From Lachnospiraceae bacterium (GTDB lineage Bacteria > Bacillota > Clostridia > Lachnospirales > Lachnospiraceae): a stretch of 64,000 nt of DNA. The stretch is taken from NCBI GenBank assembly GCA_017624235.1, contig JAGANL010000022.1, positions 605 through 64,604 on the forward strand. Direction: 5' to 3'. The notes under the pieces are model-generated. The model saw only the letters and a list, made by a program, of their open reading frames with translations. It was not told the DNA's origin and ran no database searches. A program made the translations under genes and the position numbers. Below, piece by piece: positions 1-64,000 of the stretch (the first letter of the stretch is position 1; each line of letters opens with the position of its first letter).

Positions 1-608
1 ATGGCTGCAGAATTTTTCAGTCGCTCAAAGGTCTTGTCCTTTCGGCTCAAATCCACACCTCTTGCCTGCTGAGCCTGTGAAATCTCATGATAGTCCCTCT
101 GAACATCCGGTATATACCGAAGTGCAATGGCCACAGCATAGCCGACCCGGTAGCTGACACCGATTTTATTCAGACTGGCCGCAAATTCACTCGGATTCGT
201 CGCCATGATAAACAGCAGGGCAATCGGAATGACCGCAAGATATTTCATCATAAAATTAAACATGTAAAACAGCTGCTCTGCCACGATGGAATAGCGCCAG
301 AACAGATGCACCAGCTCATGTCGCGTTCCATAGATCCGCACTCCCTGCTCCGGCGAGAACAGATAGATGCCGATGAGATTTATGGCAATCAGGGCCGCCA
401 TAAACAGCACGGCAAACCGGACTTCCCTCCACTTCAGGCCGGAAAGCACGAACAAAATGACACCTGTTACAAACATTCCGACCAATACACGCGTGTCATA
501 GGTCATCATTGCCGCTATGCTCCAGATCAGGAAAAACAGCAGCTTCGTCGTTCCCGTCATGCGATGGATAAAGGAATTTTTCTCGATATAGGAAAGTGTC
601 GCACTCAT
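1..608 (-). CDS. ecfT: ECF transporter transmembrane (T) component, EcfT/CbiQ family; partial, 3' end lies beyond window start
   Basis: Own translation of the minus strand from ATG 608-606 gives MSATLSYIEKNSFIHRMTGTTKLLFFLIWS..., open to position 1 and hydrophobic. It reaches ...SQAQQARGVDLSRKDK, which contains the Ala-Arg-Gly coupling motif of EcfT. ATGA start/stop overlap with the upstream ATPase gene. Absent from the ORF track because no stop lies inside the window. Confidence 0.8.
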   Translation of the reverse strand, partial: MSATLSYIEKNSFIHRMTGTTKLLFFLIWSIAAMMTYDTRVLVGMFVTGVILFVLSGLKWREVRFAVLFMAALIAINLIGIYLFSPEQGVRIYGTRHELVHLFWRYSIVAEQLFYMFNFMMKYLAVIPIALLFIMATNPSEFAASLNKIGVSYRVGYAVAIALRYIPDVQRDYHEISQAQQARGVDLSRKDKTFERLKNSAA

Positions 609-2311
609 TCGTTTCTCACCTGCCTGTCATACTGGATAAACTTTTCAATATAAGCTTCCGGGTCCAGACCACACCGCAGCGCCAGCTCATACAGAGAAGT
701 CACCTTTAAGCTCGCTCTCTTAAGCAGCTCCGGATCCGAAAACAGCCTGGCCGGAGTGGTATCCGCAATCATCCTGCCGTCTGCAAAGACCAGACTCCGC
801 TCCGTATATTCCAGCATCAGGTGCATATCATGCGTAATCATCAGCACCGTGATACCGCTCTCATTCAGTTCCTTCAGAAATTCCATAATCTCAGTATAAT
901 GCCTGAAATCCTGTCCTGCCGTAGGCTCATCCAAAATGAGCATCTCCGGCTCCTGCACGAGAATGCTGGCAATCGTTACACGCTTTTTCTGTCCATAGCT
1001 GAGTGCACTGACCGGCCAGCTTCGGAATGGATACAGCCCGCAGATCTTCAGGGTTTCAAATACTCTCTTTTCTACCTCTTCCTCGGACATCCCCTTCAGC
1101 CTGAGGCTCATAGCCACCTCATCGTAAATCATCGGCTTGCTAATCATCTGATTTGGATTCTGCATCACATAGCCGATATAACCGGCACGTTCCTTGATCG
1201 TATCTTCGGATAAATCCCTGCCCTTTAAGGTAATCGAACCATTCTTCTGTGTGACAAAACCGCACAAAAGCTTAGCAAGCGTACTCTTTCCGGCGCCATT
1301 CTTTCCCACGATGCTGACCATTTCACCCTGCGATACCGTAAAGCTGATCTCGGACAGATTTTCCTTCTCCTCCGTATAGCCAAAGGACAGCTCTTCCACC
1401 GAAAGCATCTGCTCAGGCACTGCCTTTTCCATCGGCCCGGCCTGATTTTCAAACCATTTGCATACCTGTGCCTTTGCTGCATCCGAGAGCACCATATCCT
1501 CCATCCGCTCGGGATGAATCTCCTCCGTCAGCTTCACTCCTGCATATTTCAAAGCCGTAATATAGAGTGGTTCACGGATACCTGCCAGACTCAGACGGTC
1601 TGATAAAAACAGTGCAGTCGGAGTCGTATCACTGACAATCCGCCCCTCTTCCATCAAAATGATACGGTCTGCATTCCGATGCATGGCATCCTCGAGACGA
1701 TGCTCTATGATCACTACTGTACTGCCATTTACCTTCTGCAGATCATCAATCAGCTCCATTGCCTCTCTTCCTGCTGCCGGATCCAGATTCGCAAGCGGCT
1801 CATCAAATAAAAGAATCGGCACACGGTTTACCAGCACCCCTGCCATGGACACACGCTGCTTCTGTCCACCAGACAGTTCATGTGGCGCGGCCGGCAGTTT
1901 GTCAAGCAATCCCACCTTTGCCGCCTCTTCCTTCGTCCGCCTCTTCATCTCATCCTGCGCAACGCAGTCATTTTCCATGGAAAAGGCAATGTCCTCCAGC
2001 ACGGTCATACCGATGAACTGGCCGTCCGTGTCCTGCAAAACCGTTCCTACATAACGACTCAGTTCAAATATACTTGCCTGAGCTGCTTCCACACCACAGA
2101 TGGTCAGCGTTCCGGTGCTCTTCCCCGGATAGCTGAACGGATTCAGACCATTCAGACAGTGTGCCAGCGTACTTTTTCCGCAACCGGAAGGGCCTACGAT
2201 AATGACCCTCTCCCCCTTGTGTATCTGAAGATTGATATCATGTATCGTAGGCTCTGCCTGTGAACGGTACTGAAATGTATAATTTTCAAAAGAAATCAGA
2301 GTTTCCCGCAC
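605..2311 (-). CDS. Fused double ABC ATPase of an ECF-type transporter (EcfA-EcfA fusion, YkoD-like architecture)
   Basis: 568 aa. Two Walker A motifs (GPSGCGKST, GKNGAGKST), two ABC signatures (LSGGQKQRV, LSYGQKKRV) and two Walker B motifs (ILLFDEP, MLILDEP). GTG start with AGGAG 7 nt upstream. Confidence 0.9.
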   Translation of the reverse strand: MRETLISFENYTFQYRSQAEPTIHDINLQIHKGERVIIVGPSGCGKSTLAHCLNGLNPFSYPGKSTGTLTICGVEAAQASIFELSRYVGTVLQDTDGQFIGMTVLEDIAFSMENDCVAQDEMKRRTKEEAAKVGLLDKLPAAPHELSGGQKQRVSMAGVLVNRVPILLFDEPLANLDPAAGREAMELIDDLQKVNGSTVVIIEHRLEDAMHRNADRIILMEEGRIVSDTTPTALFLSDRLSLAGIREPLYITALKYAGVKLTEEIHPERMEDMVLSDAAKAQVCKWFENQAGPMEKAVPEQMLSVEELSFGYTEEKENLSEISFTVSQGEMVSIVGKNGAGKSTLAKLLCGFVTQKNGSITLKGRDLSEDTIKERAGYIGYVMQNPNQMISKPMIYDEVAMSLRLKGMSEEEVEKRVFETLKICGLYPFRSWPVSALSYGQKKRVTIASILVQEPEMLILDEPTAGQDFRHYTEIMEFLKELNESGITVLMITHDMHLMLEYTERSLVFADGRMIADTTPARLFSDPELLKRASLKVTSLYELALRCGLDPEAYIEKFIQYDRQVRNE

Positions 2312-2314
2312 CTT

Positions 2315-2872
2315 TTACTTCTCCTGTTTTAAGCTTCCCTCTTTGGTTCTGGTCTTTGCGTAAGCTGCCAACAATATGGTTCCTACAATCGCTGTGGTAA
2401 TAAAGTTGGAGGCTCCTGCCCAGAGTCCCTGTGCCAGAAGCTTTTCTGTCGGCTCGTTGTAAATCAGAATATCCAGTGCCGGAGCAATCACTAACCATGC
2501 TACTGCATGTCCCACTAACTGGAACAGATTAAAGGCAATGATCTGCTTCGTACCGAACTCGCCTTTTTCAATATCCACCTTTTTCTTTGCCAGACCAATA
2601 ATCAGACCGAATACTGCGGATGCAATGATCCAGCTCCACCATGGGCTGCCCCAGGATAAATCAATCAGCGTATGCCCGATAAAGCCGACCAGTATACCTA
2701 CAACCGGCCCGTAAATCACACCAAATACTCCTAAAATACCATACTGAATATTGATCGTCGTATTTGGAACCGGGCTCGGAATGGCTACAAAACGTCCTAA
2801 TACAAAAAATAATGCCGCACCAATGCCAATGGCAACGATGCTCTTGATGGAAAGACTACTTTTCTTCTCCAT
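2315..2872 (-). CDS. ECF transporter substrate-specific (S) component, UPF0397/YkoE-like; substrate unknown
   Basis: 185 aa polytopic membrane protein (…IGIGAALFFVLGRFVAIPSPVPNTTINIQY…). It is the first gene of an S-AA-T operon. GAAGGAGG RBS. Confidence 0.8.
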   Translation of the reverse strand: MEKKSSLSIKSIVAIGIGAALFFVLGRFVAIPSPVPNTTINIQYGILGVFGVIYGPVVGILVGFIGHTLIDLSWGSPWWSWIIASAVFGLIIGLAKKKVDIEKGEFGTKQIIAFNLFQLVGHAVAWLVIAPALDILIYNEPTEKLLAQGLWAGASNFITTAIVGTILLAAYAKTRTKEGSLKQEK

Positions 2873-3018
2873 ACTGTTCCTCCTTCTGCCGCAGTTTATG
2901 CAGCGCTCTTTCTCCTTTGTCCATGCGCAGCTTCGCTTCCCTGCGTATGGCTTTTACCGCTTTTAACTATACCGCAAACTTCCCTCTCAGGCAACTGAAA
3001 ATTCATCCGCATCAGTCC

Positions 3019-3459
3019 TCAGATAGAATAATTCATGGCATCCAGCCGTTTCTGCTGCCGCTCTACCAGATCCGCAATCGTCACACCATCTACGACCTGA
3101 TCAATTGCCTTCTTCAAATCCTTCCAGACATCCAGTGTTTCACAGGTATCACACCGGTCACACTCATTGACTTCATCATCCAGACAGGCCACAGGACTTA
3201 AGCTTCCCTCCGTCAAACGAAGAATCTGTCCTACCGTAAAGTTTTCCGGATCTCTGGCAATCCGGTAACCTCCCTGTGCTCCGCGGACGCTCTTCACACA
3301 TCCCCCCTTATTCAGAATAGAAATAATCTGCTCCAGATATTTCTCTGAGATTCCCTGTCTCTCTGCAATCTGCTTTACCTTCACATATTCTCCGGTGTTA
3401 TGCAGCGCCAAATCCAGCATCACCCGGACCGCGTATCTTCCTTTTGTTGAAATTTTCAT
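3019..3459 (-). CDS. Rrf2-family transcriptional regulator (CymR/IscR-like, probable Fe-S ligand cysteines)
   Basis: MKISTKGRYAVRVMLDLAL… winged-helix N-terminus typical of Rrf2. C-terminal Cys cluster CLDDEVNECDRCDTC. Internal ATG at 3459 chosen because GGGAG sits 6 nt upstream; the track ORF 3019..3603 overlaps the upstream gene. Confidence 0.88.
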   Translation of the reverse strand: MKISTKGRYAVRVMLDLALHNTGEYVKVKQIAERQGISEKYLEQIISILNKGGCVKSVRGAQGGYRIARDPENFTVGQILRLTEGSLSPVACLDDEVNECDRCDTCETLDVWKDLKKAIDQVVDGVTIADLVERQQKRLDAMNYSI

Positions 3460-3545
3460 AGCCTGGTTCTCCCTTCTTACATTTCTAACATCTGTTACGT
3501 AATTTCTGTCCACTACAAAGACAATGTCCGTCCTCAGACCGGCTC

Positions 3546-4724
3546 CTAATAAACTGCTTCTTCCAGCTGCTTTAATGCCTGTTCCAGCACACTTCTGGGG
3601 CATGCCATATTAAGGCGCATATAACATCCGTTATTTTCTCCGAATCCACTTCCCGGACTCAGCCACACATGCGCTTTCTTTAACAGAAACTGCATCAAAG
3701 CCGCCTCATCCATTCCACGCTCCCTACAAAAATCCGTAAAATCAAGCCATACCAGATAAGTCCCCTCCGGCTCAGTCAACCGAATCAGCGGAAGTCTGTC
3801 CTGCAAAAATTGCCGTAAGCAGGAAAGATTACCTCTCAAGTAAACAAGCAGCTCGTCCAGCCAGCGGTCTCCATACTGATATGCAGCCTGACATGCCGTC
3901 AGCGCAAAAACATTCAGCTCCGAATATCCGGTCAGATAAAGCTCCCTTTTCAGCTTCCTTCTGCGTTCTTCATCCGGTACGAAAATATTGGAAACCTGTA
4001 CACCTGCCAGATTGAAGGTTTTGCTGGGTGCCGTACAGACCATACAGTTTCCTGCAATCTCCTCCGACAGCGACGCAAACGGGATATGGGTATGTCCCGG
4101 ATAGGTAAAATCACAATGGATTTCATCCGAAATCAAGAACACCCGATATTTTAAGCAAAGCTCTGCCACCCGAAGCAGCTCCTCCCGGCTCCAGACTCTG
4201 CCAACCGGATTGTGCGGACTACAGAAGATCAGCAGTCTGACCTTCTCCTCACGTAGCTGTCTATCCATTTCCGCAAAGTCTATTTCATATCGACCGTTAT
4301 GATTTTTCAATGTATTGTCGATCAGTTTTCTGCCGTTCTCTGTAATACAGGCGGCAAAGGGATGATAGACCGGCTGCTGGATCATCACAGCCTCCCCCGG
4401 TTCCGTAAATGCTCTGACAGCCGCACTGATTGCAAAAATCACTCCCGGTGTCTTGAGAATCCATTCCTGCCTTGGTTTCCAACCATGTCTTTTATCAAAC
4501 CACGATATAATATTTTGGTAATAATCATCCTTTGCTTCCGAGTATCCCCAGATTCCATAGTTTGCTTTCCTGGATACGGCCTCCATCACCTCTTCCGGTG
4601 CCCGAAAATCCATATCAGCCACCCACATCGGTATCGCCTGCTCATCCCCGTCAAACTCCTCTGCAAAATCATATTTTTCACTGTTGGTATTTCTACGTTC
4701 AATTACCTCATCAAATGTAGCCAC
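3546..4724 (-). CDS. PLP-dependent C-S lyase, MalY/PatB family (cystathionine beta-lyase type aminotransferase fold)
   Basis: 392 aa. N-terminus …RRNTNSEKYDF…, PLP-lysine motif SKTFNLAG. GTG start with AAGGGAGAG RBS. Sulfur-metabolism neighbourhood. Confidence 0.88.
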   Translation of the reverse strand: MATFDEVIERRNTNSEKYDFAEEFDGDEQAIPMWVADMDFRAPEEVMEAVSRKANYGIWGYSEAKDDYYQNIISWFDKRHGWKPRQEWILKTPGVIFAISAAVRAFTEPGEAVMIQQPVYHPFAACITENGRKLIDNTLKNHNGRYEIDFAEMDRQLREEKVRLLIFCSPHNPVGRVWSREELLRVAELCLKYRVFLISDEIHCDFTYPGHTHIPFASLSEEIAGNCMVCTAPSKTFNLAGVQVSNIFVPDEERRRKLKRELYLTGYSELNVFALTACQAAYQYGDRWLDELLVYLRGNLSCLRQFLQDRLPLIRLTEPEGTYLVWLDFTDFCRERGMDEAALMQFLLKKAHVWLSPGSGFGENNGCYMRLNMACPRSVLEQALKQLEEAVY

Positions 4725-4757
4725 TTCCCTACTCTCCCTTATCCAATTGTCTACTAT

Positions 4758-4786
4758 ATCATATCACAATACTATGAATTAAACAA
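4758..4786 (-). promoter_or_regulatory. Predicted sigma-A promoter for the C-S lyase / Rrf2 operon
   Basis: Minus strand reads TTGTTT, a 17 nt spacer, then TATGAT with an upstream TG (extended -10). It lies about 35 nt upstream of the GTG start. Confidence 0.5.
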
Positions 4787-4841
4787 CCACTTTCCCCAAT
4801 TTTATATAAAATTCTATTTTCTGTAAAGTAGCTATCTACGG

Positions 4842-4873
4842 AAAAAGAGCGGAAAGCCTGACCGCTTTCCGCC
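4842..4873 (-). terminator. Rho-independent terminator after metQ (bidirectional hairpin)
   Basis: GCGGAAAGC / GCTTTCCGC 9-bp stem with a 6-nt loop (4850-4873). On the minus strand it is followed by TCTTTTTCC. Confidence 0.75.
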
Positions 4874-4911
4874 CTTTCCTTTTTTCACTCTGCTGTTACT
4901 TTCTCTGTCCC

Positions 4912-5862
4912 TTATTCGGTAAACGGAACCACTGCCCCATCATATTTTTCATTGATAAAGTTCTGAATTTTATCTGACTTCAGAACCTCAACCAGCGCCT
5001 TGATACCTTCGCTGTTCTCGTTGCCCTCATTTACTGCAATGATATTTACATAGGTCTTAGCTGCTTCGGAATCCGATTCCTCTTTTGCTACGGCATCCTT
5101 TCCAACAGAAAAGCCTGCCTCCAACGCATAGTTACCGTTTAATACAACAAAGGCTACCTCATCCTTGACTCTGGCTACCTGTGCAGCTTCCAGCTCCTTG
5201 ATGCTGACATTGTGCGGATTCTCTTCGATATCCTTCACGGTTGCCTGCAATCCTGCGCCCTCTTTTAACTTAATGATACCATTATCCTGCAGCAGAAGCA
5301 GTGCTCTTGCTTCGTTTGTCGTATCATTCGGTACGGCAATGACTGCACCGTCAGAAATGTTTGCAAGATCTGTTTCGGTTCCTGGATAGATTCCAAACGG
5401 CTCATAGTGGATACCGCCTGCATTCACTAATTTTGTACCATGCTCTGCATTGAAATCATCCAGATACGGAATATGCTGGAAATAGTTTGCATCAAATTCT
5501 CCGCTATCTACTACCAGATTCGGCTGTACATAATCTTCAAATTCTGTCACTTCCAGATCCCAGCCCTGCTCTGCCAGAATGCCCTTTGCTTCTGCCAGAA
5601 TCTCAGCGTGCGGTGTCGGGCTGGCTGCTACCTTGATGGTTCCCTTTGCTTCGACCGCCTCACTGGCTGCTTCGCTCTCTGCAGCCTCAGCATTGGCATC
5701 CTCTGAACTGGCATCCTCTGCTGCTGCCGTATCCTGTACGTCTGCCGCTTCACTGGCTGCTCCGGCCGCGCTGCCATCTGCTGCGCTGCTGCCGCATCCG
5801 GTCAAAAGCCCGAATGCAAGTACTGTTGTAAGCAATGTAGAAATCAGTTTCTTTCTTTTCAT
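4912..5862 (-). CDS. metQ: Methionine ABC transporter substrate-binding lipoprotein (MetQ/NlpA family)
   Basis: 316 aa. Lipobox LLTGC, Ala/Glu/Ser-rich linker, then an NlpA-type domain (…HYEPFGIYPG…VPNDTTNEARAL…). Confidence 0.9.
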   Translation of the reverse strand: MKRKKLISTLLTTVLAFGLLTGCGSSAADGSAAGAASEAADVQDTAAAEDASSEDANAEAAESEAASEAVEAKGTIKVAASPTPHAEILAEAKGILAEQGWDLEVTEFEDYVQPNLVVDSGEFDANYFQHIPYLDDFNAEHGTKLVNAGGIHYEPFGIYPGTETDLANISDGAVIAVPNDTTNEARALLLLQDNGIIKLKEGAGLQATVKDIEENPHNVSIKELEAAQVARVKDEVAFVVLNGNYALEAGFSVGKDAVAKEESDSEAAKTYVNIIAVNEGNENSEGIKALVEVLKSDKIQNFINEKYDGAVVPFTE

Positions 5863-5909
5863 AATTTTTTCCTCCTCTAAAAAACATATCTATGAATCCA
5901 TCAGGCTCT

Positions 5910-6578
5910 TTAACCTGTGATTCTCTTATCCAGCTTTTTGGAAAGCCATGTGCCGATGAGCTGTAGAATCTGCATCAAAATGACTAACAGAATCACCGTC
6001 ACAATCATAATGCCTGTCTCATAACGGTAATAACCGTATCGGATGGCAATGTCTCCGAGACCGCCTCCGCCTACTACACCTGCCATTGCGGAATAACCGA
6101 GAATGGTTCCGAGAGCAATCGTAGCACCCACAATCAGAGAGGTACGTGCTTCGGCAAGAAGCACCTTCCAGATAATCTGCCACAGATTTGCTCCCATACT
6201 CTGTGCCGCCTCAATCACGCCCTTGTCCACCTCAAGCAACGAGGACTCCACCATCCTGGCCACAAAAGGCGCTGCCGCAATGACTAACGGTACAATGGTT
6301 GCAGTCGGCCCATAGCTTTTCCCGACAATAAACTTGGTCAGCGGAATGGCCATAATCAACAGGATCAAAAACGGAATACTTCGCAGAATATTGACCACAA
6401 AATCCAGAATTTTATAAATAAAGGCATTTGGCTTTAAACCGCTCTTTGCCGTAACCACCAGCAAAATGCCCACCGGAAGGCCCAGAACGTATGCAAACAA
6501 GGTAGAGGTAACCGTCATATAAAGTGTCGGAACGATGCCCTCCACCACCAGCATTCTTACTATTTCATTATCCCACAT
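5910..6578 (-). CDS. metI: Methionine ABC transporter permease
   Basis: 222 aa polytopic protein with the EAA-type loop (…EAAQSMGANLWQ…). Overlaps the metN stop. Confidence 0.9.
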   Translation of the reverse strand: MWDNEIVRMLVVEGIVPTLYMTVTSTLFAYVLGLPVGILLVVTAKSGLKPNAFIYKILDFVVNILRSIPFLILLIMAIPLTKFIVGKSYGPTATIVPLVIAAAPFVARMVESSLLEVDKGVIEAAQSMGANLWQIIWKVLLAEARTSLIVGATIALGTILGYSAMAGVVGGGGLGDIAIRYGYYRYETGIMIVTVILLVILMQILQLIGTWLSKKLDKRITG

Positions 6579-7578
6579 AATCGTTCAACTCCTCCACTGT
6601 CAGATTTCTGTCCCTCAGATACTGCACCATGCGGTCTGCAATCTGTGTATCCTCCGGCAGCTGCAATATCATCTGTCCATGAGCAATACCGCCGATATCC
6701 TTGGTATCAGCTAACAAAATGTTGGCCGGTGCCTTGCAGTGCAGCACCATATTGCCGATAACCGGCTCAAAGGAGGAATTTTCCTTGAAAACAATGCGGA
6801 TACAGCGTTTTCCTGCCATCACTGCATATTTGTTTTCATTCTGGAATACCAGTTTTCTGGCAGCTCTGGACTGAGGTCTGGAAAATACCTCTTCCACCGT
6901 TCCCTGCTCTGCCAGCTCTCCGTTGTCAATGATCGCTACGTGTGTACAGATTTCCTGTACCACGGTCATTTCATGGGTAATGATTACTACCGTAATGCCA
7001 TACTTCTGATTGATTTCCCGAATCAGCTCCAGAATCGCCTTTGTCGTCTGCGGATCCAGGGCACTGGTCGCCTCGTCACACAAAAGAATTTTCGGATCCA
7101 TGGCAAGCGCTCTGGCAATCGCCACTCTCTGCTTTTGTCCGCCGGAAAGCTGTGCCGGATAAGCGTCTGCCTTTTCCTCCAGCCCGACAATCTTCAAAAG
7201 CTCCTGTGCCTTTTTACGCGCCTCACTTTTCTTGCGTCCTGTAATTTCCATTGGAAAACAGATATTGTCCAGAACACTGCGCTGCATCAGCAGATTAAAA
7301 TGCTGGAAAATCATCGCAATTTCTGTTCTTGCCCTGCGAAGCTCCGCTTCGTTCATTTCCGCCAGATCCCGTCCCTCGATACAGACGGTTCCCTCCGTCG
7401 GTCTCTCCAGAAAGTTCAGACACCTTACCAGTGTACTCTTTCCGGCGCCGCTCATGCCTATAATGCCATAAATCTCTCCCTTGTGTATATCCAGATTGAT
7501 GCCCTTTAATGCTTCTACCTTATTGTCCTTTGTTGTAAAGACCTTGCGGACATCCCGGACCTGAATCATTGTTTCCAT
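6568..7578 (-). CDS. metN: Methionine ABC transporter ATPase with C-terminal NIL domain
   Basis: 336 aa. GMSGAGKST, LSGGQKQRVAIARAL, ILLCDEATSALD. C-terminal roughly 100 aa extension typical of MetN. Confidence 0.92.
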   Translation of the reverse strand: METMIQVRDVRKVFTTKDNKVEALKGINLDIHKGEIYGIIGMSGAGKSTLVRCLNFLERPTEGTVCIEGRDLAEMNEAELRRARTEIAMIFQHFNLLMQRSVLDNICFPMEITGRKKSEARKKAQELLKIVGLEEKADAYPAQLSGGQKQRVAIARALAMDPKILLCDEATSALDPQTTKAILELIREINQKYGITVVIITHEMTVVQEICTHVAIIDNGELAEQGTVEEVFSRPQSRAARKLVFQNENKYAVMAGKRCIRIVFKENSSFEPVIGNMVLHCKAPANILLADTKDIGGIAHGQMILQLPEDTQIADRMVQYLRDRNLTVEELNDYVG

Positions 7579-7675
7579 CCGTTATTACCTGCCTTTATCA
7601 TCTTCCGATACACCGTCGCACGGGCGGTTTCCCGGACGCCGGATTTACAGTATCGTACCGATTTTATCATAAAAG

Positions 7676-8614
7676 CTATTCTTCTGTAAATAGCGGGGTA
7701 GAAAGATAGCGGTCTCCAGAATCAGGAAGAAGTGCCACAATGACCTTTCCTACATTCTCCGGACGCTTTGCCAGCTCAGTCGCTGCATGCAGTGCCGCGC
7801 CGGAGGAAATTCCTACCAGAATGCCTTCACTGACTGCAAAAGCCCTGCCGTCTGCAAAAGCATCATCGTTCTTGACACGGATGACTTCATCATAAACCGT
7901 GGTATCCAATACTCCCGGAACAAAACCGGCTCCGATTCCCTGAATCTTATGCGGCCCTGGTGCATCACCAGAAAGCACTGCCGAAGAATCCGGCTCTACA
8001 GCGACCACCTTCACATTCGGATTCTGCTTTTTCAGATACTGTCCGACACCGGTTACCGTACCACCGGTTCCGACACCTGCTACAAAGATATCTACCTTGC
8101 CATCGGAATCCTCCCAAATCTCCGGTCCCGTAGCTGCCAGATGCGCCGCCGGATTTGCCGGATTGTCGAACTGTCCCAGGATCACAGCGCCTTCAATGCT
8201 GTCTCTCAATTCCTCTGCCTTTGCAATAGCACCCTTCATACCCTTTGCCCCTTCGGTCAATACAATCTGAGCACCATATGCCTTTAACAGATTTCTGCGT
8301 TCTACACTCATCGTATCCGGCAGAGTCAGAATCGCTTTATATCCCTTTGCGGCTGCGACAGATGCCAGACCGATACCGGTATTTCCGCTGGTCGGTTCGA
8401 TAATGGTCGCCCCCGGCTTTAACACTCCCTTTTTCTCTGCATCCTCAATCATGGCAAGAGCGACTCTGTCCTTAACGCTTCCTGCCGGATTTAAGTATTC
8501 CAGCTTTACAAGCAGTGTTGCCTGGTCTACCCCTGCCCTCTTTGCAAAATTCGCTGCCTCCATTAAAGGTGTTTTTCCAATCAGCTCCGCTGCATTCTTT
8601 TTAATATTTGCCAT
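7676..8614 (-). CDS. cysK: O-acetylserine sulfhydrylase (cysteine synthase A)
   Basis: 312 aa. PLP lysine motif GSVKDR, TSGNTGIG, GVGTGGT. Confidence 0.93.
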   Translation of the reverse strand: MANIKKNAAELIGKTPLMEAANFAKRAGVDQATLLVKLEYLNPAGSVKDRVALAMIEDAEKKGVLKPGATIIEPTSGNTGIGLASVAAAKGYKAILTLPDTMSVERRNLLKAYGAQIVLTEGAKGMKGAIAKAEELRDSIEGAVILGQFDNPANPAAHLAATGPEIWEDSDGKVDIFVAGVGTGGTVTGVGQYLKKQNPNVKVVAVEPDSSAVLSGDAPGPHKIQGIGAGFVPGVLDTTVYDEVIRVKNDDAFADGRAFAVSEGILVGISSGAALHAATELAKRPENVGKVIVALLPDSGDRYLSTPLFTEE

Positions 8615-8671
8615 TTTCTTTTTCCTCCCTTTTTCTTTCTATTATTGCTTTTATGTATTCCGTTTTTATTT

Positions 8672-8688
8672 CCTAGTTATTTGCTAGG
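8672..8688. promoter_or_regulatory. 17-bp palindrome CCTAG-N7-CTAGG in the predicted cysK 5' UTR (candidate operator)
   Basis: Plus strand reads CCTAGTTATTTGCTAGG. It lies between the predicted -10 (8704-8709) and the cysK start (8614). Confidence 0.3.
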
Positions 8689-8703
8689 TTTGTTATGAAT
8701 TGA

Positions 8704-8732
8704 ATGATACCACTGTAGGATGCTCCTGTCAA
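8704..8732 (-). promoter_or_regulatory. Predicted sigma-A promoter of cysK (and probably metNIQ)
   Basis: Minus strand reads TTGACA, a 17 nt spacer, then TATCAT preceded by TGg (extended -10). Confidence 0.6.
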
Positions 8733-8751
8733 CAACTTTTTGATTTTATTT

Positions 8752-8807
8752 TAAAGAAAAATGAGAGCATTCTCAAATCGTTCAACTGCCGATTTGAAAA
8801 CGCTCTC
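8752..8807 (-). terminator. Rho-independent terminator after carbamate kinase
   Basis: 18-nt arms GAGAGCGTTTTCAAATCG / CGATTTGAGAATGCTCTC pair with two mismatches. On the minus strand they are followed by ATTTTTCTTT. Confidence 0.8.
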
Positions 8808-8835
8808 TTATTCACTGATAATGCTATGCGCCATT

Positions 8836-9771
8836 TTATCTGGTAATCATCGTACCCGTCTTGCCTCTTACTGCATCATTTGCCTTCTCCAGGGAAGTAA
8901 TTAAAACGCTGCCCTCCGGTACTTTTTCCAGATATGCGATTGCTGCCTCAATCTTCGGAAGCATGTTCCCTTCTCCGAACTGGCGCTCTTCTATATATTT
9001 TTTGGCTTCCTCCACATTCATGTGACTCAGGCCCTGTTCATCCGCTTTGCCGAAGTTTAAGCATACCTGCTCCACGCTGGTCAGAATAATCAGGATATCC
9101 GCCTTTAAATCGGATGCCAGCTTGCCCGCAATGCTGTCCTTTTCAATGACAGCGGAAGCTCCTTTTAATGCCTGCTTCTGTTCAATCACCGGAATACCGC
9201 CGCCGCCGCAGGCAATGACCACCTGATCGGCATCTGCCAGCGTCTTAATTGCTTCAATCTCCACAATATCAATCGGCTTTGGAGCTGCTACCACCCTGCG
9301 AAAGCCCTCATCCACATTTCCTGTCACATAGTTGCCCTTACGTACCTCGGCATCTGCCTCATCTCTGGTCATATAACGTCCGATAATCTTGTTCGGCTCA
9401 TAAAATGCTTCATCATATGGATCCACCGTTACCTGTGTCAGAATCGTGCTGACTGGTTTGGAAATGCCTCTGGATAACAATTCCGCACGAAGTGCATTCT
9501 GAATATCGTATCCGACATACCCCTGGCTCATAGCCGAACAGACACACATCGGTGCCGGTGTATAATCGGGATAAACCCTGCGCAGCTCTGTCATAGCTTT
9601 GTGAATCATGGATACCTGGGGACCATTGCTGTGTGTAATGGTCAGCTGATAATCCGCCTCCACCAGATCCGCCAGTGCCTTTGCCGTTACCCTCACTGCA
9701 TCCTTCTGCTCTGTCGTCGTATATCCGAGTGCCTGATGTCCTAAAGAAACTACCGCTTTTTTCCTGCTCAT
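8836..9771 (-). CDS. arcC: Carbamate kinase (amino-acid kinase family)
   Basis: 311 aa. …VVSLGHQALG…, THSNGPQV, IACGGGGIPV. Appears monocistronic, with its own promoter and terminator. Confidence 0.85.
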   Translation of the reverse strand: MSRKKAVVSLGHQALGYTTTEQKDAVRVTAKALADLVEADYQLTITHSNGPQVSMIHKAMTELRRVYPDYTPAPMCVCSAMSQGYVGYDIQNALRAELLSRGISKPVSTILTQVTVDPYDEAFYEPNKIIGRYMTRDEADAEVRKGNYVTGNVDEGFRRVVAAPKPIDIVEIEAIKTLADADQVVIACGGGGIPVIEQKQALKGASAVIEKDSIAGKLASDLKADILIILTSVEQVCLNFGKADEQGLSHMNVEEAKKYIEERQFGEGNMLPKIEAAIAYLEKVPEGSVLITSLEKANDAVRGKTGTMITR

Positions 9772-9820
9772 ACCTTTATCCTCTCAATCCTGACTGTCAA
9801 TCTCGTAAAATCATGTAACG

Positions 9821-9849
9821 ATTATATCAAATTCTGGACAGTTTTCCAA
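9821..9849 (-). promoter_or_regulatory. Predicted sigma-A promoter of carbamate kinase
   Basis: Minus strand reads TTGGAA, a 17 nt spacer, then TATAAT. Confidence 0.55.
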
Positions 9850-9885
9850 GGGTTATTATGGCGGTTTTACATCCACACTTTCCAA

Positions 9886-10338
9886 CTATTCCCCGCCTGC
9901 CGCAAGCGCTGCCACAAGCGCTCCGATCATAATGCAAAAATCCGCCAGATTAAATACTACCTGACGAAACGGCTTCCATTTCACGCCAAAGCTGAAATAA
10001 TCCACCACATATTTTCTCTTCAGCCTATCATAGGTATTGCTGAAGGCCCCGCCAAGCAGCAGGGCAAGGCCGGTTCGAAGGGTCGTATTTCCTCTGTTTC
10101 CCAGAGAAAGTACAAAGAGTACCGTCACTGCTGAGGTCAGCACGACCGAACAGACAGCCACCCATATTTTCTTCTTTTCACCCAGATTTAAAAAGGCTCC
10201 GTTATTATGATACTTTCTTAAAATCAAGATGCCTCGTAAAACAGGCTTCTCCTCATCTGCTCTTCCCTTCTGCTCCACACGATTTTTTATTCCCAGCTCT
10301 GTCAGGAAAATCCCGACAATCATCATAATATACTTCAT
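9886..10338 (-). CDS. lspA: Lipoprotein signal peptidase II
   Basis: MKYIMMIVGIFLTELGIKN…, NNGAFLN, FNLADFCI motifs. ATGA overlap with the stop of the upstream kinase gene. Confidence 0.88.
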   Translation of the reverse strand: MKYIMMIVGIFLTELGIKNRVEQKGRADEEKPVLRGILILRKYHNNGAFLNLGEKKKIWVAVCSVVLTSAVTVLFVLSLGNRGNTTLRTGLALLLGGAFSNTYDRLKRKYVVDYFSFGVKWKPFRQVVFNLADFCIMIGALVAALAAGGE

Positions 10339-13034
10339 CCGAAAGCCTCTTCCTTTTTCTCCCATTCGTTCAGGATTTCTTCACACTTCTCCGTATCAAT
10401 ATCCTCCACAGCACTTCTCAGCTTTTCAAATAACGGCTTCTGCACATCGTCCAGAACATACTGCTCCATTTCCGCGATTACCTCTTCCATCCTGTCAGAA
10501 TCCAAATCGTCCATAGCTGCACGCATATCACAAAAATGCTGTGCCAGTATATCCGCAGTTATCTTCCTTTTTTCGCCTTCCGATACCTCTGTCTCATCAA
10601 AGAAAACAGCAAGAATTTTCCGGTATGCTCTATACTGCTCCAGAAGCATCGGCGTACATCGGTGAACTGCATCTGCATCTTCCGCATTTCCCGCTGTTTC
10701 CATCCGCTCTGCCAGATTTGCCAGTTCCCGTGCCCCTATCTGCCTGGAAGCACTCTTTAGAGCATGTACCTCTATGGCATATTCCTTCCATTGCTCCTTC
10801 TGCTCATATGTCTCGATCAGGGAAGACTTCTTATCAATGACACGGTAATATTCCTTCAAAACGGCCAGAAACAGCTTTTCGCTTCCTAACAGATCCAATG
10901 CTGATTCCGTGTCCAGCTCCGGTATCTGAATACCCGTCCCTGTCTCCGGCTTTCCTCTGCTGCCCTTTACAATCTTTTCAGCCGGCAGCCACCTCTTCAG
11001 CTTTGCCGTAATGACCTTTAACTCAATCGGCTTTGCCACAAAATCATTCATGCCTTCCTGAATAAACATTTCCTGAACTCCGTCCACTGCATTCGCCGAC
11101 AAAGCAATGATTGGAACTTCTCCGTTCCTGCCCAGCATCCTCCTGATAATATGTGTGGTTTCCACACCGTCCATCTCCGGCATCATGTGATCCATAAATA
11201 TCACATCATACCGCTTTTTCTCTATCTTCTCAATGGCCTCCTTACCGCTGCCGGCTGTCTCGATCCTCATTCTGAGCGGCTCCAGCAATCCCCTGGACAC
11301 TGTCAGATTGACCGAGTTGTCATCTACGATCAGCACCTCCGCCTCCGGTGCAATAAAGTCAAAGTCCTCCTCGGCCAATTCATAAAAGCCCTTTTCCAGA
11401 TTTTCTCCCCTCAGGATACCCGCAAGACTGAGAATATAAATCGGCTTCTGCAAAACACGGACATTGGGGATATCATATCTGCGGGTAGACTTGAACTGAA
11501 TCAATACAATACAGTTCATATCTTCATTTTCCATGAGAAATTCACTGACCCGGGAAGTAAACAACGAATGTTCTACAAACAGAATTTTGATGCCGCTGTT
11601 CTTCACCTCCTCCAAAAACTGCTCCGACGGAAGCGCTGTGTATTCCGCTCCCATTCTTGACAAATCCTTTCTAAGCTGTCCCTCTATAAACGGACTCTCT
11701 ATCAGGCCGGCCGTACCTGTTTTTTCCGGCAGCCGGCTGATCGAAGGATTTCGCTTGATGACCTTTTGCGGAAGAGAAAAGGAAAAAGAACTGCCTTCTC
11801 CATACTTGCTCTGTACCTTGATATTACCATGCATCAGCACAAGCAGCTGTTTACAGATTGCCAGACCCAGACCGGTACCTTCCACATTGCGGTTTCTCTT
11901 ACTGTCCAGCTGCTGGAAGGATTGAAACAGCTTGCCCAGATCCTCTTCCTTGATACCTCTTCCCGTATCAAGGACAGTCACTCTCAGTTCAATGGTATCC
12001 TGATTGATCCATTCAAAATCCACGGTCAGCTGTATCAGACCCTGCTGTGTAAACTTAACCGCATTATTGGCTATATTGATCATAATCTGTTTGATTCGGA
12101 TACTATCCCCAAGCAGCTCCTGCGGGAGCTCCGGATTGACATCCATCAAAAACTCCACATCCTTGTTGCTGATACGCGTTGCAACAATGTTTACAATATC
12201 ATTCAGCATAGACATAGGTTTATACACTGCTTCATTGATATCCATTTTACCGGATTCTATCTTGGAAAAATCCAGAATATCATTTATCACAGTCAGAAGT
12301 GTCTGGCCTGATGCCTTAATCTGATTCACATAATCTCTCGCGCGGGGCGGCAGGTCTTCCCTCAGGGACATTTCTGCCATACCAATTACCGCATTCATCG
12401 GTGTGCGAATCTCATGACTCATATTTGCCAGAAAATCCGATTTCATTCTGGAGGCCTTTTCCAGTTCCATATTTTTGAGATATAGCTCATATTTGCTGTA
12501 AGCAATTTCCGACAATACGTTGGCAATGACCTGCAGAGAACGGGTCGCATCCTCCACCCTTTCCCTTTTGATAATGTTCACTCTCTCTGCCGCCCTGATA
12601 TACTCCTCCGCATCTACACCAATTTCCTCTGCTACTTTTCTGAGCTTTTCCTCATCCGGCTCCTGAATCAATACCTGCCCACCAATAAAACAGCCAACCA
12701 TCTGGTCATTCGCCATAATAGGGGCAGCAAAATCTACCAGTCCCGCATGACAGTTATAGGCGCAGGAGACTCCCTCCCGCAGAGCCTGCTCTGCCCCCAT
12801 CTTATCACACAGCTCACACCTTCTTCGTCCAACCTCCGACCTTCTTGTATATTTCGCGCAAAAATCCGTAAATCGTGATCCCCTGGTCACAGGAACACCA
12901 TACCGGTCTGTTGTCAGGGATGCCATTCCTGTCATTCTGGAAAATGCGTCCTGTATCTTCTGCAGCATATCCACTTCAATTAAGTCCGTGAGATTGATTT
13001 CTCCGTCTCTGATCTCCATGTTTCCCGCCCCCAT
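10335..13034 (-). CDS. Hybrid sensor histidine kinase: PocR sensory domain, HisKA, HATPase, REC, HPt
   Basis: 899 aa. The N-terminal PocR-like Cys/His pattern is …FTDFCAKYTRRS…RRCELCD…AYNCHAGLVDFAAPI…GGQV. H-box SHEIRTPMN; G-boxes DTGRGI and GTGLGLAICK. REC is VLIVDDN…IFMDHMMPEMDG; HPt is HALKSASRQIGA. No predicted TM segment. TAATG overlap with the upstream REC gene. Confidence 0.9.
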   Translation of the reverse strand: MGAGNMEIRDGEINLTDLIEVDMLQKIQDAFSRMTGMASLTTDRYGVPVTRGSRFTDFCAKYTRRSEVGRRRCELCDKMGAEQALREGVSCAYNCHAGLVDFAAPIMANDQMVGCFIGGQVLIQEPDEEKLRKVAEEIGVDAEEYIRAAERVNIIKRERVEDATRSLQVIANVLSEIAYSKYELYLKNMELEKASRMKSDFLANMSHEIRTPMNAVIGMAEMSLREDLPPRARDYVNQIKASGQTLLTVINDILDFSKIESGKMDINEAVYKPMSMLNDIVNIVATRISNKDVEFLMDVNPELPQELLGDSIRIKQIMINIANNAVKFTQQGLIQLTVDFEWINQDTIELRVTVLDTGRGIKEEDLGKLFQSFQQLDSKRNRNVEGTGLGLAICKQLLVLMHGNIKVQSKYGEGSSFSFSLPQKVIKRNPSISRLPEKTGTAGLIESPFIEGQLRKDLSRMGAEYTALPSEQFLEEVKNSGIKILFVEHSLFTSRVSEFLMENEDMNCIVLIQFKSTRRYDIPNVRVLQKPIYILSLAGILRGENLEKGFYELAEEDFDFIAPEAEVLIVDDNSVNLTVSRGLLEPLRMRIETAGSGKEAIEKIEKKRYDVIFMDHMMPEMDGVETTHIIRRMLGRNGEVPIIALSANAVDGVQEMFIQEGMNDFVAKPIELKVITAKLKRWLPAEKIVKGSRGKPETGTGIQIPELDTESALDLLGSEKLFLAVLKEYYRVIDKKSSLIETYEQKEQWKEYAIEVHALKSASRQIGARELANLAERMETAGNAEDADAVHRCTPMLLEQYRAYRKILAVFFDETEVSEGEKRKITADILAQHFCDMRAAMDDLDSDRMEEVIAEMEQYVLDDVQKPLFEKLRSAVEDIDTEKCEEILNEWEKKEEAFG

Positions 13035-13927
13035 TACTCCAATATCTCCGCAATCGTCGCTGATAACCGTTTCATATCAATAGGTTTCAGAAGATATCCA
13101 TTCGGCTTCATCCGCAGTACCTCCTGAATCATTTCCCGATCAGACACTCCTGTCAGAAATACAACCGGCAGATTCCGCCATTTCTCATGACTGCGGATTT
13201 GATTCAATACCTCTGCTCCATTCTCTCCCGGCATCCGATAATCCAACAAAATCAAATCCGTTCTCCTGGTCTCCAAAAATTTCATAGCGACCTTGCCGTT
13301 AATAGCTGTTGCTACATCATATTTGGCAGAGAGATGACCTTTGATCAGCTTCAGTACACTGCTGTCATCATCCACGACCAGAATATGCTTTCTGGCAGGA
13401 GGCGCTCCTGTTCCTGACCCCTCTATTTCTCCCAGAATCTTCATCATCTCCGCAATCGTATCCTCTGCCTCCAGAGAGAACTTTGATCCGGTCGAATCAT
13501 CCTTTCCGTAAAAATCCACGGGGCCCTTCTCCATTCGGACATTTTCCGCAGGCTCCCTTTTTCCTCTCACCAGCTTCAGGATCCTGTCTTCTATGTTCTG
13601 GTACGTAATTGGTTTTTGCAAAATAGTGACATTGCCGGCATTGGCAACCTTCTTAAATAATTCGCAGTCTACATAATCCCCGATGACCACGATTGGAATT
13701 TTCTCCCCGATTACATTTCTCTCTATATTATAAAACCTTCTCAGAACCTCCTGACTCTCTGCCTTAAGACAATATACAAATACATCGGGTTCCATATACT
13801 TCATATGATGCAAAATATCGTCATACCGGTCGGAGCAGCTAAGGCACTCAAAACTGAAATCCATATGCACAAAAAATTCGCTTATGACCTTCTGGTTATT
13901 TCCACTCAACAATACTGTATACTTCAT
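13034..13927 (-). CDS. Stand-alone double-receiver protein (degenerate N-terminal REC plus canonical C-terminal REC, no output domain)
   Basis: C-terminal half reads ILVVDDDSSVLK…LILLDYRMPGENG…LTGVSD…KP. Start at ATG 13927 chosen for the AGGAGG RBS. Confidence 0.82.
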   Translation of the reverse strand: MKYTVLLSGNNQKVISEFFVHMDFSFECLSCSDRYDDILHHMKYMEPDVFVYCLKAESQEVLRRFYNIERNVIGEKIPIVVIGDYVDCELFKKVANAGNVTILQKPITYQNIEDRILKLVRGKREPAENVRMEKGPVDFYGKDDSTGSKFSLEAEDTIAEMMKILGEIEGSGTGAPPARKHILVVDDDSSVLKLIKGHLSAKYDVATAINGKVAMKFLETRRTDLILLDYRMPGENGAEVLNQIRSHEKWRNLPVVFLTGVSDREMIQEVLRMKPNGYLLKPIDMKRLSATIAEILE

Positions 13928-14100
13928 AGGCAGCCTCCTGTCCATTTTCTCATTTGATTTTTCTATTATATCAAATTTCTGGAAATTTGGCACTACATTT
14001 TATAATATTCTGAATTTTTATATTTCTCACATAACAATATACCGTCACGGTAGTAGCGACCTCTGTATTCCCTTCAGTGCATCAAAAGTTCTTACCATGT

Positions 14101-14562
14101 TCAGCCTCCCGAACCCCTCTTATGACAAATTAATGTCACAAACCTTTTGAAAAATCTCCCCGGCACCTCAAATACCAGCACAATTCCCAGCACAATGGCA
14201 ACGGCCGCCTTGATTGCAGCAAATCCATTGTCTGCCGCCTCTGCCGGCCGATCCGTTACAAGATAATATGCAGTCCAATAAATCCCCGCTCCCGGCACCA
14301 GCGGGAAAATCCCGGCAGTCAAAAACACAGTTGCCGGACACCTGTCCCAGACTGCCAAAAACCGGGACATCAATACTACCAGCATGGTAGCAAAAAAGGT
14401 GGCTTCTGTAAGTGTAAAGTGGACATATACCACCAATACTGAGTAAAGCCACCAGCCTGCCCCTCCCACAAGACCGCAGTAAACATAATATTTCCGTGGC
14501 ACACCAAAAAGCAGCGCAAACGCCACGGTTCCTAAACCAGCGGCAATCACCTGACCAATCAT
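14101..14562 (-). CDS. Threonine/serine exporter family small subunit (ThrE_2/DUF3815-like)
   Basis: MIGQVIAAGLGTVAFALLFGVP… is a 4-5 TM protein. ATGA overlap with the upstream ThrE gene. The upstream part of track ORF 14101..14946 overlaps that gene out of frame and is discarded. Confidence 0.8.
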   Translation of the reverse strand: MIGQVIAAGLGTVAFALLFGVPRKYYVYCGLVGGAGWWLYSVLVVYVHFTLTEATFFATMLVVLMSRFLAVWDRCPATVFLTAGIFPLVPGAGIYWTAYYLVTDRPAEAADNGFAAIKAAVAIVLGIVLVFEVPGRFFKRFVTLICHKRGSGG

Positions 14563-15365
14563 AGCAGTATCCCTCCAAAACAGCGATGATATATCATAAA
14601 CATCGCACCTACACCAATTGCCACGCACAAGAACACCAGCATCGCGTCCAAAAGCCGTACTGCTCCGGAAATATAATCTCCGTCTGCAATATCGCGGATG
14701 CCATTCGTAAAAGGAACACCGGGTACAAGCGGGATGATCGAACCTATGATCATGTGACTGAGATTTTCTCCCAATCCCAGCCGGCAACTCAGAATGCAAA
14801 GCAAGGTAACCAGCGCGGCACCGCAGATATTTTTTGTAATCTTGGACATACGAAATGTACCGGTCATCAGCACAAAAACATACAGCAGAAAACCGGCGGC
14901 AAACGCCACCATACTGTCTGTCAGACTTCCGCCAAACAAATAACAAAAGCAGGCACTGCCCACACCGGATGCCAGTACCTGCATGTGAAAACTCTTCCCG
15001 GGCATATGCCTGATTTTCTCCAGCTTTTCTTTTGTCTGCTCTATGGTATAACGCCCCTCTTCCACCTCACGGGAAAGCTGGTTCACTGCCACCACCTTAT
15101 CGAGCTGCGTTCCCTTCACCGGAATGTGCAAAACCTTGGCATACAGTCCGTTCGGACTTTCTGGATTCTGACTACCTGTGGTAAAAATGCCATTGCTCAA
15201 CACAAAAAAATTCTCGGATTCCACCCCGAAATGCCGGCATATCCGTTCCATGGTCTCTTCCACCCTGGAGATTTCCGCTCCGTTCTCCAACAGGATATGC
15301 CCGGCCGACATAGCGATCTCCAAAACCTTATGGTCTTGCTGCTCCATTTTCTCTTGTTCCATCAT
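14559..15365 (-). CDS. Threonine/serine exporter family protein (ThrE/DUF1212-like)
   Basis: …ALEIAMSAGHILLENGAEISRVEETMERI… is the typical N-terminal region, followed by TM helices. Start at ATG 15365 chosen for a GGAG 8 nt upstream. The track start (TTG 15440) is less likely. Confidence 0.8.
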   Translation of the reverse strand: MMEQEKMEQQDHKVLEIAMSAGHILLENGAEISRVEETMERICRHFGVESENFFVLSNGIFTTGSQNPESPNGLYAKVLHIPVKGTQLDKVVAVNQLSREVEEGRYTIEQTKEKLEKIRHMPGKSFHMQVLASGVGSACFCYLFGGSLTDSMVAFAAGFLLYVFVLMTGTFRMSKITKNICGAALVTLLCILSCRLGLGENLSHMIIGSIIPLVPGVPFTNGIRDIADGDYISGAVRLLDAMLVFLCVAIGVGAMFMIYHRCFGGILL

Positions 15366-15455
15366 CTCATTATCTCCGATTTCCATTCGGTATGATCTCA
15401 TCCATGATGATATCATACTGGATTCCGAAAACGACGGCAATATTTATTTTTCTTT

Positions 15456-17036
15456 TCACCCAAAATCTCCAAACGTATAATTCCATTGAATCTCTACTCT
15501 CTTATCCCTGTAAATCATAACCTTCTGAATAAATACATCCACCGCTTCCTGTGTCAGCTTTTTCATCTTCCTATCCGGTTTCGGTTGGCGGTATTCCTCC
15601 GTCAGTCTGCTAAATGCCAACTCTGTTTCTTCTATTTTGCATGACAATTCCTCCATCTGTGAAGCGATCCTGTCCGCCCTGCTGCGGTATTCTCCTGCTC
15701 CAATCTGTTTTACAGCATAGCTTTCATACAACGTATCCCTTTCTGTCTGCAAATGACGATACTGTATCCGATCATGACACAGTTCTTTCTTCCGTCTGTT
15801 CCATTCCTGTTTCCGGAAGGGTTCCAGGCTTTCACGCTGTTTTTTCAAATCTCCACGGCACATCAGTTCCCGGCCAATTTCTGTCAGCACGATTTCCTCC
15901 AGAATATCCGCCCTGAAATAAGTACAGCAGTCCGGTATCTGCGGCAGGGAATGTTTTCTGCACCCAAAATGGCTCGGCATCCCGCCATTGCTGCTCTGCG
16001 GCTTATAGCTCATCGCACATCCGCATCCGCCGCAATATATTTTGCCTGTCAATGGATGCTTTTCTCTATTCTGTAAGGCAGCGTTTTTCCTTCTGGCAGA
16101 CCGTTTCGGGCGAAAAGCGGACACAAGGGCAAATACCTCCGGTGTGATGAGCGGTTCGTGATGATTTGGGAGCACTTTCCACTCCTCTCTCGGAACCGCA
16201 GTCCCTGTTTTGCTTCCTACACACTTACGGACTGTTTTACCGTAAGCCATCTCCCCAAGATAGAACCGGTTATTCAGGATACCTCTGACTGCCGTACCGC
16301 TCCATTTCCGGTGTTCTCCTGCCTTGGCCCGCTCAGGATAGCGCATCTGTGTGACAGTCGGCGTCTGTTCCTCCATCAGCTCCTTTGCTATCTGCGTACT
16401 GCTCATGCCCTTTTCTGCCAGAGAAAAGATATGACGGACGATTTCCGCCTCCCTTTCATTGACGACCACCGCATTTTTTTCGGTCTCACTCTTCGCATAG
16501 CCAAAAGGGACCTGTCCAAATACATATTCTCCTTTTGCACATTTATTCTGAATGGATGTCTTTACCTTTACTGACACATCCTTGCTGTACAGGTCATAGA
16601 GCAGTGTTTGAAAAGCCGTATCCAGAGGGATGGTACTGCCTTCATGCTCCCTGCTGTCATAATGGTCATTTACGGCAATGAACCGCACTCCCAGAAAAGG
16701 AAAAATCTGATTCAGGTAATCTCCCAGTTCTATGTAATCCCTTGCAAACCGGGACAGATCCTTTACCAGGATACAACCGATTCGACTCTGCCTTACCTGT
16801 TTTAGCAGTTCCTGCATCCCCGGTCTGTCCATGCTCGTGCCGGAAAAGCCGTCATCGCAAAACTCTGCTAGCTCCCGTTCCCTTAATTCCGTATCATGGC
16901 TTATGTAGTCTAAAAGCAGCTCCCGTTGATTGGAGATGCTGTTGCTTTCCCACTGCTCCGTGGAAGTCTTACTGTCCGAGGTATCATCCTCTATGGAAAG
17001 ACGAAGATAGATGGCAATCTTCCTGTTATCCTTCAT
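15456..17036 (-). CDS. Large serine recombinase (resolvase, recombinase and zinc-ribbon domains plus coiled-coil tail)
   Basis: MKDNRKIAIYLRLSIEDD…SNSISNQRE…VKDLSRFARDY…; Cys cluster CGGCGCAMS…FGCRKH. GGGAG RBS before ATG 17036. Confidence 0.9.
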   Translation of the reverse strand: MKDNRKIAIYLRLSIEDDTSDSKTSTEQWESNSISNQRELLLDYISHDTELRERELAEFCDDGFSGTSMDRPGMQELLKQVRQSRIGCILVKDLSRFARDYIELGDYLNQIFPFLGVRFIAVNDHYDSREHEGSTIPLDTAFQTLLYDLYSKDVSVKVKTSIQNKCAKGEYVFGQVPFGYAKSETEKNAVVVNEREAEIVRHIFSLAEKGMSSTQIAKELMEEQTPTVTQMRYPERAKAGEHRKWSGTAVRGILNNRFYLGEMAYGKTVRKCVGSKTGTAVPREEWKVLPNHHEPLITPEVFALVSAFRPKRSARRKNAALQNREKHPLTGKIYCGGCGCAMSYKPQSSNGGMPSHFGCRKHSLPQIPDCCTYFRADILEEIVLTEIGRELMCRGDLKKQRESLEPFRKQEWNRRKKELCHDRIQYRHLQTERDTLYESYAVKQIGAGEYRSRADRIASQMEELSCKIEETELAFSRLTEEYRQPKPDRKMKKLTQEAVDVFIQKVMIYRDKRVEIQWNYTFGDFG

Positions 17037-18090
17037 TTTGCTCCCGCCGTTTCTTCCATTTTTCCCTGATCCCGGCTGCTGCTGACGCAGTCTCCGGTGT
17101 AATGAGCGGCTCATGAGCCGCTTCCTGTACCACCCATTCCTCTTTTGGCTTATGAATACGATTGCTTTCCTCTCTTGCAGTGATACTGGTTTTTCCCTGT
17201 ATCAGCCTGCCGGCATAAGTATCGCTTTTCACAATGCGTTCCACACCGCTTTTATTCCATCCTTTGTAAACTGCATCCGGCAGACAGCAGACCTCCCCTG
17301 TCTTGTGATAAACTGCGGGGGGATTGATTTTGCGGATGTTCAGCTCCTTCACCACTGCCGTATAGCTTTCCGTCTCGATAAATTTCTGATAAATATACCG
17401 GACAATCTCTGCCGTATTTTCATCCGGTATCAGCTTGCGTACCCTGCCCTCCCAGACTGCCTGATATCCATACGGTGCAGGACCTCCCACATAGGAGCCC
17501 TCCTTTCTTCTCTGTACCAACGATGTCTTTGCTTTCATGGAACAGTCCCTGGCATACATATCGTTTACCAGATTCCTGATTTCCACCGCCATAGCGCTTG
17601 ACATCTGTTGCATTTCACTGCCTTCTGCTCCGGTATCCCAACCATCCGCCACAGCTATGAAACGCACTCCAAGAAACGGAAAAATCTTCTCTATATAATT
17701 TCCGGCTTCCAGATAATTTCTGCCAAAACGGGACAGGTCCTTTACAATCACACAGTTAATGTCTCCCCTGCGGACATCCTGCATCAGCCGCTGAAACGCA
17801 TCCCGGTTAAAGTTGGTTCCCGTCTTTCCCAGGTCGATATAACAATCTGACACCTCCATTTGATCCGTATGCTTTCCATTCCATTCCTCAATGAATTTTC
17901 TGGCAATCTCTATCTGTCCCTCCAGGCTTTCACTCTGCGAAGCCCGGGACTCCTTCCTGTCTGTCTCTGCGGAGAGTCTGGCATAAATCCCTGCCCTATA
18001 GTACCTGATCTTCTGTGCCGTGACAGCGCCTGACCGTGCATCCGGATTTTTTCCGGCGGAGCGCCTCTTCGATATTCTCCCCATACTCAC
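17026..18090 (-). CDS. Short serine recombinase (resolvase plus recombinase domains only; no zinc-ribbon or coiled-coil)
   Basis: …AGIYARLSAE…, VKDLSRFGRNY, ends right after HEPLITPE. GTG 18090 overlaps the upstream stop (GTGA); an alternative ATG lies at 18084. Confidence 0.8.
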   Translation of the reverse strand: MSMGRISKRRSAGKNPDARSGAVTAQKIRYYRAGIYARLSAETDRKESRASQSESLEGQIEIARKFIEEWNGKHTDQMEVSDCYIDLGKTGTNFNRDAFQRLMQDVRRGDINCVIVKDLSRFGRNYLEAGNYIEKIFPFLGVRFIAVADGWDTGAEGSEMQQMSSAMAVEIRNLVNDMYARDCSMKAKTSLVQRRKEGSYVGGPAPYGYQAVWEGRVRKLIPDENTAEIVRYIYQKFIETESYTAVVKELNIRKINPPAVYHKTGEVCCLPDAVYKGWNKSGVERIVKSDTYAGRLIQGKTSITAREESNRIHKPKEEWVVQEAAHEPLITPETASAAAGIREKWKKRREQNEG

Positions 18091-19778
18091 GCACTCCTTT
18101 CCCCACCGTCTTCCTGCATAGAACGTGCAGCAGCGCCTTTCTGCATGGTCCGATACTCATCCCGAACATAAAACGATATCTCAAGTCTTTTCCCCTCATA
18201 CACATAAATGCGCTTTACCAGACTCGCTAACGTATGACGGTCAATGTCCACAAGTTCCAGAGCTTCCCGGACTTCCGCCAGTCTCGAAGCATTGACCGCG
18301 CCAGTCTGATACATTTGCCGTATCAGCTCCTGCTGCCGTTCCTGCGCTTTCCCCAGCTCCTCCACTTTTCTTTGAAATATCTCCTGCAGATGCGCAAATT
18401 CTTCCTCCGTCACAACCTTCTGCCGAAGATCCTCATAAAGTCCTGCACGAAGACCGCAATACTTATCCCGCTCCCGTTTCAGCCGTGCAAGCTCCTTCCG
18501 GCATCCTGCATCAGCTTCCAGATTGATCTCCCTTTCTTTCACCTGTTCCCATAGTGTTTCCTGCTTCCGAAAAACATTTACATATTTCCGTACGGCAGTC
18601 CCCACCAGCTCCTTTAAGGTATTTTCTTCTATGCTGTGGCGGCTGCAGCCCTCGCCCCGGTTCTTCGTAGAGCAGATATAATATCCCCTGACGGATTCCT
18701 GATACCGAACAGTACGCCGTACCATCTGTTGTCCACAATCTCCGCAGTACAAAAGTCCCATGAATGGACTCGGTCTTTTGCTTTCCGGGCTGATTCGTCC
18801 GTCAGCCTGAAGCAGATTCTGTACGACTTCAAAATCACTCTCTAATATAACGGGTTCATGGGTATGTTCCACACGAACCCATTCTTCCTTTGGTTTTTCC
18901 ATACTCTTTTTGACCTTGTAATTTACTTTTTCCGTCCTACCCTGCAGCAAATGTCCCAGATAGACTTCATTGGTTAAGATGCGCTTTACCGATGAGCTGC
19001 TCCACCTGGAACCGGAGTCACCGTTAAACCCGCCCCGGTAGTCCATTCCCACAGACCGTTTATATTCCTTTGGCGAAAGAATGTACAGTTCATTCAGCTT
19101 CTTTGCAATGGCAGACACCGCCATTCCCTCAATTTTCCACTGGAATATCCTGCGGACAATCTCCGCCGCATAATCATCTACCACCAGCTTGTGCTTATCC
19201 TCCGACGACTTGCGGTAGCCGTATACCGCAAAAGGGGATAAGCACTCTCCGGCTTTCCGCTTCACGGCAAGCTGACTCTTTACCTTGATGGAAATGTCAC
19301 GGCAATAGGAATCATTGATAAAATTCTTGACCGGAATCACAATCTGCCGTTCACTTGTATCTGCCGAAATGCTGTCGTAGTGATCCGTCAGGGCAATGAA
19401 ACGCACACCAAGCGCAGGAAATATCTTTTCCAGATATCTCCCGGTCTCTATGTAATCACGTCCAAAACGGGACAGGTCTTTCACAATTACGCAGTTTACC
19501 CTTCCCACTTCAATATCGCTCATCATCCTTTTAAATTCCGGTCTGTTGAAATGACTGCCTGAAAAGCCATCGTCCACATAGCTGTCATAGAGCTCCATAT
19601 CCGGCTGTTCCTTTAAAAAGGAACGAATCAGTTCCCGCTGACTTCCGATACTGTTGCTTTCAAATTTAGATATGCCATGAATCGTATTGTCATTTTGCTC
19701 CGTCTTTACATGATCATCTCGGGAAAGGCGAAGATACATGGCGGCAAAAAATGGAATGTTTCTTTTCGCTTTTTCCAT
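18087..19778 (-). CDS. Large serine recombinase (TnpX/TndX-like)
   Basis: MEKAKRNIPFFAAMYLRLSRDD…SNSIGSQRE…VKDLSRFGRDY…; zinc ribbon CGDCGQQM…CSTK…GCSRH; coiled-coil tail. Confidence 0.9.
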   Translation of the reverse strand: MEKAKRNIPFFAAMYLRLSRDDHVKTEQNDNTIHGISKFESNSIGSQRELIRSFLKEQPDMELYDSYVDDGFSGSHFNRPEFKRMMSDIEVGRVNCVIVKDLSRFGRDYIETGRYLEKIFPALGVRFIALTDHYDSISADTSERQIVIPVKNFINDSYCRDISIKVKSQLAVKRKAGECLSPFAVYGYRKSSEDKHKLVVDDYAAEIVRRIFQWKIEGMAVSAIAKKLNELYILSPKEYKRSVGMDYRGGFNGDSGSRWSSSSVKRILTNEVYLGHLLQGRTEKVNYKVKKSMEKPKEEWVRVEHTHEPVILESDFEVVQNLLQADGRISPESKRPSPFMGLLYCGDCGQQMVRRTVRYQESVRGYYICSTKNRGEGCSRHSIEENTLKELVGTAVRKYVNVFRKQETLWEQVKEREINLEADAGCRKELARLKRERDKYCGLRAGLYEDLRQKVVTEEEFAHLQEIFQRKVEELGKAQERQQELIRQMYQTGAVNASRLAEVREALELVDIDRHTLASLVKRIYVYEGKRLEISFYVRDEYRTMQKGAAARSMQEDGGERSA

Positions 19779-19779
19779 C

Positions 19780-20049
19780 TCACATAGGAATTTCAGATAA
19801 CCGCTGCAGATACTCTGCCATTCTGTCATCTATACTGGCTCCATTTTCCTGAAATCCGACCTTTACCACATAATCCCCAATACGGTTGACATAGACATTA
19901 TTGGTCTGCCGGGCAAACGCCTCCAGTTTTTGAGCCACCGGCAGGGAAGCGTCAATCTCAATGTCTTTTAAATCTGTCAGAGTGGAAATATCTACTGTCC
20001 GTACATCAACAGCCGCCATCTCTGCAAGTCTTTCCTTCGTCAGTTCCAT
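19780..20049 (-). CDS. Small hypothetical protein (89 aa), first gene of the recombinase operon
   Basis: MELTKERLAEMAAVDVRTVD… with AAGGAGAG RBS. Its stop lies 1 nt before the recombinase start. No family recognised with certainty. Confidence 0.6.
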   Translation of the reverse strand: MELTKERLAEMAAVDVRTVDISTLTDLKDIEIDASLPVAQKLEAFARQTNNVYVNRIGDYVVKVGFQENGASIDDRMAEYLQRLSEIPM

Positions 20050-20262
20050 GGGCTTCTCTCCTTTCCATGCAGTATGAGTTTTGCCTCTGTCTAAGTCTAT
20101 TCCTGTGCCGGATTGTCCTATTCCGCTCTGGTATGAAGCATCGTTTTTTACATAAATCATAGTTTCGTTTCGGATGCTTCTATAGTATAATATTTTATGT
20201 CATTGTGTCTAAAAAGGGAATTTTATATGAGATTTTGAAAACGAATGAAAGAAGGATGTTTT

Positions 20263-21534
20263 ATGGATGCAAAATGGTTCTTATTCCGTACCATTCTTAT
20301 TTTTTATGCGTGTACCGTTATGTATCTGTTGCTGGATGTACAATGGACAAAGCTTTCACAGAAAAGGAAATTGTGGGGTACACTATTCTTTACTGTTTTT
20401 ATCATCCTGAATACCTCGGCACAGCTTGTATTGGATTATCAAATATACGAAAAGTTTTATTTGCTGCTTACCCAGCTGCCTGTATTTGTGCTGTTCCTCA
20501 TAATATCTGATTATCGGGGAATTAAACTGTTTTTTGTTTTACTGACAACGGTATTCTTTTCGTCACCGGTTATGATTTTACTATCTGTTCTCCGTCACTT
20601 TTCAGCGGCTTACGTATGGGCATTTTTTTTATGTAATTTGGCTTTGGTTTTTCTGATCTATCGCTTTTTCAAAAAACCGTTTAACTACATGCTTTCCTAT
20701 GGTGATAATAAGATGTTCCTGCTTTTTTCTGCTATTCCCCTGCTGTATTATATCTATAGCTACGCATGCACCAAATATCAATTTGTCGATTCCGTCATCA
20801 GCGAACAGTTTTTCATCAGGCAGATACCATGTCTTATTGTTCTGTTTTCTTATGTATTGTTAACAGCAATATTTCATGTGGTTTCAGAAAAAGTGGAACT
20901 CAAAAACGCCCAAAACCTTGCCATTGCCCAATTAAATGCTGCTACAACGCAACTTGAACAGCTTCGGATTACTGAGCAGCAGTCTGCTATTTACCGCCAT
21001 GACTTAAGACACCACATGAACTATCTCAATATCTGCATTACAGAAAACAAATTGCAGGAAGCTGCTGCATACATCCAGCAGATTTATCATCAGCTGGACA
21101 GCATGAAAGTGGAGCGCTATTCCGAGAACGAGCCGATTAATCTCATCCTTTCCTCCTATGCAGGCAAAGCAAAGAAAAAAGATGTTGCCATCAAGATCCA
21201 TGTAACCGCTACAGATTTCTCAAGGTTTCATGTAACCGATTTGTGCAGTTTACTTGCCAATGCCTTAGAAAATGCCATCACCGCCGGCAGTCAGTCCCCC
21301 AACCCGGATTTACGCTATATTAACCTGCGGATGTATGAAAAAAACAACAAACTCTACCTTGATCTTCGCAACGGATATGTTACTGAGCCTGTATTCGAAA
21401 ATGGAATACCCGTTTCATACCGGGCCGGACATGGCATTGGTGTAAAAAGTATGATTCATGTAGTGGAACAGTATGAGGGCATTTACCGATTTGGAACAGA
21501 ACACAGAGAGTTCTTCTTTCAGATGTTCATGTGA
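20263..21534 (+). CDS. AgrC/LytS-type GHKL sensor histidine kinase (polytopic N-terminus), orphan
   Basis: H-box YRHDLRHHMNYL, N-box LANALENAI, G-box GHGIGVKS, about 6 TM helices. ATG 20263 preferred (AAGGA 6 nt upstream) over ATG 20245. Confidence 0.85.
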   Translation: MDAKWFLFRTILIFYACTVMYLLLDVQWTKLSQKRKLWGTLFFTVFIILNTSAQLVLDYQIYEKFYLLLTQLPVFVLFLIISDYRGIKLFFVLLTTVFFSSPVMILLSVLRHFSAAYVWAFFLCNLALVFLIYRFFKKPFNYMLSYGDNKMFLLFSAIPLLYYIYSYACTKYQFVDSVISEQFFIRQIPCLIVLFSYVLLTAIFHVVSEKVELKNAQNLAIAQLNAATTQLEQLRITEQQSAIYRHDLRHHMNYLNICITENKLQEAAAYIQQIYHQLDSMKVERYSENEPINLILSSYAGKAKKKDVAIKIHVTATDFSRFHVTDLCSLLANALENAITAGSQSPNPDLRYINLRMYEKNNKLYLDLRNGYVTEPVFENGIPVSYRAGHGIGVKSMIHVVEQYEGIYRFGTEHREFFFQMFM

Positions 21535-21544
21535 ATAGAGCTTC

Positions 21545-23290
21545 TCACTCACTTGACACTATAATACCATTATCCCCCCACTCCCTGTTCGGATAGGAAA
21601 GATTCTCTTCACGTACCGCGCCGCGGATCAGGTAATTGCGTACGTCCCTTCCAAACACAAATTCCTCATTCCGCTCCACCACTGCCCACTGCAGAAACTG
21701 TGCAGCAGCGCCTGCCGTCAAAGCGGCCGCCATGGAAGACCCGCTCATTCTTCCATTGATGGTGGGAATATCGACTCCCGGTGCGGAAATGCCGGGACTG
21801 ATTTCTCCGTTTTTACCAAATCCTCTCCCGGACTCCGGCCAGAAGCTGTGGTTTTCGTCATTATAACTGGACACCGTAATAATCTCTTCCGCATAACCGG
21901 GAATCGTCAGCGTCGTATAAGGAGTGGGCTTTAAAAAATAGGTTCCCTCCGTACGAAAATTGCGTATGGGCAGCCAGATATGAAAATTGTCATTCGTACA
22001 TTCTCCGACCCCAAAGACCCGTATGGTCCAGATGCCGGCTGCGGGCTGTTCAAACCGGATCAAAATTCGTTCTTCGCCGGAGCCTTCCTCGACCAGATTG
22101 TAAATCACATTGACCGTACTCTTTTCATATAAAAATCGGTGCCTGAAATTCTGTCCCAGCGTCCCCATTCCTGACGGAAATGCCTCTCCGCTCGGCGAAA
22201 TGACAGAAACCGTATAGGACTGCGGTATCCTTCCCCAAAGCTCTGCTACAAATCCGGTGGTATTTTCCGCCACCCTGATTTCCACATCCTCGTAAGGCTC
22301 TCCCCGGCGCACACAGGTATTTCCCTCAAAATGTCCGGCACTGTTTCCTTCATTTCCCCCGCAGACCACGATAGAACGGCTGCGGCTCTCCAGCATGTTC
22401 TGCATATAGCGGGAGAGGATCGACTTGCCGGTATGGGAACCCTGATTCGTCCCAAGGCCAAAACAGACCACAAGAGGTCTTCGCAGATTGATGGCAAAGC
22501 TGTCTAAATATTTGAGCGCCAATAGGATGTCGCTTTCGGAATAGGTATGCGCACCCTCCGGGATCAGCCTGAAATCGCGCAGATACTCTTTGGCCTCCCT
22601 CAGTTTTACCACTACGATTTCCGCATCCGGTGCCGCACCCAGAAATTCCATTCCGTCTCCTGCCGTACCGCCTGCAATGCTTCCCGTCTGTCTGTTTCTG
22701 AGCAGATTACTGCCTGCTGCCACACTGGCCAACGCAGTTCCATGTCCTATCGTATCCGTGGTCGGCACAAGCTGTCTCGGATTCTCACTGGCCAACGCGG
22801 CATTGATTTCCTCCCGCTTATACTCTGTACCAAAGATCTGTCCTTCCGGCGGTTCCCCTTCCTGTATAGTCTGATCCCATATAGACATAATTCTGGTTGT
22901 TCCGTCGGAATATCGAAATACCTCCTCCTCATAACGAATTCCGGTATCCAAAAACCCAATCACCACACCACGTCCGGTTAAAGACAGGGGGGGTAGCTGT
23001 GTCTGTCGGATGCCGGTATCGGTCAGTGCAAAGGTATCAAAGCTCCTTCCTCCCCCGCTGCCCTCTGCCATCAGCCCAAAGCACTGCGGAATCACATATA
23101 GGGAGCCGCTCCCACCTACCGGTACATTCCTGTTTACATACACCACATACATCCCCTGTCCTGCCGGAACGGAGCACAGCTCCACCTCCATCTCTCCGAA
23201 AACTTCCCGTGTAATCTGATAATCCAGCAGAATATCAACATAATCCTCCGATAAAGCCATTTCCCTGCAATTCATTTTTGCTATGCTCAC
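21545..23290 (-). CDS. S8 subtilisin-family serine peptidase, no signal peptide (Csp-like architecture)
   Basis: 581 aa. Asp GFLDTGI, His GHGTALASVAAG, Ser SGSSMAAALTAG. N-terminal pro-domain-like region. The start codon is uncertain; GTG 23290 has a weak RBS. Confidence 0.85.
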   Translation of the reverse strand: MSIAKMNCREMALSEDYVDILLDYQITREVFGEMEVELCSVPAGQGMYVVYVNRNVPVGGSGSLYVIPQCFGLMAEGSGGGRSFDTFALTDTGIRQTQLPPLSLTGRGVVIGFLDTGIRYEEEVFRYSDGTTRIMSIWDQTIQEGEPPEGQIFGTEYKREEINAALASENPRQLVPTTDTIGHGTALASVAAGSNLLRNRQTGSIAGGTAGDGMEFLGAAPDAEIVVVKLREAKEYLRDFRLIPEGAHTYSESDILLALKYLDSFAINLRRPLVVCFGLGTNQGSHTGKSILSRYMQNMLESRSRSIVVCGGNEGNSAGHFEGNTCVRRGEPYEDVEIRVAENTTGFVAELWGRIPQSYTVSVISPSGEAFPSGMGTLGQNFRHRFLYEKSTVNVIYNLVEEGSGEERILIRFEQPAAGIWTIRVFGVGECTNDNFHIWLPIRNFRTEGTYFLKPTPYTTLTIPGYAEEIITVSSYNDENHSFWPESGRGFGKNGEISPGISAPGVDIPTINGRMSGSSMAAALTAGAAAQFLQWAVVERNEEFVFGRDVRNYLIRGAVREENLSYPNREWGDNGIIVSSE

Positions 23291-23353
23291 TCTTTTTCTT
23301 TTAATATATACAGCGGAGGAAAATCTGCCGCTGATATTCTGTGAATATTCTTT

Positions 23354-25357
23354 TTAGTCCTCATAGACCGTTGTCACAATTTCACCATCGGTACAATCAA
23401 ACGTAACAGCATCGGAATAAGCATAGTTGCCCATGGCATCCCACATCTCAAAGACCATGGAATAGCTTCCGTCATACAAATCAGCCTCGCCAAAGGAAGT
23501 ATCGGCGGTCACGGTCAATTCCTCCGCGGTATACATCTCAAAGTCATCATCACCGCTGTAAGAAGCCAGCTTCCAAATGGTAGTAATCACATCTCCCTCA
23601 GCCAGTAGACGCAGCTCCTTGCTGGCCATACCGGACTCATCCAGGCCCTGGGAGGCACCTAAAATGGACCATTCCTCCGCATTAAAATCGTATGCAACCT
23701 GCAGATTATACTCTTCTCCATTTAACAGGATTGGCACGGAATAGAGATTGTAATCCTCACCCTCGAAGGAAAGCTCCATATAGACCAGATGTCCGTCGAT
23801 AGCTCCCCAGACACCCCTGAAATTATCATAGAATACACCATTGTCCCAGTCGGCGGTCAGGTCGTTGTCGGTACCTAACAGCATCATCTGGTCATTTTCC
23901 TCATCCACATAGAACAGGGAAAAGCCGATACCAGCCAGAATATCATTGGCCTCAGAACCAAGATTCAAAATGGAAGTTCCCTCATCATTCAGATCCAGCG
24001 GAGCGCCATCCCAGCCCATATCAGCCAGAGTCACAATCTCGGGCAGCTCCTGAATGTCCAGAGAGGCTAAATATTCCTCACCACCCTCAGCCAGCTCACC
24101 GGTAAGACCGTAAGCATACAGATGCTTGAAAGCCAGACCGGCACCCAGGTTAATATAGCCGTTGAAATCATCCACATCACCATTGTAGGAGTAGTAACAG
24201 CTCAGACCAGTGGCTTCGGAACGATAAACGCCGCCCACCTGATACAGCACGCATTCCTCCAGAGCATCGCAAACGTTCTGCGCAGAGGGCAGCATCCATG
24301 CGGTCTGACGGGCAAGGTGTCCCAGATCGACCATATTGGTGTAGCCCTGTTCACGGGTATTTCCGCCGTAATTCTCGCTCTGAACGGCCGCACGTCCCAG
24401 CTCGGCAAAGAAGCCGGGATCTTCCGTTGCAGCCACAAAAGCCTCCTGACCGAAGGATTCATAAGCCTCCAGTAATGGCGTCAGCTTTGACAGGTCAATG
24501 AGAGACAGTGTGGTCTGATCCTGTGTGCCAACCGCTTCACAGCCTTCGTAATATGTATCGCAGATGGCAGTTCCCAACTCAGCTCCGTCCATCGTCGGAT
24601 CATCTGCCAACGCACCCATCCAGCCGGAATAGAGCCAGCCGTTGCCCGGCTCCACTTCCTCGGAGGCCACCAGATACCTGGCAAAATTCTGGAATGTCGC
24701 AGCCACATCCACCGTAGCCATCAGACACGTATCGAAGCCAACCAGTTCCAAGGCCGGGTTTTCCGCGTCCGCGGGCCAGACAGCGTCAAAAGCCTGATAC
24801 ATTTCAGCCAGATCCAGCGAATCCAAACCATAAAGCTCGTCAAAGGCCGCACCGTTTACAGAACCGCCTCCATGGTTCCAAAAGGTGACCGCCACCTTGT
24901 CGGCAGGATAATTGGAATTGGCAAAGGACAGGAAATCATACAGTGTCTGTGCATCTCCCATGTTGGCGCTCTCCTGCTCATCCACCAGCTGCAGCCCTTC
25001 GCTATTGTACAGCCAGCGCTGCAGCTTTTCGGAATCCATCAGATCATTTTGCCAGACAGCGGCGCCTCCGGTCTGAATGACCACATTAACATTTTCAGGA
25101 AGCTGCACTTCCAGCATCTCATCCAGATCCATGGTGGCAAAGCCGCCGTTGCTCTCCAGATCACTGCCGCAGAGATACCAGTACACCGCCCAGCTGCCGT
25201 CACCGCCCTCATCAGAGACAGGGACCTGGGTATCTTTTGATACGTCGGCTGGAGGAGCGGCATTGTCAGACGCCTCCTGAACCTCCTCACTGCTGCAGGC
25301 AGCAAGCGACAGAAGCATTACCAGTGCCAAAAACAGTGCTAACAGTTTCTTCCTCAT
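23354..25357 (-). CDS. C11 (clostripain-like) cysteine peptidase lipoprotein
   Basis: 667 aa. Lipobox LSLAAC. His-Gly motif FWNHGGG and catalytic Cys motif GFDTCLMAT. AAGGAGGA RBS. Confidence 0.82.
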   Translation of the reverse strand: MRKKLLALFLALVMLLSLAACSSEEVQEASDNAAPPADVSKDTQVPVSDEGGDGSWAVYWYLCGSDLESNGGFATMDLDEMLEVQLPENVNVVIQTGGAAVWQNDLMDSEKLQRWLYNSEGLQLVDEQESANMGDAQTLYDFLSFANSNYPADKVAVTFWNHGGGSVNGAAFDELYGLDSLDLAEMYQAFDAVWPADAENPALELVGFDTCLMATVDVAATFQNFARYLVASEEVEPGNGWLYSGWMGALADDPTMDGAELGTAICDTYYEGCEAVGTQDQTTLSLIDLSKLTPLLEAYESFGQEAFVAATEDPGFFAELGRAAVQSENYGGNTREQGYTNMVDLGHLARQTAWMLPSAQNVCDALEECVLYQVGGVYRSEATGLSCYYSYNGDVDDFNGYINLGAGLAFKHLYAYGLTGELAEGGEEYLASLDIQELPEIVTLADMGWDGAPLDLNDEGTSILNLGSEANDILAGIGFSLFYVDEENDQMMLLGTDNDLTADWDNGVFYDNFRGVWGAIDGHLVYMELSFEGEDYNLYSVPILLNGEEYNLQVAYDFNAEEWSILGASQGLDESGMASKELRLLAEGDVITTIWKLASYSGDDDFEMYTAEELTVTADTSFGEADLYDGSYSMVFEMWDAMGNYAYSDAVTFDCTDGEIVTTVYED

Positions 25358-25379
25358 GGTTTTTCCTCCTTTTCGTGTA

Positions 25380-25411
25380 CAAAAAGGCGGATGCGAAATA
25401 CCGCATCCGCC
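25380..25411 (-). terminator. Rho-independent terminator after the small lipoprotein gene, 22 nt from the C11 peptidase start codon
   Basis: GGCGGATGCG / CGCATCCGCC 10-bp stem with a 6-nt loop. On the minus strand it is followed by TTTTTGT. Confidence 0.75.
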
Positions 25412-25465
25412 TCAGATTATGTGCAAAAATAATCAGCACTCAAATATGATTGTATCATACAATGC

Positions 25466-25798
25466 TTATTCAATGCCGTATTCCGCTTTCACTTCCGCCA
25501 CCCATTCATCGACTTCGTTGTACCATGCTATCATCTCATTCAGTTTTTCCTCTGAAATCTCCTGATCACCTTCCAACAGTGCCTTGTGCTGACTCAATAT
25601 ATCGGACATTTGGGTCATGACATCAAAAGCCTCATCCGGAAAAGCATCCGGATTCTCATTCATCACAACTGCCACTTCATTGAAAGCAGTGCTGGCCTCA
25701 TTGAACGCATCGATAGCAGGCTGTTTGTCCGGACCGCCGCATGCAACCAATGATACACTCATTACCATAACAAGTAACATTGAAATTATTTTTTTCAT
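25466..25798 (-). CDS. Small lipoprotein (110 aa), unknown function
   Basis: Signal peptide plus lipobox MKKIISMLLVMVMSVSLVAC; acidic helical remainder. Confidence 0.7.
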   Translation of the reverse strand: MKKIISMLLVMVMSVSLVACGGPDKQPAIDAFNEASTAFNEVAVVMNENPDAFPDEAFDVMTQMSDILSQHKALLEGDQEISEEKLNEMIAWYNEVDEWVAEVKAEYGIE

Positions 25799-25831
25799 AG
25801 AATCATTCCTCCACTTGTTGTATATTGTACT

Positions 25832-26035
25832 TTAGTCCTCTGTAATCCACGGGGTTCCGTCTTTTCTTTCAAACTTGCCGGTGCAAACCTTGATCAGATC
25901 AATCAGCCAGCCGATACCCAAACATCCACCGGATAAAAGCCAAATAACACCGGTACCTGTCTTACCGGCCATAAAACGATGAACACCTAAGCCGCCCAGA
26001 AAAAATGTAATAATGATTGCCTTTGTTTTCGTCAT
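25832..26035 (-). CDS. TM2 domain-containing small membrane protein
   Basis: MTKTKAIIITFFLGGLGVHRFMAGKTGTGVIWLL…GWLIDLI is the TM2 signature. GGAGGA RBS before ATG 26035. Confidence 0.75.
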   Translation of the reverse strand: MTKTKAIIITFFLGGLGVHRFMAGKTGTGVIWLLSGGCLGIGWLIDLIKVCTGKFERKDGTPWITED

Positions 26036-26120
26036 ACTATCATTCCTCCAACTTTTGTATATAGTCATCTGACTTGTACATATTATAAACTATCTCAGCA
26101 GCCAAAAGGATGCTCTGCAC

Positions 26121-26150
26121 GAATCGTACCTAAAATGTACTGAACCGACA
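26121..26150 (-). promoter_or_regulatory. Conserved 30-bp box, copy 1 (internal CGRTTC direct repeats, 21-bp period); candidate LytTR operator upstream of the TM2 gene
   Basis: gaatcgtacctaaaatgtactgaaccgaca matches copy 2 (28954-28983) at 26 of 30 positions. On the minus strand a TATAAT (26082-26087) lies 33 nt downstream. Confidence 0.45.
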
Positions 26151-26156
26151 CTCCGT

Positions 26157-27428
26157 TCAAAGAAACAGCCGCAGGATAAACTGTCCTTTCTGCACCAGGA
26201 AGGTATATATGCCGCCATATTTTCTCACAATGGCACAGATGCTTTGCACACCAATCCCGTGACCCGGCTGATCGGATACGGGTATCCCCTTTTCAAAGCG
26301 TACCTCTTCTCCACAGGGATTTTCCACCTGCAAAAAGAGCCTTCCCTCCCGTTCATAAAACTGTACATCAATCACACAGGACTTTCCTGCAGCAGCAAAA
26401 GTCTGACAGGCATGAAGGGCATTTTCCAGTGCGTTGGAGAGAAGAACACACAGATCGCTGTCTGATACCATGATAAAAGCCGGGAGCGCCCCCTGCACAT
26501 TCATCTCAATGCCATCTTTCTTTGCCCGTCCGACAAAAGCGGAAAGGATAAGATTGGCTGCCTCATTATCACAATAGCGCTGTACCTTCTGCATTTCAAT
26601 CTCCTTGCAGATGCCGGAGATATAAGCTTGTGCCAGTCCGTCCTGCCCATTTTCGATACAGGCCGACAAATATTGCAGATGGTGCCTGAGGTCATGGCGA
26701 TATCGACAGGCCATGGCCTGGGAATCCCGAAGGGCATTGATCTCACGCACGGCCTGAGTCAACTGGATACCGAGACTCTTCTGTACCTGCTGGATCTGGC
26801 TGTGGGTCCGCTCTTTGTCGAAATGATACAGCAGGAACCCCAAATAGGCTACGCAGCACACAAAGGGCATAAACTCCACTACCACCGGGGCACCGCTGGA
26901 AAGAAGTTCCGTGTATACCCGCGACAGATAGTCAAAACCGTAATACAGGGCCGGAATCCCCCCGAATTGACACTGGGTCTTAGCCGGATAACCGGATAGC
27001 TGCCGAATCACTGGAGAAACGAAACGCAGCAGTAGAAACAGCAGCGGCAATGTAATAACCAGCTCGACCATATCCTGCATCACCTCTCCGCCAGACAACA
27101 CTGCGACTGCCAGCAGTGCAAACCAACGTCTCAGCTGACAGCACAGATAAGCGGACAGGATGGAAATGCACGACCACAACAGTTTTCCGGTCAGAATATA
27201 AAGCACCAGCATCAACGGCAGATGAACGATGAGAGGATATATCTGCTGCAGAAACTTGTCATCCCAAAGGGAATATGCCCAGCCTTGAAGCAATGGGATA
27301 AGTGCCATACTGGCCCAAAAGATCCGGCGGCTTCGGCGAGTATCCAAAGCATTACAAAAGGATGCAGACAGTACACTTCCAAAGATGCTCACCGCAACAT
27401 TGTTCAACAGAGAAGCCAACAAGCTCAT
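26157..27428 (-). CDS. AgrC/LytS-type GHKL sensor histidine kinase
   Basis: 423 aa polytopic protein. H-box YRHDLRHHLQYL, N-box LSNALENAL, G-box GHGIGVQS. 4-nt overlap with the upstream LytTR regulator gene. Confidence 0.88.
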   Translation of the reverse strand: MSLLASLLNNVAVSIFGSVLSASFCNALDTRRSRRIFWASMALIPLLQGWAYSLWDDKFLQQIYPLIVHLPLMLVLYILTGKLLWSCISILSAYLCCQLRRWFALLAVAVLSGGEVMQDMVELVITLPLLFLLLRFVSPVIRQLSGYPAKTQCQFGGIPALYYGFDYLSRVYTELLSSGAPVVVEFMPFVCCVAYLGFLLYHFDKERTHSQIQQVQKSLGIQLTQAVREINALRDSQAMACRYRHDLRHHLQYLSACIENGQDGLAQAYISGICKEIEMQKVQRYCDNEAANLILSAFVGRAKKDGIEMNVQGALPAFIMVSDSDLCVLLSNALENALHACQTFAAAGKSCVIDVQFYEREGRLFLQVENPCGEEVRFEKGIPVSDQPGHGIGVQSICAIVRKYGGIYTFLVQKGQFILRLFL

Positions 27429-28159
27429 ATCATCACCTGCCTGTTTTGAAACGCATATTCTAAAAATGCATTTTTGATCTCATTGTACTTCCCACGGGGA
27501 ATTGGAATTTCTGTCAGACAGGACATGGTGATGGCCCGGTAAGAGAGATTTTGTACATATTCCAGATTCACCAGGAAGGAGCGGTGAGGACGCAGGAAGC
27601 TCCCGTAAGGCATCAGTTGTTTACTCAGCTCATCCAGACTGCCAATACTTTCCAAAGTTTTTCCGCTGGTCAGGTGGAGGAACAGGGTCCGATGGATTAC
27701 CTCACAGTATTCCAGCCGCCCCGGTTCGATACGGGTGATTCCGCTTTTGCACCGCAGGATCAGACTGCTCGTTTGCTCTTTTTCGCACACGGAAAGAACG
27801 GAATCCATTAAACGAAAAAAGCTCTCTGCCCAGATGGGTTTGAGCTGATAAAAATAAGCGCCTACCGTGTATGACTGTACCGCATACTCAGACGATGAAG
27901 TCAGGAAAATAATCTTGACATTGTTGTCATAATTCCGAATTTCCGCTGCCGCATCCAGTCCGTTCTCACCCGGCATGAGAACATCCAGAAACAGGATATC
28001 AAAACGGGTGCCGTTCTCGATTTCAGCTAACAGATCCAACGGGCTGTGAAAAGCCGTATAGTCGATATCCTGATTACGTTCCACACGATACCGGTCAAGA
28101 AGCATACAAATCTCCTTCAGCATAGAGAGGTCATCGTCGCAAAACGCTACTTTTATCAT
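27425..28159 (-). CDS. LytTR-family response regulator
   Basis: MIKVAFCDDD…DILFLDVLMPGENGLD…; C-terminal LytTR domain …FLRPHRSFLVNLEYV…. Confidence 0.9.
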   Translation of the reverse strand: MIKVAFCDDDLSMLKEICMLLDRYRVERNQDIDYTAFHSPLDLLAEIENGTRFDILFLDVLMPGENGLDAAAEIRNYDNNVKIIFLTSSSEYAVQSYTVGAYFYQLKPIWAESFFRLMDSVLSVCEKEQTSSLILRCKSGITRIEPGRLEYCEVIHRTLFLHLTSGKTLESIGSLDELSKQLMPYGSFLRPHRSFLVNLEYVQNLSYRAITMSCLTEIPIPRGKYNEIKNAFLEYAFQNRQVMI

Positions 28160-28270
28160 ATTGGTACACACCTCCGTTCCTCCGGTACAGACTCAACCTT
28201 CCGGTAGTCTATATGGTGGATTCATCTTTCATGTACATTTTATTTTGCCTGCATTTAAAATCCAATACCT

Positions 28271-28303
28271 ATGTCATAACTTGTACTAAAATGTCATAAC
28301 TTG
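28271..28303 (-). promoter_or_regulatory. Exact 13-bp direct repeat (CAAGTTATGACAT on the minus strand) x2 with 20-bp period; candidate LytTR autoregulatory site
   Basis: atgtcataacttg occurs at 28271-28283 and 28291-28303. A TAAAAT hexamer (28237-28242) lies 28 nt downstream on the minus strand. The site is about 110 nt upstream of the regulator start. Confidence 0.45.
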
Positions 28304-28828
28304 CAAGTCTTCTACTGTTTCCAGATATTCTCTCTGCCGAAAGCCGAATACCCCAGCCAGCAGAGACGTGGGGAACATCCTGAGCTCACGGTTCAATCTG
28401 GTCACGCTGTCGTTGTAAATCAGACGGCTGGTACGCACCATTTTTTCATAACTATCCACAGCGTTCATGCACTTGGCATAGTTTTCGTTTGCCTTCAATT
28501 CCGGATACTGCTCTGCCACCATGGAGATACGGCCAAGGGCTTCCGAAATGACGCCCTCCTGCTTCAAAACATCCTCCGGTTTGGAAGTGGCAGTAATGAC
28601 ACTGCGGCGAGATTTGACCGTTTCAATCAGGGTCTGAGACTCATGGGCGGCATACCCCTTCGTCAGATCCAGCAATGCCGTAAGCGCATCAAAGCAGGAA
28701 GATAGTTGTACACCGATCTGGCTCATGGCATAATTGATATTTTCATCCATGCCAACCAGTTTTCGCTGAACTGAAATAATCCACATAGCCAAAAATGCTA
28801 TGAGTACACCAATGATAAAATATCCCAT
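28286..28828 (-). CDS. LemA family protein
   Basis: 180 aa. N-terminal TM helix, then …QLSSCFDALTALLDLTKGYAAHE…YPELKANENY…YNDSVTRLN… typical of LemA. Confidence 0.85.
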   Translation of the reverse strand: MGYFIIGVLIAFLAMWIISVQRKLVGMDENINYAMSQIGVQLSSCFDALTALLDLTKGYAAHESQTLIETVKSRRSVITATSKPEDVLKQEGVISEALGRISMVAEQYPELKANENYAKCMNAVDSYEKMVRTSRLIYNDSVTRLNRELRMFPTSLLAGVFGFRQREYLETVEDLQVMTF

Positions 28829-28953
28829 AAAAAACTCCCTTCTTCATATGGAAAGTGGCGGATACGTTGTACCACATCCGCCATTTCGTTATGCAGCCAC
28901 TTGGCTTATATACACCATATACCCATTTGACCCTCCAAAATCGTCTGCTGTCT

Positions 28954-28983
28954 GAATCGTCCCGAAAATGTACCGAATCGACA
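28954..28983 (-). promoter_or_regulatory. Conserved 30-bp box, copy 2; candidate LytTR operator upstream of lemA
   Basis: gaatcgtcccgaaaatgtaccgaatcgaca contains GAATCG at 28954 and 28975 (21-bp period). On the minus strand a TATATG lies 32 nt downstream. Confidence 0.45.
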
Positions 28984-29051
28984 GATGCACTAGACGGTTA
29001 AGGGCATCCTGGAACCCCTGATTGCTCAACCGGCCTCTCATGCCACTGCTC

Positions 29052-29087
29052 AAAAAAGCGGATATGGCATTCTCCACATCCGCTTTT
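29052..29087 (-). terminator. Rho-independent (bidirectional) terminator after the LytTR regulator at 29114
   Basis: Stem AAAAGCGGAT(A)TGG / CCA(C)ATCCGCTTTT. It is followed by a T6 run on the minus strand. Confidence 0.75.
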
Positions 29088-29113
29088 AAAATTTATGTTC
29101 AGTTGATTCACCG

Positions 29114-29815
29114 TTACACATCTGCTGTGAAAACATAGTCTAAATATGCTTTCCTGGCACTTTTCAGATACGTTCTTGAGATTTTTATTGCCTTTCCACC
29201 CGTAAGATAGAACATATCACCTACTATCCTGTCGATATGTTCTATATTAACAAGATAACTTTTATGGCAGCGGCAAAAACCGTGATTCAGCAAAAATTGC
29301 TCATAATCCGTGAGCTTAGCAATAATCTCTATTTCTCTGTTTTCCGACAATGTAAAAATAACCTTTCTCAATTTACTTTCCAAACACTGTATATTTGACA
29401 AAACTATTTTTGTTTCAATTCCTGAATATGTAACTGTGATATAATGCTGCTTCCTTTCTCTCTGGGAAAGCAGTCTTTTGATACAGGCTCTGAGCTGGCC
29501 TTTATCAATCGGCTTTAACAGATAATCAAAGGCCAGCACTCGGTAGCTTTGAACGCCAAATTCCTCCGTTGTAGACATAAAAACAATCGGTGTTTTAGCA
29601 TCCTTTTTCCGCAAAGCTGCCGCCGTATCGATACCACTTATTTTCGGCATGAGTATATCTAAAATAATCAAATCATACGGCCGCAAAGTGTGACTTTTCA
29701 AAAGCTCGTTTCCGTTGTCAAATTCATTTACCGAAACATTTTTAATAACAGAGTTAAGGGCCTCTATTGCTTTTTGCCTTTCACTTTTCAAGTCATCGCA
29801 AATCGCTATTCTCAT
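29114..29815 (-). CDS. LytTR-family response regulator (no adjacent kinase)
   Basis: MRIAICDDLKSE…DLIILDILMPKISGID…; LytTR domain …FCRCHKSYLVNIEHI…. It starts 38 nt after the clpX-like stop and no terminator lies between them. Confidence 0.88.
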   Translation of the reverse strand: MRIAICDDLKSERQKAIEALNSVIKNVSVNEFDNGNELLKSHTLRPYDLIILDILMPKISGIDTAAALRKKDAKTPIVFMSTTEEFGVQSYRVLAFDYLLKPIDKGQLRACIKRLLSQRERKQHYITVTYSGIETKIVLSNIQCLESKLRKVIFTLSENREIEIIAKLTDYEQFLLNHGFCRCHKSYLVNIEHIDRIVGDMFYLTGGKAIKISRTYLKSARKAYLDYVFTADV

Positions 29816-29853
29816 ATATACTGATCCTTTTTTCACGTGGTTTTACGTTTGAG

Positions 29854-31452
29854 TCACATCTGCGATTGCTCCACTGCGCCTGTATAATCCTCCAGTACAG
29901 CCCCATTGCTTCGAATATCGATTACGGGACCTCCCTTTCCTTCGATATATTCTCTGGTAATCGTCACCCTGCCGATATTATCATCCTTCGGAATCTCATA
30001 CATGATATCCAGCATGAAGTCCTCGATGATTGCCCTCAGTGCGCGGGCACCCGTTTCCTTTTCCATTGCCTTTTCCGCAATGGCCTCTAAAGCGCCGTCA
30101 TCAAATTCCAGCTTCACCTCATCCAGCTCAAGTAGCTTCTGGTACTGCTTCAATATCGCGTTTTTCGGTTCTTTCAGGATTTTTACCATCATTTCCTTAG
30201 AAAGTCCATCCAACGTGAAAATAATGGGCAGACGTCCGATAAACTCCGGTATCATGCCGAATTTACGGATATCCTCCACCGTTACCTTGCTTAAAATAGT
30301 CTTATCATGATCGTATTTATCCTTCAGATCCGCATTAAATCCAATAGAGCTCTGCTTATTCAGCCGCTGCTTGATAATCTCCTCCAGATCCGGGAACGCA
30401 CCGCCGCAGATAAACAGAATGTTCTTCGTATTGATCGTGGTAAGCGGCACCATGGCATTCTTGCTGTTGGCTCCGACAGGCACCTCCACCTCAGCTCCCT
30501 CCAGAAGCTTGAGCATTCCCTGCTGCACCGACTCCCCGCTGACATCCCGGGAAGTGGTATTTTTCTTCTTTGCCAGCTTATCAATCTCATCGATAAAGAT
30601 GATACCCTGCTCAGCCCGCTCCACATCGTTGTCTGCCGCTGCAAGCAGCTTGGAAACAACACTCTCGATATCGTCACCGATATAGCCGGCCTCCGTCAGA
30701 GAAGTCGCATCGGCAATGGCAAGCGGCACATCCAGAAGCTTTGCCAGGGTCTTTACCAGATAGGTCTTGCCACAGCCGGTCGGCCCAATCATCAGCATGT
30801 TGGACTTCTCGATTTCAATCTCGTCCATCGTATCGGTAGCCACACGTTTATAATGATTATAAACCGCTACGGAAATGACCTTTTTGGCATATTCCTGCCC
30901 GACTACATAATCATCCAGCTTTGCCTTAATTTTATGCGGCGCCGGAATGTCTTTTATATTCAGGATCGGCTTGGACTGCTGCTTCTCCTTCTTTTTCTTA
31001 ATCTTCTGTCTGTTCGGAATGCCTCCGTCTCCCTGCAGATCCGCCAGACTCACAAAGCTGATATTCGGAAAGCCCTTTCCCTTGCCGTCTCCGAACGGGA
31101 TGGTATTGTTCAACATTCCCTGATAGTCAAACTGGCTGACCGTATCCATGGTCTTATGCATACATTCATTGCAGACACAGATATCATTCGGCAGATGAAA
31201 CATTTTTCCTGCCTTGCTTTCCGGCCTCCGGCAGATAAAGCAGACATCCTCAAATTCGTCCTTCTTCTCTTCCACCTCTGCTTCCTTACCGCCTTCAGCC
31301 ACTTTCTCAGGAATTTCCTCTTTCTCCTGTTCGGTGTTATCCTCTACGGTACAGACATCCGTCTCTGCAGATTCCTCCGATTCCTTCGCCTCATTTCTGA
31401 AATCTTCCTCTACCTCCAGATAGGTCTTATCTCTATCATCCAATTTACTCAT
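29854..31452 (-). CDS. clpX: ClpX-type AAA+ unfoldase with a roughly 100-aa acidic N-terminal extension
   Basis: C4 zinc domain CFICRR…CVCNEC, Walker A GPTGCGKT, pore loop GYIG, Walker B IIFIDEIDK, ClpP-docking SSIGF. The zinc domain is preceded by an Asp/Glu-rich stretch. Start ATG 31452 preferred over 31536. Confidence 0.88.
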   Translation of the reverse strand: MSKLDDRDKTYLEVEEDFRNEAKESEESAETDVCTVEDNTEQEKEEIPEKVAEGGKEAEVEEKKDEFEDVCFICRRPESKAGKMFHLPNDICVCNECMHKTMDTVSQFDYQGMLNNTIPFGDGKGKGFPNISFVSLADLQGDGGIPNRQKIKKKKEKQQSKPILNIKDIPAPHKIKAKLDDYVVGQEYAKKVISVAVYNHYKRVATDTMDEIEIEKSNMLMIGPTGCGKTYLVKTLAKLLDVPLAIADATSLTEAGYIGDDIESVVSKLLAAADNDVERAEQGIIFIDEIDKLAKKKNTTSRDVSGESVQQGMLKLLEGAEVEVPVGANSKNAMVPLTTINTKNILFICGGAFPDLEEIIKQRLNKQSSIGFNADLKDKYDHDKTILSKVTVEDIRKFGMIPEFIGRLPIIFTLDGLSKEMMVKILKEPKNAILKQYQKLLELDEVKLEFDDGALEAIAEKAMEKETGARALRAIIEDFMLDIMYEIPKDDNIGRVTITREYIEGKGGPVIDIRSNGAVLEDYTGAVEQSQM

Positions 31453-31652
31453 GTATGTGCAATCCTCTCTTATGCTGTTTCTCTTCCTTTGGGTGTATAT
31501 TTTCTTTATTATACGCGATTCTGCAATTGTATACAAGTGAACTTTTTCTAAAGAGATAACAAAGCATACAAGCCAAAGGCTTCCGAAAATTTTCCGGAAG
31601 CCTTGGATTGCTTATATTCTTCTTATATTCTTTTTGATGCTCACTTTATTGC

Positions 31653-33005
31653 TCACTGAACATTGCTGTTCTGCTGTGCGCCTAAGGTCACTTCCACAGT
31701 CTTTTCAGCCCAGCCGTTTGGATTACCTTCCATGACCGTCACTTCCACAGTCGTACCGGCTGCATAATAGGTCAACATCTTCTGCAGCTCCTCCATCGTG
31801 GAAACGGAGGATCCGTCAAATTTGGTAATGATATTACCTTTGACAATACCGGCTGCCTCTGCACCGGTACCACTATAAACCTGAGCTACCATGACACCCT
31901 TCGGCATACTGTAAACCTTTGCTGCATCATCCGTCACATTCACACCGGAAATCCCCAGAAAGCCCTTTTCCTGTGCATCTACCTTCACTCTGGTCGTCTT
32001 GGTCATCAAATCTTCAATAATCGGTCTGGCCGAGGAAATCGGAATAGCATAACCCATACCCTCTACTGCGGTACCACCAATCTTATTGGAATTGATGCCA
32101 ATCACCTGTCCCTTCATATTCAGAAGCGCACCGCCCGAGTTGCCCGGATTGATGGCTGCATCGGTCTGGATAAAGGTGCCGGAAACACCATCTACGTTGA
32201 CCTCACGATTGACTGCACTGATGACACCGGTTGTAACGGACTGTCCATAGCCAAGCGCATTGCCGATGGCAATCGCTCCTTCACCTACCTTCAGGCTATC
32301 AGAATCACCAAGCTCTGCAATCCGAATGCTTTCCAGGGTAGAAGACTTGACAGCATCCAGCTGAACGGCTATGACTGCCAGATCCTTTGTGGAATCAGTT
32401 CCCTTTACCTGTGCCTCTACCTTTTCACCATCGATAAACTGCACCTTCAGTGCATCGGTATCTGCAACCACATGGTTATTCGTCACAATCAAAAGCTCGG
32501 TATCCGATTTCCCCACCACGATGCCTGAGCCACTGGCCTGCTGCTCGCTCTTTAAGGTCTGTCCAAAGAAATCCTGCTGTGTTGCCACATAAGTATTCGT
32601 AATCGATACGACAGCCGGCATCACATTCTGTACGACACTGGAGACATCCATGACATTTGTTTCTGCACCGGTAGAAGCAGCGTTCACAACACCACTGTCT
32701 GCTGCGGTATTGTTTTCTGCGGCTGCCGACGCTTTCGCGCTGTCTGAGCCTGCCATGACAATGGTCTCCTGACTGCTCTCCTGCTGTGCCGGAGCAGTCT
32801 TTTCTGCCACCGCCTTCACTGCATAAAAGCTTGCGCCTGCACTGACTCCAAAGAAAGCACCAAGCGCAACCATAGCCACCGCCTTCTTAAAGAAGCCTCC
32901 CTTTTTTCTGGAATGCTTCTGCTTCTCCGGCTCTGTGGACGGCTGCTGCGGCATTTGATACGGCTGATAGCCACTATAGATTCCTGTGTTATTTTCTTCA
33001 TACAT
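31653..33005 (-). CDS. HtrA/DegP-family serine protease with PDZ domain, membrane anchored
   Basis: 450 aa. TM helix, then His TNNHVV and Ser GNSGGALLN, with a C-terminal PDZ domain. Confidence 0.9.
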   Translation of the reverse strand: MYEENNTGIYSGYQPYQMPQQPSTEPEKQKHSRKKGGFFKKAVAMVALGAFFGVSAGASFYAVKAVAEKTAPAQQESSQETIVMAGSDSAKASAAAENNTAADSGVVNAASTGAETNVMDVSSVVQNVMPAVVSITNTYVATQQDFFGQTLKSEQQASGSGIVVGKSDTELLIVTNNHVVADTDALKVQFIDGEKVEAQVKGTDSTKDLAVIAVQLDAVKSSTLESIRIAELGDSDSLKVGEGAIAIGNALGYGQSVTTGVISAVNREVNVDGVSGTFIQTDAAINPGNSGGALLNMKGQVIGINSNKIGGTAVEGMGYAIPISSARPIIEDLMTKTTRVKVDAQEKGFLGISGVNVTDDAAKVYSMPKGVMVAQVYSGTGAEAAGIVKGNIITKFDGSSVSTMEELQKMLTYYAAGTTVEVTVMEGNPNGWAEKTVEVTLGAQQNSNVQ

Positions 33006-33142
33006 ATATAAGACCTCTTTTCTGAAAAAGCTTTTGTTTTCCTTATCTGAGGTACAGTATATCCATGAATTGTGTTCAAACTGTGATAAAACTATAAGAA
33101 AAGTGTGAAGTTTCTATAATCTGTTTCCTTCATCAGATTCTG

Positions 33143-34087
33143 CTACCACCGTTTCCAATACCGCCTATTCATGCTGCACCAGTACACAAATCTCTTGGGC
33201 AGCCTGCGATAGCATTTTCCCAAACGGTATCCGATGAATTTAAAGCCACTCGTCACAAACAGTGCCGGAATCTGACAAACAGCCTTTTGTGCCTTCAAAT
33301 ACCGAACCGTCTCTTTGATCATACGTATTCCCTCTGACTCAGACCGGACACCTTCAAATATCTCCGGGTGATCCGCCTGCGATACACCCAGATCGAAGTT
33401 CCGGCGAAACTGCTCCATATTCGTATAATTATGCGAATGTACCACTCTGGCCTGCGGCACATAGGCAATCCGATAGCCGGCCTGTACCGCTCTGGCCGCA
33501 TAAATCATATCCTCATTGAAAATCGTATGACGGATGAATCCGCCCAATTTCACAAAAACATCCTTTTTGTAGGCCGCACACGCATTGGAGCAAAAATAGG
33601 TCTTAATGCCAAGCCTCTCCAAATCCTCTGCCCCCTTGACACATGCCTGCTCCGGATAGTTAAATTCTCTGGTAAAGCGCTCCAAAATATGACAGTCTTC
33701 TGCCGGGAGCTGTCTGCCGTATGCCACTGCTGTCTGTTCCTGCTCCAGTCCGTTCAAAAGGGCTTCCATCAAACGGTCGTCCTCCGGTACCGCATCCTGT
33801 GTCATACAAACAAAAATCTCTGCATCCGAACGCTTTACTCCTTCATTTCGGGTCCTGCCATGGTCAAATTCCCGGGCTGACAAATGATAGACCTCCACAT
33901 TCCGGTATTTTTCCAGAAAATTCGTCCCGTAGGTCAGCCTTTCAAAATACTTTTCCTCCGTATTCATCACGATGATACGTGATACCGGAACCGTCTGCTT
34001 CGACAGCTTTTCGATCAACTGCAGAAACTTCCGGTCCGGCTTGCTTGTTGGGATGATCACATCCACCTTTTTTTCTGTTCTGTCCAC
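33143..34087 (-). CDS. Family-2 glycosyltransferase (rhamnosyltransferase-like)
   Basis: 314 aa. VDVIIPTSKPDR… N-terminal GT-A fold; TQDAVPEDD acidic motif. Confidence 0.8.
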   Translation of the reverse strand: MDRTEKKVDVIIPTSKPDRKFLQLIEKLSKQTVPVSRIIVMNTEEKYFERLTYGTNFLEKYRNVEVYHLSAREFDHGRTRNEGVKRSDAEIFVCMTQDAVPEDDRLMEALLNGLEQEQTAVAYGRQLPAEDCHILERFTREFNYPEQACVKGAEDLERLGIKTYFCSNACAAYKKDVFVKLGGFIRHTIFNEDMIYAARAVQAGYRIAYVPQARVVHSHNYTNMEQFRRNFDLGVSQADHPEIFEGVRSESEGIRMIKETVRYLKAQKAVCQIPALFVTSGFKFIGYRLGKCYRRLPKRFVYWCSMNRRYWKRW

Positions 34088-34122
34088 TAAAAATCTCGCC
34101 TGCTTATTTTTATTCTGTTTAC

Positions 34123-35526
34123 CTATTCACCGGTAGGTGCATCATCATTGGGTGCAGTTCCGACATAGGCCTTGGTATCATTCTCTACCTTCGCGCTACA
34201 TTCCTTTACGGTCGAAGAGGTTGTGTAATCTGCATCAAACAGGAACTTATGCAGCTTTACAACGTTCTTCTCTAACGACATCGGAATGACACAGCTTCCC
34301 TTGCTTCCGATATTTCCGGTTGCTCTGGACTCCTCGAACGGGAAGCCTTCGCTTTCGGTCACATTGTACTTGGCAATATCCTTCAGTACATCCGCAATTT
34401 CCGTTACAGTCAGGTTTGTTGCTACATTCGGGAATACGCTGTCCAGAATCTTATTCAGGGTAGCCGGATCTGCCTTCTTAGCCTTCTCCGCCATTGCCAT
34501 TAACACCCTTCTCTGACGTTCTGCACGTGCAAAATCATTACCGACATAACGGATACGGCAATATGCAGTCGCCTGAAGTCCGTTTAAGTTCTGCAGTCCT
34601 GCATGAGTAACCGGTGTATAATCCACACCTTCCTTAGCTGTAAAGTTGATACCGTCCTCGCTCGTTCCGACCATACTGATCTGATAGCTGTTGAGATGCT
34701 CGATTTCCGCCTCTGTCACATCGATTTCTACACCGCCCAGAGCATCAATCGTATCCGTAACACCCTTGAAGCCTACCGTAACATAGTTGGTGATATCCAT
34801 ATCCAGGTTCATATTGAGCATATTCATTGCCTGCTCCGGCCCGCCCTTTGCATAAGCGGAATTACATTTATTATAGCTGTCATTACCCAGATTCAGGTAC
34901 GTATCACGGAATACGCTGACTACCTTGACCTCTCCGGTATCCTGATTGATGGAAGCGATCATGATCGTATCGGTACGATTACCCTTTCCGAGCGAATTAT
35001 CTCTGGAGTCTACACCAAACAGCGCAATATTCCGATACCCCTTCATGGCCTCGTTCTGCTCTACGGTATCATTGATGACAATGTCCTCTTCCTTGATATC
35101 AAAACGGGTCGTCTGTGTACCCTTCATGACAAAATATAATACCATCAGCATAATCACAAGCACTACAATTTCTACAATAAACAAAATCGTGCGCTTTCTC
35201 TTCTTCTGTGCCCTCGCCCTTGCAGAATTTGGCCTTTTGCCTCCGTTCTGGGGTCTTCTGCCCGAAGAGGAACCATTGCCGCGACCGGAAGCTGCTCTCA
35301 TCCTCTCCTGATTCTCATACTGGGAAGGTCTGCTGCTCTGCCTGCGCGCCGTTTCCCGATACTCCTGTCCCCCTACGCTTCTGCGCGGTGCACTCCCGTT
35401 TCTGGATGCTGCCGCATTTCTGGAGGGCGCTCCGTTTCTGGAAGAAGCACTGCTTCTGGAAGGCGCACTGCTTCTACGCGGCGCACCGTTTCGTGACTGT
35501 GACGTATTGCCTGTTCTCTTATCCAT
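34123..35526 (-). CDS. LytR-CpsA-Psr (LCP) family glycopolymer ligase
   Basis: 467 aa. Basic Ser/Arg-rich cytoplasmic tail with SRNGAP-type repeats, a TM helix, then FGVDSR…NRTDTIMIASIN…VSVFRDTY. Confidence 0.88.
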   Translation of the reverse strand: MDKRTGNTSQSRNGAPRRSSAPSRSSASSRNGAPSRNAAASRNGSAPRRSVGGQEYRETARRQSSRPSQYENQERMRAASGRGNGSSSGRRPQNGGKRPNSARARAQKKRKRTILFIVEIVVLVIMLMVLYFVMKGTQTTRFDIKEEDIVINDTVEQNEAMKGYRNIALFGVDSRDNSLGKGNRTDTIMIASINQDTGEVKVVSVFRDTYLNLGNDSYNKCNSAYAKGGPEQAMNMLNMNLDMDITNYVTVGFKGVTDTIDALGGVEIDVTEAEIEHLNSYQISMVGTSEDGINFTAKEGVDYTPVTHAGLQNLNGLQATAYCRIRYVGNDFARAERQRRVLMAMAEKAKKADPATLNKILDSVFPNVATNLTVTEIADVLKDIAKYNVTESEGFPFEESRATGNIGSKGSCVIPMSLEKNVVKLHKFLFDADYTTSSTVKECSAKVENDTKAYVGTAPNDDAPTGE

Positions 35527-35572
35527 CTCTTTTTCGATCTCTCCTTACTCTCTTGTCCTTTTCGCAACTGTA

Positions 35573-36982
35573 TCAGTAGGCATTTTTATTGATAAACCCT
35601 TTGAATATTGTCAAAAACATAATCTTAATATCAAAACCAAAGGTCCAGTTTTCGATGTAATACAAATCGTACTCAACCCTCTTTTTAATCGAGGTATCAC
35701 CGCGGTAGCCATTGATCTGTGCCCAGCCGGTCAGTCCCGGACGCACCTGATGCTTTACCATGTAACGCGGAATTTCTTCCTTGAACCGCTCTACAAAAAG
35801 AGGTCTTTCCGGTCTGGGGCCAACCAGACTCATATCACCCTTTAAAATATTGAATAACTGCGGAAACTCATCGATACTCGTCCTCCGCAAAAACTTTCCA
35901 ATCTTTGTCACACGGGGATCGTCACGCACCGTCCATGCCTGCTTCTCCTCCGACTCCTTTTGCAGCTCCATCGTCCTGAACTTGTACATGAAAAAGGGCT
36001 TGTTGTGTAGCCCTACCCTCTCCTGCTTAAAAATCACCGGGCCGGGGCTGCTCATTTTGACCAGCACTGCCACGATCAGCATAATCGGAGATACCACGAT
36101 CAGTCCGCACAGGGAACCGACGATATCCATACACCGCTTTGCCACCCAGTTTAAGGTATTGGTCAGCGGCACGTAACGGATATTGATGACCGGCAGCCCC
36201 ATCAGATCTTCCGTATAAGGCTTGCTCGGAATCAGACTGTTATAATCCGGGATAAACTTGGTATGCACACCGGACTTTTCACACAGATCCACAATTTCCT
36301 CCAGTCTGCCGTAATCCTGCAGGGAAAGCGTAATCGCAATTTCATCCAGCTTATTTTCCGGCAGGATATAAAGCAGATTGTCTATCCTTCCCAGCACCTT
36401 GACTCCCTTATAAACGGTACCGCGCGGCACTCTGTCATCCAAAATACCCCGTACCACATATCCCCACTGTGCATTGGAATTAATCCGGTTGATATATTCC
36501 TCCGCCGCACGGGAATAACCGACTAACAGAATATACTTTACGTTATAGCCCTTGGCACGGAAATAATGCAGAGTGTTCCGAACCACCTGTCTGACAATGG
36601 TCGTAAGCACAATATTGACCACGCAGAACATAAAAATCAGGGATCTGGAAAAATCAGGCTGATTGATCAGATACAAAACACTTAAAAAAGCCACCGTTCC
36701 TACCACATTTGCCTTTACGATTCCGAAGAATTCGTATTTGCGCCTTGTGGCACGCTTCGGTGTATACATTTCAAAAATATAATACAGAATCACATATCCC
36801 GGCACAATAAAATAAAGGGCACTAAAATACACTTCCATTTCCAGAACCCCTACGCCAGCCTTCTTTTCTGCCAATATACTTTCAAATTTCAAATACCAGG
36901 ACAGCATATAAGCACATGCTGTAACAACCGCATCCATCAGCAGGTGCAGGCGGTTGAAAATCTTCTGGTTATCTTTTATCAT
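35573..36982 (-). CDS. Polyprenyl-phosphate glycosyl-1-phosphate transferase (WcaJ/CpsE-type priming enzyme)
   Basis: 469 aa. N-terminal TM bundle and C-terminal bacterial sugar-transferase domain (…LVGPRPERP…RPGLTGWAQING…). Confidence 0.9.
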   Translation of the reverse strand: MIKDNQKIFNRLHLLMDAVVTACAYMLSWYLKFESILAEKKAGVGVLEMEVYFSALYFIVPGYVILYYIFEMYTPKRATRRKYEFFGIVKANVVGTVAFLSVLYLINQPDFSRSLIFMFCVVNIVLTTIVRQVVRNTLHYFRAKGYNVKYILLVGYSRAAEEYINRINSNAQWGYVVRGILDDRVPRGTVYKGVKVLGRIDNLLYILPENKLDEIAITLSLQDYGRLEEIVDLCEKSGVHTKFIPDYNSLIPSKPYTEDLMGLPVINIRYVPLTNTLNWVAKRCMDIVGSLCGLIVVSPIMLIVAVLVKMSSPGPVIFKQERVGLHNKPFFMYKFRTMELQKESEEKQAWTVRDDPRVTKIGKFLRRTSIDEFPQLFNILKGDMSLVGPRPERPLFVERFKEEIPRYMVKHQVRPGLTGWAQINGYRGDTSIKKRVEYDLYYIENWTFGFDIKIMFLTIFKGFINKNAY

Positions 36983-37054
36983 AGTACTTCACCTGATTTT
37001 CCATAAGCATGTCCAAACCGTTGAAATTGTTGATTTGGCATATGCACACAGAAT

Positions 37055-37083
37055 ATTGTACCTTATTCCAACGGAAAGTACAA
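37055..37083 (-). promoter_or_regulatory. Predicted sigma-A promoter of the priming transferase / LCP operon
   Basis: Minus strand reads TTGTAC, a 17 nt spacer, then TACAAT. An A-rich tract lies upstream, and 72 nt separate the -10 from the start codon. Confidence 0.5.
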
Positions 37084-37127
37084 CTTAAACTTTTTTCTTT
37101 CCTGTTTTTTTACTTTTTAGAGGGGGC

Positions 37128-37436
37128 GCATCCCGGAGAATCACTGGCACTGCGCTAGCCCGGGCTGTCCCATGTCGTCTGCCTGCCATCCTTCGAAGAC
37201 GACAGACGGACTGGGGTTTTCTAAATAGCGCAGGGAAAACCTGAACAGGCGGTCGGGGCGGATTCCATGTGCATCCATGCACAGGAATCCTAAAATCGGC
37301 ATCCTTGCCGATTTTACCCTGGGTATTGAATGCGCTATTAAGAAAACACGCAGTCCTTCTGTAGGTCTTCGAAGGATGGCCGGCAGGCGGCATGGGACGC
37401 CCGGGATAGCGCAGTGCCAGTGATTCTCCGGGATGC
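37128..37436. repeat. Foldback element copy A: 309-nt imperfect palindrome with a two-hairpin core
   Basis: Outer arms 37128-37200 / 37365-37436 form 68 Watson-Crick pairs, 2 T-G pairs, 2 mismatches and 1 bulge; the first 30 bp are perfect. Inner arms are 37202-37232 / 37331-37362. Core hairpins are 37261-37289 and 37291-37316. Confidence 0.85.
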
Positions 37437-37452
37437 TTGTAATGACAGTCTG

Positions 37453-38499
37453 CTAGTGGAAAAATCCCAGTCTGCGTACTATGTTCCACCAGAGCATGCA
37501 CTGGATTCGCACGTAATGAAGCAGATGGTTCAAGCGGAACGGTATCTTATGTGCCCGGCCTTCTTTGGAAAGGCACAGGGTGATTCCCTGTCCAAGGCCC
37601 TTTAGATAGGGACCGGCCAAGTGCTTTTTTGCAAAATAGAGCAGCTTGATGAAATGACCGCACAGCAGGAACGGTAAATTCAGGAGAAGCTGTAGAAGCG
37701 GCATATTCTTGTAGGCCAGGTACACGCTGTTTCTGGCAGATAATCTCACCTTGAAGGGATTGTGTGCAGATCCTGTCGTTGCACTCCCGGCGTGTAAAAC
37801 GGCGGCTGACGGCTCATACTGATTCCGATAGCCGTGAATCTGTGCACGGTATGCCACATCGATATCCTCCAGATAAGCAAAATGGTTCTCATCCAAAAGA
37901 CCAAGCTGTTCAAAGACCTCTCTCCGGTAGATTGCCGCACCGCCGCAGGCTGCAAAAATTTCTGCAGGCTCCGCATAATCCGAGGCCGATCCTCCCTTGC
38001 CTCTGGCAAAGGCCCATCCGAGTGCACAGTAGAAGTCTCCGGCATCGTCCATTTTCTCCGGCTCTTTCATGGACAGCATTTTGGCACTGACAGAAAACAG
38101 CTTCCTGTCCGACGCAATCGTCCGGGTCAGACTGCTTACAAAGCCGGGCAGCACTTCCGTATCGTTGTTCAGCAGAAGAACATACGGCGTTTTTGCCTCC
38201 CGGATTCCGATATTGACCGCACCGCAGAAGCCGGTATTATGATCCAGTCGAATCTGGTGCAGCCCAATGTGTGGAAAATGCTCAGCCCGCTCTTTCTTCA
38301 GCTTCTCCACCACCTGTTCACTTCCGTCCGAAGAACCATTGTCAACGACCAGAATGTCAAATAAGGCATGAAGCTTATCTGACTCCATGCCGTTTTCTTC
38401 CTTACTCTCCCCTTTTATCAGGGAGCATATACACTTTTCCAGATATTGAATCCCGTTATAGTTCGGAATAATGATTGTTGTCTCTTTCATAGGCTCCAT
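37453..38499 (-). CDS. Family-2 glycosyltransferase
   Basis: 348 aa. TIIIPNYNG…VVDNGSSDGS…NNDTEV motifs. Confidence 0.85.
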   Translation of the reverse strand: MEPMKETTIIIPNYNGIQYLEKCICSLIKGESKEENGMESDKLHALFDILVVDNGSSDGSEQVVEKLKKERAEHFPHIGLHQIRLDHNTGFCGAVNIGIREAKTPYVLLLNNDTEVLPGFVSSLTRTIASDRKLFSVSAKMLSMKEPEKMDDAGDFYCALGWAFARGKGGSASDYAEPAEIFAACGGAAIYRREVFEQLGLLDENHFAYLEDIDVAYRAQIHGYRNQYEPSAAVLHAGSATTGSAHNPFKVRLSARNSVYLAYKNMPLLQLLLNLPFLLCGHFIKLLYFAKKHLAGPYLKGLGQGITLCLSKEGRAHKIPFRLNHLLHYVRIQCMLWWNIVRRLGFFH

Positions 38500-39905
38500 T
38501 CTTTTCGCGGATCATACAGAAGCTTCATGCCGTTTTGACGAAGCTTTTTTCCAAACAAAAGGCTGATGCTTTTCAGCTTTTCTTCTCCGATTCCCCGCTC
38601 TACAAGCTCCTTCAGAAACTGTGCCTGTCCTTCTGCACCCAGCTCTCCCACAAGGAAATTGACCTGTTTCTCTGCAAGCTCCGTCCCGCATGTTTCCCGG
38701 AAGGCTTCCTGCAAAAAGGGTACCGCTTCCTTTCGGATCCGTACAAAACGTATGTCCAATGCCTCCACATCCTGCTGCAGAACCGCCCGGTGCATATAAC
38801 CGGAAAACTGCTTCGGCATCCCTCCATAATAAAGGGTTCCGTCCTCATGCAGCGCTCCGCCTGCCACCCGGCCTCTTTGAAGTAACCTGCCGCCCACCGC
38901 ACCGACATCCCTTCTCTGCTGCAATACACCGTCTGCATATTCCACCCGGTAAAAGCCCAGATGCTTTTCATGACGCATACGAACCTTCAGGCCGATATCG
39001 GCACAGTAGTCATTGACCGCTTTTCTTCCGGCCTCATAGGCATACATTTTGCTTCCCGGATTTTCTGCAGTGGACTGCTCATGACAACGCCAGTGATAAA
39101 GCACCTTAGGTACATGGACAACGGGAGCGCCTTCCGACTTTCTTAACACCTGTAAAATCAAATCATAATCCTGCGCTCCGTCATATAAGGACCGGAAGCC
39201 CGTTTCTTTCAACTGTCCGGTTCGCACCATCAAAAAGTGGCAGATATAATTATTGGACAGAATCAGGTCATAATTAAAATCCACCTTCCTGTGCGGCTCA
39301 TAAAAACGCTCTCCCGCTCCGTCCGTCTTGTCCTCATCCGAATAGAGCATGACCGGCTCTACGCCCTTCTGCCGCTCCGCATACAGGGCTGCTGCCATCT
39401 CATACAGGGCATCCGCCGTCAAAAGGTCATCATGGTCGAGCAATCCGGTATACTCTCCGCACACTTCCTTTAAGCCTGCATTGGAATTGCCGGAAATACC
39501 AAGATTCTCAGACAGTCTCAGATAGCGTATTCTCTCATCCCCGCTCTGCGCTACCACCTGCTCCACCACATCCGAAGCAGAGGCGTCTGCGATGACCAGT
39601 TCAAACCACCTCCAGGTCTGCGCGAGAACACTTTCCAGCAGGGCCTGCATATAGCAGGCTTTGGTTTCATAAGCCGGAACAAGAATACTGAAGGTTACCG
39701 GCATTTTCTCATGCAGCTGATCTGCTTCCTTTTCCTGCCCCTGCCTTTCCTCCGGTGTCAGCGGATGCCACTCATAATCATCTCTTTTTTTCTGTAACAG
39801 CCGCTCCCATGCGGCATACATACCGCTCGACACACCGTTTTTCTGAATATACTTCACCGTACGGCGTACATTGGCAATATTGCAAATATTACTGATTTTT
39901 CCCAT
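38487..39905 (-). CDS. Glycosyltransferase (GT2 domain plus C-terminal extension)
   Basis: 472 aa. FSILVPAYETKACYMQALLESVLAQT…VIADASASD…DHDDLL. Confidence 0.8.
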   Translation of the reverse strand: MGKISNICNIANVRRTVKYIQKNGVSSGMYAAWERLLQKKRDDYEWHPLTPEERQGQEKEADQLHEKMPVTFSILVPAYETKACYMQALLESVLAQTWRWFELVIADASASDVVEQVVAQSGDERIRYLRLSENLGISGNSNAGLKEVCGEYTGLLDHDDLLTADALYEMAAALYAERQKGVEPVMLYSDEDKTDGAGERFYEPHRKVDFNYDLILSNNYICHFLMVRTGQLKETGFRSLYDGAQDYDLILQVLRKSEGAPVVHVPKVLYHWRCHEQSTAENPGSKMYAYEAGRKAVNDYCADIGLKVRMRHEKHLGFYRVEYADGVLQQRRDVGAVGGRLLQRGRVAGGALHEDGTLYYGGMPKQFSGYMHRAVLQQDVEALDIRFVRIRKEAVPFLQEAFRETCGTELAEKQVNFLVGELGAEGQAQFLKELVERGIGEEKLKSISLLFGKKLRQNGMKLLYDPRKEWSL

Positions 39906-39949
39906 CCTCTGATATTCTCCTGATGCACTCGTATAACGGTTCTGTTATA

Positions 39950-40624
39950 CTAGAAGTTTACTTCTCCGTCATGCGCAATCAGTGACACTCCTGTCACATC
40001 CTTTACTGCGGATACAGCCTTTAAAAGCTCATTCTGCTCCTTTACCTTCAGTTCAACAATAAAATCCGTTTTCCCACCGGAGGTATTTCTGGATTTGACA
40101 CTATAATGCCTGGTAAACTGTCCAATCTGCTTTAAGACCTCTTCCTCGCATTCCAGACTGCCTGCATTGACTACCAGCAGCATGGAAGCCATCCCGACCG
40201 GTGTCAGCTCCAGTGCAAACAGCCCCACCGTAATGACCAGTCCCGCTATGACGGCAATTTCAAACATACCTGCTCCACAGATAATGCCCGTACTGATTGC
40301 CCAGAACAGAAAGACCAGATCCTTCGGATCCTTCACCGCTGTACGGAAACGGATAATGGAAAGAGCTCCCACCATACCAAGCGAAATGACAAGGTTTGAC
40401 TGCATCGCCAGAATAATGCTGGCCGTCACGACCGTAATCAGTGCCAGCGAAATATTAAAGCTCTTATTATAGAAGGTCTTTTTGGCAGAAATATAATAGA
40501 TTGCAAAAATATAGAGAGCTAACAGTGTCGTAATTCCCAGTACCGTTACAATCTGCGCCATATTGATATTATTGCCCGAAAATCCTTCCAGTACGGATTT
40601 TTTTATCATATCCTGAAATGTCAT
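39950..40624 (-). CDS. DUF4956-family membrane protein (partner of VTC-domain proteins)
   Basis: 224 aa, about 4 TM helices, conserved …SIIRFRTAVKDPKDLVFLFWAI… block. 1-nt gap to the upstream VTC gene. Confidence 0.7.
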   Translation of the reverse strand: MTFQDMIKKSVLEGFSGNNINMAQIVTVLGITTLLALYIFAIYYISAKKTFYNKSFNISLALITVVTASIILAMQSNLVISLGMVGALSIIRFRTAVKDPKDLVFLFWAISTGIICGAGMFEIAVIAGLVITVGLFALELTPVGMASMLLVVNAGSLECEEEVLKQIGQFTRHYSVKSRNTSGGKTDFIVELKVKEQNELLKAVSAVKDVTGVSLIAHDGEVNF

Positions 40625-40625
40625 G

Positions 40626-41342
40626 TCAATTTACCTCGTTATACTTTCTGCATAAATAATATTTGGAAAAATTTGTCTGCCGCAAACGCCCCAGCTCCAG
40701 CTGCTTTTTCAGATAGGAGGGCAGAAATTCATCATATTTGACCTCCAGCACATGCTGCCCTGCCGGAAGAATCGGATACTCCCTGATATCCTTTTCAAAA
40801 AAACGTTCAAACTGAACCGACGATGTAATGTTCTGATCAAAGGTAATGCGTACATTCCCTTCCCGGCATACAAAGGGAACCCTCTCATACGTAACGATGA
40901 CCGCAGGCCTCAACAGCTTTGTATACATCAGTACCGCAAACTGCTGCAGCAACGGCGGATACCCGGAAAGCCTGTCGGCGTCTATGGAAAGCGGTATTCC
41001 CCTTAAAATCTGCTCTGCCTGCTCTTTGGTCAGCTCTGCCGACTCTTTGTGGGTCATTCCGTTTTTCTTGCTTTTTTTCTCTAAGGTAATCCTCCGATCG
41101 CTTGCCTCATAGATACGGATGCGGAACTTCGCCCGCGGATCCTCTCCGGATTCATTCTGATAAAAGCACGTATTCCGGTAATCATCCAGATAGACGCTCC
41201 GAATCTCATAGCTGCCCCGCTCCGAAGCATGAACATCCCTTTCAACCAGTCCCTCCAGCCTGTTCTTAAGAACCGCCAGTTCCCCGGCCGAAACCAGATA
41301 TTTGTATTCATGCCGGTACTGCAATTTTTCTTCCAATGCCAT
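40626..41342 (-). CDS. VTC-domain (triphosphate-tunnel, polyphosphate-polymerase-like) protein
   Basis: 238 aa. RHEYKY (ExK tunnel motif), FRIRIY, LEKKSK and LEVKYD are alternating charged beta-strands typical of CYTH/VTC tunnels. Confidence 0.7.
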   Translation of the reverse strand: MALEEKLQYRHEYKYLVSAGELAVLKNRLEGLVERDVHASERGSYEIRSVYLDDYRNTCFYQNESGEDPRAKFRIRIYEASDRRITLEKKSKKNGMTHKESAELTKEQAEQILRGIPLSIDADRLSGYPPLLQQFAVLMYTKLLRPAVIVTYERVPFVCREGNVRITFDQNITSSVQFERFFEKDIREYPILPAGQHVLEVKYDEFLPSYLKKQLELGRLRQTNFSKYYLCRKYNEVN

Positions 41343-41415
41343 TTCTCCCTGTCATATCGTTGGTGCTGCTGCACCACTTTTACTGCTATGCCGTTTTTTC
41401 CGCCATTTCACTTTT

Positions 41416-41850
41416 TCACTTGGACGGCTTCTTTTCCAGAAAAAGCTTTCTGGTCACAAAATTATAGACCATAACAATTCCGGTCGCAATAATCTTTCCG
41501 GCCATTTCCGCCGTGCCCCGGCTTATCATGTTCTGAAGTGCAGCCACATTATTATAAACACCATCTACACAGCCATAGATAATGATTTCATTCAAAATCA
41601 ACCCAATCACACTGAGCACTGCAAAAGCAATAAACTCCACTCTTTTGTCCAGATTCTCCCTGCGCTCAAACACGAATTTCATGCTCAGAATATAATTTGC
41701 AATCAAGGAAATCGTAAAACCAAAAAAAGTGGCCGCCATGTAATGAATGCCCACCACATAATTTAAAAACGAGAAAACAGCGAAGTCAATGATGGTGCTC
41801 ACTACACCAACCACACCGAATTTTAAAATCTGTTCGATTAGTTTTTTCAT
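41416..41850 (-). CDS. GtrA-family membrane protein
   Basis: 144 aa, 4 TM helices. …KFGVVGVVSTIIDFAVFSFLNY…. Confidence 0.8.
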   Translation of the reverse strand: MKKLIEQILKFGVVGVVSTIIDFAVFSFLNYVVGIHYMAATFFGFTISLIANYILSMKFVFERRENLDKRVEFIAFAVLSVIGLILNEIIIYGCVDGVYNNVAALQNMISRGTAEMAGKIIATGIVMVYNFVTRKLFLEKKPSK

Positions 41851-41883
41851 ATTGTATAACCTTTTCTATCGACTATTTTTCTG

Positions 41884-41927
41884 GAAAACAACAACAGGGA
41901 AGAATGCCCCGTAGGACATTCTTCCTG
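41884..41927 (-). terminator. Rho-independent terminator after the phosphosugar mutase gene
   Basis: CAGG(G)AAGAATG / CATTCTTCCTG stem, 11 bp with one bulged G (41895-41927). On the minus strand it is followed by TTGTTGTTTTCC. Confidence 0.65.
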
Positions 41928-41970
41928 TCAGTTTTCATTACCACAGAAGCCTTTTGAAAGGTATGCCGGA

Positions 41971-43695
41971 TTAATCCAGCTTAGATTTCAAAGCCTCCGT
42001 CAAAGCCTCCACCTTGCTCTTTGCATCCTCTAAGCTGGTGCCCTTTACACCCATATAGAACTTAATCTTCGGCTCTGTACCGGACGGACGGGCACAGCAC
42101 CAGGAATCGTTTGTCAGGTCAAAATAGAGTACATTGGATTTCGGAAGGCCTGTTTTTCCTTCTGCTCCTGTCTCGTAGTTTACAACCTTATCCAGCTCAT
42201 AATCACGGAACTCACGTACCTTCAGATCTCCGAATTCCTTCGGCGGGTTCGCACGAAGCTTATCCATCATAGCTGCAATCTGCCTGGAACCTTCGATTCC
42301 CTTTAAGGTAATGGTGTACATATCCTCTTTGAAATATCCATACTTTTCATAGATGGCAAGCATCTGATCCCATACGGTGATGCCCTGCTTCTTGCACCAT
42401 GCAGCTACCTCACACAGACACATAACTGCTACGACAGCATCCTTATCTCTTGCATGGGTTCCTGCCAGACAGCCATAGCTCTCTTCCAATCCAAATACAT
42501 AATGGTTGCTTCCGGTCTGTTCAAACAGCTTAATCTGCTCTCCAATGTACTTAAAGCCGGTCAGTACCTCGATCTGCTTCACGCCGTAATCTGCTGTCAG
42601 TCTGTCGGACAGATTGGTCGTAACGATGGTCTTAACCAGTGCGGGATTCTCCGGCATGGTTCCGGTCGCGGTTCTCTCTCTTAAAATGTACTCAGCAATG
42701 AGCATACCGGACATATTTCCGGTAAACGGAACGTATTCGCCGCTTTTGGTATCCAGTGCATAGATGCCCAGTCTGTCCGCATCCGGGTCGGTTGCCAGAA
42801 CGATGTCCGCATTCTTTTCCTTTGCCAGCTTCAACGCCAGGGTAAATGCCTTCGGGTCCTCCGGGTTCGGATATTCCAGAGTTGTGAACTTCGGATCCGG
42901 CAGCTCCTGCTCCGGCACCACATATACGTTTTTGAAGCCAAGCTCGGAAAGGATTCTTCTGACCGGTACATTTCCGGTTCCGTTGAACGGAGAATAAACG
43001 ATCTTAATCTCATCTGCTACTTCTTTGATAATATCCGGGTGAATGATCTGTTTCTTCAACTCTGCCATATACGCATCGTCGATTTCTTTTCCGATGATGT
43101 TGTAAAGACCTGCCGCCATGGCATCCTCTTTGCTCATGGTCTTTACGGTATGATAATCAGTTACGGCCTTGACCTCTCCGATAATCTCTTTATCCTTCGG
43201 AGCCGTTACCTGAGCGCCGTCCTCCCAGTATACCTTGTAGCCGTTGTATTCCGGCGGATTGTGGCTGGCTGTAATTACGATACCGGAGATACAGCCCAAT
43301 GTGCGGAGAGCAAAGGAAAGCTCCGGGGTCGGACGAAGTGCGTCAAATACATACGCCTTGATGCCGTTCGCTGCCATACAGCGTGCTGCTTCATCGGCAA
43401 ATTCAGGGGACATGAAACGGGAATCGTATGCAATTGCAATACCCTTGTCCTGTCCGTTCTGCTTGATAATGTAGTTAGCAAGACCCTGTGTCGCCTTACG
43501 TACCGTATAAATATTCATGCGGTTTGTACCTGCGCCGATGACACCTCTGAGTCCGCCTGTACCAAATTCCAGTTCCTTGTAGAAACGGTCTTCGATTTCC
43601 TTTTCATCGTTACGGATTGCAAGTAATTCATTTTTGGTCTCCTGGTCAAAATAATCATCCTCTAACCAGAATTTAAACTGTTCCTGATAGCTCAT
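41971..43695 (-). CDS. Phosphoglucomutase/phosphomannomutase family enzyme
   Basis: 574 aa. Phosphoserine loop TASHNPPEYNGYK; Mg site DPDADR. Confidence 0.9.
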   Translation of the reverse strand: MSYQEQFKFWLEDDYFDQETKNELLAIRNDEKEIEDRFYKELEFGTGGLRGVIGAGTNRMNIYTVRKATQGLANYIIKQNGQDKGIAIAYDSRFMSPEFADEAARCMAANGIKAYVFDALRPTPELSFALRTLGCISGIVITASHNPPEYNGYKVYWEDGAQVTAPKDKEIIGEVKAVTDYHTVKTMSKEDAMAAGLYNIIGKEIDDAYMAELKKQIIHPDIIKEVADEIKIVYSPFNGTGNVPVRRILSELGFKNVYVVPEQELPDPKFTTLEYPNPEDPKAFTLALKLAKEKNADIVLATDPDADRLGIYALDTKSGEYVPFTGNMSGMLIAEYILRERTATGTMPENPALVKTIVTTNLSDRLTADYGVKQIEVLTGFKYIGEQIKLFEQTGSNHYVFGLEESYGCLAGTHARDKDAVVAVMCLCEVAAWCKKQGITVWDQMLAIYEKYGYFKEDMYTITLKGIEGSRQIAAMMDKLRANPPKEFGDLKVREFRDYELDKVVNYETGAEGKTGLPKSNVLYFDLTNDSWCCARPSGTEPKIKFYMGVKGTSLEDAKSKVEALTEALKSKLD

Positions 43696-43844
43696 ATGTT
43701 ACCTCCATATCCTTATGCTGTTTGATTTTGCCTATATCTCTACGCAGGCAGAAGCCTTGATGCTTCTCCTGCGGCAGATTCTTATTTTTGCTGCATTCTG
43801 TCGTTCGAAAAGCCCGTCTGATGCACCGTCACCCGCTTGTCCAG

Positions 43845-45815
43845 CTATACCTGCAGGGTAAAATCGCTGTGATCCAGGGAAAAGTTCGGATTGTAATACG
43901 GATCTCCCTTGGCCAGCTCCTCCTTCCATTTTTCCCGAAAATGCGCTGACTCCTCATTGTAGCGGACAGCCTTCTCATCCTTGTCATCCAATCCTCTGGA
44001 CTGTGATTCGAAATGATACAGCTCGCAATAGGGATTGAACACGTTGAGATACCCCAGTCTGCGCAGACGCAGACAGAAATCCACATCATTTAACGCTACG
44101 GCAAAGCTCTCATCCAGACCGCCCAGCTTGTCATACAGGGACTTCTTCACCAACAGGCAGGCCCCGGTCACTGCTGTGACATCCTGTGCATAGCAGAGCC
44201 TTCCCATATATCCGACATTTTCATAGTTCACTTTATAATGCGTATGTCCTGCAGTGCGATGTGCGCCCAGTCCAATCACGATTCCGGCATGCTGAATCGT
44301 CTTGTCCGGATAATAGAGCTTTGCTCCTACCGCACCTACGTCCTCACGCTGCCCATACATCAAAAGCTCCTCCATCCAGTTGACAGAGATAACCTGAGTA
44401 TCGTTATTCAAAAGCAGGATATATTCCCCATCCGCAAAGCCTGCTCCGAAATTATTGATCCTGGAATAATTAAATTCTCCTTCATAAGTCACGATGCGGA
44501 TTTTCGGATGCCTGCCCAGCTCTTCATAGTACTCTTTGATTTCCGAAGTCGTACTGTTATTTTCCACCACGATAATCTCATAGTTTTCATAAGTGGACTT
44601 ATCCAGAATGGAACTGATGCAGCGGCTCAAATCCTCATAATGATCCTTATTGGCAATGATAATCGAAATTTTGGGTGCAGCCGTCAGCGCATATTTGATA
44701 CGGAAAATCGTCTCAAAAGCACGGCTGCTGATAATTTCAAAATCTTTATAGCCCAGACTTGTCAAATGATCTGCTACAGCGCCCCTGGCCGCCTCAATCG
44801 CATAGGTCTTGGCGCTGATATCCGATGCCACGCTGCCCGGATGGGAACGCCAGTAATACAAAAGCTTCGGAACATGCACGACCTTTTTGGCTCTGGTCGT
44901 CAGCCTGAGAATCATATCATGATCCTGACTGCCGTCAAACCTGGAACGGAACAACTCTGTGCCCTCCAGCAGTTCTCTGGAAAATACACTGAAATGGCAA
45001 ATATAATTGTTGGCCCTGAGCGTATCAATCGCATAGTCCGGCTTGAAATGCAGCGTAATCATCTTATCGATATTGCCGTTTTTAAAGGTTGCCTCATCAC
45101 AATAAATATAATCGGCTCCCTGCTCGGCTATGACCTTGCGGTATTCAAACAGCACGCAGGGATGCAGAATGTCATCGTGATCAAACAGTCCGATATAATT
45201 TCCGGTGGCCATTTTATAGCACTCATTCGTATTGCCGGAAATACCCTCGTTGCTTTTTAATTTTTCATAGACGATACGTGCATCCTTTTCCTGATACTGC
45301 TTACAGATCTCACCTACATAAGCATGCTCTGCATCGGAGCCATCCGCCAGACAAAGCTCCCAGTCCTCATAAGTCTGTGCCACAACGGAATCGATCATTT
45401 CCGTCAAAAACTGCTTCGGTGTATTATAAAGAGGCACTAAAATACTGAATTTCACCTCGCCGGGGAATTTCGTGCTGCGCTGTTCTTCTATCTGCTCCTT
45501 TGTCGGGAAGCTTGCTCTGCCGTGCTTCTTCTGCGCCTTCTTCTCAATCGCCTTGCTCTTTAGCTTACGTGCAATTCCCTTTGGATTGCCGTAACGGACA
45601 ATGCGGTCCTTTGTTCGGATGATCAGGTGCATCAGTGACCTTGCCGGTTTACTGATCTTCCAGAGCGGATTATTCTTGATGCGCTTCAGTTTAAAATCCA
45701 GATCCGCAATCTGTGTTTCCGCATCCGCAAGCCTGCCTGCCAGCACACTGTTTTTCTGCTTTTCCTTCTCATAGGCCGCTTTATAATATTCAAGTAACTC
45801 TGTTTCGTTGTTCAT
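43845..45815 (-). CDS. Bifunctional glycosyltransferase (two GT2 domains, N-terminal coiled coil)
   Basis: 656 aa. FSILVPLYNT…LADGSD…DHDD and ISIIIANKD…VVENNS…NNDT. Confidence 0.82.
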   Translation of the reverse strand: MNNETELLEYYKAAYEKEKQKNSVLAGRLADAETQIADLDFKLKRIKNNPLWKISKPARSLMHLIIRTKDRIVRYGNPKGIARKLKSKAIEKKAQKKHGRASFPTKEQIEEQRSTKFPGEVKFSILVPLYNTPKQFLTEMIDSVVAQTYEDWELCLADGSDAEHAYVGEICKQYQEKDARIVYEKLKSNEGISGNTNECYKMATGNYIGLFDHDDILHPCVLFEYRKVIAEQGADYIYCDEATFKNGNIDKMITLHFKPDYAIDTLRANNYICHFSVFSRELLEGTELFRSRFDGSQDHDMILRLTTRAKKVVHVPKLLYYWRSHPGSVASDISAKTYAIEAARGAVADHLTSLGYKDFEIISSRAFETIFRIKYALTAAPKISIIIANKDHYEDLSRCISSILDKSTYENYEIIVVENNSTTSEIKEYYEELGRHPKIRIVTYEGEFNYSRINNFGAGFADGEYILLLNNDTQVISVNWMEELLMYGQREDVGAVGAKLYYPDKTIQHAGIVIGLGAHRTAGHTHYKVNYENVGYMGRLCYAQDVTAVTGACLLVKKSLYDKLGGLDESFAVALNDVDFCLRLRRLGYLNVFNPYCELYHFESQSRGLDDKDEKAVRYNEESAHFREKWKEELAKGDPYYNPNFSLDHSDFTLQV

Positions 45816-45898
45816 TCTGACTCCTTAGCTTTCACAGGAACGGCTCTTTTCCCTCTGTTTTGTCCAATTCCCGTATTATTGTATCACATCCTGCCGGA

Positions 45899-47860
45899 TT
45901 ATTCCACTGTCAGTATCGCTTCTGTTTCCCGATACAGCTTCTGACTGGAACACCCGTCCTTCACAAGCATCGCAATACGATAGCTTCCGGCCGGCAGCTT
46001 TTCTTTGGGAATCCTGCATACAAAGCCCGCCAGTGCCACATGAACCTGCTGTGGCAGAATGGCTTCCACATCCTCCCGGTACCGGGTAAGCGCCTCTGCC
46101 TCATAAATAACGTCAGTCTTCTCTTCTGTCAGCAGAATACTTCTTGTATAACGGCAGTTATCCATTCCAAGTACATACGACCAGCCCTCAATCCAATACA
46201 CCTCAGACTGCTCGGTCAGATCCAGCTTTCGCTCTCTTCTGGCATGCTCCACATTGACCGTCAGACAGTCATTCTTCCACTCCGGCAAAATCCTTTTCCG
46301 ATAAGGCCTTATACCGGTATAGCAGTCTCTGCGTTCATATTCATACTCATAGCTGCAAATATAGTCACTGAAATGCTCCGCAAGCAATGGGCTGTAAAAC
46401 GGGTCCTGCTTCCAAAGCTTGGGATGCCTCGTATATAAAGTGTGCTTCTCCTGCAAAAGCCGCTCCCATTTCTGCTCAGAAAGATTATCATCCCCACGGC
46501 TCAAGGATTCATGATGATACAGCACTGCATCATTGCACTGGATATTATACCAGCCCTTCTCGTACAGGCTGAAGCAGAAATCCACATCGTTATAGGACAC
46601 GGCCATCCCTTCATAGAAGCCGCCCACTGCATCGTATTTTTCCCTTGCTACCAGCAGGCAGGCCGCGGTTACCGCCAGCATATTCTGTCTGCCACGGTTT
46701 CTTCCATGATAGTAATTCTGCGAATCGGAGCATTTTAACAGCTTATGTGCCGGGCCTACCCGCAGATTCGTCACTCCAACATGCTGAATGAGATCCGTGT
46801 CGGGATAGAGCAGCTTCGCTCCGACCGCTCCGGCATGCTTCTGCACTGCCGCTGACATCATCCTCTGCAGCCATTCTTCCCCCTGCGATGGCATCACTTC
46901 AATGTCATCGTTCAAAAAAAGCAGATATTCTCCCTTTGCCATAGCTGCGCCCACATTGCACATCCTCGAAAAATTAAAGTCCATCGGCTCATAATGATAA
47001 CGGAAGGAAAGCTCCTCTGACATCTGCTCCAGCACCGCACGGTTTTCCTCACTGCTTCCATTATCCACCACAATGATTTCCTTCATTTCAAAATCATCTG
47101 TTATTTTTGTCCGGGTTCGAACAGACTCGATACAGGTACGCAGCACCTCCGGGTTATCCTTGGACGGAATGATCATAGAGATTGTACCTGCTTTTTCCCC
47201 TGACGCGGAAGCAGCAAACCGCTCTTCCTCCGGCAGCCAGCCATCTGCTGCATCCTCTTCCTGAAAACCGTGATACAGAAATGCTTCCAGAACCTCCATC
47301 TGCTTTCGTTCCTGATTTGATAAAATATCACCTGCTTTTTCAAGACAGAACTCTGCCAGCTCCCTGCCAAGCTCCGTATAGGTATATGCAGTCAGTTCCT
47401 CTGCGCCTGCTGTCCCTTTGAACCGTTCCCACTCCTGATAAGTCTTTTTCCGTACTGCAAACAGGCTGCCGATATAAAAGGCCGTACTCCACGTATCCGG
47501 CGACCAGACCGGCTTACACCACGGAGAATGTCTTCTGCCATCCTCTGTCAGGAAATCCTCGTAGCCATATGCAAACAACAGCCATGGTTTTTGCACCATC
47601 TCCTGATCCAGCTTCCGAAACGCATCCGCTGACGGCATCCCACTGTTCAAATAAATAACTATCGCCTCTTCTGTTTCCCTGAGTGCATATTCGGAATCGT
47701 GTTTCTGTGCTCTTTGCTCTACGGAAAGCCGTGTTTCCTCTCCCCTCTGCAAAAGGAGCTGTGCGTAACGGTCGCTCTGTCTTTCCACCTCAGCAAGATA
47801 CTTTTTGTGACATCTGTTATATAATGTTTTCTGAATATACTCCTTGACCGGATTTCCCAT
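45899..47860 (-). CDS. Glycosyltransferase (central GT2 domain, large unknown flanking domains)
   Basis: 653 aa. ISMIIPSKDNP…VVDNGSSEEN…LNDDIEV. Confidence 0.78.
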   Translation of the reverse strand: MGNPVKEYIQKTLYNRCHKKYLAEVERQSDRYAQLLLQRGEETRLSVEQRAQKHDSEYALRETEEAIVIYLNSGMPSADAFRKLDQEMVQKPWLLFAYGYEDFLTEDGRRHSPWCKPVWSPDTWSTAFYIGSLFAVRKKTYQEWERFKGTAGAEELTAYTYTELGRELAEFCLEKAGDILSNQERKQMEVLEAFLYHGFQEEDAADGWLPEEERFAASASGEKAGTISMIIPSKDNPEVLRTCIESVRTRTKITDDFEMKEIIVVDNGSSEENRAVLEQMSEELSFRYHYEPMDFNFSRMCNVGAAMAKGEYLLFLNDDIEVMPSQGEEWLQRMMSAAVQKHAGAVGAKLLYPDTDLIQHVGVTNLRVGPAHKLLKCSDSQNYYHGRNRGRQNMLAVTAACLLVAREKYDAVGGFYEGMAVSYNDVDFCFSLYEKGWYNIQCNDAVLYHHESLSRGDDNLSEQKWERLLQEKHTLYTRHPKLWKQDPFYSPLLAEHFSDYICSYEYEYERRDCYTGIRPYRKRILPEWKNDCLTVNVEHARRERKLDLTEQSEVYWIEGWSYVLGMDNCRYTRSILLTEEKTDVIYEAEALTRYREDVEAILPQQVHVALAGFVCRIPKEKLPAGSYRIAMLVKDGCSSQKLYRETEAILTVE

Positions 47861-47887
47861 GTCCTGCTTGTCCCTTTTCTTTTCTAT

Positions 47888-50047
47888 TCAGGCTATTGTG
47901 CCGAAGCTCCTGCGGCCAAACCAGCCCTTCTTCTCAAAACCGGCTACAACCTGTTCTGCCATAGTCTGTGGCAGGGATACGATTCCCAGATTCACACTCA
48001 GCCTCATCCGCTGATTTCCTTCCGGCCTTTGCTGTTTACTGAAGTCTATCGTAATATTAGGGTCATCGGTAGCAAAAACCGCCGCGTTATCAGAAATTAA
48101 CTTTCCATTTAACAAACATTCTTTTAATGAAACCTGCCTCTCTGCCCTTGGCTCCCTGTCGGAGACACCGTCCTTCCCGTTATCTCCCACAGCCGTTTCC
48201 TGCAGGCGATACAAGGCAATCCTCTCTGCCGTTACCAGACAGCTTTCTAACGCCGGATCGATTCGCACTGCACGAATGCCCTCCGGCAATTCAATATCGA
48301 ACGATATTTTATTTCCTTCACCGTACGCTTCTTCGCCTGCATAAGCTCCTGGTACAAAGTAAGACTGTTCTTCCGAAAAACCATTTCCGGTATCCTCATA
48401 GACCTGTACCTTTTTCCGTCCCCACTTCCCGGCCTCCCGCTCGGCAATCTGAGCCGCCGGCAAAATCGGACATTCAATACGGTTGCGCATTTCTGTCATG
48501 GACAGTCTGTTTCCGGTCACAAAATGCTGAAATTCTGCTTCCTCCTCTGCCATCTTTTGGATATCGTCCTCTGTATAACCCAATACCTCCTGCATATAGG
48601 AGAGGCTGGCCTTTCTCCGCTTAACCGCCCCAATCATATAACAATACAGGGAACGAAACGTCGTCTCTCTTCCCGTATTCGCCCGGTCAAAGGTCCATTC
48701 ATAGTCTATAATGGTCCACTCCGCCTGATTTGACATGATATTACAGAAAATCAGGTCATAATCTGTAACTTCCGTTTTCTCATGATACGAAACAGCCGTT
48801 CTGTATTCATCCAGAAGCTTCCGAAAGCCCTTCTCATCTCCCTGATCCAGCTTCTCATCCAAAAGCTCCTCCAATGTCCGGCCGGACAGATATTCTAAAA
48901 ACACACCATCCTGTGCCTTTTCACAGCGGTTTACTTTCAGTCGTCCGCCTTCGTATTTTGCAGATAATTTTTCATACGCCCTTAAAATACCGTCCACATG
49001 CGTGCCTGCCGCCTCGGACAGCGGAACCTTCTTGACAAATCGAGCCCCGTCCGGCTCCTCATAAATATCCGTCCGTACTGCAAAGCGTTCTGCCCGGTCA
49101 TTGGAATATTTCGCATATTTGATCTCCAGCTCCTTTCCAATCAACAGCAGATAGGAATTGGAATAGAGCGGAAATTCCTCTTCCCGGATAATCGTATCAA
49201 AGACATTCTTTTCATCGAACAACAGCATCCTGTCACGGTCAAAATTCCGCAGGTTGGTCGATAATTCCCCTACCTTCGGCAGATACGCATCCGAATAGAT
49301 GCTGGTCATAAACTTATAATCCGGATAAGGATAATAGAACGAATACTCGGCAATCCCGGCCGCCTGACAGATTTTTTCCAGTCCCTTTCTCGTAAAGGTG
49401 CGTACTCCTCCACCCTCCGGGTAATCCTCCAGTCCGGCAAAATACCGTCCAAGATGATCCTCCTTGCAGCCTGCCCAGTATTTGAGCCCGAATTTATTCT
49501 CAATCGCAATGACCATTCTGCCGTCTGCCTTCAGATGCTTCTGCAAAATCGTCATGAACCTTTCATATGGCTTATCCGTACCGATATAGCCCTGTCCATA
49601 CTCAAATACACCGATTAAAAAAATGTAATCATAGTCGTTCGGAAGCTCCGGCTCAATATCCTGAAAATTTCCGACGTGAATGGTTACATTACTGCATTCC
49701 TTATGGCGGTATGCGTTGATCATACTGCGTTTTTTCGACAGATCGATACAGGTCACCTCACCCGCCTTGTCCGCAAGTGTGCCTGTAATCGCGCCACAGC
49801 CGGAACCGACCTCCAATACCTTCATATTCTTGTTAAGTGGAATCCACTCCACAATATTTCCGCGCAGCGGCGAAAGATGGTACAAAACCGGCCAGCTGCC
49901 GCGTTCCTCAATCAGCCTTCCAAATTCGGATGCCGGATGCTGTTTCACCATTTCTAACAGCTCATCCTCCACCTTCCCGTCACAATACAAATCCTCTCCC
50001 GGATAATGCTTATAATCCAGCGTGATATTTCCTATCTTCTCTGTCAC
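47888..50047 (-). CDS. Class I SAM-dependent methyltransferase fused to kinase-like and C-terminal domains (WbdD-like chain-terminator candidate)
   Basis: 719 aa. SAM motif VLEVGSGCGAITG. The central region resembles a protein-kinase/APH fold (…DYDLIFCNIM…IIDYEW…). GTG start. Confidence 0.7.
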   Translation of the reverse strand: MTEKIGNITLDYKHYPGEDLYCDGKVEDELLEMVKQHPASEFGRLIEERGSWPVLYHLSPLRGNIVEWIPLNKNMKVLEVGSGCGAITGTLADKAGEVTCIDLSKKRSMINAYRHKECSNVTIHVGNFQDIEPELPNDYDYIFLIGVFEYGQGYIGTDKPYERFMTILQKHLKADGRMVIAIENKFGLKYWAGCKEDHLGRYFAGLEDYPEGGGVRTFTRKGLEKICQAAGIAEYSFYYPYPDYKFMTSIYSDAYLPKVGELSTNLRNFDRDRMLLFDEKNVFDTIIREEEFPLYSNSYLLLIGKELEIKYAKYSNDRAERFAVRTDIYEEPDGARFVKKVPLSEAAGTHVDGILRAYEKLSAKYEGGRLKVNRCEKAQDGVFLEYLSGRTLEELLDEKLDQGDEKGFRKLLDEYRTAVSYHEKTEVTDYDLIFCNIMSNQAEWTIIDYEWTFDRANTGRETTFRSLYCYMIGAVKRRKASLSYMQEVLGYTEDDIQKMAEEEAEFQHFVTGNRLSMTEMRNRIECPILPAAQIAEREAGKWGRKKVQVYEDTGNGFSEEQSYFVPGAYAGEEAYGEGNKISFDIELPEGIRAVRIDPALESCLVTAERIALYRLQETAVGDNGKDGVSDREPRAERQVSLKECLLNGKLISDNAAVFATDDPNITIDFSKQQRPEGNQRMRLSVNLGIVSLPQTMAEQVVAGFEKKGWFGRRSFGTIA

Positions 50048-50129
50048 GTTCCCATATCCTTCCTGCCATCCCGTTTCCCTTTGCCGGATGCTTCCGACCT
50101 TCTCCGGGATTGTCCTGTTTCTACATTCG

Positions 50130-51416
50130 CTATTTTATCGTAATCTGCGATCCCATGTCATAATAACCCACTGTATTTTTATCCGAAATGACCGTCACAT
50201 TATAGACGTCATACAGTCTGTGATATACCTTGAAGGCATCGCCCTCATAGCCTGTCAGTCCTAAAGAAAGCAAATATTCCCCTCCCTGCAGGCTCATCCT
50301 CTGATGAAAAATGATTTCCTTCTCTTCTCCGGCAGTCACACTCTCCAGAAACGCCTTTTCTACCATCGTGTTCGTACCCGTAATCTCCGTTCCCTTGACA
50401 TCCTTAAAGGAAAACGCAAAGATTGGAGCCGGCAGATTATCGTAGAATTTCACCTTCATATGAATGTCAAACTCCGTGCCCTTAATGACTGCACTGGAAC
50501 GCACACCACGCTCATCCGTCAGAAAGAACTCCGTAATCTCCGCCTGCTTTGTACCGTACTCCAAAAGCTCCGGATTTTCCCCGGCCGCCTTCTTCTGAAG
50601 CTCCTCATCGCTTAACAGGTTTCCGGACTTCTTCTCATCATCCATCTCAAATGCCGTCTCATCCGGCACAACATACTGTCCCACCAGCACCTGCTTGTAA
50701 GCATCAATCATTTCCTTCGGACTGCCCTCACCGAGCTTGACACCCTGATTGAGCAGCACGACACGGTCACAGTATTTGCTGATGCTACTCAAGTCATGAC
50801 TGACAAACAGAATCGTTTTACCCGCCCGTTTAAATTCTTCAAATTTGTGATAGCATTTTGCCTGAAAGAAGACATCGCCTACCGAAAGCGCCTCATCCAC
50901 AATGAGAATCTCCGGCTCAATATTAATGGCCACCGCAAAGGCCAGACGCACGAACATACCGCTGGAATACGTCTTCACCGGCTGGTGCACATACTCCCCA
51001 ATATCTGCAAAGTCCAGAATATCCTGCATTTTGGCATCAATTTCCTCCTTGGAAAAGCCAATCATCGTACCATTCAGATAAATATTCTCGATGCCGTTAT
51101 ACTCCATATTAAAGCCTGCACCAAGCTCCAACAGTGCGGAAATCCTGCCATTGACCGTCACATTGCCCGAGGTCGGATTTAAAACTCCGGTTATGATCTT
51201 CAGAATCGTGGACTTACCGGAACCGTTCGTGCCGATAATTCCCACACACTCGCCCTCATAGATGGACAAGTCCACATCCCTCAGTGCATAGTGCTCCGTA
51301 AACTTCTTCTTTCTGGCCAGTCCCAACGCTTCCTTCATGCGGTCGGAGGGCTTCTCATACAATTTATATCGTTTGTTTAATTTCTCTACCTGTATTGCTA
51401 CTTTTTTCTCTGCCAT
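50130..51416 (-). CDS. Polysaccharide/teichoic-acid export ABC ATPase with C-terminal Wzt-type carbohydrate-binding extension
   Basis: GTNGSGKST, YSSGMFVRLAFA, LIVDEAL, plus a beta-rich C-terminal extension of about 185 aa. ATG 51416 preferred. Confidence 0.88.
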   Translation of the reverse strand: MAEKKVAIQVEKLNKRYKLYEKPSDRMKEALGLARKKKFTEHYALRDVDLSIYEGECVGIIGTNGSGKSTILKIITGVLNPTSGNVTVNGRISALLELGAGFNMEYNGIENIYLNGTMIGFSKEEIDAKMQDILDFADIGEYVHQPVKTYSSGMFVRLAFAVAINIEPEILIVDEALSVGDVFFQAKCYHKFEEFKRAGKTILFVSHDLSSISKYCDRVVLLNQGVKLGEGSPKEMIDAYKQVLVGQYVVPDETAFEMDDEKKSGNLLSDEELQKKAAGENPELLEYGTKQAEITEFFLTDERGVRSSAVIKGTEFDIHMKVKFYDNLPAPIFAFSFKDVKGTEITGTNTMVEKAFLESVTAGEEKEIIFHQRMSLQGGEYLLSLGLTGYEGDAFKVYHRLYDVYNVTVISDKNTVGYYDMGSQITIK

Positions 51417-51436
51417 ATCACGTTGTTCCTTCCACA

Positions 51437-52450
51437 CTACAGCACATCCGCAAAATGCACCTTCAGACGTTTAAATATCAGTGCACCGATGCCGAAAATC
51501 ACGACGGTAATAATCCAGAAGAACATCGTCGAATAAAAGTCCTCCCAAAACCACGTTTTTTCAAAAATCGCACTCCGGTATCCGTTCACAATATAGAAAA
51601 TCGGATTGAATTTGAAAATAATCCGATATTCCTCCGATACCATGCTGATATTCCACAGAATCGGTGTAGCCCACATGCCGACCTGCAGAAAAATATTGAT
51701 GATCTGTCCCAGGTCACGAAAAAATACAATAATCGCACAGGTTGCATAACAGAGTCCCAGTACAAATACAAACATACAAAGGCTGAAATATATAATCTGC
51801 AGCAGGTGAATATCCGGATAATAGCCATATCCGGCAGCCAGCACCAGCATAAAGCATACAAAAAATACATGGATAAAGGTTGCAGCGATAATCTTGATAA
51901 TCGGCAGGATACTGATCTTAAAGACCACCTTTTTCACCAGATAATTGTACTCTAACAGTGCATTGGTGCCGTTGGTCAGGGCCTCGGAAAAATAAAACCA
52001 GGGTACGATACCGGTTGTCAGGTACAGCACATACGGCACACTGACTCCTTCCTTTAATATCTCTCCCTTGGCATTAAAACCAAATTCAAAAACGATCCAA
52101 TAGACCAGAATCGTCACCACAGGCTGAATAAAAGCCCACACGATTCCCATATAGGAGCCTGCATACCGGGTCTTAAAATCATTTTTGGCCAGCTTCCAGA
52201 TCAGCTTTCTGTTCTGCCACAGCTCCACCGGGAGCACCGTGATCTTATCATAAAGCCGGACAAAAAGAATCTCACAGACCGCAATAATCACACAGGCAAT
52301 CATCTTCTTTACCCGTTCCTCCTGCGGGTTGGCAAACGGATTGTGGTGCAGAACGAGCGTCACTGCCATCGCTAATGCACAGACTGTAAAAATCGTAATC
52401 CAAGCCCTTTTACTCAAATGAAATTCCTGCTTCGTTTTCTCTTTTTCCAT
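51437..52450 (-). CDS. ABC-2 type polysaccharide export permease (Wzm/TagG-like)
   Basis: 337 aa polytopic protein. …FKTRYAGSYMGIVWAFIQP… is the ABC-2 signature region. Confidence 0.88.
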   Translation of the reverse strand: MEKEKTKQEFHLSKRAWITIFTVCALAMAVTLVLHHNPFANPQEERVKKMIACVIIAVCEILFVRLYDKITVLPVELWQNRKLIWKLAKNDFKTRYAGSYMGIVWAFIQPVVTILVYWIVFEFGFNAKGEILKEGVSVPYVLYLTTGIVPWFYFSEALTNGTNALLEYNYLVKKVVFKISILPIIKIIAATFIHVFFVCFMLVLAAGYGYYPDIHLLQIIYFSLCMFVFVLGLCYATCAIIVFFRDLGQIINIFLQVGMWATPILWNISMVSEEYRIIFKFNPIFYIVNGYRSAIFEKTWFWEDFYSTMFFWIITVVIFGIGALIFKRLKVHFADVL

Positions 52451-52464
52451 ACAGTAACCTTACT

Positions 52465-53031
52465 CTACTTCGCCTTCCTGCTCTCCGTATATTCACGGAT
52501 TCCGCCCCATTTCGTATCCTTCTCGGAAAGAATCAGTTCCATTCCTTCCGGGATTGGCCACTCTACGCCGATGTCGGGATCGCTCCATAAAAGTCCGCCT
52601 TCATCGTTCGGATGATAAAAATCTGTACATTTATAGCAGAACTCCGCATAATCCGACAGCACCAGAAAACCATGCGCAAAATTTTTCGGAATGAAGAACT
52701 GCTTCTTATTTTCTTCCGAAAGCAGCACTCCGAACCACTTTCCGTATGTAGCCGAGCCTTCCCTCAAGTCCACCGCTACATCAAATACCTCACCGCGCAC
52801 GACGCGCACCAGCTTATCCTGTGGAAATTCCTTCTGAAAATGCAGTCCGCGCAGCACGCCCTTTTTGGACGCGGACTGATTATCCTGCACAAACTGCATA
52901 TCCAGACCGGCCTCCTTAAAGTCGTTATAATTATAGGTTTCCATAAAATATCCTCTGGCATCTCCGAAAACTGCCGGTGTAATAATCTTAAGACCTTCAA
53001 TCTCACATGTTTCTACTGTAATCTTTCCCAT
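52465..53031 (-). CDS. rfbC: dTDP-4-dehydrorhamnose 3,5-epimerase
   Basis: MGKITVETCEIEGLKIITP…GDARGYF…LRGLHFQ…; 188 aa. Confidence 0.93.
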   Translation of the reverse strand: MGKITVETCEIEGLKIITPAVFGDARGYFMETYNYNDFKEAGLDMQFVQDNQSASKKGVLRGLHFQKEFPQDKLVRVVRGEVFDVAVDLREGSATYGKWFGVLLSEENKKQFFIPKNFAHGFLVLSDYAEFCYKCTDFYHPNDEGGLLWSDPDIGVEWPIPEGMELILSEKDTKWGGIREYTESRKAK

Positions 53032-53124
53032 TTGCTCCTCTTTCTCCCTTTCCTTGATTTCTATCACTGGTTGGCGGCTCTTTTTGCCCCGTTAACCGAT
53101 TTCCGGTCGGTGAGTGACACTATA

Positions 53125-54504
53125 TTAATAGCCCAGATAGCTGATATTTAAATCCACCCGGCCCTTCATGCCGTCGATACTTCCATTCGAGGTATACTGC
53201 CAGATCTGATATTTTCCGGTATAGAGCGGATCACTGCGATACTCTGCAAGCCAGGTCACATAATCCGACAGTTCAGAAGCGGTCAGATTATGGTACCACC
53301 AGTTGCGGCTCGCATAGACACCAGCCTTCCTTCCGGCGCTCTCAATCGTCTCACAGAAGGCACGGCACACCGCTGTACGCTCCCGTACACCAAGTCCGTC
53401 TGCCCGTCCGTTTCCTCCGGCTCCTTCCGTATCAATGAAAACCGGATAATCCAGATTGTAGTCCCGGCACAGGCTGATGACCATACTGGCTTCCTCCACA
53501 GCCTCTACCTCATTCGTGGCCTGTGTAAAGAAATAAACACCTATGGAAATACCGTTCGCTTTAGCTCCCTCTATATTTTTGATAAAATAGGGATCCTCTA
53601 CCAGCACGCCCGAAGACGAACCGCGGTAGCCACAGCGGATGATAGCAAAATCCACCCCTGCATTCTTCACCTTTGCCCAGTCAATCTCTCCGTTCCATTT
53701 AGACACATCGATACCGACTCTGGCTGTGCCGTCCGGTATCTTTAATGCCGTTTCTTCCGTACCATCGATATCCGTCCCGGCATCCTTTACCCCGGTATCT
53801 TCTTTGGCGGCATCGATTTCATCCTCCGTCTTGATCAGGGCCGAAATATTATCAATAATCCGATATTCCAGTTTGTCCTTGACCTTCACATCCAATGCGG
53901 CATCCGTGACCTCATAGCCTTCCATCGGCTGCAGGGTCAGCGCATAATCCCCCGCCTTCAGACCGCCTATATAAATGATACCGTCCTGATCCAGATCCTT
54001 ATACCCTTCATCCGGCTCTGCCGTCTCTCCCGTACCGGACAACGTCACATAAAAGCTCTGTCCCTTTACGGTTCTACCGCTTCCGTCCAAAATCAGGATG
54101 CGCAGATCCTTTTCCACCGACGTAGCCATCATCGTAAGCGTACTGCTTTGCTTCTCCAGCATAGCCAGATAGCCCGGCTTTTCCGGATCAAAAAAGGTCT
54201 CATCATACTGAAAAGCTGACAGATCGGAACCGATAATCATGCCGTTTTCATCCAGCTTCGACGGTGCTGACGTATCAGCCTGCGTGCTGCCGCCGGCCTG
54301 AGCTGTGGCTCCACTCTGACCCGACTGCTCACCTGTGCCATTTTGCCCTGCCACGCCGGCCTGAGCTGCTCCGCTTTGTTCTTCCCCGACAGCATTCCAT
54401 AAGGAAGCGGTTTTGCCCTGATTCACTGCAACGACCGTGACAGCCGCCAGAATCAAAACGGACAATGCCAGCAAAACGGCTCTTCGCTTTACCTTAGAGT
54501 CCAT
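53125..54504 (-). CDS. Membrane-anchored GH25 muramidase (lysozyme) paralogue, short form
   Basis: 459 aa. TM helix, Gln/Gly/Ala-rich linker, beta-sandwich domain, then GH25 [32 protein letters not shown]… with the ending …[12 protein letters not shown] shared with the long paralogue. Confidence 0.85.
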
Positions 54505-55363
54505 TTGCGACCTCTACCAGATATTTTCCGTAATTCGTTTTCATAAGCGGCTCTGCCAGCTTCAAAAGCTGCTCTTTGGTAATGAAGCCGCGTTTATAAG
54601 CAATTTCTTCAATGCAGGATACATAAAGTCCCTGTCTCTTCTGAACAGCCGATACAAAATCTGCAGCATCCAGCAGGGAATCATGATTGCCGGTATCCAG
54701 CCATGCAAAGCCTCTTCCCATCGTCTCTACATGAAGCGTTCCCCGCCTTAAATATTCGTTATTGATACTCGTAATCTCGATTTCACCACGCGCAGACGGC
54801 TTCACATTTCGTGCAATTTCTACGACATCATTGTCATAAAAATAGAGTCCCGGAACCGCATAGTTGCTCTTTGGATGCTCCGGCTTCTCCTCAATCGAAA
54901 GTGCCTTGCCGCTCTCATCAAATTCCACAACACCGTATTCCCTCGGATCTCTGACATAGTAGCCAAAGATGGTTGCTCCTTTTTCTCTGGAAGCAGCTTC
55001 TCTGAGCACCTTCGAAAAGCTCTGACCATAAAAAATATTGTCACCCAGCACCAGCGCCACGCTGTCCTCTCCGATAAAATCCGCACCGATGATAAACGCG
55101 TCAGCCAACCCTCTCGGGTACTCCTGTACCGCATATTCCAGACGCATGCCAAGCTGGCTGCCGTCTCCCAGCAGCTCCTCAAATACCGGAAGATCTCTCG
55201 GTGTCGAGATAATAAGCACCTCTCTGATGCCTGCTAACATCAGTGTGGACAGTGGATAATAAATCATCGGTTTGTCATATACCGGCATAATCTGCTTGGA
55301 AATGGCCTTGGTCAGCGGATAAAGCCTCGTACCGCTTCCGCCTGCTAAAATAATACCCTTCAT
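54494..55363 (-). CDS. rfbA: Glucose-1-phosphate thymidylyltransferase
   Basis: [18 protein letters not shown]…; GGAGGA RBS before ATG 55363. Confidence 0.95.
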
Positions 55364-55442
55364 TCGTAAATCCTCCAAATTCTAAAACGCCAAAAAGAAG
55401 GCTTACTCATATTGCTATGATAACCCTTCTTTTAGGCAGTTC

Positions 55443-56525
55443 TTATTTTGTATGATACATGTCTTCGTAGTACTTCTGATAATCTCCGCTTGTCACATTC
55501 TTCATCCATTCCTCATGCTCGAAGAACCACTGAATCGTCAGGCGGATGCCGTCCTTAAACATCGTTTCCGGCTCCCAGCCAATCTCAGATTTGATTTTGT
55601 CCGGTGCAATGGCATATCTTCTGTCATGTCCCTTACGATCCTCCACATAAGTAATCAGATCTCTGGACACCAATGCTTTACGAGGGTCGGAATCCGGAAG
55701 CATCTCCTGCAGCGTATCCAGAATAATGTGAATAATTTCAATGTTCTGCTTCTCGTTATGTCCGCCTACGTTGTAGGTTTCAAACAGCCTTCCCTTTTCC
55801 TGTACCATATCAATGGCCTTGGCATGATCTTCTACATATAACCAGTCACGCACATTCTTACCGTCTCCGTAGACCGGAAGCTTTTTGCCCTGCAGCGCAT
55901 TGTTGATAATGAGCGGAATGAGCTTCTCCGGGAACTGATACGGTCCGTAGTTGTTCGAACAGTTCGTAATATTTGCCGGAAATTTATAGGTGTCCATATA
56001 GGCCTTTACCAGCATGTCCGAGGATGCCTTGCTTGCCGAGTAAGGGCTGTGCGGTGCATACGGTGTCGTCTCGTAGAAATAGCCGCCGTCCTCCTCTAAG
56101 GAACCATAGACCTCATCGGTGGAAACATGGAGGAACTTCTTGCCTTCCCTGAAGCTTCCGTCCGGCAGCTCCCAGGCTTCCTTGGCACAGTTTAACATGA
56201 CAGCCGTTCCGAGCACATTTGTCTGTACAAATACCTCAGGATGCCTGATACTGCGGTCTACATGGCTCTCTGCCGCAAAGTGCACAACTCTGTCGATATC
56301 GTTCTCTGCAAAGATTTTACGGATGGCTTCCTTATCACAGATATTTGCTTTCACAAAGGTATAATTGTCTCTGTTCTCTACTTCTTTTAAGTTTTCCAGA
56401 TTACCGGCATAGGTCAGCGCATCCACGTTGATAATACGGATGTCATTGTCATATTTTTTGAACATATAGTGAATATAATTGGAACCGATAAATCCGGCGC
56501 CGCCTGTTACAAGATAGGTTCTCAT
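55443..56525 (-). CDS. rfbB: dTDP-glucose 4,6-dehydratase
   Basis: 360 aa. GGAGFIGSN, STDEVYG, YSASKA. Confidence 0.95.
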   Translation of the reverse strand: MRTYLVTGGAGFIGSNYIHYMFKKYDNDIRIINVDALTYAGNLENLKEVENRDNYTFVKANICDKEAIRKIFAENDIDRVVHFAAESHVDRSIRHPEVFVQTNVLGTAVMLNCAKEAWELPDGSFREGKKFLHVSTDEVYGSLEEDGGYFYETTPYAPHSPYSASKASSDMLVKAYMDTYKFPANITNCSNNYGPYQFPEKLIPLIINNALQGKKLPVYGDGKNVRDWLYVEDHAKAIDMVQEKGRLFETYNVGGHNEKQNIEIIHIILDTLQEMLPDSDPRKALVSRDLITYVEDRKGHDRRYAIAPDKIKSEIGWEPETMFKDGIRLTIQWFFEHEEWMKNVTSGDYQKYYEDMYHTK

Positions 56526-56587
56526 AAAATGCTGTCCTCCATTTTAAACAGATATTTTTTCTTTCGTATATCATATCATAAATTTCC

Positions 56588-59500
56588 CTAATAGCCAAGA
56601 TAACTTACATTCAAGTCAACATTTCCGCTGATGCCGTTGATTTTTCCCTTGGACGTATACTGCCACATATCATAACGGGTAGCCTTATAGGTCGGCTGCG
56701 CCGCATACTGTGCCAGCCACAGCTTATAGCCGGTCAGGCTGCTCGTATTCATCTTCGTTTCAAACCAGCTCTTATTCGCATAGATGCCTGCCGTATAGCC
56801 GCCGTTCTGGATCGTCTTACAGAAAGCATTTGCTACAGCGGTTCTTGTATTTTTATCAATCCGGTCACCGCGTCCGCCGCTGCCCTCAATATCGATAAAT
56901 ACCGGATAGGATATCTTGTAGCCCTTAATCAGGCTCAGCGTCATGGAAGCCTCTTCTACTGCTTCCACCTCATTGACCGCCTGGGAGAAGAAGTAGATGC
57001 CCACCTTCAATCCGGCCGCTGTCGCTCCCTGAATATTCGTCTTGAACTTCGGGTCCACAATCATCGCACCGGAGGAAGAACCACGGTAGCCGCAACGGAT
57101 GATGACATAGGAAACACCGGAATTTTTCACGGCATTCCAATCAATGCTGCCGTTCCATTTGGAAACATCAATGCCCATATTGCCGGAGCCCTTCATCAGC
57201 GCACCGTCACTGTCAAAGTTGTATTTCATGCCCTGGATGACCTGCTCGCCTGTAACGCGCTTGCCGTCCTTGGTGTAATAGTAGGTCTTTCCGTCTATTG
57301 TCTGCCATCCGGTATACTTATATTCCACATTTTTTGCAAGAATATAGAACTTGGATGCCGTATAGTAATCCGCCAGAGTCGCCTCGACAAACTTACCGTC
57401 CTTATTTTTGATATAGACCTGATTACCATCATTATCCTTTAGCTTGGTCGTCGTATCCTTCTTCGGATTCAGGCGGACGGTAACCTTGCAGGTCGCTTTC
57501 GCAATTTCTTTATTGTCACGCTTGACTACCACAGACACATTCGCTGTTCCGGCAGCCACTCCGGTGATCGTGCCGGTCTTCTTGTCATCCGACGCCTTGA
57601 CTGTCGCAAGCTTTGTATTATCGGATACCCATTCGATGACATCACCGTTTACCGTATTCTCGATCGTAGCCTTTAATTCTCCGGTCAGCTCGGTAAAGAC
57701 AGTCAGCTCGGATTTACTCAGAGTCAATTTCACATCAGTGTTGCTGACCGTGACCTTACAGGTCGCTTCCACCGTCTTGTTCGTTTTCGTCGTAACCTTG
57801 GCCGTAATGGTAGTCTCGCCTGCTGCAACAGCCTTGACCGTACCGTCACTTGCTACGATTGCGATCTTATCGTTGCCTGACGTCCATTCCGTCTTTGCGA
57901 TCTCGTGGCCTGCTGAAATGCTGACAGACAGCTTACTGCTCTCATTGACCTTCAGCGCAAGGGTTCCCGGATTCATCGTCAGCTTCAGTTCGCTTTCAGT
58001 AACGGTTACAGTACAGGATGCTGATTTACCGGAATCCACCTCGGATGTCGCGGTTACCGTTGCTGTACCGGCTCCTACGCTGGTCAATGTACCGCCGGAC
58101 ACCTTTACCACGCTTTCATTACTGCTTTTCCATGTCACGGCCTTGCTTGGCGCTGTGCCCGTACTTCCCGACAGGGTAACAATCGCCTCCAGCTGGAAGG
58201 TCGTACCACCGGAGGTCAGAGTCAGAGTGCTGTGATTGAGCTTCACAGAATCAATCTTATACGGATCCTGTGGAGCAACCGGCTGAGATTCACTTTCAGA
58301 TGGTTTTGTGCTCTCACTTTCGGAAGGATTCGTACTCCCGCTCTCCGACGGTTTTGTGCTTTCACTCTCAGACGGTTTTGTGCTTTCGCTCTCAGACGGT
58401 TTTGTGCTTTCGCTCTCCGATGGATTGGTACTTGCACTTTCGGACGGCTTTGTGTCTCCACTTTCCGATTCCGTTGTATTGCCATTTTCACCATTCGTCT
58501 GTGACAATCTTAAGAAGCGTCCTGCTGCCGCACTCACCGTAAGCGGGTCTGTGATCTTGTCCTTCTTTAACTCCTCATATTCCCCTTCGGTCGCACTTCC
58601 ACTTCCGGAAATCGGTGTCTTCGTGGACTCTACCCACTCTACCGTATCCTTCAGGGCCGGCGCTGTCTCCGGTTCCTGAATCGCCGTATCCTCCACCGCT
58701 GCATTGACCTCGGCCTCCGTCTTGACCTCGTCAATGACATCAATCTTCACATACTCAATCTTATCCTTTACCTTGACGCTCTGTGTACCGGTATAATATT
58801 TATAATCCTTTATAGCATCGATTTCCTTTAACGTCACCTTATAATTGCCCGGTGTCAGGTCCTTTTTATAAATCACACCGTCTTTATCATCATCCGTCCA
58901 CGTAGTAGTCTTGTTATCAGGCCCCACTACCTCTACTTCAAATGCGATGCCGGATATGAGACGATTCGTCGAAGAATTGACGAACTTGATCTTCAAGTCC
59001 TTCTCTACCGAGGTCATATTAAAGCCGATCGCTTCTTCCTTCTCTTCCGCTTCTTCCTCCGTTTCCATCTCGGTTTCTTCCTCAAACAGGGCATCGATTT
59101 CTGCCGCAGAAGCGCTTGCATCCGCCATGGCGACCAATCCGCTCTCGCCGCCTACACCAAGGGTATCCAGCTTATCGCCCACCTCATAAAAGGCGGCCAC
59201 CTGTGCATCCACCGCCTTGGCGCTTGCATAAACAGAACAGGTCACCATAACGATTACCATCACAATTGCTCCGGTTGCTGCCACAAGACGATCCATCGCT
59301 GTCATAGACACGATATACTGACGCAGATTTTCCAAAAATGCCAGAAAAGCATTCTCTTCCTGTCTGCGATGGCCTTTTTTACGATTTCGACCGCTGCCTG
59401 CACGATTCCATCCGGCGCTCAGCTCTTCGTCTCCATAATAGGCTTCATCATCGCTCTCATATTCTTCGCTGTAATAGCTTTCGCCATCCTCGTCCTCGTA

Positions 59501-60058
59501 GATCTCTTCCTCGTAATATTCCTCTCCGTCATACGCTTCGTCGGAATAATACTCTGTATCACCAACCGGAATGAACTCCATGGTTTCCATGGACACCTCC
59601 GGCTCTACGCCTTCGTCTTCAGCCAGATAGGCATAATCTGCCTTTTCCTCTTCCGCAAAGTATCTGCCGTCTACGCTGCCATCTTCCTCTTCGGCATAAT
59701 ATTCACCGTCTCCGTTATAGTCTTCCTCTTCGGCATAATACACCCCATCTCCGTTGTAGTCTTCCTCTTCGGCATAATACTCACCGTCTCCGTTATAATC
59801 TTCCTCTTCGGCGTAATACTCACCGTCTTCGCTGTAGCCTTCTCCGTCAGCGTAATATTCGCCATCTTCGCTGTAGCCTTCTCCATCAGCGTAATATTCT
59901 CCATCTTCGCTGTAGCCTTCTCCATCAGCGTAATATTCTCCATCTTCCTCATAGTACTCTATGTCATCAGTCTCAAATGTATCGTATTCTTCATCAAAAT
60001 TTCTGTTCCTTTTCGCGGCATGAAACCACTTTCCGAAACCGTGATTCTTCCTTCCCAT
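56588..60058 (-). CDS. Large membrane-anchored GH25 muramidase: acidic Tyr-rich cytoplasmic repeats, TM helix, Ser/Glu/Pro repeats, Big_2-type Ig domains, GH25
   Basis: Start ATG 60058 (AGGGAGG RBS). TM helix LVAATGAIVMVIVMVTCSVYA. Several Ig-like repeats (…TVTATSE…, …TITAKVT…). C-terminal [32 protein letters not shown]. Confidence 0.85.
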   Translation of the reverse strand: MGRKNHGFGKWFHAAKRNRNFDEEYDTFETDDIEYYEEDGEYYADGEGYSEDGEYYADGEGYSEDGEYYADGEGYSEDGEYYAEEEDYNGDGEYYAEEEDYNGDGVYYAEEEDYNGDGEYYAEEEDGSVDGRYFAEEEKADYAYLAEDEGVEPEVSMETMEFIPVGDTEYYSDEAYDGEEYYEEEIYEDEDGESYYSEEYESDDEAYYGDEELSAGWNRAGSGRNRKKGHRRQEENAFLAFLENLRQYIVSMTAMDRLVAATGAIVMVIVMVTCSVYASAKAVDAQVAAFYEVGDKLDTLGVGGESGLVAMADASASAAEIDALFEEETEMETEEEAEEKEEAIGFNMTSVEKDLKIKFVNSSTNRLISGIAFEVEVVGPDNKTTTWTDDDKDGVIYKKDLTPGNYKVTLKEIDAIKDYKYYTGTQSVKVKDKIEYVKIDVIDEVKTEAEVNAAVEDTAIQEPETAPALKDTVEWVESTKTPISGSGSATEGEYEELKKDKITDPLTVSAAAGRFLRLSQTNGENGNTTESESGDTKPSESASTNPSESESTKPSESESTKPSESESTKPSESGSTNPSESESTKPSESESQPVAPQDPYKIDSVKLNHSTLTLTSGGTTFQLEAIVTLSGSTGTAPSKAVTWKSSNESVVKVSGGTLTSVGAGTATVTATSEVDSGKSASCTVTVTESELKLTMNPGTLALKVNESSKLSVSISAGHEIAKTEWTSGNDKIAIVASDGTVKAVAAGETTITAKVTTKTNKTVEATCKVTVSNTDVKLTLSKSELTVFTELTGELKATIENTVNGDVIEWVSDNTKLATVKASDDKKTGTITGVAAGTANVSVVVKRDNKEIAKATCKVTVRLNPKKDTTTKLKDNDGNQVYIKNKDGKFVEATLADYYTASKFYILAKNVEYKYTGWQTIDGKTYYYTKDGKRVTGEQVIQGMKYNFDSDGALMKGSGNMGIDVSKWNGSIDWNAVKNSGVSYVIIRCGYRGSSSGAMIVDPKFKTNIQGATAAGLKVGIYFFSQAVNEVEAVEEASMTLSLIKGYKISYPVFIDIEGSGGRGDRIDKNTRTAVANAFCKTIQNGGYTAGIYANKSWFETKMNTSSLTGYKLWLAQYAAQPTYKATRYDMWQYTSKGKINGISGNVDLNVSYLGY
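58291..58482. repeat. In-frame 24-bp tandem repeats (8 units) encoding SESTKPSE-type linker
   Basis: Units start at 58291, 58315, 58339, 58363, 58387, 58411, 58435 and 58459. The middle units are near-identical (…ctcagacggttttgtgcttt…). Confidence 0.85.
59683..59955. repeat. In-frame 39-bp tandem repeats (7 units, two subtypes) encoding GEYYAEEEDYNGD / GEYYADGEGYSED
   Basis: Units start at 59683, 59722, 59761 and 59800 (type I) and at 59839, 59878 and 59917 (type II). The period is exactly 39 bp. Confidence 0.9.
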
Positions 60059-60131
60059 CTTTACCTCCCTGGATGCCTGCATCAGCCTCCCGCTGCCTGC
60101 GGACTGCCCATGCCAGTAACAATTCTGTAAC

Positions 60132-60160
60132 ATTATAGCATCCGCTCCCCTTCACTTCAA
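60132..60160 (-). promoter_or_regulatory. Predicted sigma-A promoter at the head of the glycopolymer locus
   Basis: Minus strand reads TTGAAG, a 17 nt spacer, then TATAAT. 73 nt separate the -10 from ATG 60058. Confidence 0.55.
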
Positions 60161-60214
60161 GGTATTTCGGGGATTTCCATTTTTTGCTTCTTTATTATCA
60201 TGTGGCATCGCAGC

Positions 60215-60487
60215 CATTATCCGGTCGGCGGTGGTTGGGGCTCCGGTCCGCCGCAGAAAATGTCAGACCTGCAGGTGGAGTGAGAGTTTTCTTAATGGAG
60301 CTTTCGAAAAAGCAGGGGAAAATCGGCACGGATGCCGATTTTAGGATTTCACGTGCAAGGATGCACATGAAAGCCGACCCGAACGGTTGTCGCATCCTTC
60401 CTGCTCCATTTAGAAAACTCCAATCCACATGCGGTCTGACATTTTCTGCTGCGGACCGGAGCCCCAACCACCGCCGACCGGATAATG
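60215..60487. repeat. Foldback element copy B: 273-nt imperfect palindrome, core homologous to copy A but in inverted orientation
   Basis: Outer arms 60215-60269 / 60433-60487 pair at 54 of 55 positions. Inner arms are 60270-60301 / 60403-60432. Core hairpins are 60319-60342 and 60347-60372. Confidence 0.85.
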
Positions 60488-60662
60488 ACCACTACGTTTT
60501 CTATATATTAGCTGTTCATCATCACAAGACGGCGGAAATTGCAGCTGGCGCAGGCTGATCCATTCCCCTTTTCGTCAAAATGATTGACTTTTCTATGCTT
60601 TAGTGGCATATTTTTGTAGTATAAGGGTTTTGTCAAGCTGTGTAAAATGGGAGGAAAATAAT

Positions 60663-60953
60663 ATGATGTATATACACTATTGTCCGTCATGCCATAAGAT
60701 CCACATGTTAAACGGGCATAAGCAGTACTGTCCACGTTGTGAAAAAAATCTGGTGGAACTTAAAATCGATTATATGACCTACACAGAGATGGACGCAAAG
60801 GAACGCGCCGAATTGGAGGCTAACTGTGCCATTCCGGAAGAGCTGGACAAAATAAAAACCACCTACCGTATGGTCAAATACAGCAAGTGGTACAAGGAAA
60901 TGCAGCAGGAACAGGCGAAGGCTCAGGAGGAGTCTACAGATAGTAAATCGTAA
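60663..60953 (+). CDS. Small zinc-ribbon protein (96 aa), unknown function
   Basis: MMYIHYCPSCHKIHMLNGHKQYCPRCEKNL… (CxxC…CxxC). GGGAGG RBS 8 nt upstream of ATG 60663. Confidence 0.6.
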   Translation: MMYIHYCPSCHKIHMLNGHKQYCPRCEKNLVELKIDYMTYTEMDAKERAELEANCAIPEELDKIKTTYRMVKYSKWYKEMQQEQAKAQEESTDSKS

Positions 60954-61278
60954 TCCCGGCCAGAATGCAGACAGTTCCTATCACTTTATTTTTTGTAATT
61001 TTTTCACTGAAAAAAATGCGGCTGAGCAATATCACAAGCACATATCCTAACGACTCAATAATCGCGCCATTCTTGAATTCCATCCCCTTAAAGGCCATGA
61101 TCGTAAGCAGCATGGAACCAAACAGCATACCATATCCAATGATGACATAGGGATTCAGATATTCCCGAATGACCGATGTATATTGCCTGGTCGCGCTCTT
61201 CTTCAAAAGGATCTGCGAGAAGGAAGCTATGACAACCGATAATATATATAAGAAAAAATAAAATGCAGTACTATTCAT
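60934..61278 (-). CDS. Small EamA/SMR-like 4-TM membrane protein (ArnE/ArnF-like flippase subunit candidate)
   Basis: 114 aa, four hydrophobic helices. 8-nt overlap with its upstream paralogue-like partner. Confidence 0.65.
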   Translation of the reverse strand: MNSTAFYFFLYILSVVIASFSQILLKKSATRQYTSVIREYLNPYVIIGYGMLFGSMLLTIMAFKGMEFKNGAIIESLGYVLVILLSRIFFSEKITKNKVIGTVCILAGITIYYL

Positions 61279-61630
61279 TTGCTTTCTCCTCTCTGTTCAC
61301 AATAATCGTTCCGGCTGTAATAAAAATCAGTCCGATGATATTTTTCCACGTAATCCTTTCACCAAATATCACCACCGCCCAGACCAGCGCCCACAGCATA
61401 ACCATGGCACGGTTCGCATAGGCGATGGACAATTCAAACTTCTTGATTGCCTGCTGCCAAAGCAGCGCATATACGCCGAGAATCCCGATTTCCAGCCCAT
61501 AGAACAAAATAAACCCAATCGACAGAAACTCCTGCGCCGATGCCATTTTTGCTACGACACTGGAAATACTGTAAATCATGATGATTCCCTGCAGCATGAT
61601 AATATCTTTGATTGTAATTTTCTTTTTCAT
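61271..61630 (-). CDS. Small EamA/SMR-like 4-TM membrane protein (second subunit)
   Basis: MKKKITIKDIIMLQGIIMIYSISSVVAKMA…; ATG 61630 preferred over GTG 61672. Confidence 0.65.
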   Translation of the reverse strand: MKKKITIKDIIMLQGIIMIYSISSVVAKMASAQEFLSIGFILFYGLEIGILGVYALLWQQAIKKFELSIAYANRAMVMLWALVWAVVIFGERITWKNIIGLIFITAGTIIVNREEKANE

Positions 61631-62047
61631 GTCTGTAAATTTACTCCTTTTTATTATCTCAGTGCTAATCACTGCAACTTACAGTTTTCTATGCTCCATA
61701 AAAGAACACCTCCCACTATCAAGACGAGATTTGTCAAGGGGCTTTTCTACAAAAAATACTTTTGGTTTACTTTATTTATTCCTGCAATCAAACCATAAAA
61801 TGCGATGTACAACCTTTTGATAGCTACGACTAAACGCAATTATACTTATGTAGCATAGCACACCACCACCTAAAACTCAAGAAAGACGTCATATTCCGAT
61901 GACGATGGCAGATTAGGCTTCCAAACCGGATGCGTTTCTGCAATTTAACGATGCGCATATTTTCTTAAAATAGTGTGAAGATAATAGACAGAAGAAAAAC
62001 TCTATTGTAAAATAAAGACCGGACATTCCAAGAAATGGAGGAAACAC

Positions 62048-63172
62048 ATGAAAGAAAACAAGAACGAATTGGAAGACCTTACGATAGAAGATTCCGAAGG
62101 AGCAGACATGACCGATGCCGGCATCCCGGATACGGATATGGATCTGGAAGAAGATCCCGATTTTGAAATAGAAGACCTTGGGGAAGATTTGGATGGAGAA
62201 GACCCGGACGCAGAACCTCCCCGCCGGCGTGTGAACATGCACTTTATTCTTCTGGGAGTCATCGCTCTCCTGTTGGTCATTGCGGTTTTCCGACTGGTCG
62301 TCTGGAACAAGGGTGAGAAAATCATCGTGGATCCCAATGAAGACACTTCCGAATTTGACGTGGAAACCGAAGACTACATCATGCACCTGGACAGCCGCTA
62401 TCTGGAGGGCCGTACTGATGACGGAATCACCACCATTCTATGCCTCGGCAACGAGCCATTTGCCTCCGAACGCGGAGAAAACGGTATCGCCGCAAAGCTT
62501 CAGGCACTGTTAGGGGAAGATACCGTCGTCTACAACGCAGCCTTTGAGGACACGACTCTTTCCTGTAAAAACTCGGTCTACGATGAAAATTACATCAATG
62601 ATGCCTTCAGCCTCTACTGGCTTTCCAGAACCATCTGCCTGCAGGATTTTACACTGCTCGATAACTCCGTGGATGACTTTTCCAAAAAAACCCCTTCTGC
62701 GAAAGAGGCTCTGGATACCCTGAAGGACGTGGACATGGATACCGTGGATATCATTACCATTATGTATGACGGACAGGACTATCTGGAGGACCGCATTATC
62801 ACCAGCCCTTATGATCTGTCGGATATTGCCACCTGTACCGGCGCTCTGCGCGAGTCCCTGACCCTGCTGCGTGAAACCTATCCCTACATCCGCATCATCG
62901 TCCTCTCACCTGCCTTCGCCTGCCAGATTGGCGAGGACGGAGAATACCTGCCGGGCAGTACGACCAATACTCTGTATAAGAACGGCTTCCTCTCCGAATA
63001 TATGATCGGCGAGAAAAACATTGCCGTAGAAAAGGGCGTCACCTTTATTGACAACTATTACGGAACCATTCACGAAGATAATTATAAGGATTATCTGGAG
63101 GACAACATCCACCTGAACGACAAGGGACGTACCCTGATTGCAGAACGAATTCAAAAAGTGCTGGAGCGGTAA
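62048..63172 (+). CDS. Membrane-anchored SGNH/GDSL-like hydrolase-fold protein with acidic N-terminal tail
   Basis: 374 aa. Asp/Glu-rich N-terminus, TM helix FILLGVIALLLVIAVFRLVVW. Block-I-like ILCLGNEPF and block-V-like DNIHLND. The family call is tentative. Confidence 0.55.
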   Translation: MKENKNELEDLTIEDSEGADMTDAGIPDTDMDLEEDPDFEIEDLGEDLDGEDPDAEPPRRRVNMHFILLGVIALLLVIAVFRLVVWNKGEKIIVDPNEDTSEFDVETEDYIMHLDSRYLEGRTDDGITTILCLGNEPFASERGENGIAAKLQALLGEDTVVYNAAFEDTTLSCKNSVYDENYINDAFSLYWLSRTICLQDFTLLDNSVDDFSKKTPSAKEALDTLKDVDMDTVDIITIMYDGQDYLEDRIITSPYDLSDIATCTGALRESLTLLRETYPYIRIIVLSPAFACQIGEDGEYLPGSTTNTLYKNGFLSEYMIGEKNIAVEKGVTFIDNYYGTIHEDNYKDYLEDNIHLNDKGRTLIAERIQKVLER

Positions 63173-63201
63173 GCTTCAGCACTTTTTTATCCATCACATC
63201 T

Positions 63202-64000
63202 CTATATCCTCGTCACGATCAGACTGCATATCCCATCCACGATGTACTTCCGTTTACCGGCCGGCAAAAACAGGCTCTCTCCGGCCGCAAAATCCATCGT
63301 ATAAAGCATACCCTCCTGTTCTGTCTTGATACTGCCCCCACCGGACAGGCAGATGATAGAAAGGAAGGATTCCTCTTCCTGCTGTATGTCCCTGCTGCCA
63401 GATATCTCATACAGGAAGCATTCAAAATATTTGCACCGCGCAATCACGCCCGGCTCATCCTCCCTGCAGACAAACGGTCTGTAAGAATGGAAGTCCAACA
63501 CCTGCAGGGCCTTATCCAGATGCAGGGGACGCAGATTGCCGTACTTGTCTCTTCGTTCAAAATCATACAGACGATACGTGCAGTCTGAGCTCTGCTGGAT
63601 CTCACAGATTAAAATTCCCGCTCCTATCGCATGCACCGTGCCCGCCGGGATGAAATATGCCTCTCCCCTGTGTACCGGAATACGATTCAAAACCTCCAGA
63701 ATCGTTCCCTCCTCCATCCTCTTTTCCACATCCTGTCTGGTCACCTCGCGGTTGAATCCACAATAGATGCAGGAATCCGGTTCACAGTCTACAATATACC
63801 ACATTTCATTTTTGCCATATTGGTGTTCCCTCTCCATGGCAAATTCATCGTCCGGGTGCACCTGCACCGACAGCTTGTCTCTGGCATCAATGAACTTGAT
63901 CAGAATCGGGAAAGCCGAAAGCGGCTGGCATTTCCATCCCCAGTATTTCTTACCGATGGCATCCAGATATTCTCCAAACAGCTGCCCCTTATGCCGTCCG
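63202..64000 (-). CDS. manA: Class I mannose-6-phosphate isomerase; partial, 5' end beyond window end
   Basis: …FPILIKFIDARDKLSVQVHPDDEFA…GKNEMWYIV…AGTVHAIGAG…. The frame stays open upstream of track start 63867 to position 64000 (own translation). Confidence 0.85.
   Translation of the reverse strand, partial: GRHKGQLFGEYLDAIGKKYWGWKCQPLSAFPILIKFIDARDKLSVQVHPDDEFAMEREHQYGKNEMWYIVDCEPDSCIYCGFNREVTRQDVEKRMEEGTILEVLNRIPVHRGEAYFIPAGTVHAIGAGILICEIQQSSDCTYRLYDFERRDKYGNLRPLHLDKALQVLDFHSYRPFVCREDEPGVIARCKYFECFLYEISGSRDIQQEEESFLSIICLSGGGSIKTEQEGMLYTMDFAAGESLFLPAGKRKYIVDGICSLIVTRI

Follow-up and report, generated by a model that had tools for sequence, protein, structure and literature searches.

The window analysed here, a stretch of 64,000 nucleotides of Lachnospiraceae DNA, carries on its minus strand (33143–41342) a conserved gene order that is common to Kineothrix-like Lachnospiraceae (loci L126–L136), with genes for a VTC-domain protein, a DUF4956 protein, two family-2 glycosyltransferases (GT2), an undecaprenyl-phosphate sugar transferase, a LytR-CpsA-Psr protein and a further GT2. 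The promoter before the sugar-transferase gene is also kept across the Kineothrix-like group, as TTGTAC-17-TA(A/C)AAT. Because it is conserved in relatives without the element described below, we regard it as the host's promoter and not the element's.

The spacer between the GT2 gene and this promoter is occupied by a foldback, element A (Table 1). A preliminary description had reported a rod-like palindrome of 309 nt there, 16 nt from the GT2 stop codon and 44 nt from the -35 hexamer; the repeat finder and RNA folding confirmed the foldback and both distances hold. Its arms were resolved by the repeat finder into three nested pairs, the outermost at 37128–37165/37399–37436 (38 nt, 97%), the middle at 37160–37200/37365–37405 (41 nt, 85%) and the inner forming the inner helix of Table 1 (26 nt, 81%). 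A direct count of the outer arms gave the same 68 Watson-Crick pairs and two T.G pairs (37175/37390 and 37178/37387) as had been reported, with mismatches G.A at 37158/37406 and T.C at 37184/37381; near 37166 the register slips by 1 nt. The single A-A mismatch described in the segment GTTTTCT(A/T)AAT was located at 37223/37340; on the minus strand it is a U.U mismatch of the inner helix that is conserved in the family. The two hairpins described in the core both exist. The sense strand, as given by the Rfam match below, is the minus strand, which is that of both flanking genes. As RNA, the element folded at -238 kcal/mol on the plus strand (z = -21.6) and at -222 kcal/mol on the minus strand (z = -24.6), and 0 of 100 shuffles were as good in either case. 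The minus-strand ORF of 138 aa at 37085–37501 had been dismissed as an artefact of the palindrome, and it has no homologue among 5.8 billion proteins; the view that element A is not a classic insertion sequence was likewise borne out.

Table 1. Features of element A, its flanks and its sister copy in the window (the 5' and 3' sides follow the sense strand).
Feature	Position	Strand	Remarks
Foldback element A, whole	37128..37436 (309 nt)	- (sense, per Rfam strand)	Defined by palindrome, fold and strand of the Rfam match
5' outer arm of element A	37364..37436	-	Outside the Rfam model; sequence unrelated to the arms of copy B
3' outer arm of element A	37128..37200	-	Pairs with 37364-37436
RF01731 match in element A	37201..37363	-	Model positions 1-168 of 168
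Inner helix, 5' strand (GUUUUCUUAAUAGCGC...)	37322..37347	-	Conserved; pairs with 37216-37241
Inner helix, 3' strand (...GCGCUAUUUAGAAAAC)	37216..37241	-	Conserved
Head hairpin 1 (AAAAUCGGCA-AGGA-UGCCGAUUUU)	37292..37315	-	GGA loop within CAAGGAUG; loop bases 37301-37306
Head hairpin 2 (GGAUUCCUGUGC-AUGGAU-GCACAUGGAAUCC)	37260..37290	-	GGA loop within CAUGGAUG, 37273-37278
C-rich, G-poor stretch (GCCCCCUCU...)	37113..37127	-	Directly 3' of the rod on the sense strand, outside the palindrome
Promoter of the sugar-transferase gene	37055..37083	-	-35 TTGTAC 37078-37083, 17-nt spacer, -10 TACAAT 37055-37060
Upstream family-2 glycosyltransferase (GT2) gene	37453..38499	-	Stop codon 37453-37455
Downstream undecaprenyl-phosphate sugar transferase gene (Bac_transf)	35573..36982	-	LytR-CpsA-Psr gene next
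Sister copy B, 273-nt foldback	60215..60487	+	Outer arms 60215-60269/60433-60487, 54/55 paired

Independent short-read contigs with the same flanking genes end within the arms of element A, and an independent scaffold from the same species reads across the sister copy; element A is therefore not an assembly artefact. Both copies are present on contigs of the same species as the window. Three metagenome contigs from this species (L120:1–30, L121:1–20 and L138:1–30) stop within the outer arms of A or B. Since such foldbacks break short-read assemblies, the family is probably under-counted in metagenome bins.

Covariance models from Rfam identified element A as a full-length, above-threshold member of RF01731 (TwoAYGGAY), with a score of 81.9 bits against a gathering score of 43 (E = 8e-14) over the full model. 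The preliminary description had been unable to assign the element to any RNA family and had itself named a database hit to a known family as grounds for refutation; with the Rfam match, that claim falls. Weinberg et al. (2010; PMC2864571) described TwoAYGGAY from Clostridia and gut metagenomes, in a paper whose supplement calls its P1 stem “often very large”, and binding of CsrA by both loops was proposed in 2014 (PMC4333381). Later papers call the family unexplored, and its function is unknown in the literature. In Rfam it belongs to clan CL00106. Element A has the large closing P1 stem around both hairpins; its loop 2 (AUGGAU) fits AYGGAY, and its loop 1 (AAGGAU) has A, not Y, at position 2. 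Among 84 relatives the base at this point was U in 34, C in 31, A in 12 and G in 7, so the name is stricter than the family. A flanking protein of element A is closest to Lachnospiraceae (Kineothrix, JLR.KK008), which fits the Clostridia and gut host range of TwoAYGGAY.

Element A shares with the published TwoAYGGAY the two terminal GGA loops, the large closing P1 and a host among the gut Clostridia. The published RNA measures 168 nt with a P1 of ~24 bp, whereas in element A and most relatives the helix runs a further 30–125 bp; terminal repeats, target duplications, empty sites and a C-rich 3' flank were found here and are not in the published description. Element A itself is one more copy of a known, functionally orphan family, and what appears to be new lies in features of the family as a whole. 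The searchable literature holds no account of long rods, terminal repeats, 7- or 8-bp target duplications or empty sites for TwoAYGGAY, nor of Watson-Crick-only compensation or a polar C-rich flank.

Element A had been presented as a single oddity, but a second copy, copy B, lies 23 kb away in the same window (Table 1), with an RF01731 match of 77 bits on the plus strand at 60268–60435. Copies A and B align only across the ~170 nt of the Rfam model. The head of B is ~90% identical to that of A, and the outer arms (55 bp in B) are unrelated in sequence, yet nearly perfectly paired in both copies. Copy B is flanked by a divergent gene for a GH25/Big_2 cell-wall protein on one side and by a 96-aa gene on the other, and a promoter-like site (TTTCCA-16-TATCAT, 60174–60201) ends 13 nt before it. 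A candidate target duplication of copy B, ATCGCAGC/ATTGCAGC, found 50 nt past the rod with 7/8 positions matching, was rejected as not significant given the number of comparisons.

Relatives were found with a degenerate pattern of the head, which in the window matches A and B alone. When one genome per species was scanned, this pattern gave at least 119 stretches; among the matches listed, 106 had a properly paired hairpin 1, and nearly all of these related loci belong to Lachnospiraceae. Rod length was taken from arm-to-arm alignment (left flank against the reverse complement of the right flank); counts of enclosing pairs in folds of 500-nt windows inflate it. In the 86 loci with full flanks the total foldback had a median of 275 nt (interquartile range 230–312, maximum 426), against 168 nt for the model, and a median of 44 pairs per locus lay beyond the Rfam model. 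The layout common to the family is a head of ~100 nt on arms that are paired over their whole length, giving ~215–430 nt in all. The 5' arm of the rod was G+T-rich in 76 of 82 loci (G 0.31, C 0.18), and because the rod is a palindrome this holds on both strands; such a composition would lower self-pairing inside each arm. At one locus (L012:3082–3887) an apparent palindrome of 805 nt surrounds the head, with 255 matched pairs and many mismatches, and may be a nested or duplicated element.

TwoAYGGAY elements were intergenic in every locus examined. Orientation relative to the upstream and downstream genes showed no preference and no excess of co-oriented copies (++ 23, +- 13, -+ 16 and -- 19), and some copies lie between divergent genes, between convergent genes, or on the strand opposite to both neighbours. 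The neighbours at 87 loci were housekeeping genes, almost never common to two loci, and the 546 neighbouring ORFs included no recurrent linked gene (transposase, reverse transcriptase, RAYT, flagellar or csrA). A single csrA match among these ORFs lay in a chance locus. There is no csrA gene in the 64-kb window, and no other copy with A-type arms was seen among the 87 loci. Scanned by consensus, A, B and 81 loci had sigma-70-like sites no more often on the sense than on the antisense side, giving no sign of a promoter belonging to the element, and a T-run after the rod was absent in 80 of 81 loci. Phage and plasmid collections gave no match by blastn; four pattern matches in 2.9 million viral contigs were set aside as chance because hairpin 1 is unpaired in them. 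At least seven near-identical TwoAYGGAY copies occurred in one assembly. In one Lachnospiraceae assembly two elements stand side by side in opposite orientation, ~300 nt apart (L001:5130–6040).

Both window copies have empty sites in related genomes. Element A is absent from the orthologous GT2-to-transferase spacer of relatives whose transferase is 93%, 83% or 79% identical, where the spacer measures 200 nt, 107 or 208 nt, and 72 nt, respectively, and holds no TwoAYGGAY; in the window it measures 470 nt. These relatives keep the order VTC-DUF4956-GT2-GT2-sugar transferase-LytR and the transferase promoter. Copy B is absent in relatives at 77% and 73%, with spacers of 228–241 nt against ~602 nt. 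As these comparisons are between species, insertion of A and B is inferred by parsimony. Two contigs that encode an identical transferase protein (L131:3793–4000 and L130:3894–4000) differ by an insert of ~100 nt in the same GT2-to-transferase spacer; this insert holds a different hairpin (CACATGAAAACCAA...TTGGTTTTCATTTG), and palindromic elements may land in this spacer repeatedly.

Perfect direct repeats (8/8) bounded the rod in 7 of 81 loci, compared with 0.3% in a null in which flanks from different loci were paired, and they define three terminus types (GTAACNGTTCAGCC..., GGATTCGGGTGTCAAAAG... and GTTACTTTTCACA...). A metagenome scan with the second terminus type (termini GATTCGGGTGTCAAAAG...) returned palindromic elements of 36–315 nt, in which flank identity was 0.76 at a duplication length of 7 (16/37 perfect) and ~0.3 at every other length. 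The members of 301–315 nt are archetypal TwoAYGGAY, scoring 93–133 bits on RF01731. The archetypal elements, at 110–133 bits, have conserved terminal repeats and 7-bp target duplications, and other subfamilies have duplications of 8 bp. Elements of 36–298 nt with the same termini and with target duplications have no TwoAYGGAY head; those of 191–298 nt have other cores, without a match in Rfam.

The termini GATTCGGGTGTCAAAAG/CTTTTGACACCCGAATC bound a palindromic series with different cores and 7-bp duplications of a CTATAAr-like target (metagenome loci L145–L264; examples are L162:5081–5152, L176:6511–6589, L185:3830–4059 and L182:3340–3637), in which the TwoAYGGAY head occurs only in the members of ~314 nt. 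The searchable literature seems to contain no description of this wider MITE family. A further arrangement was seen at L056:2700–3300 and its paralogues L003, L040, L057 and L089, where a rod of 225 nt is nested in a unit of 322 nt. In this unit an asymmetric internal loop (5' side 47 nt; 3' side 23 nt and C-rich) is followed by an outer inverted repeat of 14 bp, GTAACAGTTCAGCC, and there is a duplication of 8 bp (ACTAATTC).

Neither A nor B showed a target-site duplication, and the termini of both fall outside the three types; we therefore infer the transposed origin of these two copies from their empty sites and their family membership. An autonomous partner with the same termini was found in none of the ~240 fetched loci, which held no solitary termini either. 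Apparent partner “elements” of 0.9–1.0 kb proved to be false partner matches enclosing ordinary genes. The hallmarks of a MITE that are present are the inverted-repeat arms, the lack of coding capacity, the dispersed copies (two in 64 kb) and presence or absence at orthologous sites. Compared across about 200 relatives, the TwoAYGGAY family behaves as a MITE-like, non-autonomous transposable element.

Pairing in the arms was analysed in an alignment of 18 elements with the second terminus type, for which 84 consensus pairs were predicted. Paired cells made up 93.2%, against 37–46% with the partners slid, and 45 of the 84 pairs showed changes on both sides (in 211 cells); no shuffle out of 500 came up to these figures. 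Conservation of sequence is seen in the terminal 17 bp; the remaining rod covaries. Orthologous copies in three Acetatifactor species differ in blocks of ~10 positions in both arms at once, and their unique flanks are visibly far more alike than the arms are. G.U pairs were no commoner than A.C, at 186 versus 179 in the arm alignments, 35 versus 29 in the 18-element alignment and 10 versus 9 in ~1,700 pairs of the head hairpins. For helices that are selected as RNA, G.U as rare as A.C is atypical. Compensation by Watson-Crick pairs only is not the usual trace of selection acting on one RNA strand; it fits palindromes that are maintained as DNA, or elements in which both strands must fold. The two T.G pairs of element A had been described as wobbles in a plus-strand RNA only, but the family strand is the minus strand, on which they are A.C, and since G.U equals A.C across the family the two pairs carry no strand information.

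Other features of the element are polar. The conserved head comprises a pair of hairpins whose loops read CAnGGAUG, the second of them with a tandem G.A, and an inner helix containing the U.U mismatch. Strand specificity is seen in the GGA loops and in the tandem G.A, the latter with 93 purine-purine mismatches in the head hairpins and 39 in the 18-element alignment. The 3' flank on the sense strand has 11.1 C per 40 nt versus 6.3 G (p = 7e-9); a C excess of at least 8 followed the rod in 27 of 83 loci and was seen on the other side in 4 of 83. CCUCC-like motifs averaged 0.76 per locus in the C-rich sense 3' flank versus 0.11 on the other side.

The head is conserved across at least three terminus types. 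Going by the elements that share termini, the head is dispensable for transposition; since same-termini elements with other cores have also transposed, it would be a cargo under selection of its own. The consensus site of CsrA/RsmE is reportedly (A/U)CANGGANG(U/A), and the two GGA hairpin loops, CAAGGAUG and CAUGGAUG, fit it by sequence match. CsrA proteins of Lachnospiraceae are functional (PMC13443453). If transcribed, the head RNA would most likely be a candidate binder of one CsrA dimer, the best available activity because the loops match the optimal site and Lachnospiraceae CsrA is functional.

Several known systems resemble parts of this element. The CsrA-sequestering sRNAs of the CsrB/RsmZ type (clan CL00106) likewise have GGA motifs in short hairpin loops matching the high-affinity CsrA/RsmE site. 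TwoAYGGAY differs from them in having only two predicted sites (one dimer) set in a duplex of 100–150 bp, and in being scattered in many copies that bear the hallmarks of transposons, with neither a promoter nor a terminator of their own detected. Correia/NEMIS of Neisseria, ERIC of Enterobacteria, and RUP and BOX of Streptococcus pneumoniae are MITEs that fold into RNA hairpins. TwoAYGGAY is like these in being a non-coding intergenic palindrome of 100–300 bp with terminal inverted repeats and target duplications, inserting either way and able to form long hairpins in host mRNAs. They duplicate TA or other short targets, whereas TwoAYGGAY duplicates 7 bp and 8 bp; unlike them, it has its greatest conservation in the central head, several terminus types, and arms that covary over their full length. 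REP/REPIN elements are also dispersed, intergenic, hairpin-forming repeats. REPINs have conserved arms, a variable loop, no target duplication and a linked RAYT transposase gene, and none of these traits was seen in TwoAYGGAY. Intrinsic terminators share with element A a stable hairpin downstream of a stop codon, but element A has no conserved U-tract and is ~10 times larger, and relatives that share the gene order lack it.

We favour, at a probability of roughly 0.6, the reading that element A is a TwoAYGGAY copy belonging to a MITE-like foldback family whose head is a cargo with a putative CsrA site. The unit would be moved by a transposase acting in trans, and the head would be a selected cargo that works as a single strand. 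As no promoter of its own was found, the sense strand of element A may be made by read-through from the GT2 operon, and the missing co-oriented excess among the relatives would be unexpected if read-through RNA were the selected product. Once transcribed, the sense strand would form a long interrupted duplex capped by two adjacent hairpins, each with an optimal CsrA/RsmE site. Such a head could bind one CsrA dimer, and thereby either titrate CsrA or place the host transcript under the control of CsrA and a double-strand RNase, for which the long duplex would be a natural substrate. The C-rich tail after the rod might pair, in anti-Shine-Dalgarno fashion, with ribosome-binding sites, or might load Rho.

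A more far-reaching version, to which we give tentative credence only, makes TwoAYGGAY, for 16 years an orphan RNA motif, the cargo of foldback MITEs and a mobile post-transcriptional regulatory cassette in Lachnospiraceae. Here at least two transposition specificities (7-bp and 8-bp duplications, three terminus types) would have spread one module, in which a long duplex carries a pair of CsrA-type hairpins and a C-rich tail comes after it. The complementarity of the arms would be kept at the DNA level, for example through correction in an extruded or single-stranded hairpin, and not through selection on RNA; with such correction compensations would always be Watson-Crick and G.U would not be favoured.

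The lack of any excess of G.U over A.C, with compensation always from one Watson-Crick pair to another, would equally suit purely selfish DNA, in which palindrome and head are both needed for propagation, for example by way of a hairpin or cruciform intermediate recognised by a transposase or host factor, and any transcript is incidental. In favour of this reading are the absence of an orientation preference, the lack of signals for a promoter or terminator, the terminal repeats with their target duplications, and the G+T richness of the 5' arm on both strands. We nevertheless consider it unlikely, since headless elements that share these termini still have intact target duplications and thus show that transposition does not need the head, and the head is kept across at least three terminus types; the conserved tandem G.A and GGA loops are meaningful on one strand only, and the C-rich flank is strand-specific too. 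Another reading is a free-standing gene for a CsrA-sequestering sRNA, with its own promoter, inherited vertically or by duplication and with arms under RNA selection. Membership of clan CL00106 and the published proposal of CsrA binding (PMC4333381) point that way, as do two GGA hairpins spaced to suit one CsrA dimer, the strong covariation, the promoter-like site 13 nt upstream of copy B, and a trio of Acetatifactor loci that keeps the element at the same site. Such a gene is hard to square with target-site duplications and conserved termini, with empty orthologous sites for both window copies, with scattered, non-syntenic sites and with at least seven near-identical copies in one assembly; no promoter or terminator is found family-wide, G.U pairs are not favoured, and we regard this account as quite improbable.

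The position of element A between a stop codon and the next promoter, the great stability of its hairpin and the UUUU after hairpin 1 could also suggest a device at the operon boundary, in which the rod and a hairpin with A4/T4 flanks act as a bidirectional intrinsic terminator or insulator between the two glycopolymer operons; the preliminary description had likened the hairpin to such a terminator. That hairpin is hairpin 1 of the family. Its A4/T4 “flanks” lie in the paired stem; in relatives they covary to other bases and are not kept as A or T runs, and a terminator scan found nothing in element A. The lack of a T-run after the rod in 80 of 81 loci, the relatives with the same operon order and no element, and the copies that lie between divergent or convergent genes or antisense to both neighbours also count against a boundary function, which we think very improbable indeed.

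The interest of element A lies at the level of its family, whose function has been unknown since 2010 and whose mobile nature appears to be undescribed in the searchable literature. TwoAYGGAY elements break short-read assemblies of abundant gut Lachnospiraceae. We know of no CsrA-antagonist RNA in the Firmicutes, and the proposal of a CsrA decoy, the only one made for its function, becomes testable in a concrete form, that of many dispersed copies with one dimer site each. Watson-Crick-only compensation over 100–150 bp offers a useful case for separating the maintenance of palindromes at the DNA level from that at the RNA level. Should TwoAYGGAY prove to be a transposable foldback repeat, its present listing as a cis-regulatory RNA or a small-RNA gene would have to be changed.

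Follow-up and report, generated by a model that had tools for sequence, protein, structure and literature searches.

The TwoAYGGAY motif (Rfam RF01731) was described in 2010 with a closing stem P1 that is 'often very large' (Weinberg et al. 2010, Genome Biol 11:R31, supplement), and binding of CsrA to its loops is a published hypothesis (PMC4333381). Two foldbacks, termed A and B, in a window of 64 kb of Lachnospiraceae DNA share with this motif two tandem hairpins with A-N-GGAU loops, a long P1 closing both, a host from the Clostridia/Lachnospiraceae and a position that is not fixed to the 5'-UTR. Like the MITE/REP repeats (Correia, RUP, ERIC, REPIN), TwoAYGGAY elements are small, non-coding, hairpin-folding, multi-copy and intergenic, often lie at gene 3' ends, vary in presence between strains and are able to seed rearrangements. 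Unlike in these repeats, neither a target-site duplication nor a partner transposase was found for TwoAYGGAY, A and B have no common terminal sequence, and conservation is highest in the central structured core instead of the ends. With the CsrB, RsmY and RsmZ sRNAs, TwoAYGGAY appears to share loop-displayed GGA motifs, the CANGGANG consensus and a spacing that would suit a CsrA dimer, but the unit has only two or three sites and is a dispersed repeat, not a single regulated gene. Invertons of surface-polysaccharide loci resemble A and B in having inverted repeats around a segment of about 165 bp beside glycan genes, whereas the segment within each foldback has no internal promoter, an invertase gene is not adjacent, the foldbacks do not include the promoters, which relatives conserve in their absence, and only a single orientation is seen in assemblies.

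Identity and structure of the foldbacks

Foldbacks A and B probably each represent a solo copy of the structured repeat TwoAYGGAY; the two would have arrived separately and would bracket the genes between them by coincidence. The initial annotation had found no known RNA family that fits, which is wrong because both cores match RF01731 over its full length and above threshold (Table 1); membership was defined as a score of at least the gathering score of 43 bits over the whole model. Each copy contains the two adjacent hairpins, although one loop per copy reads AAGGAU instead of AYGGAY, with A for Y at position 2. The P1 stem closing both hairpins reaches a length of about 100 bp in A, and of about 75 bp in B, compared to 24 bp quoted in 2010. 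Despite this quoted value, the gut members of the family seed have the same stem extension as A and B: in five Sanger-era human-gut members the stems run at least 55–60 nt past the motif, and their outer parts are copy-specific.

Table 1. Positions of the foldbacks and adjoining features in the window
Feature	Position	Strand	Basis or remark
Foldback A, probable solo TwoAYGGAY with extended closing stem	37128..37436 (309 nt)	- (Rfam-sense)	Folding; empty orthologous GT2/Bac_transf spacer in L043-L054
A conserved TwoAYGGAY unit, P1 and two hairpins	37201..37363	-	RF01731 covariance model, 81.9 bits, model positions 1-168 of 168
A hairpin 1, loop AAGGAU	37292-37315	-	RF01731 alignment
A hairpin 2, loop AUGGAU	37260-37290	-	RF01731 alignment
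A left outer arm, copy-specific, 65% GC	37128..37200	.	Pairs with 37364-37436
A right outer arm	37364..37436	.	End 17 nt from GT2 stop codon (37453)
Foldback B, probable solo TwoAYGGAY with extended closing stem	60215..60487 (273 nt)	+ (Rfam-sense)	Folding; empty orthologous spacer in L057-L063
B conserved TwoAYGGAY unit	60268..60435	+	RF01731 covariance model, 77.0 bits, model positions 1-168 of 168
B hairpin 1, loop ACGGAU	60319-60342	+	RF01731 alignment
B hairpin 2, loop AAGGAU	60347-60372	+	RF01731 alignment
B left outer arm, copy-specific, 62% GC	60215..60267	.	Pairs with 60435-60487
B right outer arm	60435..60487	.	Logan contig L056 breaks 30 nt inside the arm
Bac_transf promoter TTGTAC-17-TACAAT, pre-existing, outside the element	37055..37083	-	Kept in all relatives without A
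Promoter of the 1156-aa Big_2/GH25 wall protein gene, TTGAAG-17-TATAAT, pre-existing, outside the element	60132..60160	-	Kept in relatives without B
96-nt stretch adjoining B	60488..60583	.	No counterpart in relatives' spacers (alignment)

Both foldbacks exist as initially described, with folding z-scores of about -20. The RNA of A folds with a predicted minimum free energy (MFE) of -238 kcal/mol (z = -21.6) and has outer arms of 73 nt that are 93% complementary; that of B folds with -207 kcal/mol (z = -20.1) and has outer arms of 53–55 nt that are 98% complementary. In each copy, the conserved unit of about 165 nt consists of P1 around two tandem hairpins with the loops CA-N-GGAUG, and P1 is extended by a GC-rich, copy-specific stem of 53–73 bp. 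The homology of the two copies and their hairpin loop sequences were likewise confirmed: B on the plus strand and the reverse complement of A agree at 61 of 70 positions (87%) over the two hairpins, and weaker homology extends as far as AGACCT(A/G)CAG...GTTTTCTTAAT in one direction and ATTTAGAAAAC...GTCTG in the opposite direction. Beyond these limits the arms are unrelated between A and B yet self-complementary, as had been stated. The arms of A have a homologue neither in B nor in any compared locus, and the arm sequences of either copy were not found elsewhere among the compared sequences. A and B are 22,778 nt apart, and exact identity between A and inverted B extends over 19 nt at most. 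Open reading frames of 138 and 124 aa that run across the foldbacks are presumably not genes but spurious read-through of palindromes rich in GC.

Comparison with orthologous loci

In the orthologous loci of two related lineages, gene order and promoters are conserved and both A and B are absent, leaving two empty sites. The spacer between GT2 and Bac_transf measures 470 nt in the window compared to 126 and 200 nt in these lineages, and the spacer containing B measures 604 nt compared to 241 and 228 nt. Since the arms with a GC content of 0.62–0.65 sit in flanking spacer DNA of 0.35–0.40, both copies are probably strain-specific insertions and not cases of loss in the relatives, as judged from an unrooted comparison of three lineages. 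An origin of the arms by template switching from the local flanks was rejected, as the GC-rich arms are unlike the DNA of the empty sites. An identical copy of B is present in a second assembly (L055), which was the only further copy detected by Rfam scans of 13 related Lachnospiraceae loci. The ends given for A and B are approximate because the spacers of the relatives are too diverged, and the 96-nt stretch adjoining B may have come together with it.

Among the roles proposed by the initial annotation, a non-autonomous foldback element is the best fit, given the empty orthologous sites and the existence of a multi-copy, dispersed family with defined ends. Two copies lie within the 64-kb window, and in Lachnospira at least six copies in one assembly and at least 25 sites were found. 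The features of an ordinary MITE are incomplete: no target-site duplication or flanking direct repeat was seen at A or B, and their termini are mutually unrelated. Ordinary MITE copies within one genome would have outer sequences in common, and the complete lack of similarity between the outer arms of A and those of B speaks against the insertion reading. Neither a cognate autonomous element nor a transposase was found in the window or the compared loci; with no transposase or reverse transcriptase nearby, any mobilizing enzyme would have to act in trans.

According to the insertion reading, the two copies would have entered AT-rich spacers of this Lachnospiraceae strain in separate events, one landing between the upstream GT2 gene (with a product of 348 aa) and the Bac_transf promoter and the other between two divergent promoters. 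Neither copy would belong to the glycan locus by design, and two insertions would have produced the bracket by chance. The reported bracketing of 22.8 kb of glycan genes holds for the distance but is loose, as glycan genes continue outside A with Bac_transf, LCP and GT2 at 33.1–37.0 kb. Similarly, the promoter geometry was correctly described with 17-nt spacers, 44 nt (A) and 54 nt (B) between foldback and promoter, and 72 and 73 nt to the start codons, where the value at B depends on the true start of the Big_2/GH25 gene at 60058 and not 60133. Both the bracket and the 72–73-nt spacing appear coincidental. A dedicated tie of the foldbacks to the glycan locus or its promoters found no support, since relatives keep the promoters without the foldbacks and have 5'-UTRs of different length. 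Downstream of A the next gene is Bac_transf, downstream of B it is a 96-aa zinc-ribbon gene, and a weak promoter-like site lies upstream of B at 60174-60201(+). We propose to annotate the foldbacks of the window as copies of RF01731 and to regard them as insertions specific to the strain instead of regulators of the polysaccharide locus, which removes their apparent mystery.

TwoAYGGAY as a dispersed repeat

The TwoAYGGAY family is a non-coding, non-autonomous dispersed repeat that resembles MITE and REP elements. With one exact core pattern, at least 123 copies were found in at least 120 human-gut contigs of Lachnospira, and long, copy-specific, self-complementary outer stems are also carried by 67 unique gut copies. 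The Lachnospira element is about 341 nt long, occupies at least 25 insertion sites with at least six copies in one assembly, and has a sharp right end that adjoins at least 25 different flanks. Its target is AT-rich and a target-site duplication is ambiguous. Divergent pairs account for 51 of 119 Lachnospira copies among the matches listed and form a unit of about 745 bp with ATTGTTGTTTAAT terminal inverted repeats; the order was (-)(+) in all five pairs checked with Rfam. The copies A(-)...B(+) of the window have the same relative order. At half of the 64 distinct Lachnospira sites among the matches listed, the element directly adjoins a convergent gene at its 3' end, with copies a few nt from the stop codons, and only nine sites precede a co-directional gene. 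Members of the family do recombine, as is evident from near-identical Lachnospira copies whose arms are hybrid and whose flanks are exchanged from one metagenome to another. In short-read assemblies, contigs end at these palindromes about 30 nt into the arms, and the family is therefore under-counted in MAGs.

Outside of the Lachnospiraceae, at least five TwoAYGGAY copies were found in Psychromonas. A scan of genome contigs with a two-hairpin pattern returned mostly a composite repeat of Dyella/Rhodanobacter and hairpin arrays in other phyla, which were rejected as family members with scores below the RF01731 threshold. A downstream GGTTAC...GTAAC module is common to matches of this pattern and to the Psychromonas and Pseudomonas members. 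Relatives of the subfamily in the window were not detected in a metagenome scan with the hairpin-1 pattern common to A and B, nor relatives of B by BLAST in plasmid and phage collections, and two scans of viral contigs yielded only coding repeats or unrelated hairpin arrays. Together, the presence or absence at orthologous sites, the foldback of about 341 nt and paired unit of about 745 bp in Lachnospira, the preference for 3' ends and the signs of recombination provide an orphan motif with a natural history, which helps in deciding between a selfish repeat, a CsrA decoy and a partner of a reverse transcriptase.

Transcribed strand

The initial annotation had used wobble pairs to assign the RNA to the plus strand in A and the minus strand in B. 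This assignment did not withstand a strict arm-to-arm alignment, which gives only two true G.T mismatches in the outer arms of A and none in B, while the remaining arm mismatches are transversions or indels; the G-U counts of 6 versus 0 and 4 versus 2 are a product of MFE re-pairing. On the Rfam strand, 67 Lachnospira copies have G-U and A-C combinations in a ratio of 307:88, the positions with at least five such cells number 13 versus 5, and hairpin 2 carries a fixed U.G pair on this strand across family copies. The balance of G-U and A-C in the family thus favors the Rfam strand as the putative RNA strand, opposite to the earlier proposal.

Alternative explanations and possible functions

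Palindromes break short-read contigs and the window stems from a metagenome-assembled genome (MAG), but the idea that the foldbacks are assembly artefacts can practically be dismissed: both are contig-internal with unique flanks on both sides, their arms contain mismatches and indels, the flanks and first 21–30 nt of the arms were recovered again from independent runs, and the same architecture is found in Sanger-era contigs and many other assemblies. It is highly improbable that the inverted copies flip the 22.8-kb glycan segment by recombination and thereby cause phase variation, as had been suggested among the possible roles. Such a switch would be compatible with the inverted orientation of A and B and with the recombination evident from hybrid arms and swapped flanks in Lachnospira, but a longest exact match of 19 nt and 87% identity over only 70 nt offer little homology, the orientation is the same in an independent assembly and throughout the relatives, where synteny is unchanged, and inversion would part genes from promoters outside the segment. 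In addition, no invertase gene is adjacent, and the serine recombinases at 15.4–19.8 kb are of the large integrase type. Each foldback could instead be a small switch of its own, in which recombination of the arms flips the asymmetric core and changes the expressed strand. The perfect inverted repeats of 53–73 bp around an asymmetric core of 165 nt would suit this decidedly improbable mechanism, as would the spacer hairpin of the Lachnospira composite, whose loop occurs both ways (CTTTA and TAAAG), and a different element of 150 nt that occupies the B site in both orientations in a related lineage. However, B was found in only one orientation in two assemblies, and all of the five Rfam-checked Lachnospira pairs had the order (-)(+). 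Short-read data are uninformative on core flipping either way because contigs break in the arms.

With respect to function, the initial annotation had noted loops resembling CsrA sites (NGGA) on what it took to be the opposite strand. The loops CA-N-GGAUG do fit the CsrA/RsmE consensus, although this reading had already been published (PMC4333381). The elements might be functional RNAs that sequester or recruit CsrA, with two GGA hairpins about 28 nt apart bridging a CsrA dimer, and in cis might tune Bac_transf (A) and the 96-aa zinc-ribbon gene (B). Their loop GGA motifs lie within the 10–63 nt spacing of a CsrA decoy, with a junction AGGA between them, the Rfam-sense strand is co-directional with the next downstream gene in both copies and carries the G-U excess of the family, and B is preceded by the weak promoter-like site. 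Nevertheless, we consider a CsrA function rather unlikely: a conserved promoter of its own lies between the element and each of the two downstream genes, so that the element would be outside the normal leader, only nine of the 64 distinct Lachnospira sites listed precede a co-directional gene while half abut a convergent 3' end, and the relatives do without A and B. A main role as transcription insulators, RNase III sites or 3'-end stabilizers between operons, similar to REP or Correia elements, would agree with the very stable helices, with the position of A 17 nt after the GT2 stop codon and ahead of the next promoter, and with Lachnospira copies near stop codons of convergent genes. This is quite unlikely, as neither foldback is followed by a U-tract, no terminator-like site was called at them, relatives lack them at the same junctions, and B lies between divergent promoters with nothing there to insulate. 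A link to reverse transcriptases seems to be proposed in a preprint of September 2026 (10.64898/2026.09.22.753630), as far as its term counts indicate (52 occurrences of 'twoAYGGAY' and 14 of 'reverse transcriptase', both terms also in the abstract, 24 of 'cDNA' and 18 of 'DRT'). The RNA would then be a template or partner of the enzyme and A and B orphan or retro-copied units, which is improbable for the window: unlike in retron- or DRT-like systems, no reverse transcriptase domain was found by Pfam in 50 window ORFs, including all long ones, none is encoded beside the Pseudomonas copy (L031), and none was detected by a crude motif screen that covered about 1 Mb surrounding the at least 123 Lachnospira copies and the other compared loci (about 1.7 Mb in total). 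It is also unlikely that TwoAYGGAY forms the heart of a mobile foldback class spanning several phyla, with concerted or swapped stems and divergent pairs with terminal inverted repeats as its usual form, which would rearrange the chromosomes of gut bacteria through recombination and keep a transcribed core for CsrA titration or for feeding reverse transcriptases; in that case, A(-)...B(+) would represent a pair that was split or seeded independently.

If A and B are separately inserted TwoAYGGAY copies, A is very probably transcribed on the Rfam-sense strand by read-through from the GT2 operon. In the resulting RNA, a duplex of about 100 bp would carry two CsrA-type GGA sites at its top, or three with the junction AGGA. 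The RNA could therefore be a ligand of CsrA or a substrate of RNase III, either as a side effect or as an adopted function.

Identity and structure of the foldbacks

The two large foldbacks in the window, A and B, are near certainly members of the TwoAYGGAY RNA family (RF01731), in which a P1 stem closes two tandem hairpins. Scanning the whole window against Rfam at the gathering threshold (43 for RF01731) yielded exactly two matches, both to this family and both spanning the full 168-position model (Table). The view in the initial annotation that the foldbacks fit no known RNA family was therefore wrong. TwoAYGGAY was reported in 2010, based on human-gut metagenomes, Clostridiales and gamma-proteobacteria, with a P1 stem described as "often very large" (Weinberg et al., 2010, Genome Biol 11:R31), and A and B are new members of this known, functionally orphan family.

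Inverted-repeat search and folding bore out the existence of two very large foldbacks; the nested arms of A measure 38 and 41 nt, at 97% and 85% complementarity, and the arms of B measure 55 nt (98%). The minimum free energies as RNA were –238 kcal/mol for A and –207 kcal/mol for B, compared to –117 ± 5.6 and –97 ± 5.5 kcal/mol for the respective shuffled sequences. As initially described, A and B are homologous in inverted orientation, with 61 of 70 positions identical across both central hairpins. Weaker but clear homology continues to either side, as far as AGACCT(A/G)CAG...GTTTTCTTAAT and ATTTAGAAAAC...GTCTG, respectively, and the homologous region has the same extent as the span of the RF01731 model. 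Past these limits, the arms, with 73 nt on each side in A and 53 nt in B, are unrelated between the copies, yet 93% (A) and 98% (B) complementary within each copy, in agreement with the earlier description. Such long private arms are a trait of the TwoAYGGAY family and not unusual: in the 2010 seed alignment, kept with 200-nt flanks, the stems of five human-gut members extend 55–60 nt or more past the motif, and their outer stem differs from copy to copy, yet is matched by its own partner arm. Two open reading frames, 138 and 124 codons long, traverse A and B, respectively, both in the Rfam sense, and are probably a by-product of the GC-rich palindromes.

Positions of the foldbacks, their family matches and further features in the window and in comparison loci (L-numbers)
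Feature	Sequence	Position	Strand	Score
Foldback A	window	37128-37436
RF01731 match in A	window	37201-37363	minus	81.9 bits
Foldback B	window	60215-60487
RF01731 match in B	window	60268-60435	plus	77.0 bits
ORF traversing A	window	37085-37501	minus
ORF traversing B	window	60184-60558	plus
Segment right of B	window	60488-60583
Zinc-ribbon-like protein gene	window	60663-60953	plus
Serine recombinase genes	window	15456-19829	minus
Pig-gut 150-nt element	L064	500-700
Pig-gut 150-nt element	L066	1-110
Pig-gut 150-nt element	L065, L067-L069
Lachnospira paired unit	L143	9544-10234
Gene abutting the paired unit	L143	10234-11424	minus
Divergent pair, Pseudomonas	L031	1600-2230

Probable insertion beside existing promoters

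Orthologous loci were compared in two related lineages, one a biogas Clostridiales MAG and the other from pig and other gut samples. Gene order, orientation and promoters are the same in both, while the spacer between GT2 and Bac_transf, which contains A, measures 470 nt in the window versus 126 or 200 nt in the relatives, and the spacer between the wall-protein and zinc-ribbon genes, which contains B, 604 nt versus 241 or 228 nt. Because of these shorter spacers between the same genes and promoters, and because the outer arms have a GC content of 62–65% compared to 35–40% in the surrounding spacers, A and B are likely strain-specific insertions beside pre-existing promoters, and we regard their interpretation as inserted dispersed repeats as fairly probable. 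The junctions of A and B recur in independent runs, which argues against an assembly artefact, and contigs break 21–30 nt into the arms, which explains the scarcity of such elements in short-read assemblies.

All genes from 31.6 to 60.1 kb lie on the minus strand and form a cell-wall polysaccharide pathway, comprising rmlABC, a Wzm/Wzt ABC exporter, glycosyltransferases, the phosphoglucomutase PGM, the initiating sugar transferase Bac_transf and an LCP ligase. The foldbacks had been regarded as bracketing these genes, and about 22.8 kb of genes indeed lie between them, but A is located inside the minus-strand array and not at its edge. Two independent insertions best explain why A and B lie around the glycan genes, and the divergent order of the two copies would arise by chance in one of four cases. 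The promoter geometry noted earlier, with both copies shortly upstream of promoters, was confirmed with the start of the wall-protein gene taken as 60058, which follows a GGAGG ribosome-binding site, instead of 60133. The matching leader lengths of 72–73 nt, by comparison, are not conserved in the relatives.

Right of B, approximately 96 nt likewise lack a counterpart in the relatives, and the insertion here may comprise more than the foldback. At the orthologous site, a pig-gut relative carries a different element of approximately 150 nt without a match in Rfam, in which a closing stem (GTGCCAAAAG/CTTTTGGCAC) surrounds three hairpins. Its orientation is opposite between samples, and one hairpin shows compensatory differences; small palindromic insertions seem to have a hot spot in this spacer. 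The zinc-ribbon gene of the window (Table) encodes a conserved protein of 96 aa. It has two CxxC pairs (zinc-ribbon-like), matches no Pfam family, is widespread in Lachnospiraceae (109 clusters) and is located beside EamA-pair genes in all related loci examined. Elsewhere in the window, three large serine recombinase genes in a row, with Resolvase, Recombinase and Zn-ribbon domains, adjoin two-component and peptidase genes; this region probably marks the end of an integrated mobile element.

Dispersed copies in Lachnospira

A metagenome scan with the human-gut seed core retrieved at least 123 copies in at least 120 contigs, with at least six in one assembly. According to a neighbouring protein, the host of these copies is Lachnospira, which belongs to the same family as the MAG of the window. 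In Lachnospira, the foldback measures approximately 341 nt. Its right end is sharply delimited and borders on at least 25 different flanking sequences. Among the matches listed, 51 of 119 copies have a head-to-head partner with 72% identity. The paired unit of approximately 745 bp is bounded by the terminal inverted repeats ATTGTTGTTTAAT / ...TTAAACAACAAT and sits in AT-rich DNA; both halves match the Rfam model with 116–136 bits, in the order (–)(+) in all five pairs checked. Of 64 distinct sites, half directly adjoin the stop codon of a gene in convergent orientation, and only nine precede a co-directional gene.

The apparent covariation in the outer arms reduces to two arm haplotypes of approximately 45 and 14 copies, which differ by double changes at about eight pairs, and six further copies are hybrids with mismatched arms of mixed haplotype. 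Identical left flanks were found with different right flanks across metagenomes (L163, L140, L130, L178, L164, L133), so the copies appear to recombine with each other, which suggests chromosomal rearrangements with breakpoints inside the repeats. In the paired units (set L091-L210, exemplified by L143), the loop of a central hairpin (GGGCGGAATTGTGCG-loop-CGCACAATTCCGCCC) reads CTTTA or TAAAG in roughly equal numbers. In L143, the stop codon of the neighbouring gene abuts or overlaps a TAA within the terminal repeat of the element, and the gene encodes 396 aa compared to 585 aa in the cluster representative; some insertions may truncate genes.

Strand of a possible RNA and candidate mechanisms

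The initial annotation had assigned the element strand from wobble pairs, which did not hold up, as only two genuine G.T mismatches are present in the arms of A and none in the outer arm of B. Base pairs predicted on the Rfam strand for 67 unique Lachnospira copies comprise 307 G-U versus 88 A-C cells, 13 positions have at least five G-U cells versus five with at least five A-C cells, and hairpin 2 contains a fixed U.G pair. Because these counts refer to sequences and not to events, they are only suggestive of an RNA read from the Rfam strand. As merely 17 nt separate the GT2 stop codon from foldback A, the Rfam strand of A is, judged from gene arrangement, the strand that would be read through from the GT2 operon; for B, transcription of the Rfam strand is not obvious. 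The loops on this strand read CA-N-GGAUG and fit the CsrA/RsmE consensus, a reading of TwoAYGGAY loops that was published as a hypothesis in 2015 (PMC4333381). We infer possible roles of A and B at the RNA level as CsrA decoy, reverse transcriptase partner or RNase III site.

A partnership of TwoAYGGAY RNA with a reverse transcriptase is only a lead, prompted by term counts for a preprint dated 24 September 2026 (10.64898/2026.09.22.753630) that contains "twoAYGGAY" 52 times as well as "reverse transcriptase", "cDNA" and "DRT". Against it, no reverse transcriptase domain was found in 50 window ORFs scanned against Pfam, no such gene beside the Pseudomonas TwoAYGGAY copy and none by a crude motif screen across all retrieved comparison loci. 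The transcription terminator or insulator proposed initially would be a further possible role, but a U-tract follows neither the A nor the B hairpin. Inversion of the 22.8-kb segment between A and B, also proposed earlier, is unlikely because A and inverted B share no exact match longer than 19 nt and a single orientation was present in all loci examined. On a smaller scale, each TwoAYGGAY core might flip between its own arms; that small palindromes flip or re-insert in these genomes is shown by the two loop orientations of the Lachnospira spacer hairpin and of the unrelated 150-nt element at the B site of a relative.

Related repeats in other bacteria

Dyella tabacisoli contains at least 20 copies of a composite repeat of approximately 340 nt (L001-L040, which also cover other species), composed of a two-hairpin unit that resembles TwoAYGGAY but scores below the Rfam threshold, of variable runs of TTGNNN hexamers and of a GGTTAC(T/C)n...(A/G)nGTAAC hairpin. 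This last module is also located downstream of true RF01731 members in Psychromonas and Pseudomonas, and two Pseudomonas copies form a divergent pair adjoining PhrS. Tandem arrays of short hairpins with the tops GGCA-N-GGATGCC or GCATGGATGC were detected in Planctomycetota, Actinomycetota and Bacteroidales MAGs and in some viral contigs (L005, L009, L017, L019, L083, L084, L088, L089); they resemble multi-GGA (CsrB-like) RNAs or protein-binding iterons.

Follow-up and report, generated by a model that had tools for sequence, protein, structure and literature searches.

A foldback element between two divergent genes of a Lachnospiraceae glycopolymer locus belongs to the TwoAYGGAY RNA family and is probably a dispersed, mobile repeat

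Results

A 273-nt foldback lies between two outward-firing promoters

In the window, by which we mean the whole analysed stretch of 64,000 nucleotides, taken from a Lachnospiraceae MAG, a long palindrome, referred to as element B, occupies positions 60215-60487. Its neighbours are a large gene for a GH25 wall hydrolase that carries Big_2 and choline-binding repeats, a gene for a 96-aa protein that has no Pfam match, and two genes for EamA half-transporters. The left end of B is 54 nt from the -35 hexamer (60160-60155) of the GH25 promoter, and the position upstream of this promoter that an earlier sequence-only reading had given for the element was thus confirmed. Both the GH25 promoter and the promoter-like site of the 96-aa gene lie outside the element, fire away from it and exist in relatives that lack it; therefore, neither of the neighbouring messages contains B. 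A third and weak candidate site, with 9 of 12 consensus matches, ends 14 nt ahead of the palindrome, and transcription from it would start a few bases before B; its TTTCCA hexamer falls within sequence that is conserved also in relatives without the element. No promoter-like site was found inside 60215-60487 on either strand, and a terminator scan gave no match at element B. When tested for an intrinsic terminator, the bases that follow the stem (ACCACUACGUUUUCU and ACCACTACGTTTTCT) contained no T run. The features of the locus, together with the second copy in the window, are as follows.

60132-60160, minus strand: promoter of the GH25 gene, TTGAAG-17-TATAAT; outside the element, conserved in relatives without B
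60174-60201, plus strand: weak candidate promoter-like site, TTTCCA-16-TATCAT
60215-60269, plus strand: outer 5′ arm of B, paired at 54 of 55 positions with 60433-60487; copy-specific, nearly all of it outside the Rfam model
60268-60435, plus strand: conserved module of B, full-length match to the RF01731 TwoAYGGAY RNA
60284-60301, plus strand: 5′ side of the inner stem, GAGTTTTCTTAATGGAGC; T60293 is mismatched with T60411
60319-60342, plus strand: hairpin 1, AAAATCGGCA-CGGA-TGCCGATTTT; 10-bp stem, loop ACGGAU (AYGGAY), GGA at 60330-60332
60347-60372, plus strand: hairpin 2, TTTCACGTGCA-AGGA-TGCACATGAAA; stem of 11 positions, loop AAGGAU, GGA at 60359-60361
60403-60420, plus strand: 3′ side of the inner stem, GCTCCATTTAGAAAACTC
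60433-60487, plus strand: outer 3′ arm of B, paired with 60215-60269
60584-60612, plus strand: promoter-like site of the 96-aa gene, TTGACT-17-CATATT; outside the element, conserved in relatives without B
37128-37436, minus strand: copy A, a 309-nt foldback whose TwoAYGGAY core (37201-37363) has the opposite orientation to that of B

The outer arms of B are 55 nt long, 98% complementary and separated by 163 nt, with C60252 opposite T60450 as their sole mismatch, and the inner arms (60284-60301 and 60403-60420) pair at 17 of 18 positions. In hairpin 2, C60352 stands opposite A60367, where the minus strand would have a G-U pair. As plus-strand RNA, the element was predicted to fold at -190 kcal/mol (z = -21.2), and as minus-strand RNA at -196.3 kcal/mol (z = -21.0); none of 200 shuffled sequences was as stable in either case. 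As plus-strand DNA, the predicted energy was -124.6 kcal/mol (z = -22.7). The pairing counts, the C-T and T-T mismatches and the two core hairpins that the sequence-only reading had written out, including the C-A mismatch that turns into G-U on the minus strand, were all found in the sequence, and its description of a rod-like foldback agreed with the nested arms and with a fold energy of z about -21 on either strand. When single-stranded, the module of about 165 nt folds as a closed junction from which two stable hairpins present GGA in their loops, and in B its closing stem is extended by the copy-specific, almost perfect 55-bp duplex into a 273-nt rod.

A protein-coding reading of the two elements was considered and rejected. 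An open frame of 124 codons runs across B and one of 138 codons across A, both on the motif strand and in the same frame, with neither an ATG nor a ribosome-binding site; their similarity tracks nucleotide conservation, and no homologue occurred among 5.8 billion proteins.

A second copy in the window shares the core and has unrelated arms

The 64-kb window has no long inverted repeats other than A and B. Copy A follows a GT2 gene, whose stop codon is at 37453, and precedes the conserved promoter of the gene for the priming glycosyltransferase; its predicted fold is about -222 kcal/mol (z = -24.6). The G+C contents of the two elements are 54% and 57%, compared with 47% in the window. Similarity between A and B was confined to about 164 nt (B 51-212, A 81-241), which are 78% identical and correspond to the span of the Rfam model described below. 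This result upheld the earlier claim that A and B represent a repeated family, and both copies also matched the same Rfam entry. Outside the shared span, the arms (50 + 61 nt in B and 80 + 68 nt in A) are unrelated in sequence. Because their cores are only 78% identical and their arms unrelated, A and B are not recent copies of each other. Sequence similar to the arms of either element was found nowhere else in the window or in the fetched loci, with the exception, for the outer 5′ arm of B, of loci from the same strain.

The two elements nevertheless resemble each other in how their arms pair. The arms of copy A are about 90% complementary, and the outer arms, about 50 bp in B and 70-80 bp in A, are almost perfectly Watson-Crick paired; on the strand of the Rfam match, G-U pairs account for 2 of the 112 pairs in B and for none of the 127 in A. 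The GGA loops read ACGGAU and AAGGAU in B and AAGGAU and AUGGAU in A. All four thus have GGA flanked by A and U, and one loop of each copy has A at the Y position.

Both cores are full-length TwoAYGGAY matches

The whole window was scanned against Rfam 15, and exactly two matches exceeded the threshold. Both were to RF01731 (gathering threshold, 43 bits), and both covered model positions 1-168 of 168. The core of B (60268-60435, plus strand) scored 77.0 bits, with E = 2.7e-11 for the whole window, and the core of A (37201-37363, minus strand) scored 81.9 bits. Among six copies, double (compensatory) changes were found in 18 of the 55 predicted pairs, and the nested P1 stem was present. Because every defining feature that could be tested was found, element B is a member of the TwoAYGGAY family and is to be filed under RF01731; the sequence-only reading had named no family for the element, and its interpretation as an unrecognized foldback is superseded by this full-length match of the core to a known one.

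TwoAYGGAY was originally described from human-gut metagenomes, Clostridiales and gamma-proteobacteria, was scored "probably an RNA, not cis-regulatory," and has a closing P1 stem that is "often very large" (Weinberg et al., 2010; PMC2864571). Gardner and Eldai noted that both loops match the CsrA-binding motif and proposed that these are CsrA-binding sRNAs in Clostridia, with validation pending. A 2025 study still called the motif "relatively unexplored."

Both sites are empty in syntenic relatives

At site B, relatives (L116, L117, L118, L119, and L113/L114) have no element. Their intergenic region measures 228-241 nt, compared with 529 nt in the window, their small-gene protein is 73-77% identical, and the gene order is kept (NTP-transferase, dehydratase and GH25 genes, then the small gene, EamA and EamA). 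In the alignment, the promoter block of the GH25 gene and that of the small gene are conserved, and the element is absent between them. In the L136/L137 lineage, the place is taken by another structured insert, about 215 nt long, which is not TwoAYGGAY. A conventional short terminator at this position in relatives, which the sequence-only reading had named as an argument against a specific function, was not seen; most relatives have nothing at the position, and L136 has its different insert. L110, an independent assembly of the window strain, is identical to the window across element B.

At site A, element A was likewise absent from L134, L129, L133, L124-L128 and L130. The spacers between the GT2 and priming transferase genes, with the identity of the priming transferase to that of the window, are as follows.

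Window, with element A: 470 nt (100% identity)
L134: 95 nt (92% identity)
L129, L133: 107 nt (83% identity)
L124-L128: 200 nt (93% identity)
L130: 208 nt (83% identity)

The TTGTAC-17-TA(A/C)AAT promoter of the priming transferase is invariant and lies downstream of the insertion point, and the gene order on either side of site A is identical in the relatives. Since syntenic relatives lack both elements and retain the flanking promoters, comparison of the loci indicates that both copies are lineage-specific insertions. The empty sites could in principle have arisen by deletion in the relatives, but this would need several independent and precise losses. As far as the searched literature shows, this is the first evidence of empty sites for the family. 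It lends support to the guess of the sequence-only reading that the element may be of a mobile kind, both sites being empty in syntenic relatives. The placement "at the head of the glycopolymer locus," which the same reading had named, is incidental, given that relatives whose genes are in this order have both promoters and no element.

Direct repeats of 2-10 nt, as a target-site duplication would leave, abut neither end of either copy, in agreement with the sequence-only reading. An origin of the arms from the local flanks was rejected, as the arms resemble neither the empty-site spacers nor the window nor the fetched loci. Short-read contigs of the window strain stop inside the arms, 30 nt in for L108 and L111 (Logan) and 21 nt in for L109 (ENA). 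L111 ends exactly 30 nt into the 3′ arm of B (60433-60487), as would be expected where a de Bruijn assembly (k-1) runs into an inverted repeat; such stops are an assembly effect. A third element was suspected at site B in the P0011 lineage, in which four contigs break off upstream of the small gene, at a distance of about 205 nt. This suspicion was rejected, since the contig ends vary between samples and mark a strain-variable junction rather than giving evidence of a palindrome.

The motif is dispersed in unrelated gene contexts

The genome scan used the pattern of hairpin 1. Among the matches listed, Pseudomonas and Dyella repeats dominated and Clostridial relatives were few. Multi-copy repeats among these matches occurred in Pseudomonas californiensis, P. 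yamanorum, P. viridiflava, P. triticifolii and Dyella sp. ASV24; the last carries at least 25 copies, and several Pseudomonas species have many, often at contig ends. Several of the Pseudomonas copies were confirmed as RF01731 by Rfam. The motif forms part of a longer repeat in the Pseudomonas and Dyella genomes, being one module of a 250-300-nt unit, and the 20-nt hairpin 1 is present in these repeats as well. The family's original alignment also holds many copies from Psychromonas ingrahamii.

The metagenome scan returned five loci. Lachnospiraceae-type relatives among the matches listed comprised four copies, of which two were in L045 and one each in L104 and L107. L045, a rabbit-gut Lachnospiraceae MAG, has near-identical copies at 6284-6511 and 7751-7977, which point in the same direction and enclose an acyltransferase gene; L104 and L107 are hare-gut contigs. 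All four copies have closing stems of about 65 bp, and the core orientation relative to the asymmetric ends is identical in all of them. Differences among their outer arms are compensated (GAGCCAGCC/GGCTGGCTC versus GAAACTGCC/GGCAGTTTC). When these copies were taken together with A and B, the TTTTCTTA/TTAGAAAA stem with its T-T mismatch was constant in six of six, and so were the stem and the loop GGA of hairpin 1, barring one closing-pair change in three copies. Hairpin 2 in L045, L104 and L107 has an entirely different stem sequence and yet retains the hairpin shape and the GGA loop.

The L045, L104 and L107 copies sit just after genes, and the neighbours of the related copies are unrelated to each other, including aspartyl/asparaginyl-type tRNA synthetase, acyltransferase, MatE, DUF4097 and Rce1-like genes. 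A link to polysaccharide genes was therefore rejected, as the other copies adjoin tRNA-synthetase, MatE, DUF4097 and Rce1-like genes. These matches demonstrated dispersal into unrelated contexts and high copy numbers in other genomes. Conservation of the GGA loops across phyla suggests that the module is recognized by something, and the module may function for the cell as an RNA.

No recombinase, transposase or HUH gene was present among the genes beside either copy. A plasmid or phage origin was not supported, as a blastn search of PLSDB plasmids and of GenBank phages with the element as query gave no match; two IMG/VR pattern scans for a viral origin returned one unrelated match and none, respectively.

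Signs of the folding strand conflict

On the Rfam strand, the loops read AYGGAY and the unpaired linker on the 3′ side of hairpin 2 is rich in A and C, as would be expected for an RNA. Such linkers and loops would be an indirect sign in favour of expression from the Rfam strand. The stems of the six Lachnospiraceae-type copies, however, carry about 12-13 C-A/A-C mismatches and one G-U pair on the Rfam strand; the complement would therefore carry G-U wobbles at these mismatches, and it folded 6-20 kcal/mol better in six of six copies. Gamma-proteobacterial copies showed the reverse pattern on the Rfam strand (G-U 39, 27 and 7 versus A-C 9, 0 and 3). The co-directional genes that flank the L045, L104 and L107 copies have the complement as their sense strand, whereas for copy A it is the Rfam strand that runs in the sense direction. 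We regard these signs as an unexplained conflict rather than as a result, because the sample is small and some of the mismatches lie in poorly paired bubbles.

Discussion

TwoAYGGAY has been catalogued since 2010, with a CsrA sponge as the sole functional proposal. The locus analysed here bears on the biology of the family through its arms, its insertion behaviour and its strand conflict, and in these its remaining value lies. The clean empty sites identify the element as an insertion, the private and near-perfect arms far exceed the family model, and the mismatch pattern questions the annotated strand in the Lachnospiraceae clade. Taken together, the arms, the empty sites and the strand conflict turn the question "RNA gene or mobile DNA hairpin?" into a concrete and testable one for TwoAYGGAY.

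The reading that we favour, and consider probable, is that B, as a member of the TwoAYGGAY family, is a dispersed and probably mobile foldback that plays no cis role at its locus. B was inserted in this lineage at a harmless spot between two pre-existing divergent promoters, and copy A likewise downstream of a stop codon and ahead of the promoter that belongs to the following gene. We read both as members of a dispersed, probably mobile, non-autonomous foldback repeat and not as regulators of the glycopolymer locus. A cis role is disfavoured because the element contains neither a promoter nor a terminator and the neighbours' own promoters predate the insertion. For the glycopolymer locus, the element is probably irrelevant, and a regulatory role there is unlikely. 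We infer that the unit travels as DNA and that a DNA-level process, either hairpin-templated copying or conversion from arm to arm, keeps the arms exactly complementary, since selection on an RNA fold alone tolerates G-U pairs and needs no 55-100 perfect pairs. Several points weigh against the favoured reading: target-site duplications were not found, the neighbourhood has no transposase, HUH or recombinase gene, the plasmid and phage collections gave no match, A and B are not recent copies of each other, the cross-phylum GGA loops speak for recognition of the module by something, and the wobble asymmetry of the stems stands unexplained.

The main alternative is that the element encodes a trans-acting sRNA that sequesters CsrA. 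The plus-strand transcript would have its stem trimmed by RNase III, and its two GGA hairpins would be bridged by one CsrA dimer. CsrA binding by a transcript of the module is a hypothesis that comes from the literature only. Published work on CsrA gives a SELEX consensus of RUACARGGAUGU and dimers that bridge sites 10-63 nt apart, and it also reports that very stable stems may hinder binding and that in Firmicutes CsrA is antagonized by the protein FliW, no sRNA being known there (PMC7652899). The loops GCACGGAUGC and GCAAGGAUGC fit this consensus, with GGA in the hairpin loop, the GGA motifs of B (60330-60332 and 60359-60361) are 29 nt apart and thus within bridging range, and the weak promoter-like site at 60174-60201 ends 14 nt ahead of the palindrome. 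Nevertheless, the stems in B have 10-11 positions, whereas high-affinity SELEX hairpins mostly have four contiguous pairs or fewer; known sponges offer many sites and B offers two; and the known CsrA antagonist in Firmicutes is FliW. Moreover, B has no terminator-like site, the 64-kb window holds no csrA-like ORF, the L045, L104 and L107 copies are antisense to co-directional flanking genes, and the mismatches favour the opposite strand. The proposal of Gardner and Eldai is itself work in progress on a motif that was little explored as late as 2025. We therefore consider a CsrA-sequestering sRNA possible but doubtful here; it is, however, mutually compatible with a mobile element, which could act as a CsrA decoy as well.

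Two further readings were weighed. In one, the giant hairpin would be a cis-acting RNA element that blocks transcription, offers a site for processing or stabilizes the 3′ ends of neighbouring messages, as REP sequences do in enterobacterial operons. A perfect duplex of 55-100 bp would be a substrate for RNase III. Copy A begins 17 nt past the GT2 stop codon on the same strand, so that read-through transcripts would include it, and the L045, L104 and L107 copies follow genes in a like manner. B, however, lies between outward-firing promoters and in neither neighbouring message, no T run follows the stem, relatives with the same operon work without the element, the gene contexts are unrelated, and Weinberg et al. 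scored the motif as not cis-regulatory; a cis-acting RNA is thus improbable. An invertible, phase-variable switch, in which a recombinase or homologous recombination of the arms would flip the core and alter expression of the GH25 gene or the small gene, had been raised by the sequence-only reading. Divergent genes of a surface-polymer locus are a typical place for such switches, B lies between two of them, and long inverted repeats surround its 163-nt segment. This idea fared poorly all the same, and we hold it to be very improbable. B has no internal promoter-like site on either strand and no recombinase gene nearby, both neighbours have their own outside promoters that are conserved in relatives without B, and the nested pairing reaches both terminal hairpins, which is superfluous for a switch. 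In addition, the two assemblies that span B (the window and L110) show it in the same orientation, and the four L045-type copies share their core orientation.

A bolder version of the mobile foldback reading, which we put forward tentatively and think rather unlikely as it stands, is that TwoAYGGAY modules form the conserved "heads" of one class of mobile DNA foldbacks, instead of or besides being sRNA genes. The unit would move, or be repaired, through a single-stranded hairpin intermediate in which one arm is re-copied from the other. Such re-copying would explain arms that are private yet near-perfect, the scarcity of G-U pairs, the lack of target-site duplication and the existence of multi-copy genomes. 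The GGA hairpins would then be a recognition site for the mobilizing protein, or would spread CsrA-type sites as a side effect.

Comparison with known systems

In parvoviruses, the T-shaped terminal hairpins (AAV ITR) consist of a long stem with two internal hairpins, and fold-back-primed copying keeps their arms complementary. The foldback would be like the AAV ITR in shape only, a long stem closing two small hairpins; unlike it, the foldback showed neither a Rep or other HUH gene nor a viral or plasmid setting, and flip/flop variants were not seen.

With REP/BIME, REPIN and MITE sequences (ERIC, Correia, RUP), A and B have in common that they are short, non-coding, intergenic palindromes that are multi-copy in some genomes, that differ in presence between relatives, and that stand in unrelated contexts at neutral intergenic sites; B also has 55-nt terminal inverted repeats of 98% complementarity. 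Unlike MITEs, they have no target-site duplication, and no partner transposase is present among the genes beside either copy. A and B also share their centre and not their ends, whereas a typical MITE shows the reverse, with conserved ends. In its distribution B behaves as REP- and MITE-type repeats do, but it was not filed as a MITE, because no target-site duplication was found and no transposase is known.

With CsrB, CsrC, RsmY and RsmZ (Rfam clan CL00106), the foldback shares GGA motifs in hairpin loops that fit the CsrA consensus, at a spacing that would suit a single dimer. The foldback differs from them in having two sites only, very stable stems, no recognizable promoter or terminator, and a multi-copy, inserted distribution.

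The closest likeness is to the TwoAYGGAY family itself, with which the elements share the two terminal GGA-loop hairpins of the AYGGAY type closed by a P1 stem, a Clostridiales and gut host range, and the lack of a fixed gene association. They depart from the consensus in having A for the pyrimidine in one loop per copy (AAGGAU), and from the family in stem mismatches that, in the Lachnospiraceae clade, favour the complementary strand. The closing stem is about 85 bp in B and about 100 bp in A, compared with the 24 bp quoted for the family, these lengths including the outer 50-80 bp that lie beyond the RF01731 model. New here, besides the empty sites, is an unusually long, near-perfect and copy-specific stem that extends well past the family model.

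Sites of insertion

Two intergenic spots were compared among relatives: site A, where copy A (a 309-nt TwoAYGGAY foldback) lies between a GT2 gene and a priming glycosyltransferase gene, and the spot of element B (a 273-nt foldback with a TwoAYGGAY core).

Window 37000-37060, minus strand; relatives' loci L124, L129 and L134, about 2930-2990: promoter TTAAGTTGTAC-17-TA(A/C)AAT
L130, 2792-3001; L129, 2893-3001: spacer after the GT2 gene
L136, about 560-790; L137, about 490-720: different structured insert of ~215 nt between the GH25 and small-gene promoters

At site A, the promoter was invariant 5' of the undecaprenyl-phosphate glucose phosphotransferase gene in Lachnospiraceae with a protein 83-93% identical; a consensus promoter scan called no match at this site in the window. 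In L130 and L129, which encode an identical priming transferase, the spacers downstream of the GT2 gene differ in length by ~100 nt, a further indel at the site of copy A. At the spot of element B, another lineage (L136 and L137) carries the ~215-nt insert, which forms several hairpins and had no match in Rfam. Small insertions seem to gather at this position.

Genes beside element B

Window 56588-60133, minus strand: large GH25 gene
Window 60663-60953: gene of a 96-aa protein, adjoining element B

The GH25 protein comprises 1181 aa in the window, versus 1156 aa in L110 (an independent assembly of the same strain) and 1091 aa in the relative L116; another start codon may explain the 1156-aa call. 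Near its 5' end, at 59606-59956, the gene contains tandem repeats of 39 nt, which correspond to 13 residues each. The 96-aa protein contains two CxxC pairs and had no Pfam match. Members of its family are widespread among Lachnospiraceae, and in all loci examined an EamA half-transporter gene pair adjoins the gene.

The module and its hairpin in other bacteria

In Psychromonas ingrahamii and in the sampled Pseudomonas and Dyella genomes (Pseudomonas californiensis L010, L012, L022 and L031; Dyella sp. ASV24 L011 and at least about 24 other Dyella sp. ASV24 loci), a dispersed repeat of 250-300 nt contains the TwoAYGGAY module, followed by a second conserved hairpin, GGTTACTTTT...AAAAGTRAC. Many copies were found at contig ends or adjoining assembly gaps.

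The module's 20-nt hairpin, AATCGGCA-NGGA-TGCCGATT, is also a component of TD-2 RNAs in Treponema, and, among the matches listed, stands alone in several Solirubrobacterales and Thermoleophilaceae MAGs, frequently as CGTTTACGAAATCGGCATGGATGCCGATTTCGT.

L099, 6947-7045; L054, 4244-4348: TD-2 RNA (RF03162) with the 20-nt hairpin, Treponema MAGs

Paired foldbacks in a rabbit-gut MAG

L045, 6284-6511 and 7751-7977: pair of nearly identical TwoAYGGAY foldbacks, direct orientation
L045, 6731-7723: Acyl_transf_3 gene

The outer arms of the foldbacks in L045, a rabbit-gut Lachnospiraceae MAG, carry an inward-pointing extended -10 box, TGATATAAT, which is intact on both strands in the hare-gut contigs L104 and L107 and on the Rfam strand only in L045. 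The two foldbacks flank a single Acyl_transf_3 gene on both sides, an arrangement that resembles a small composite unit.
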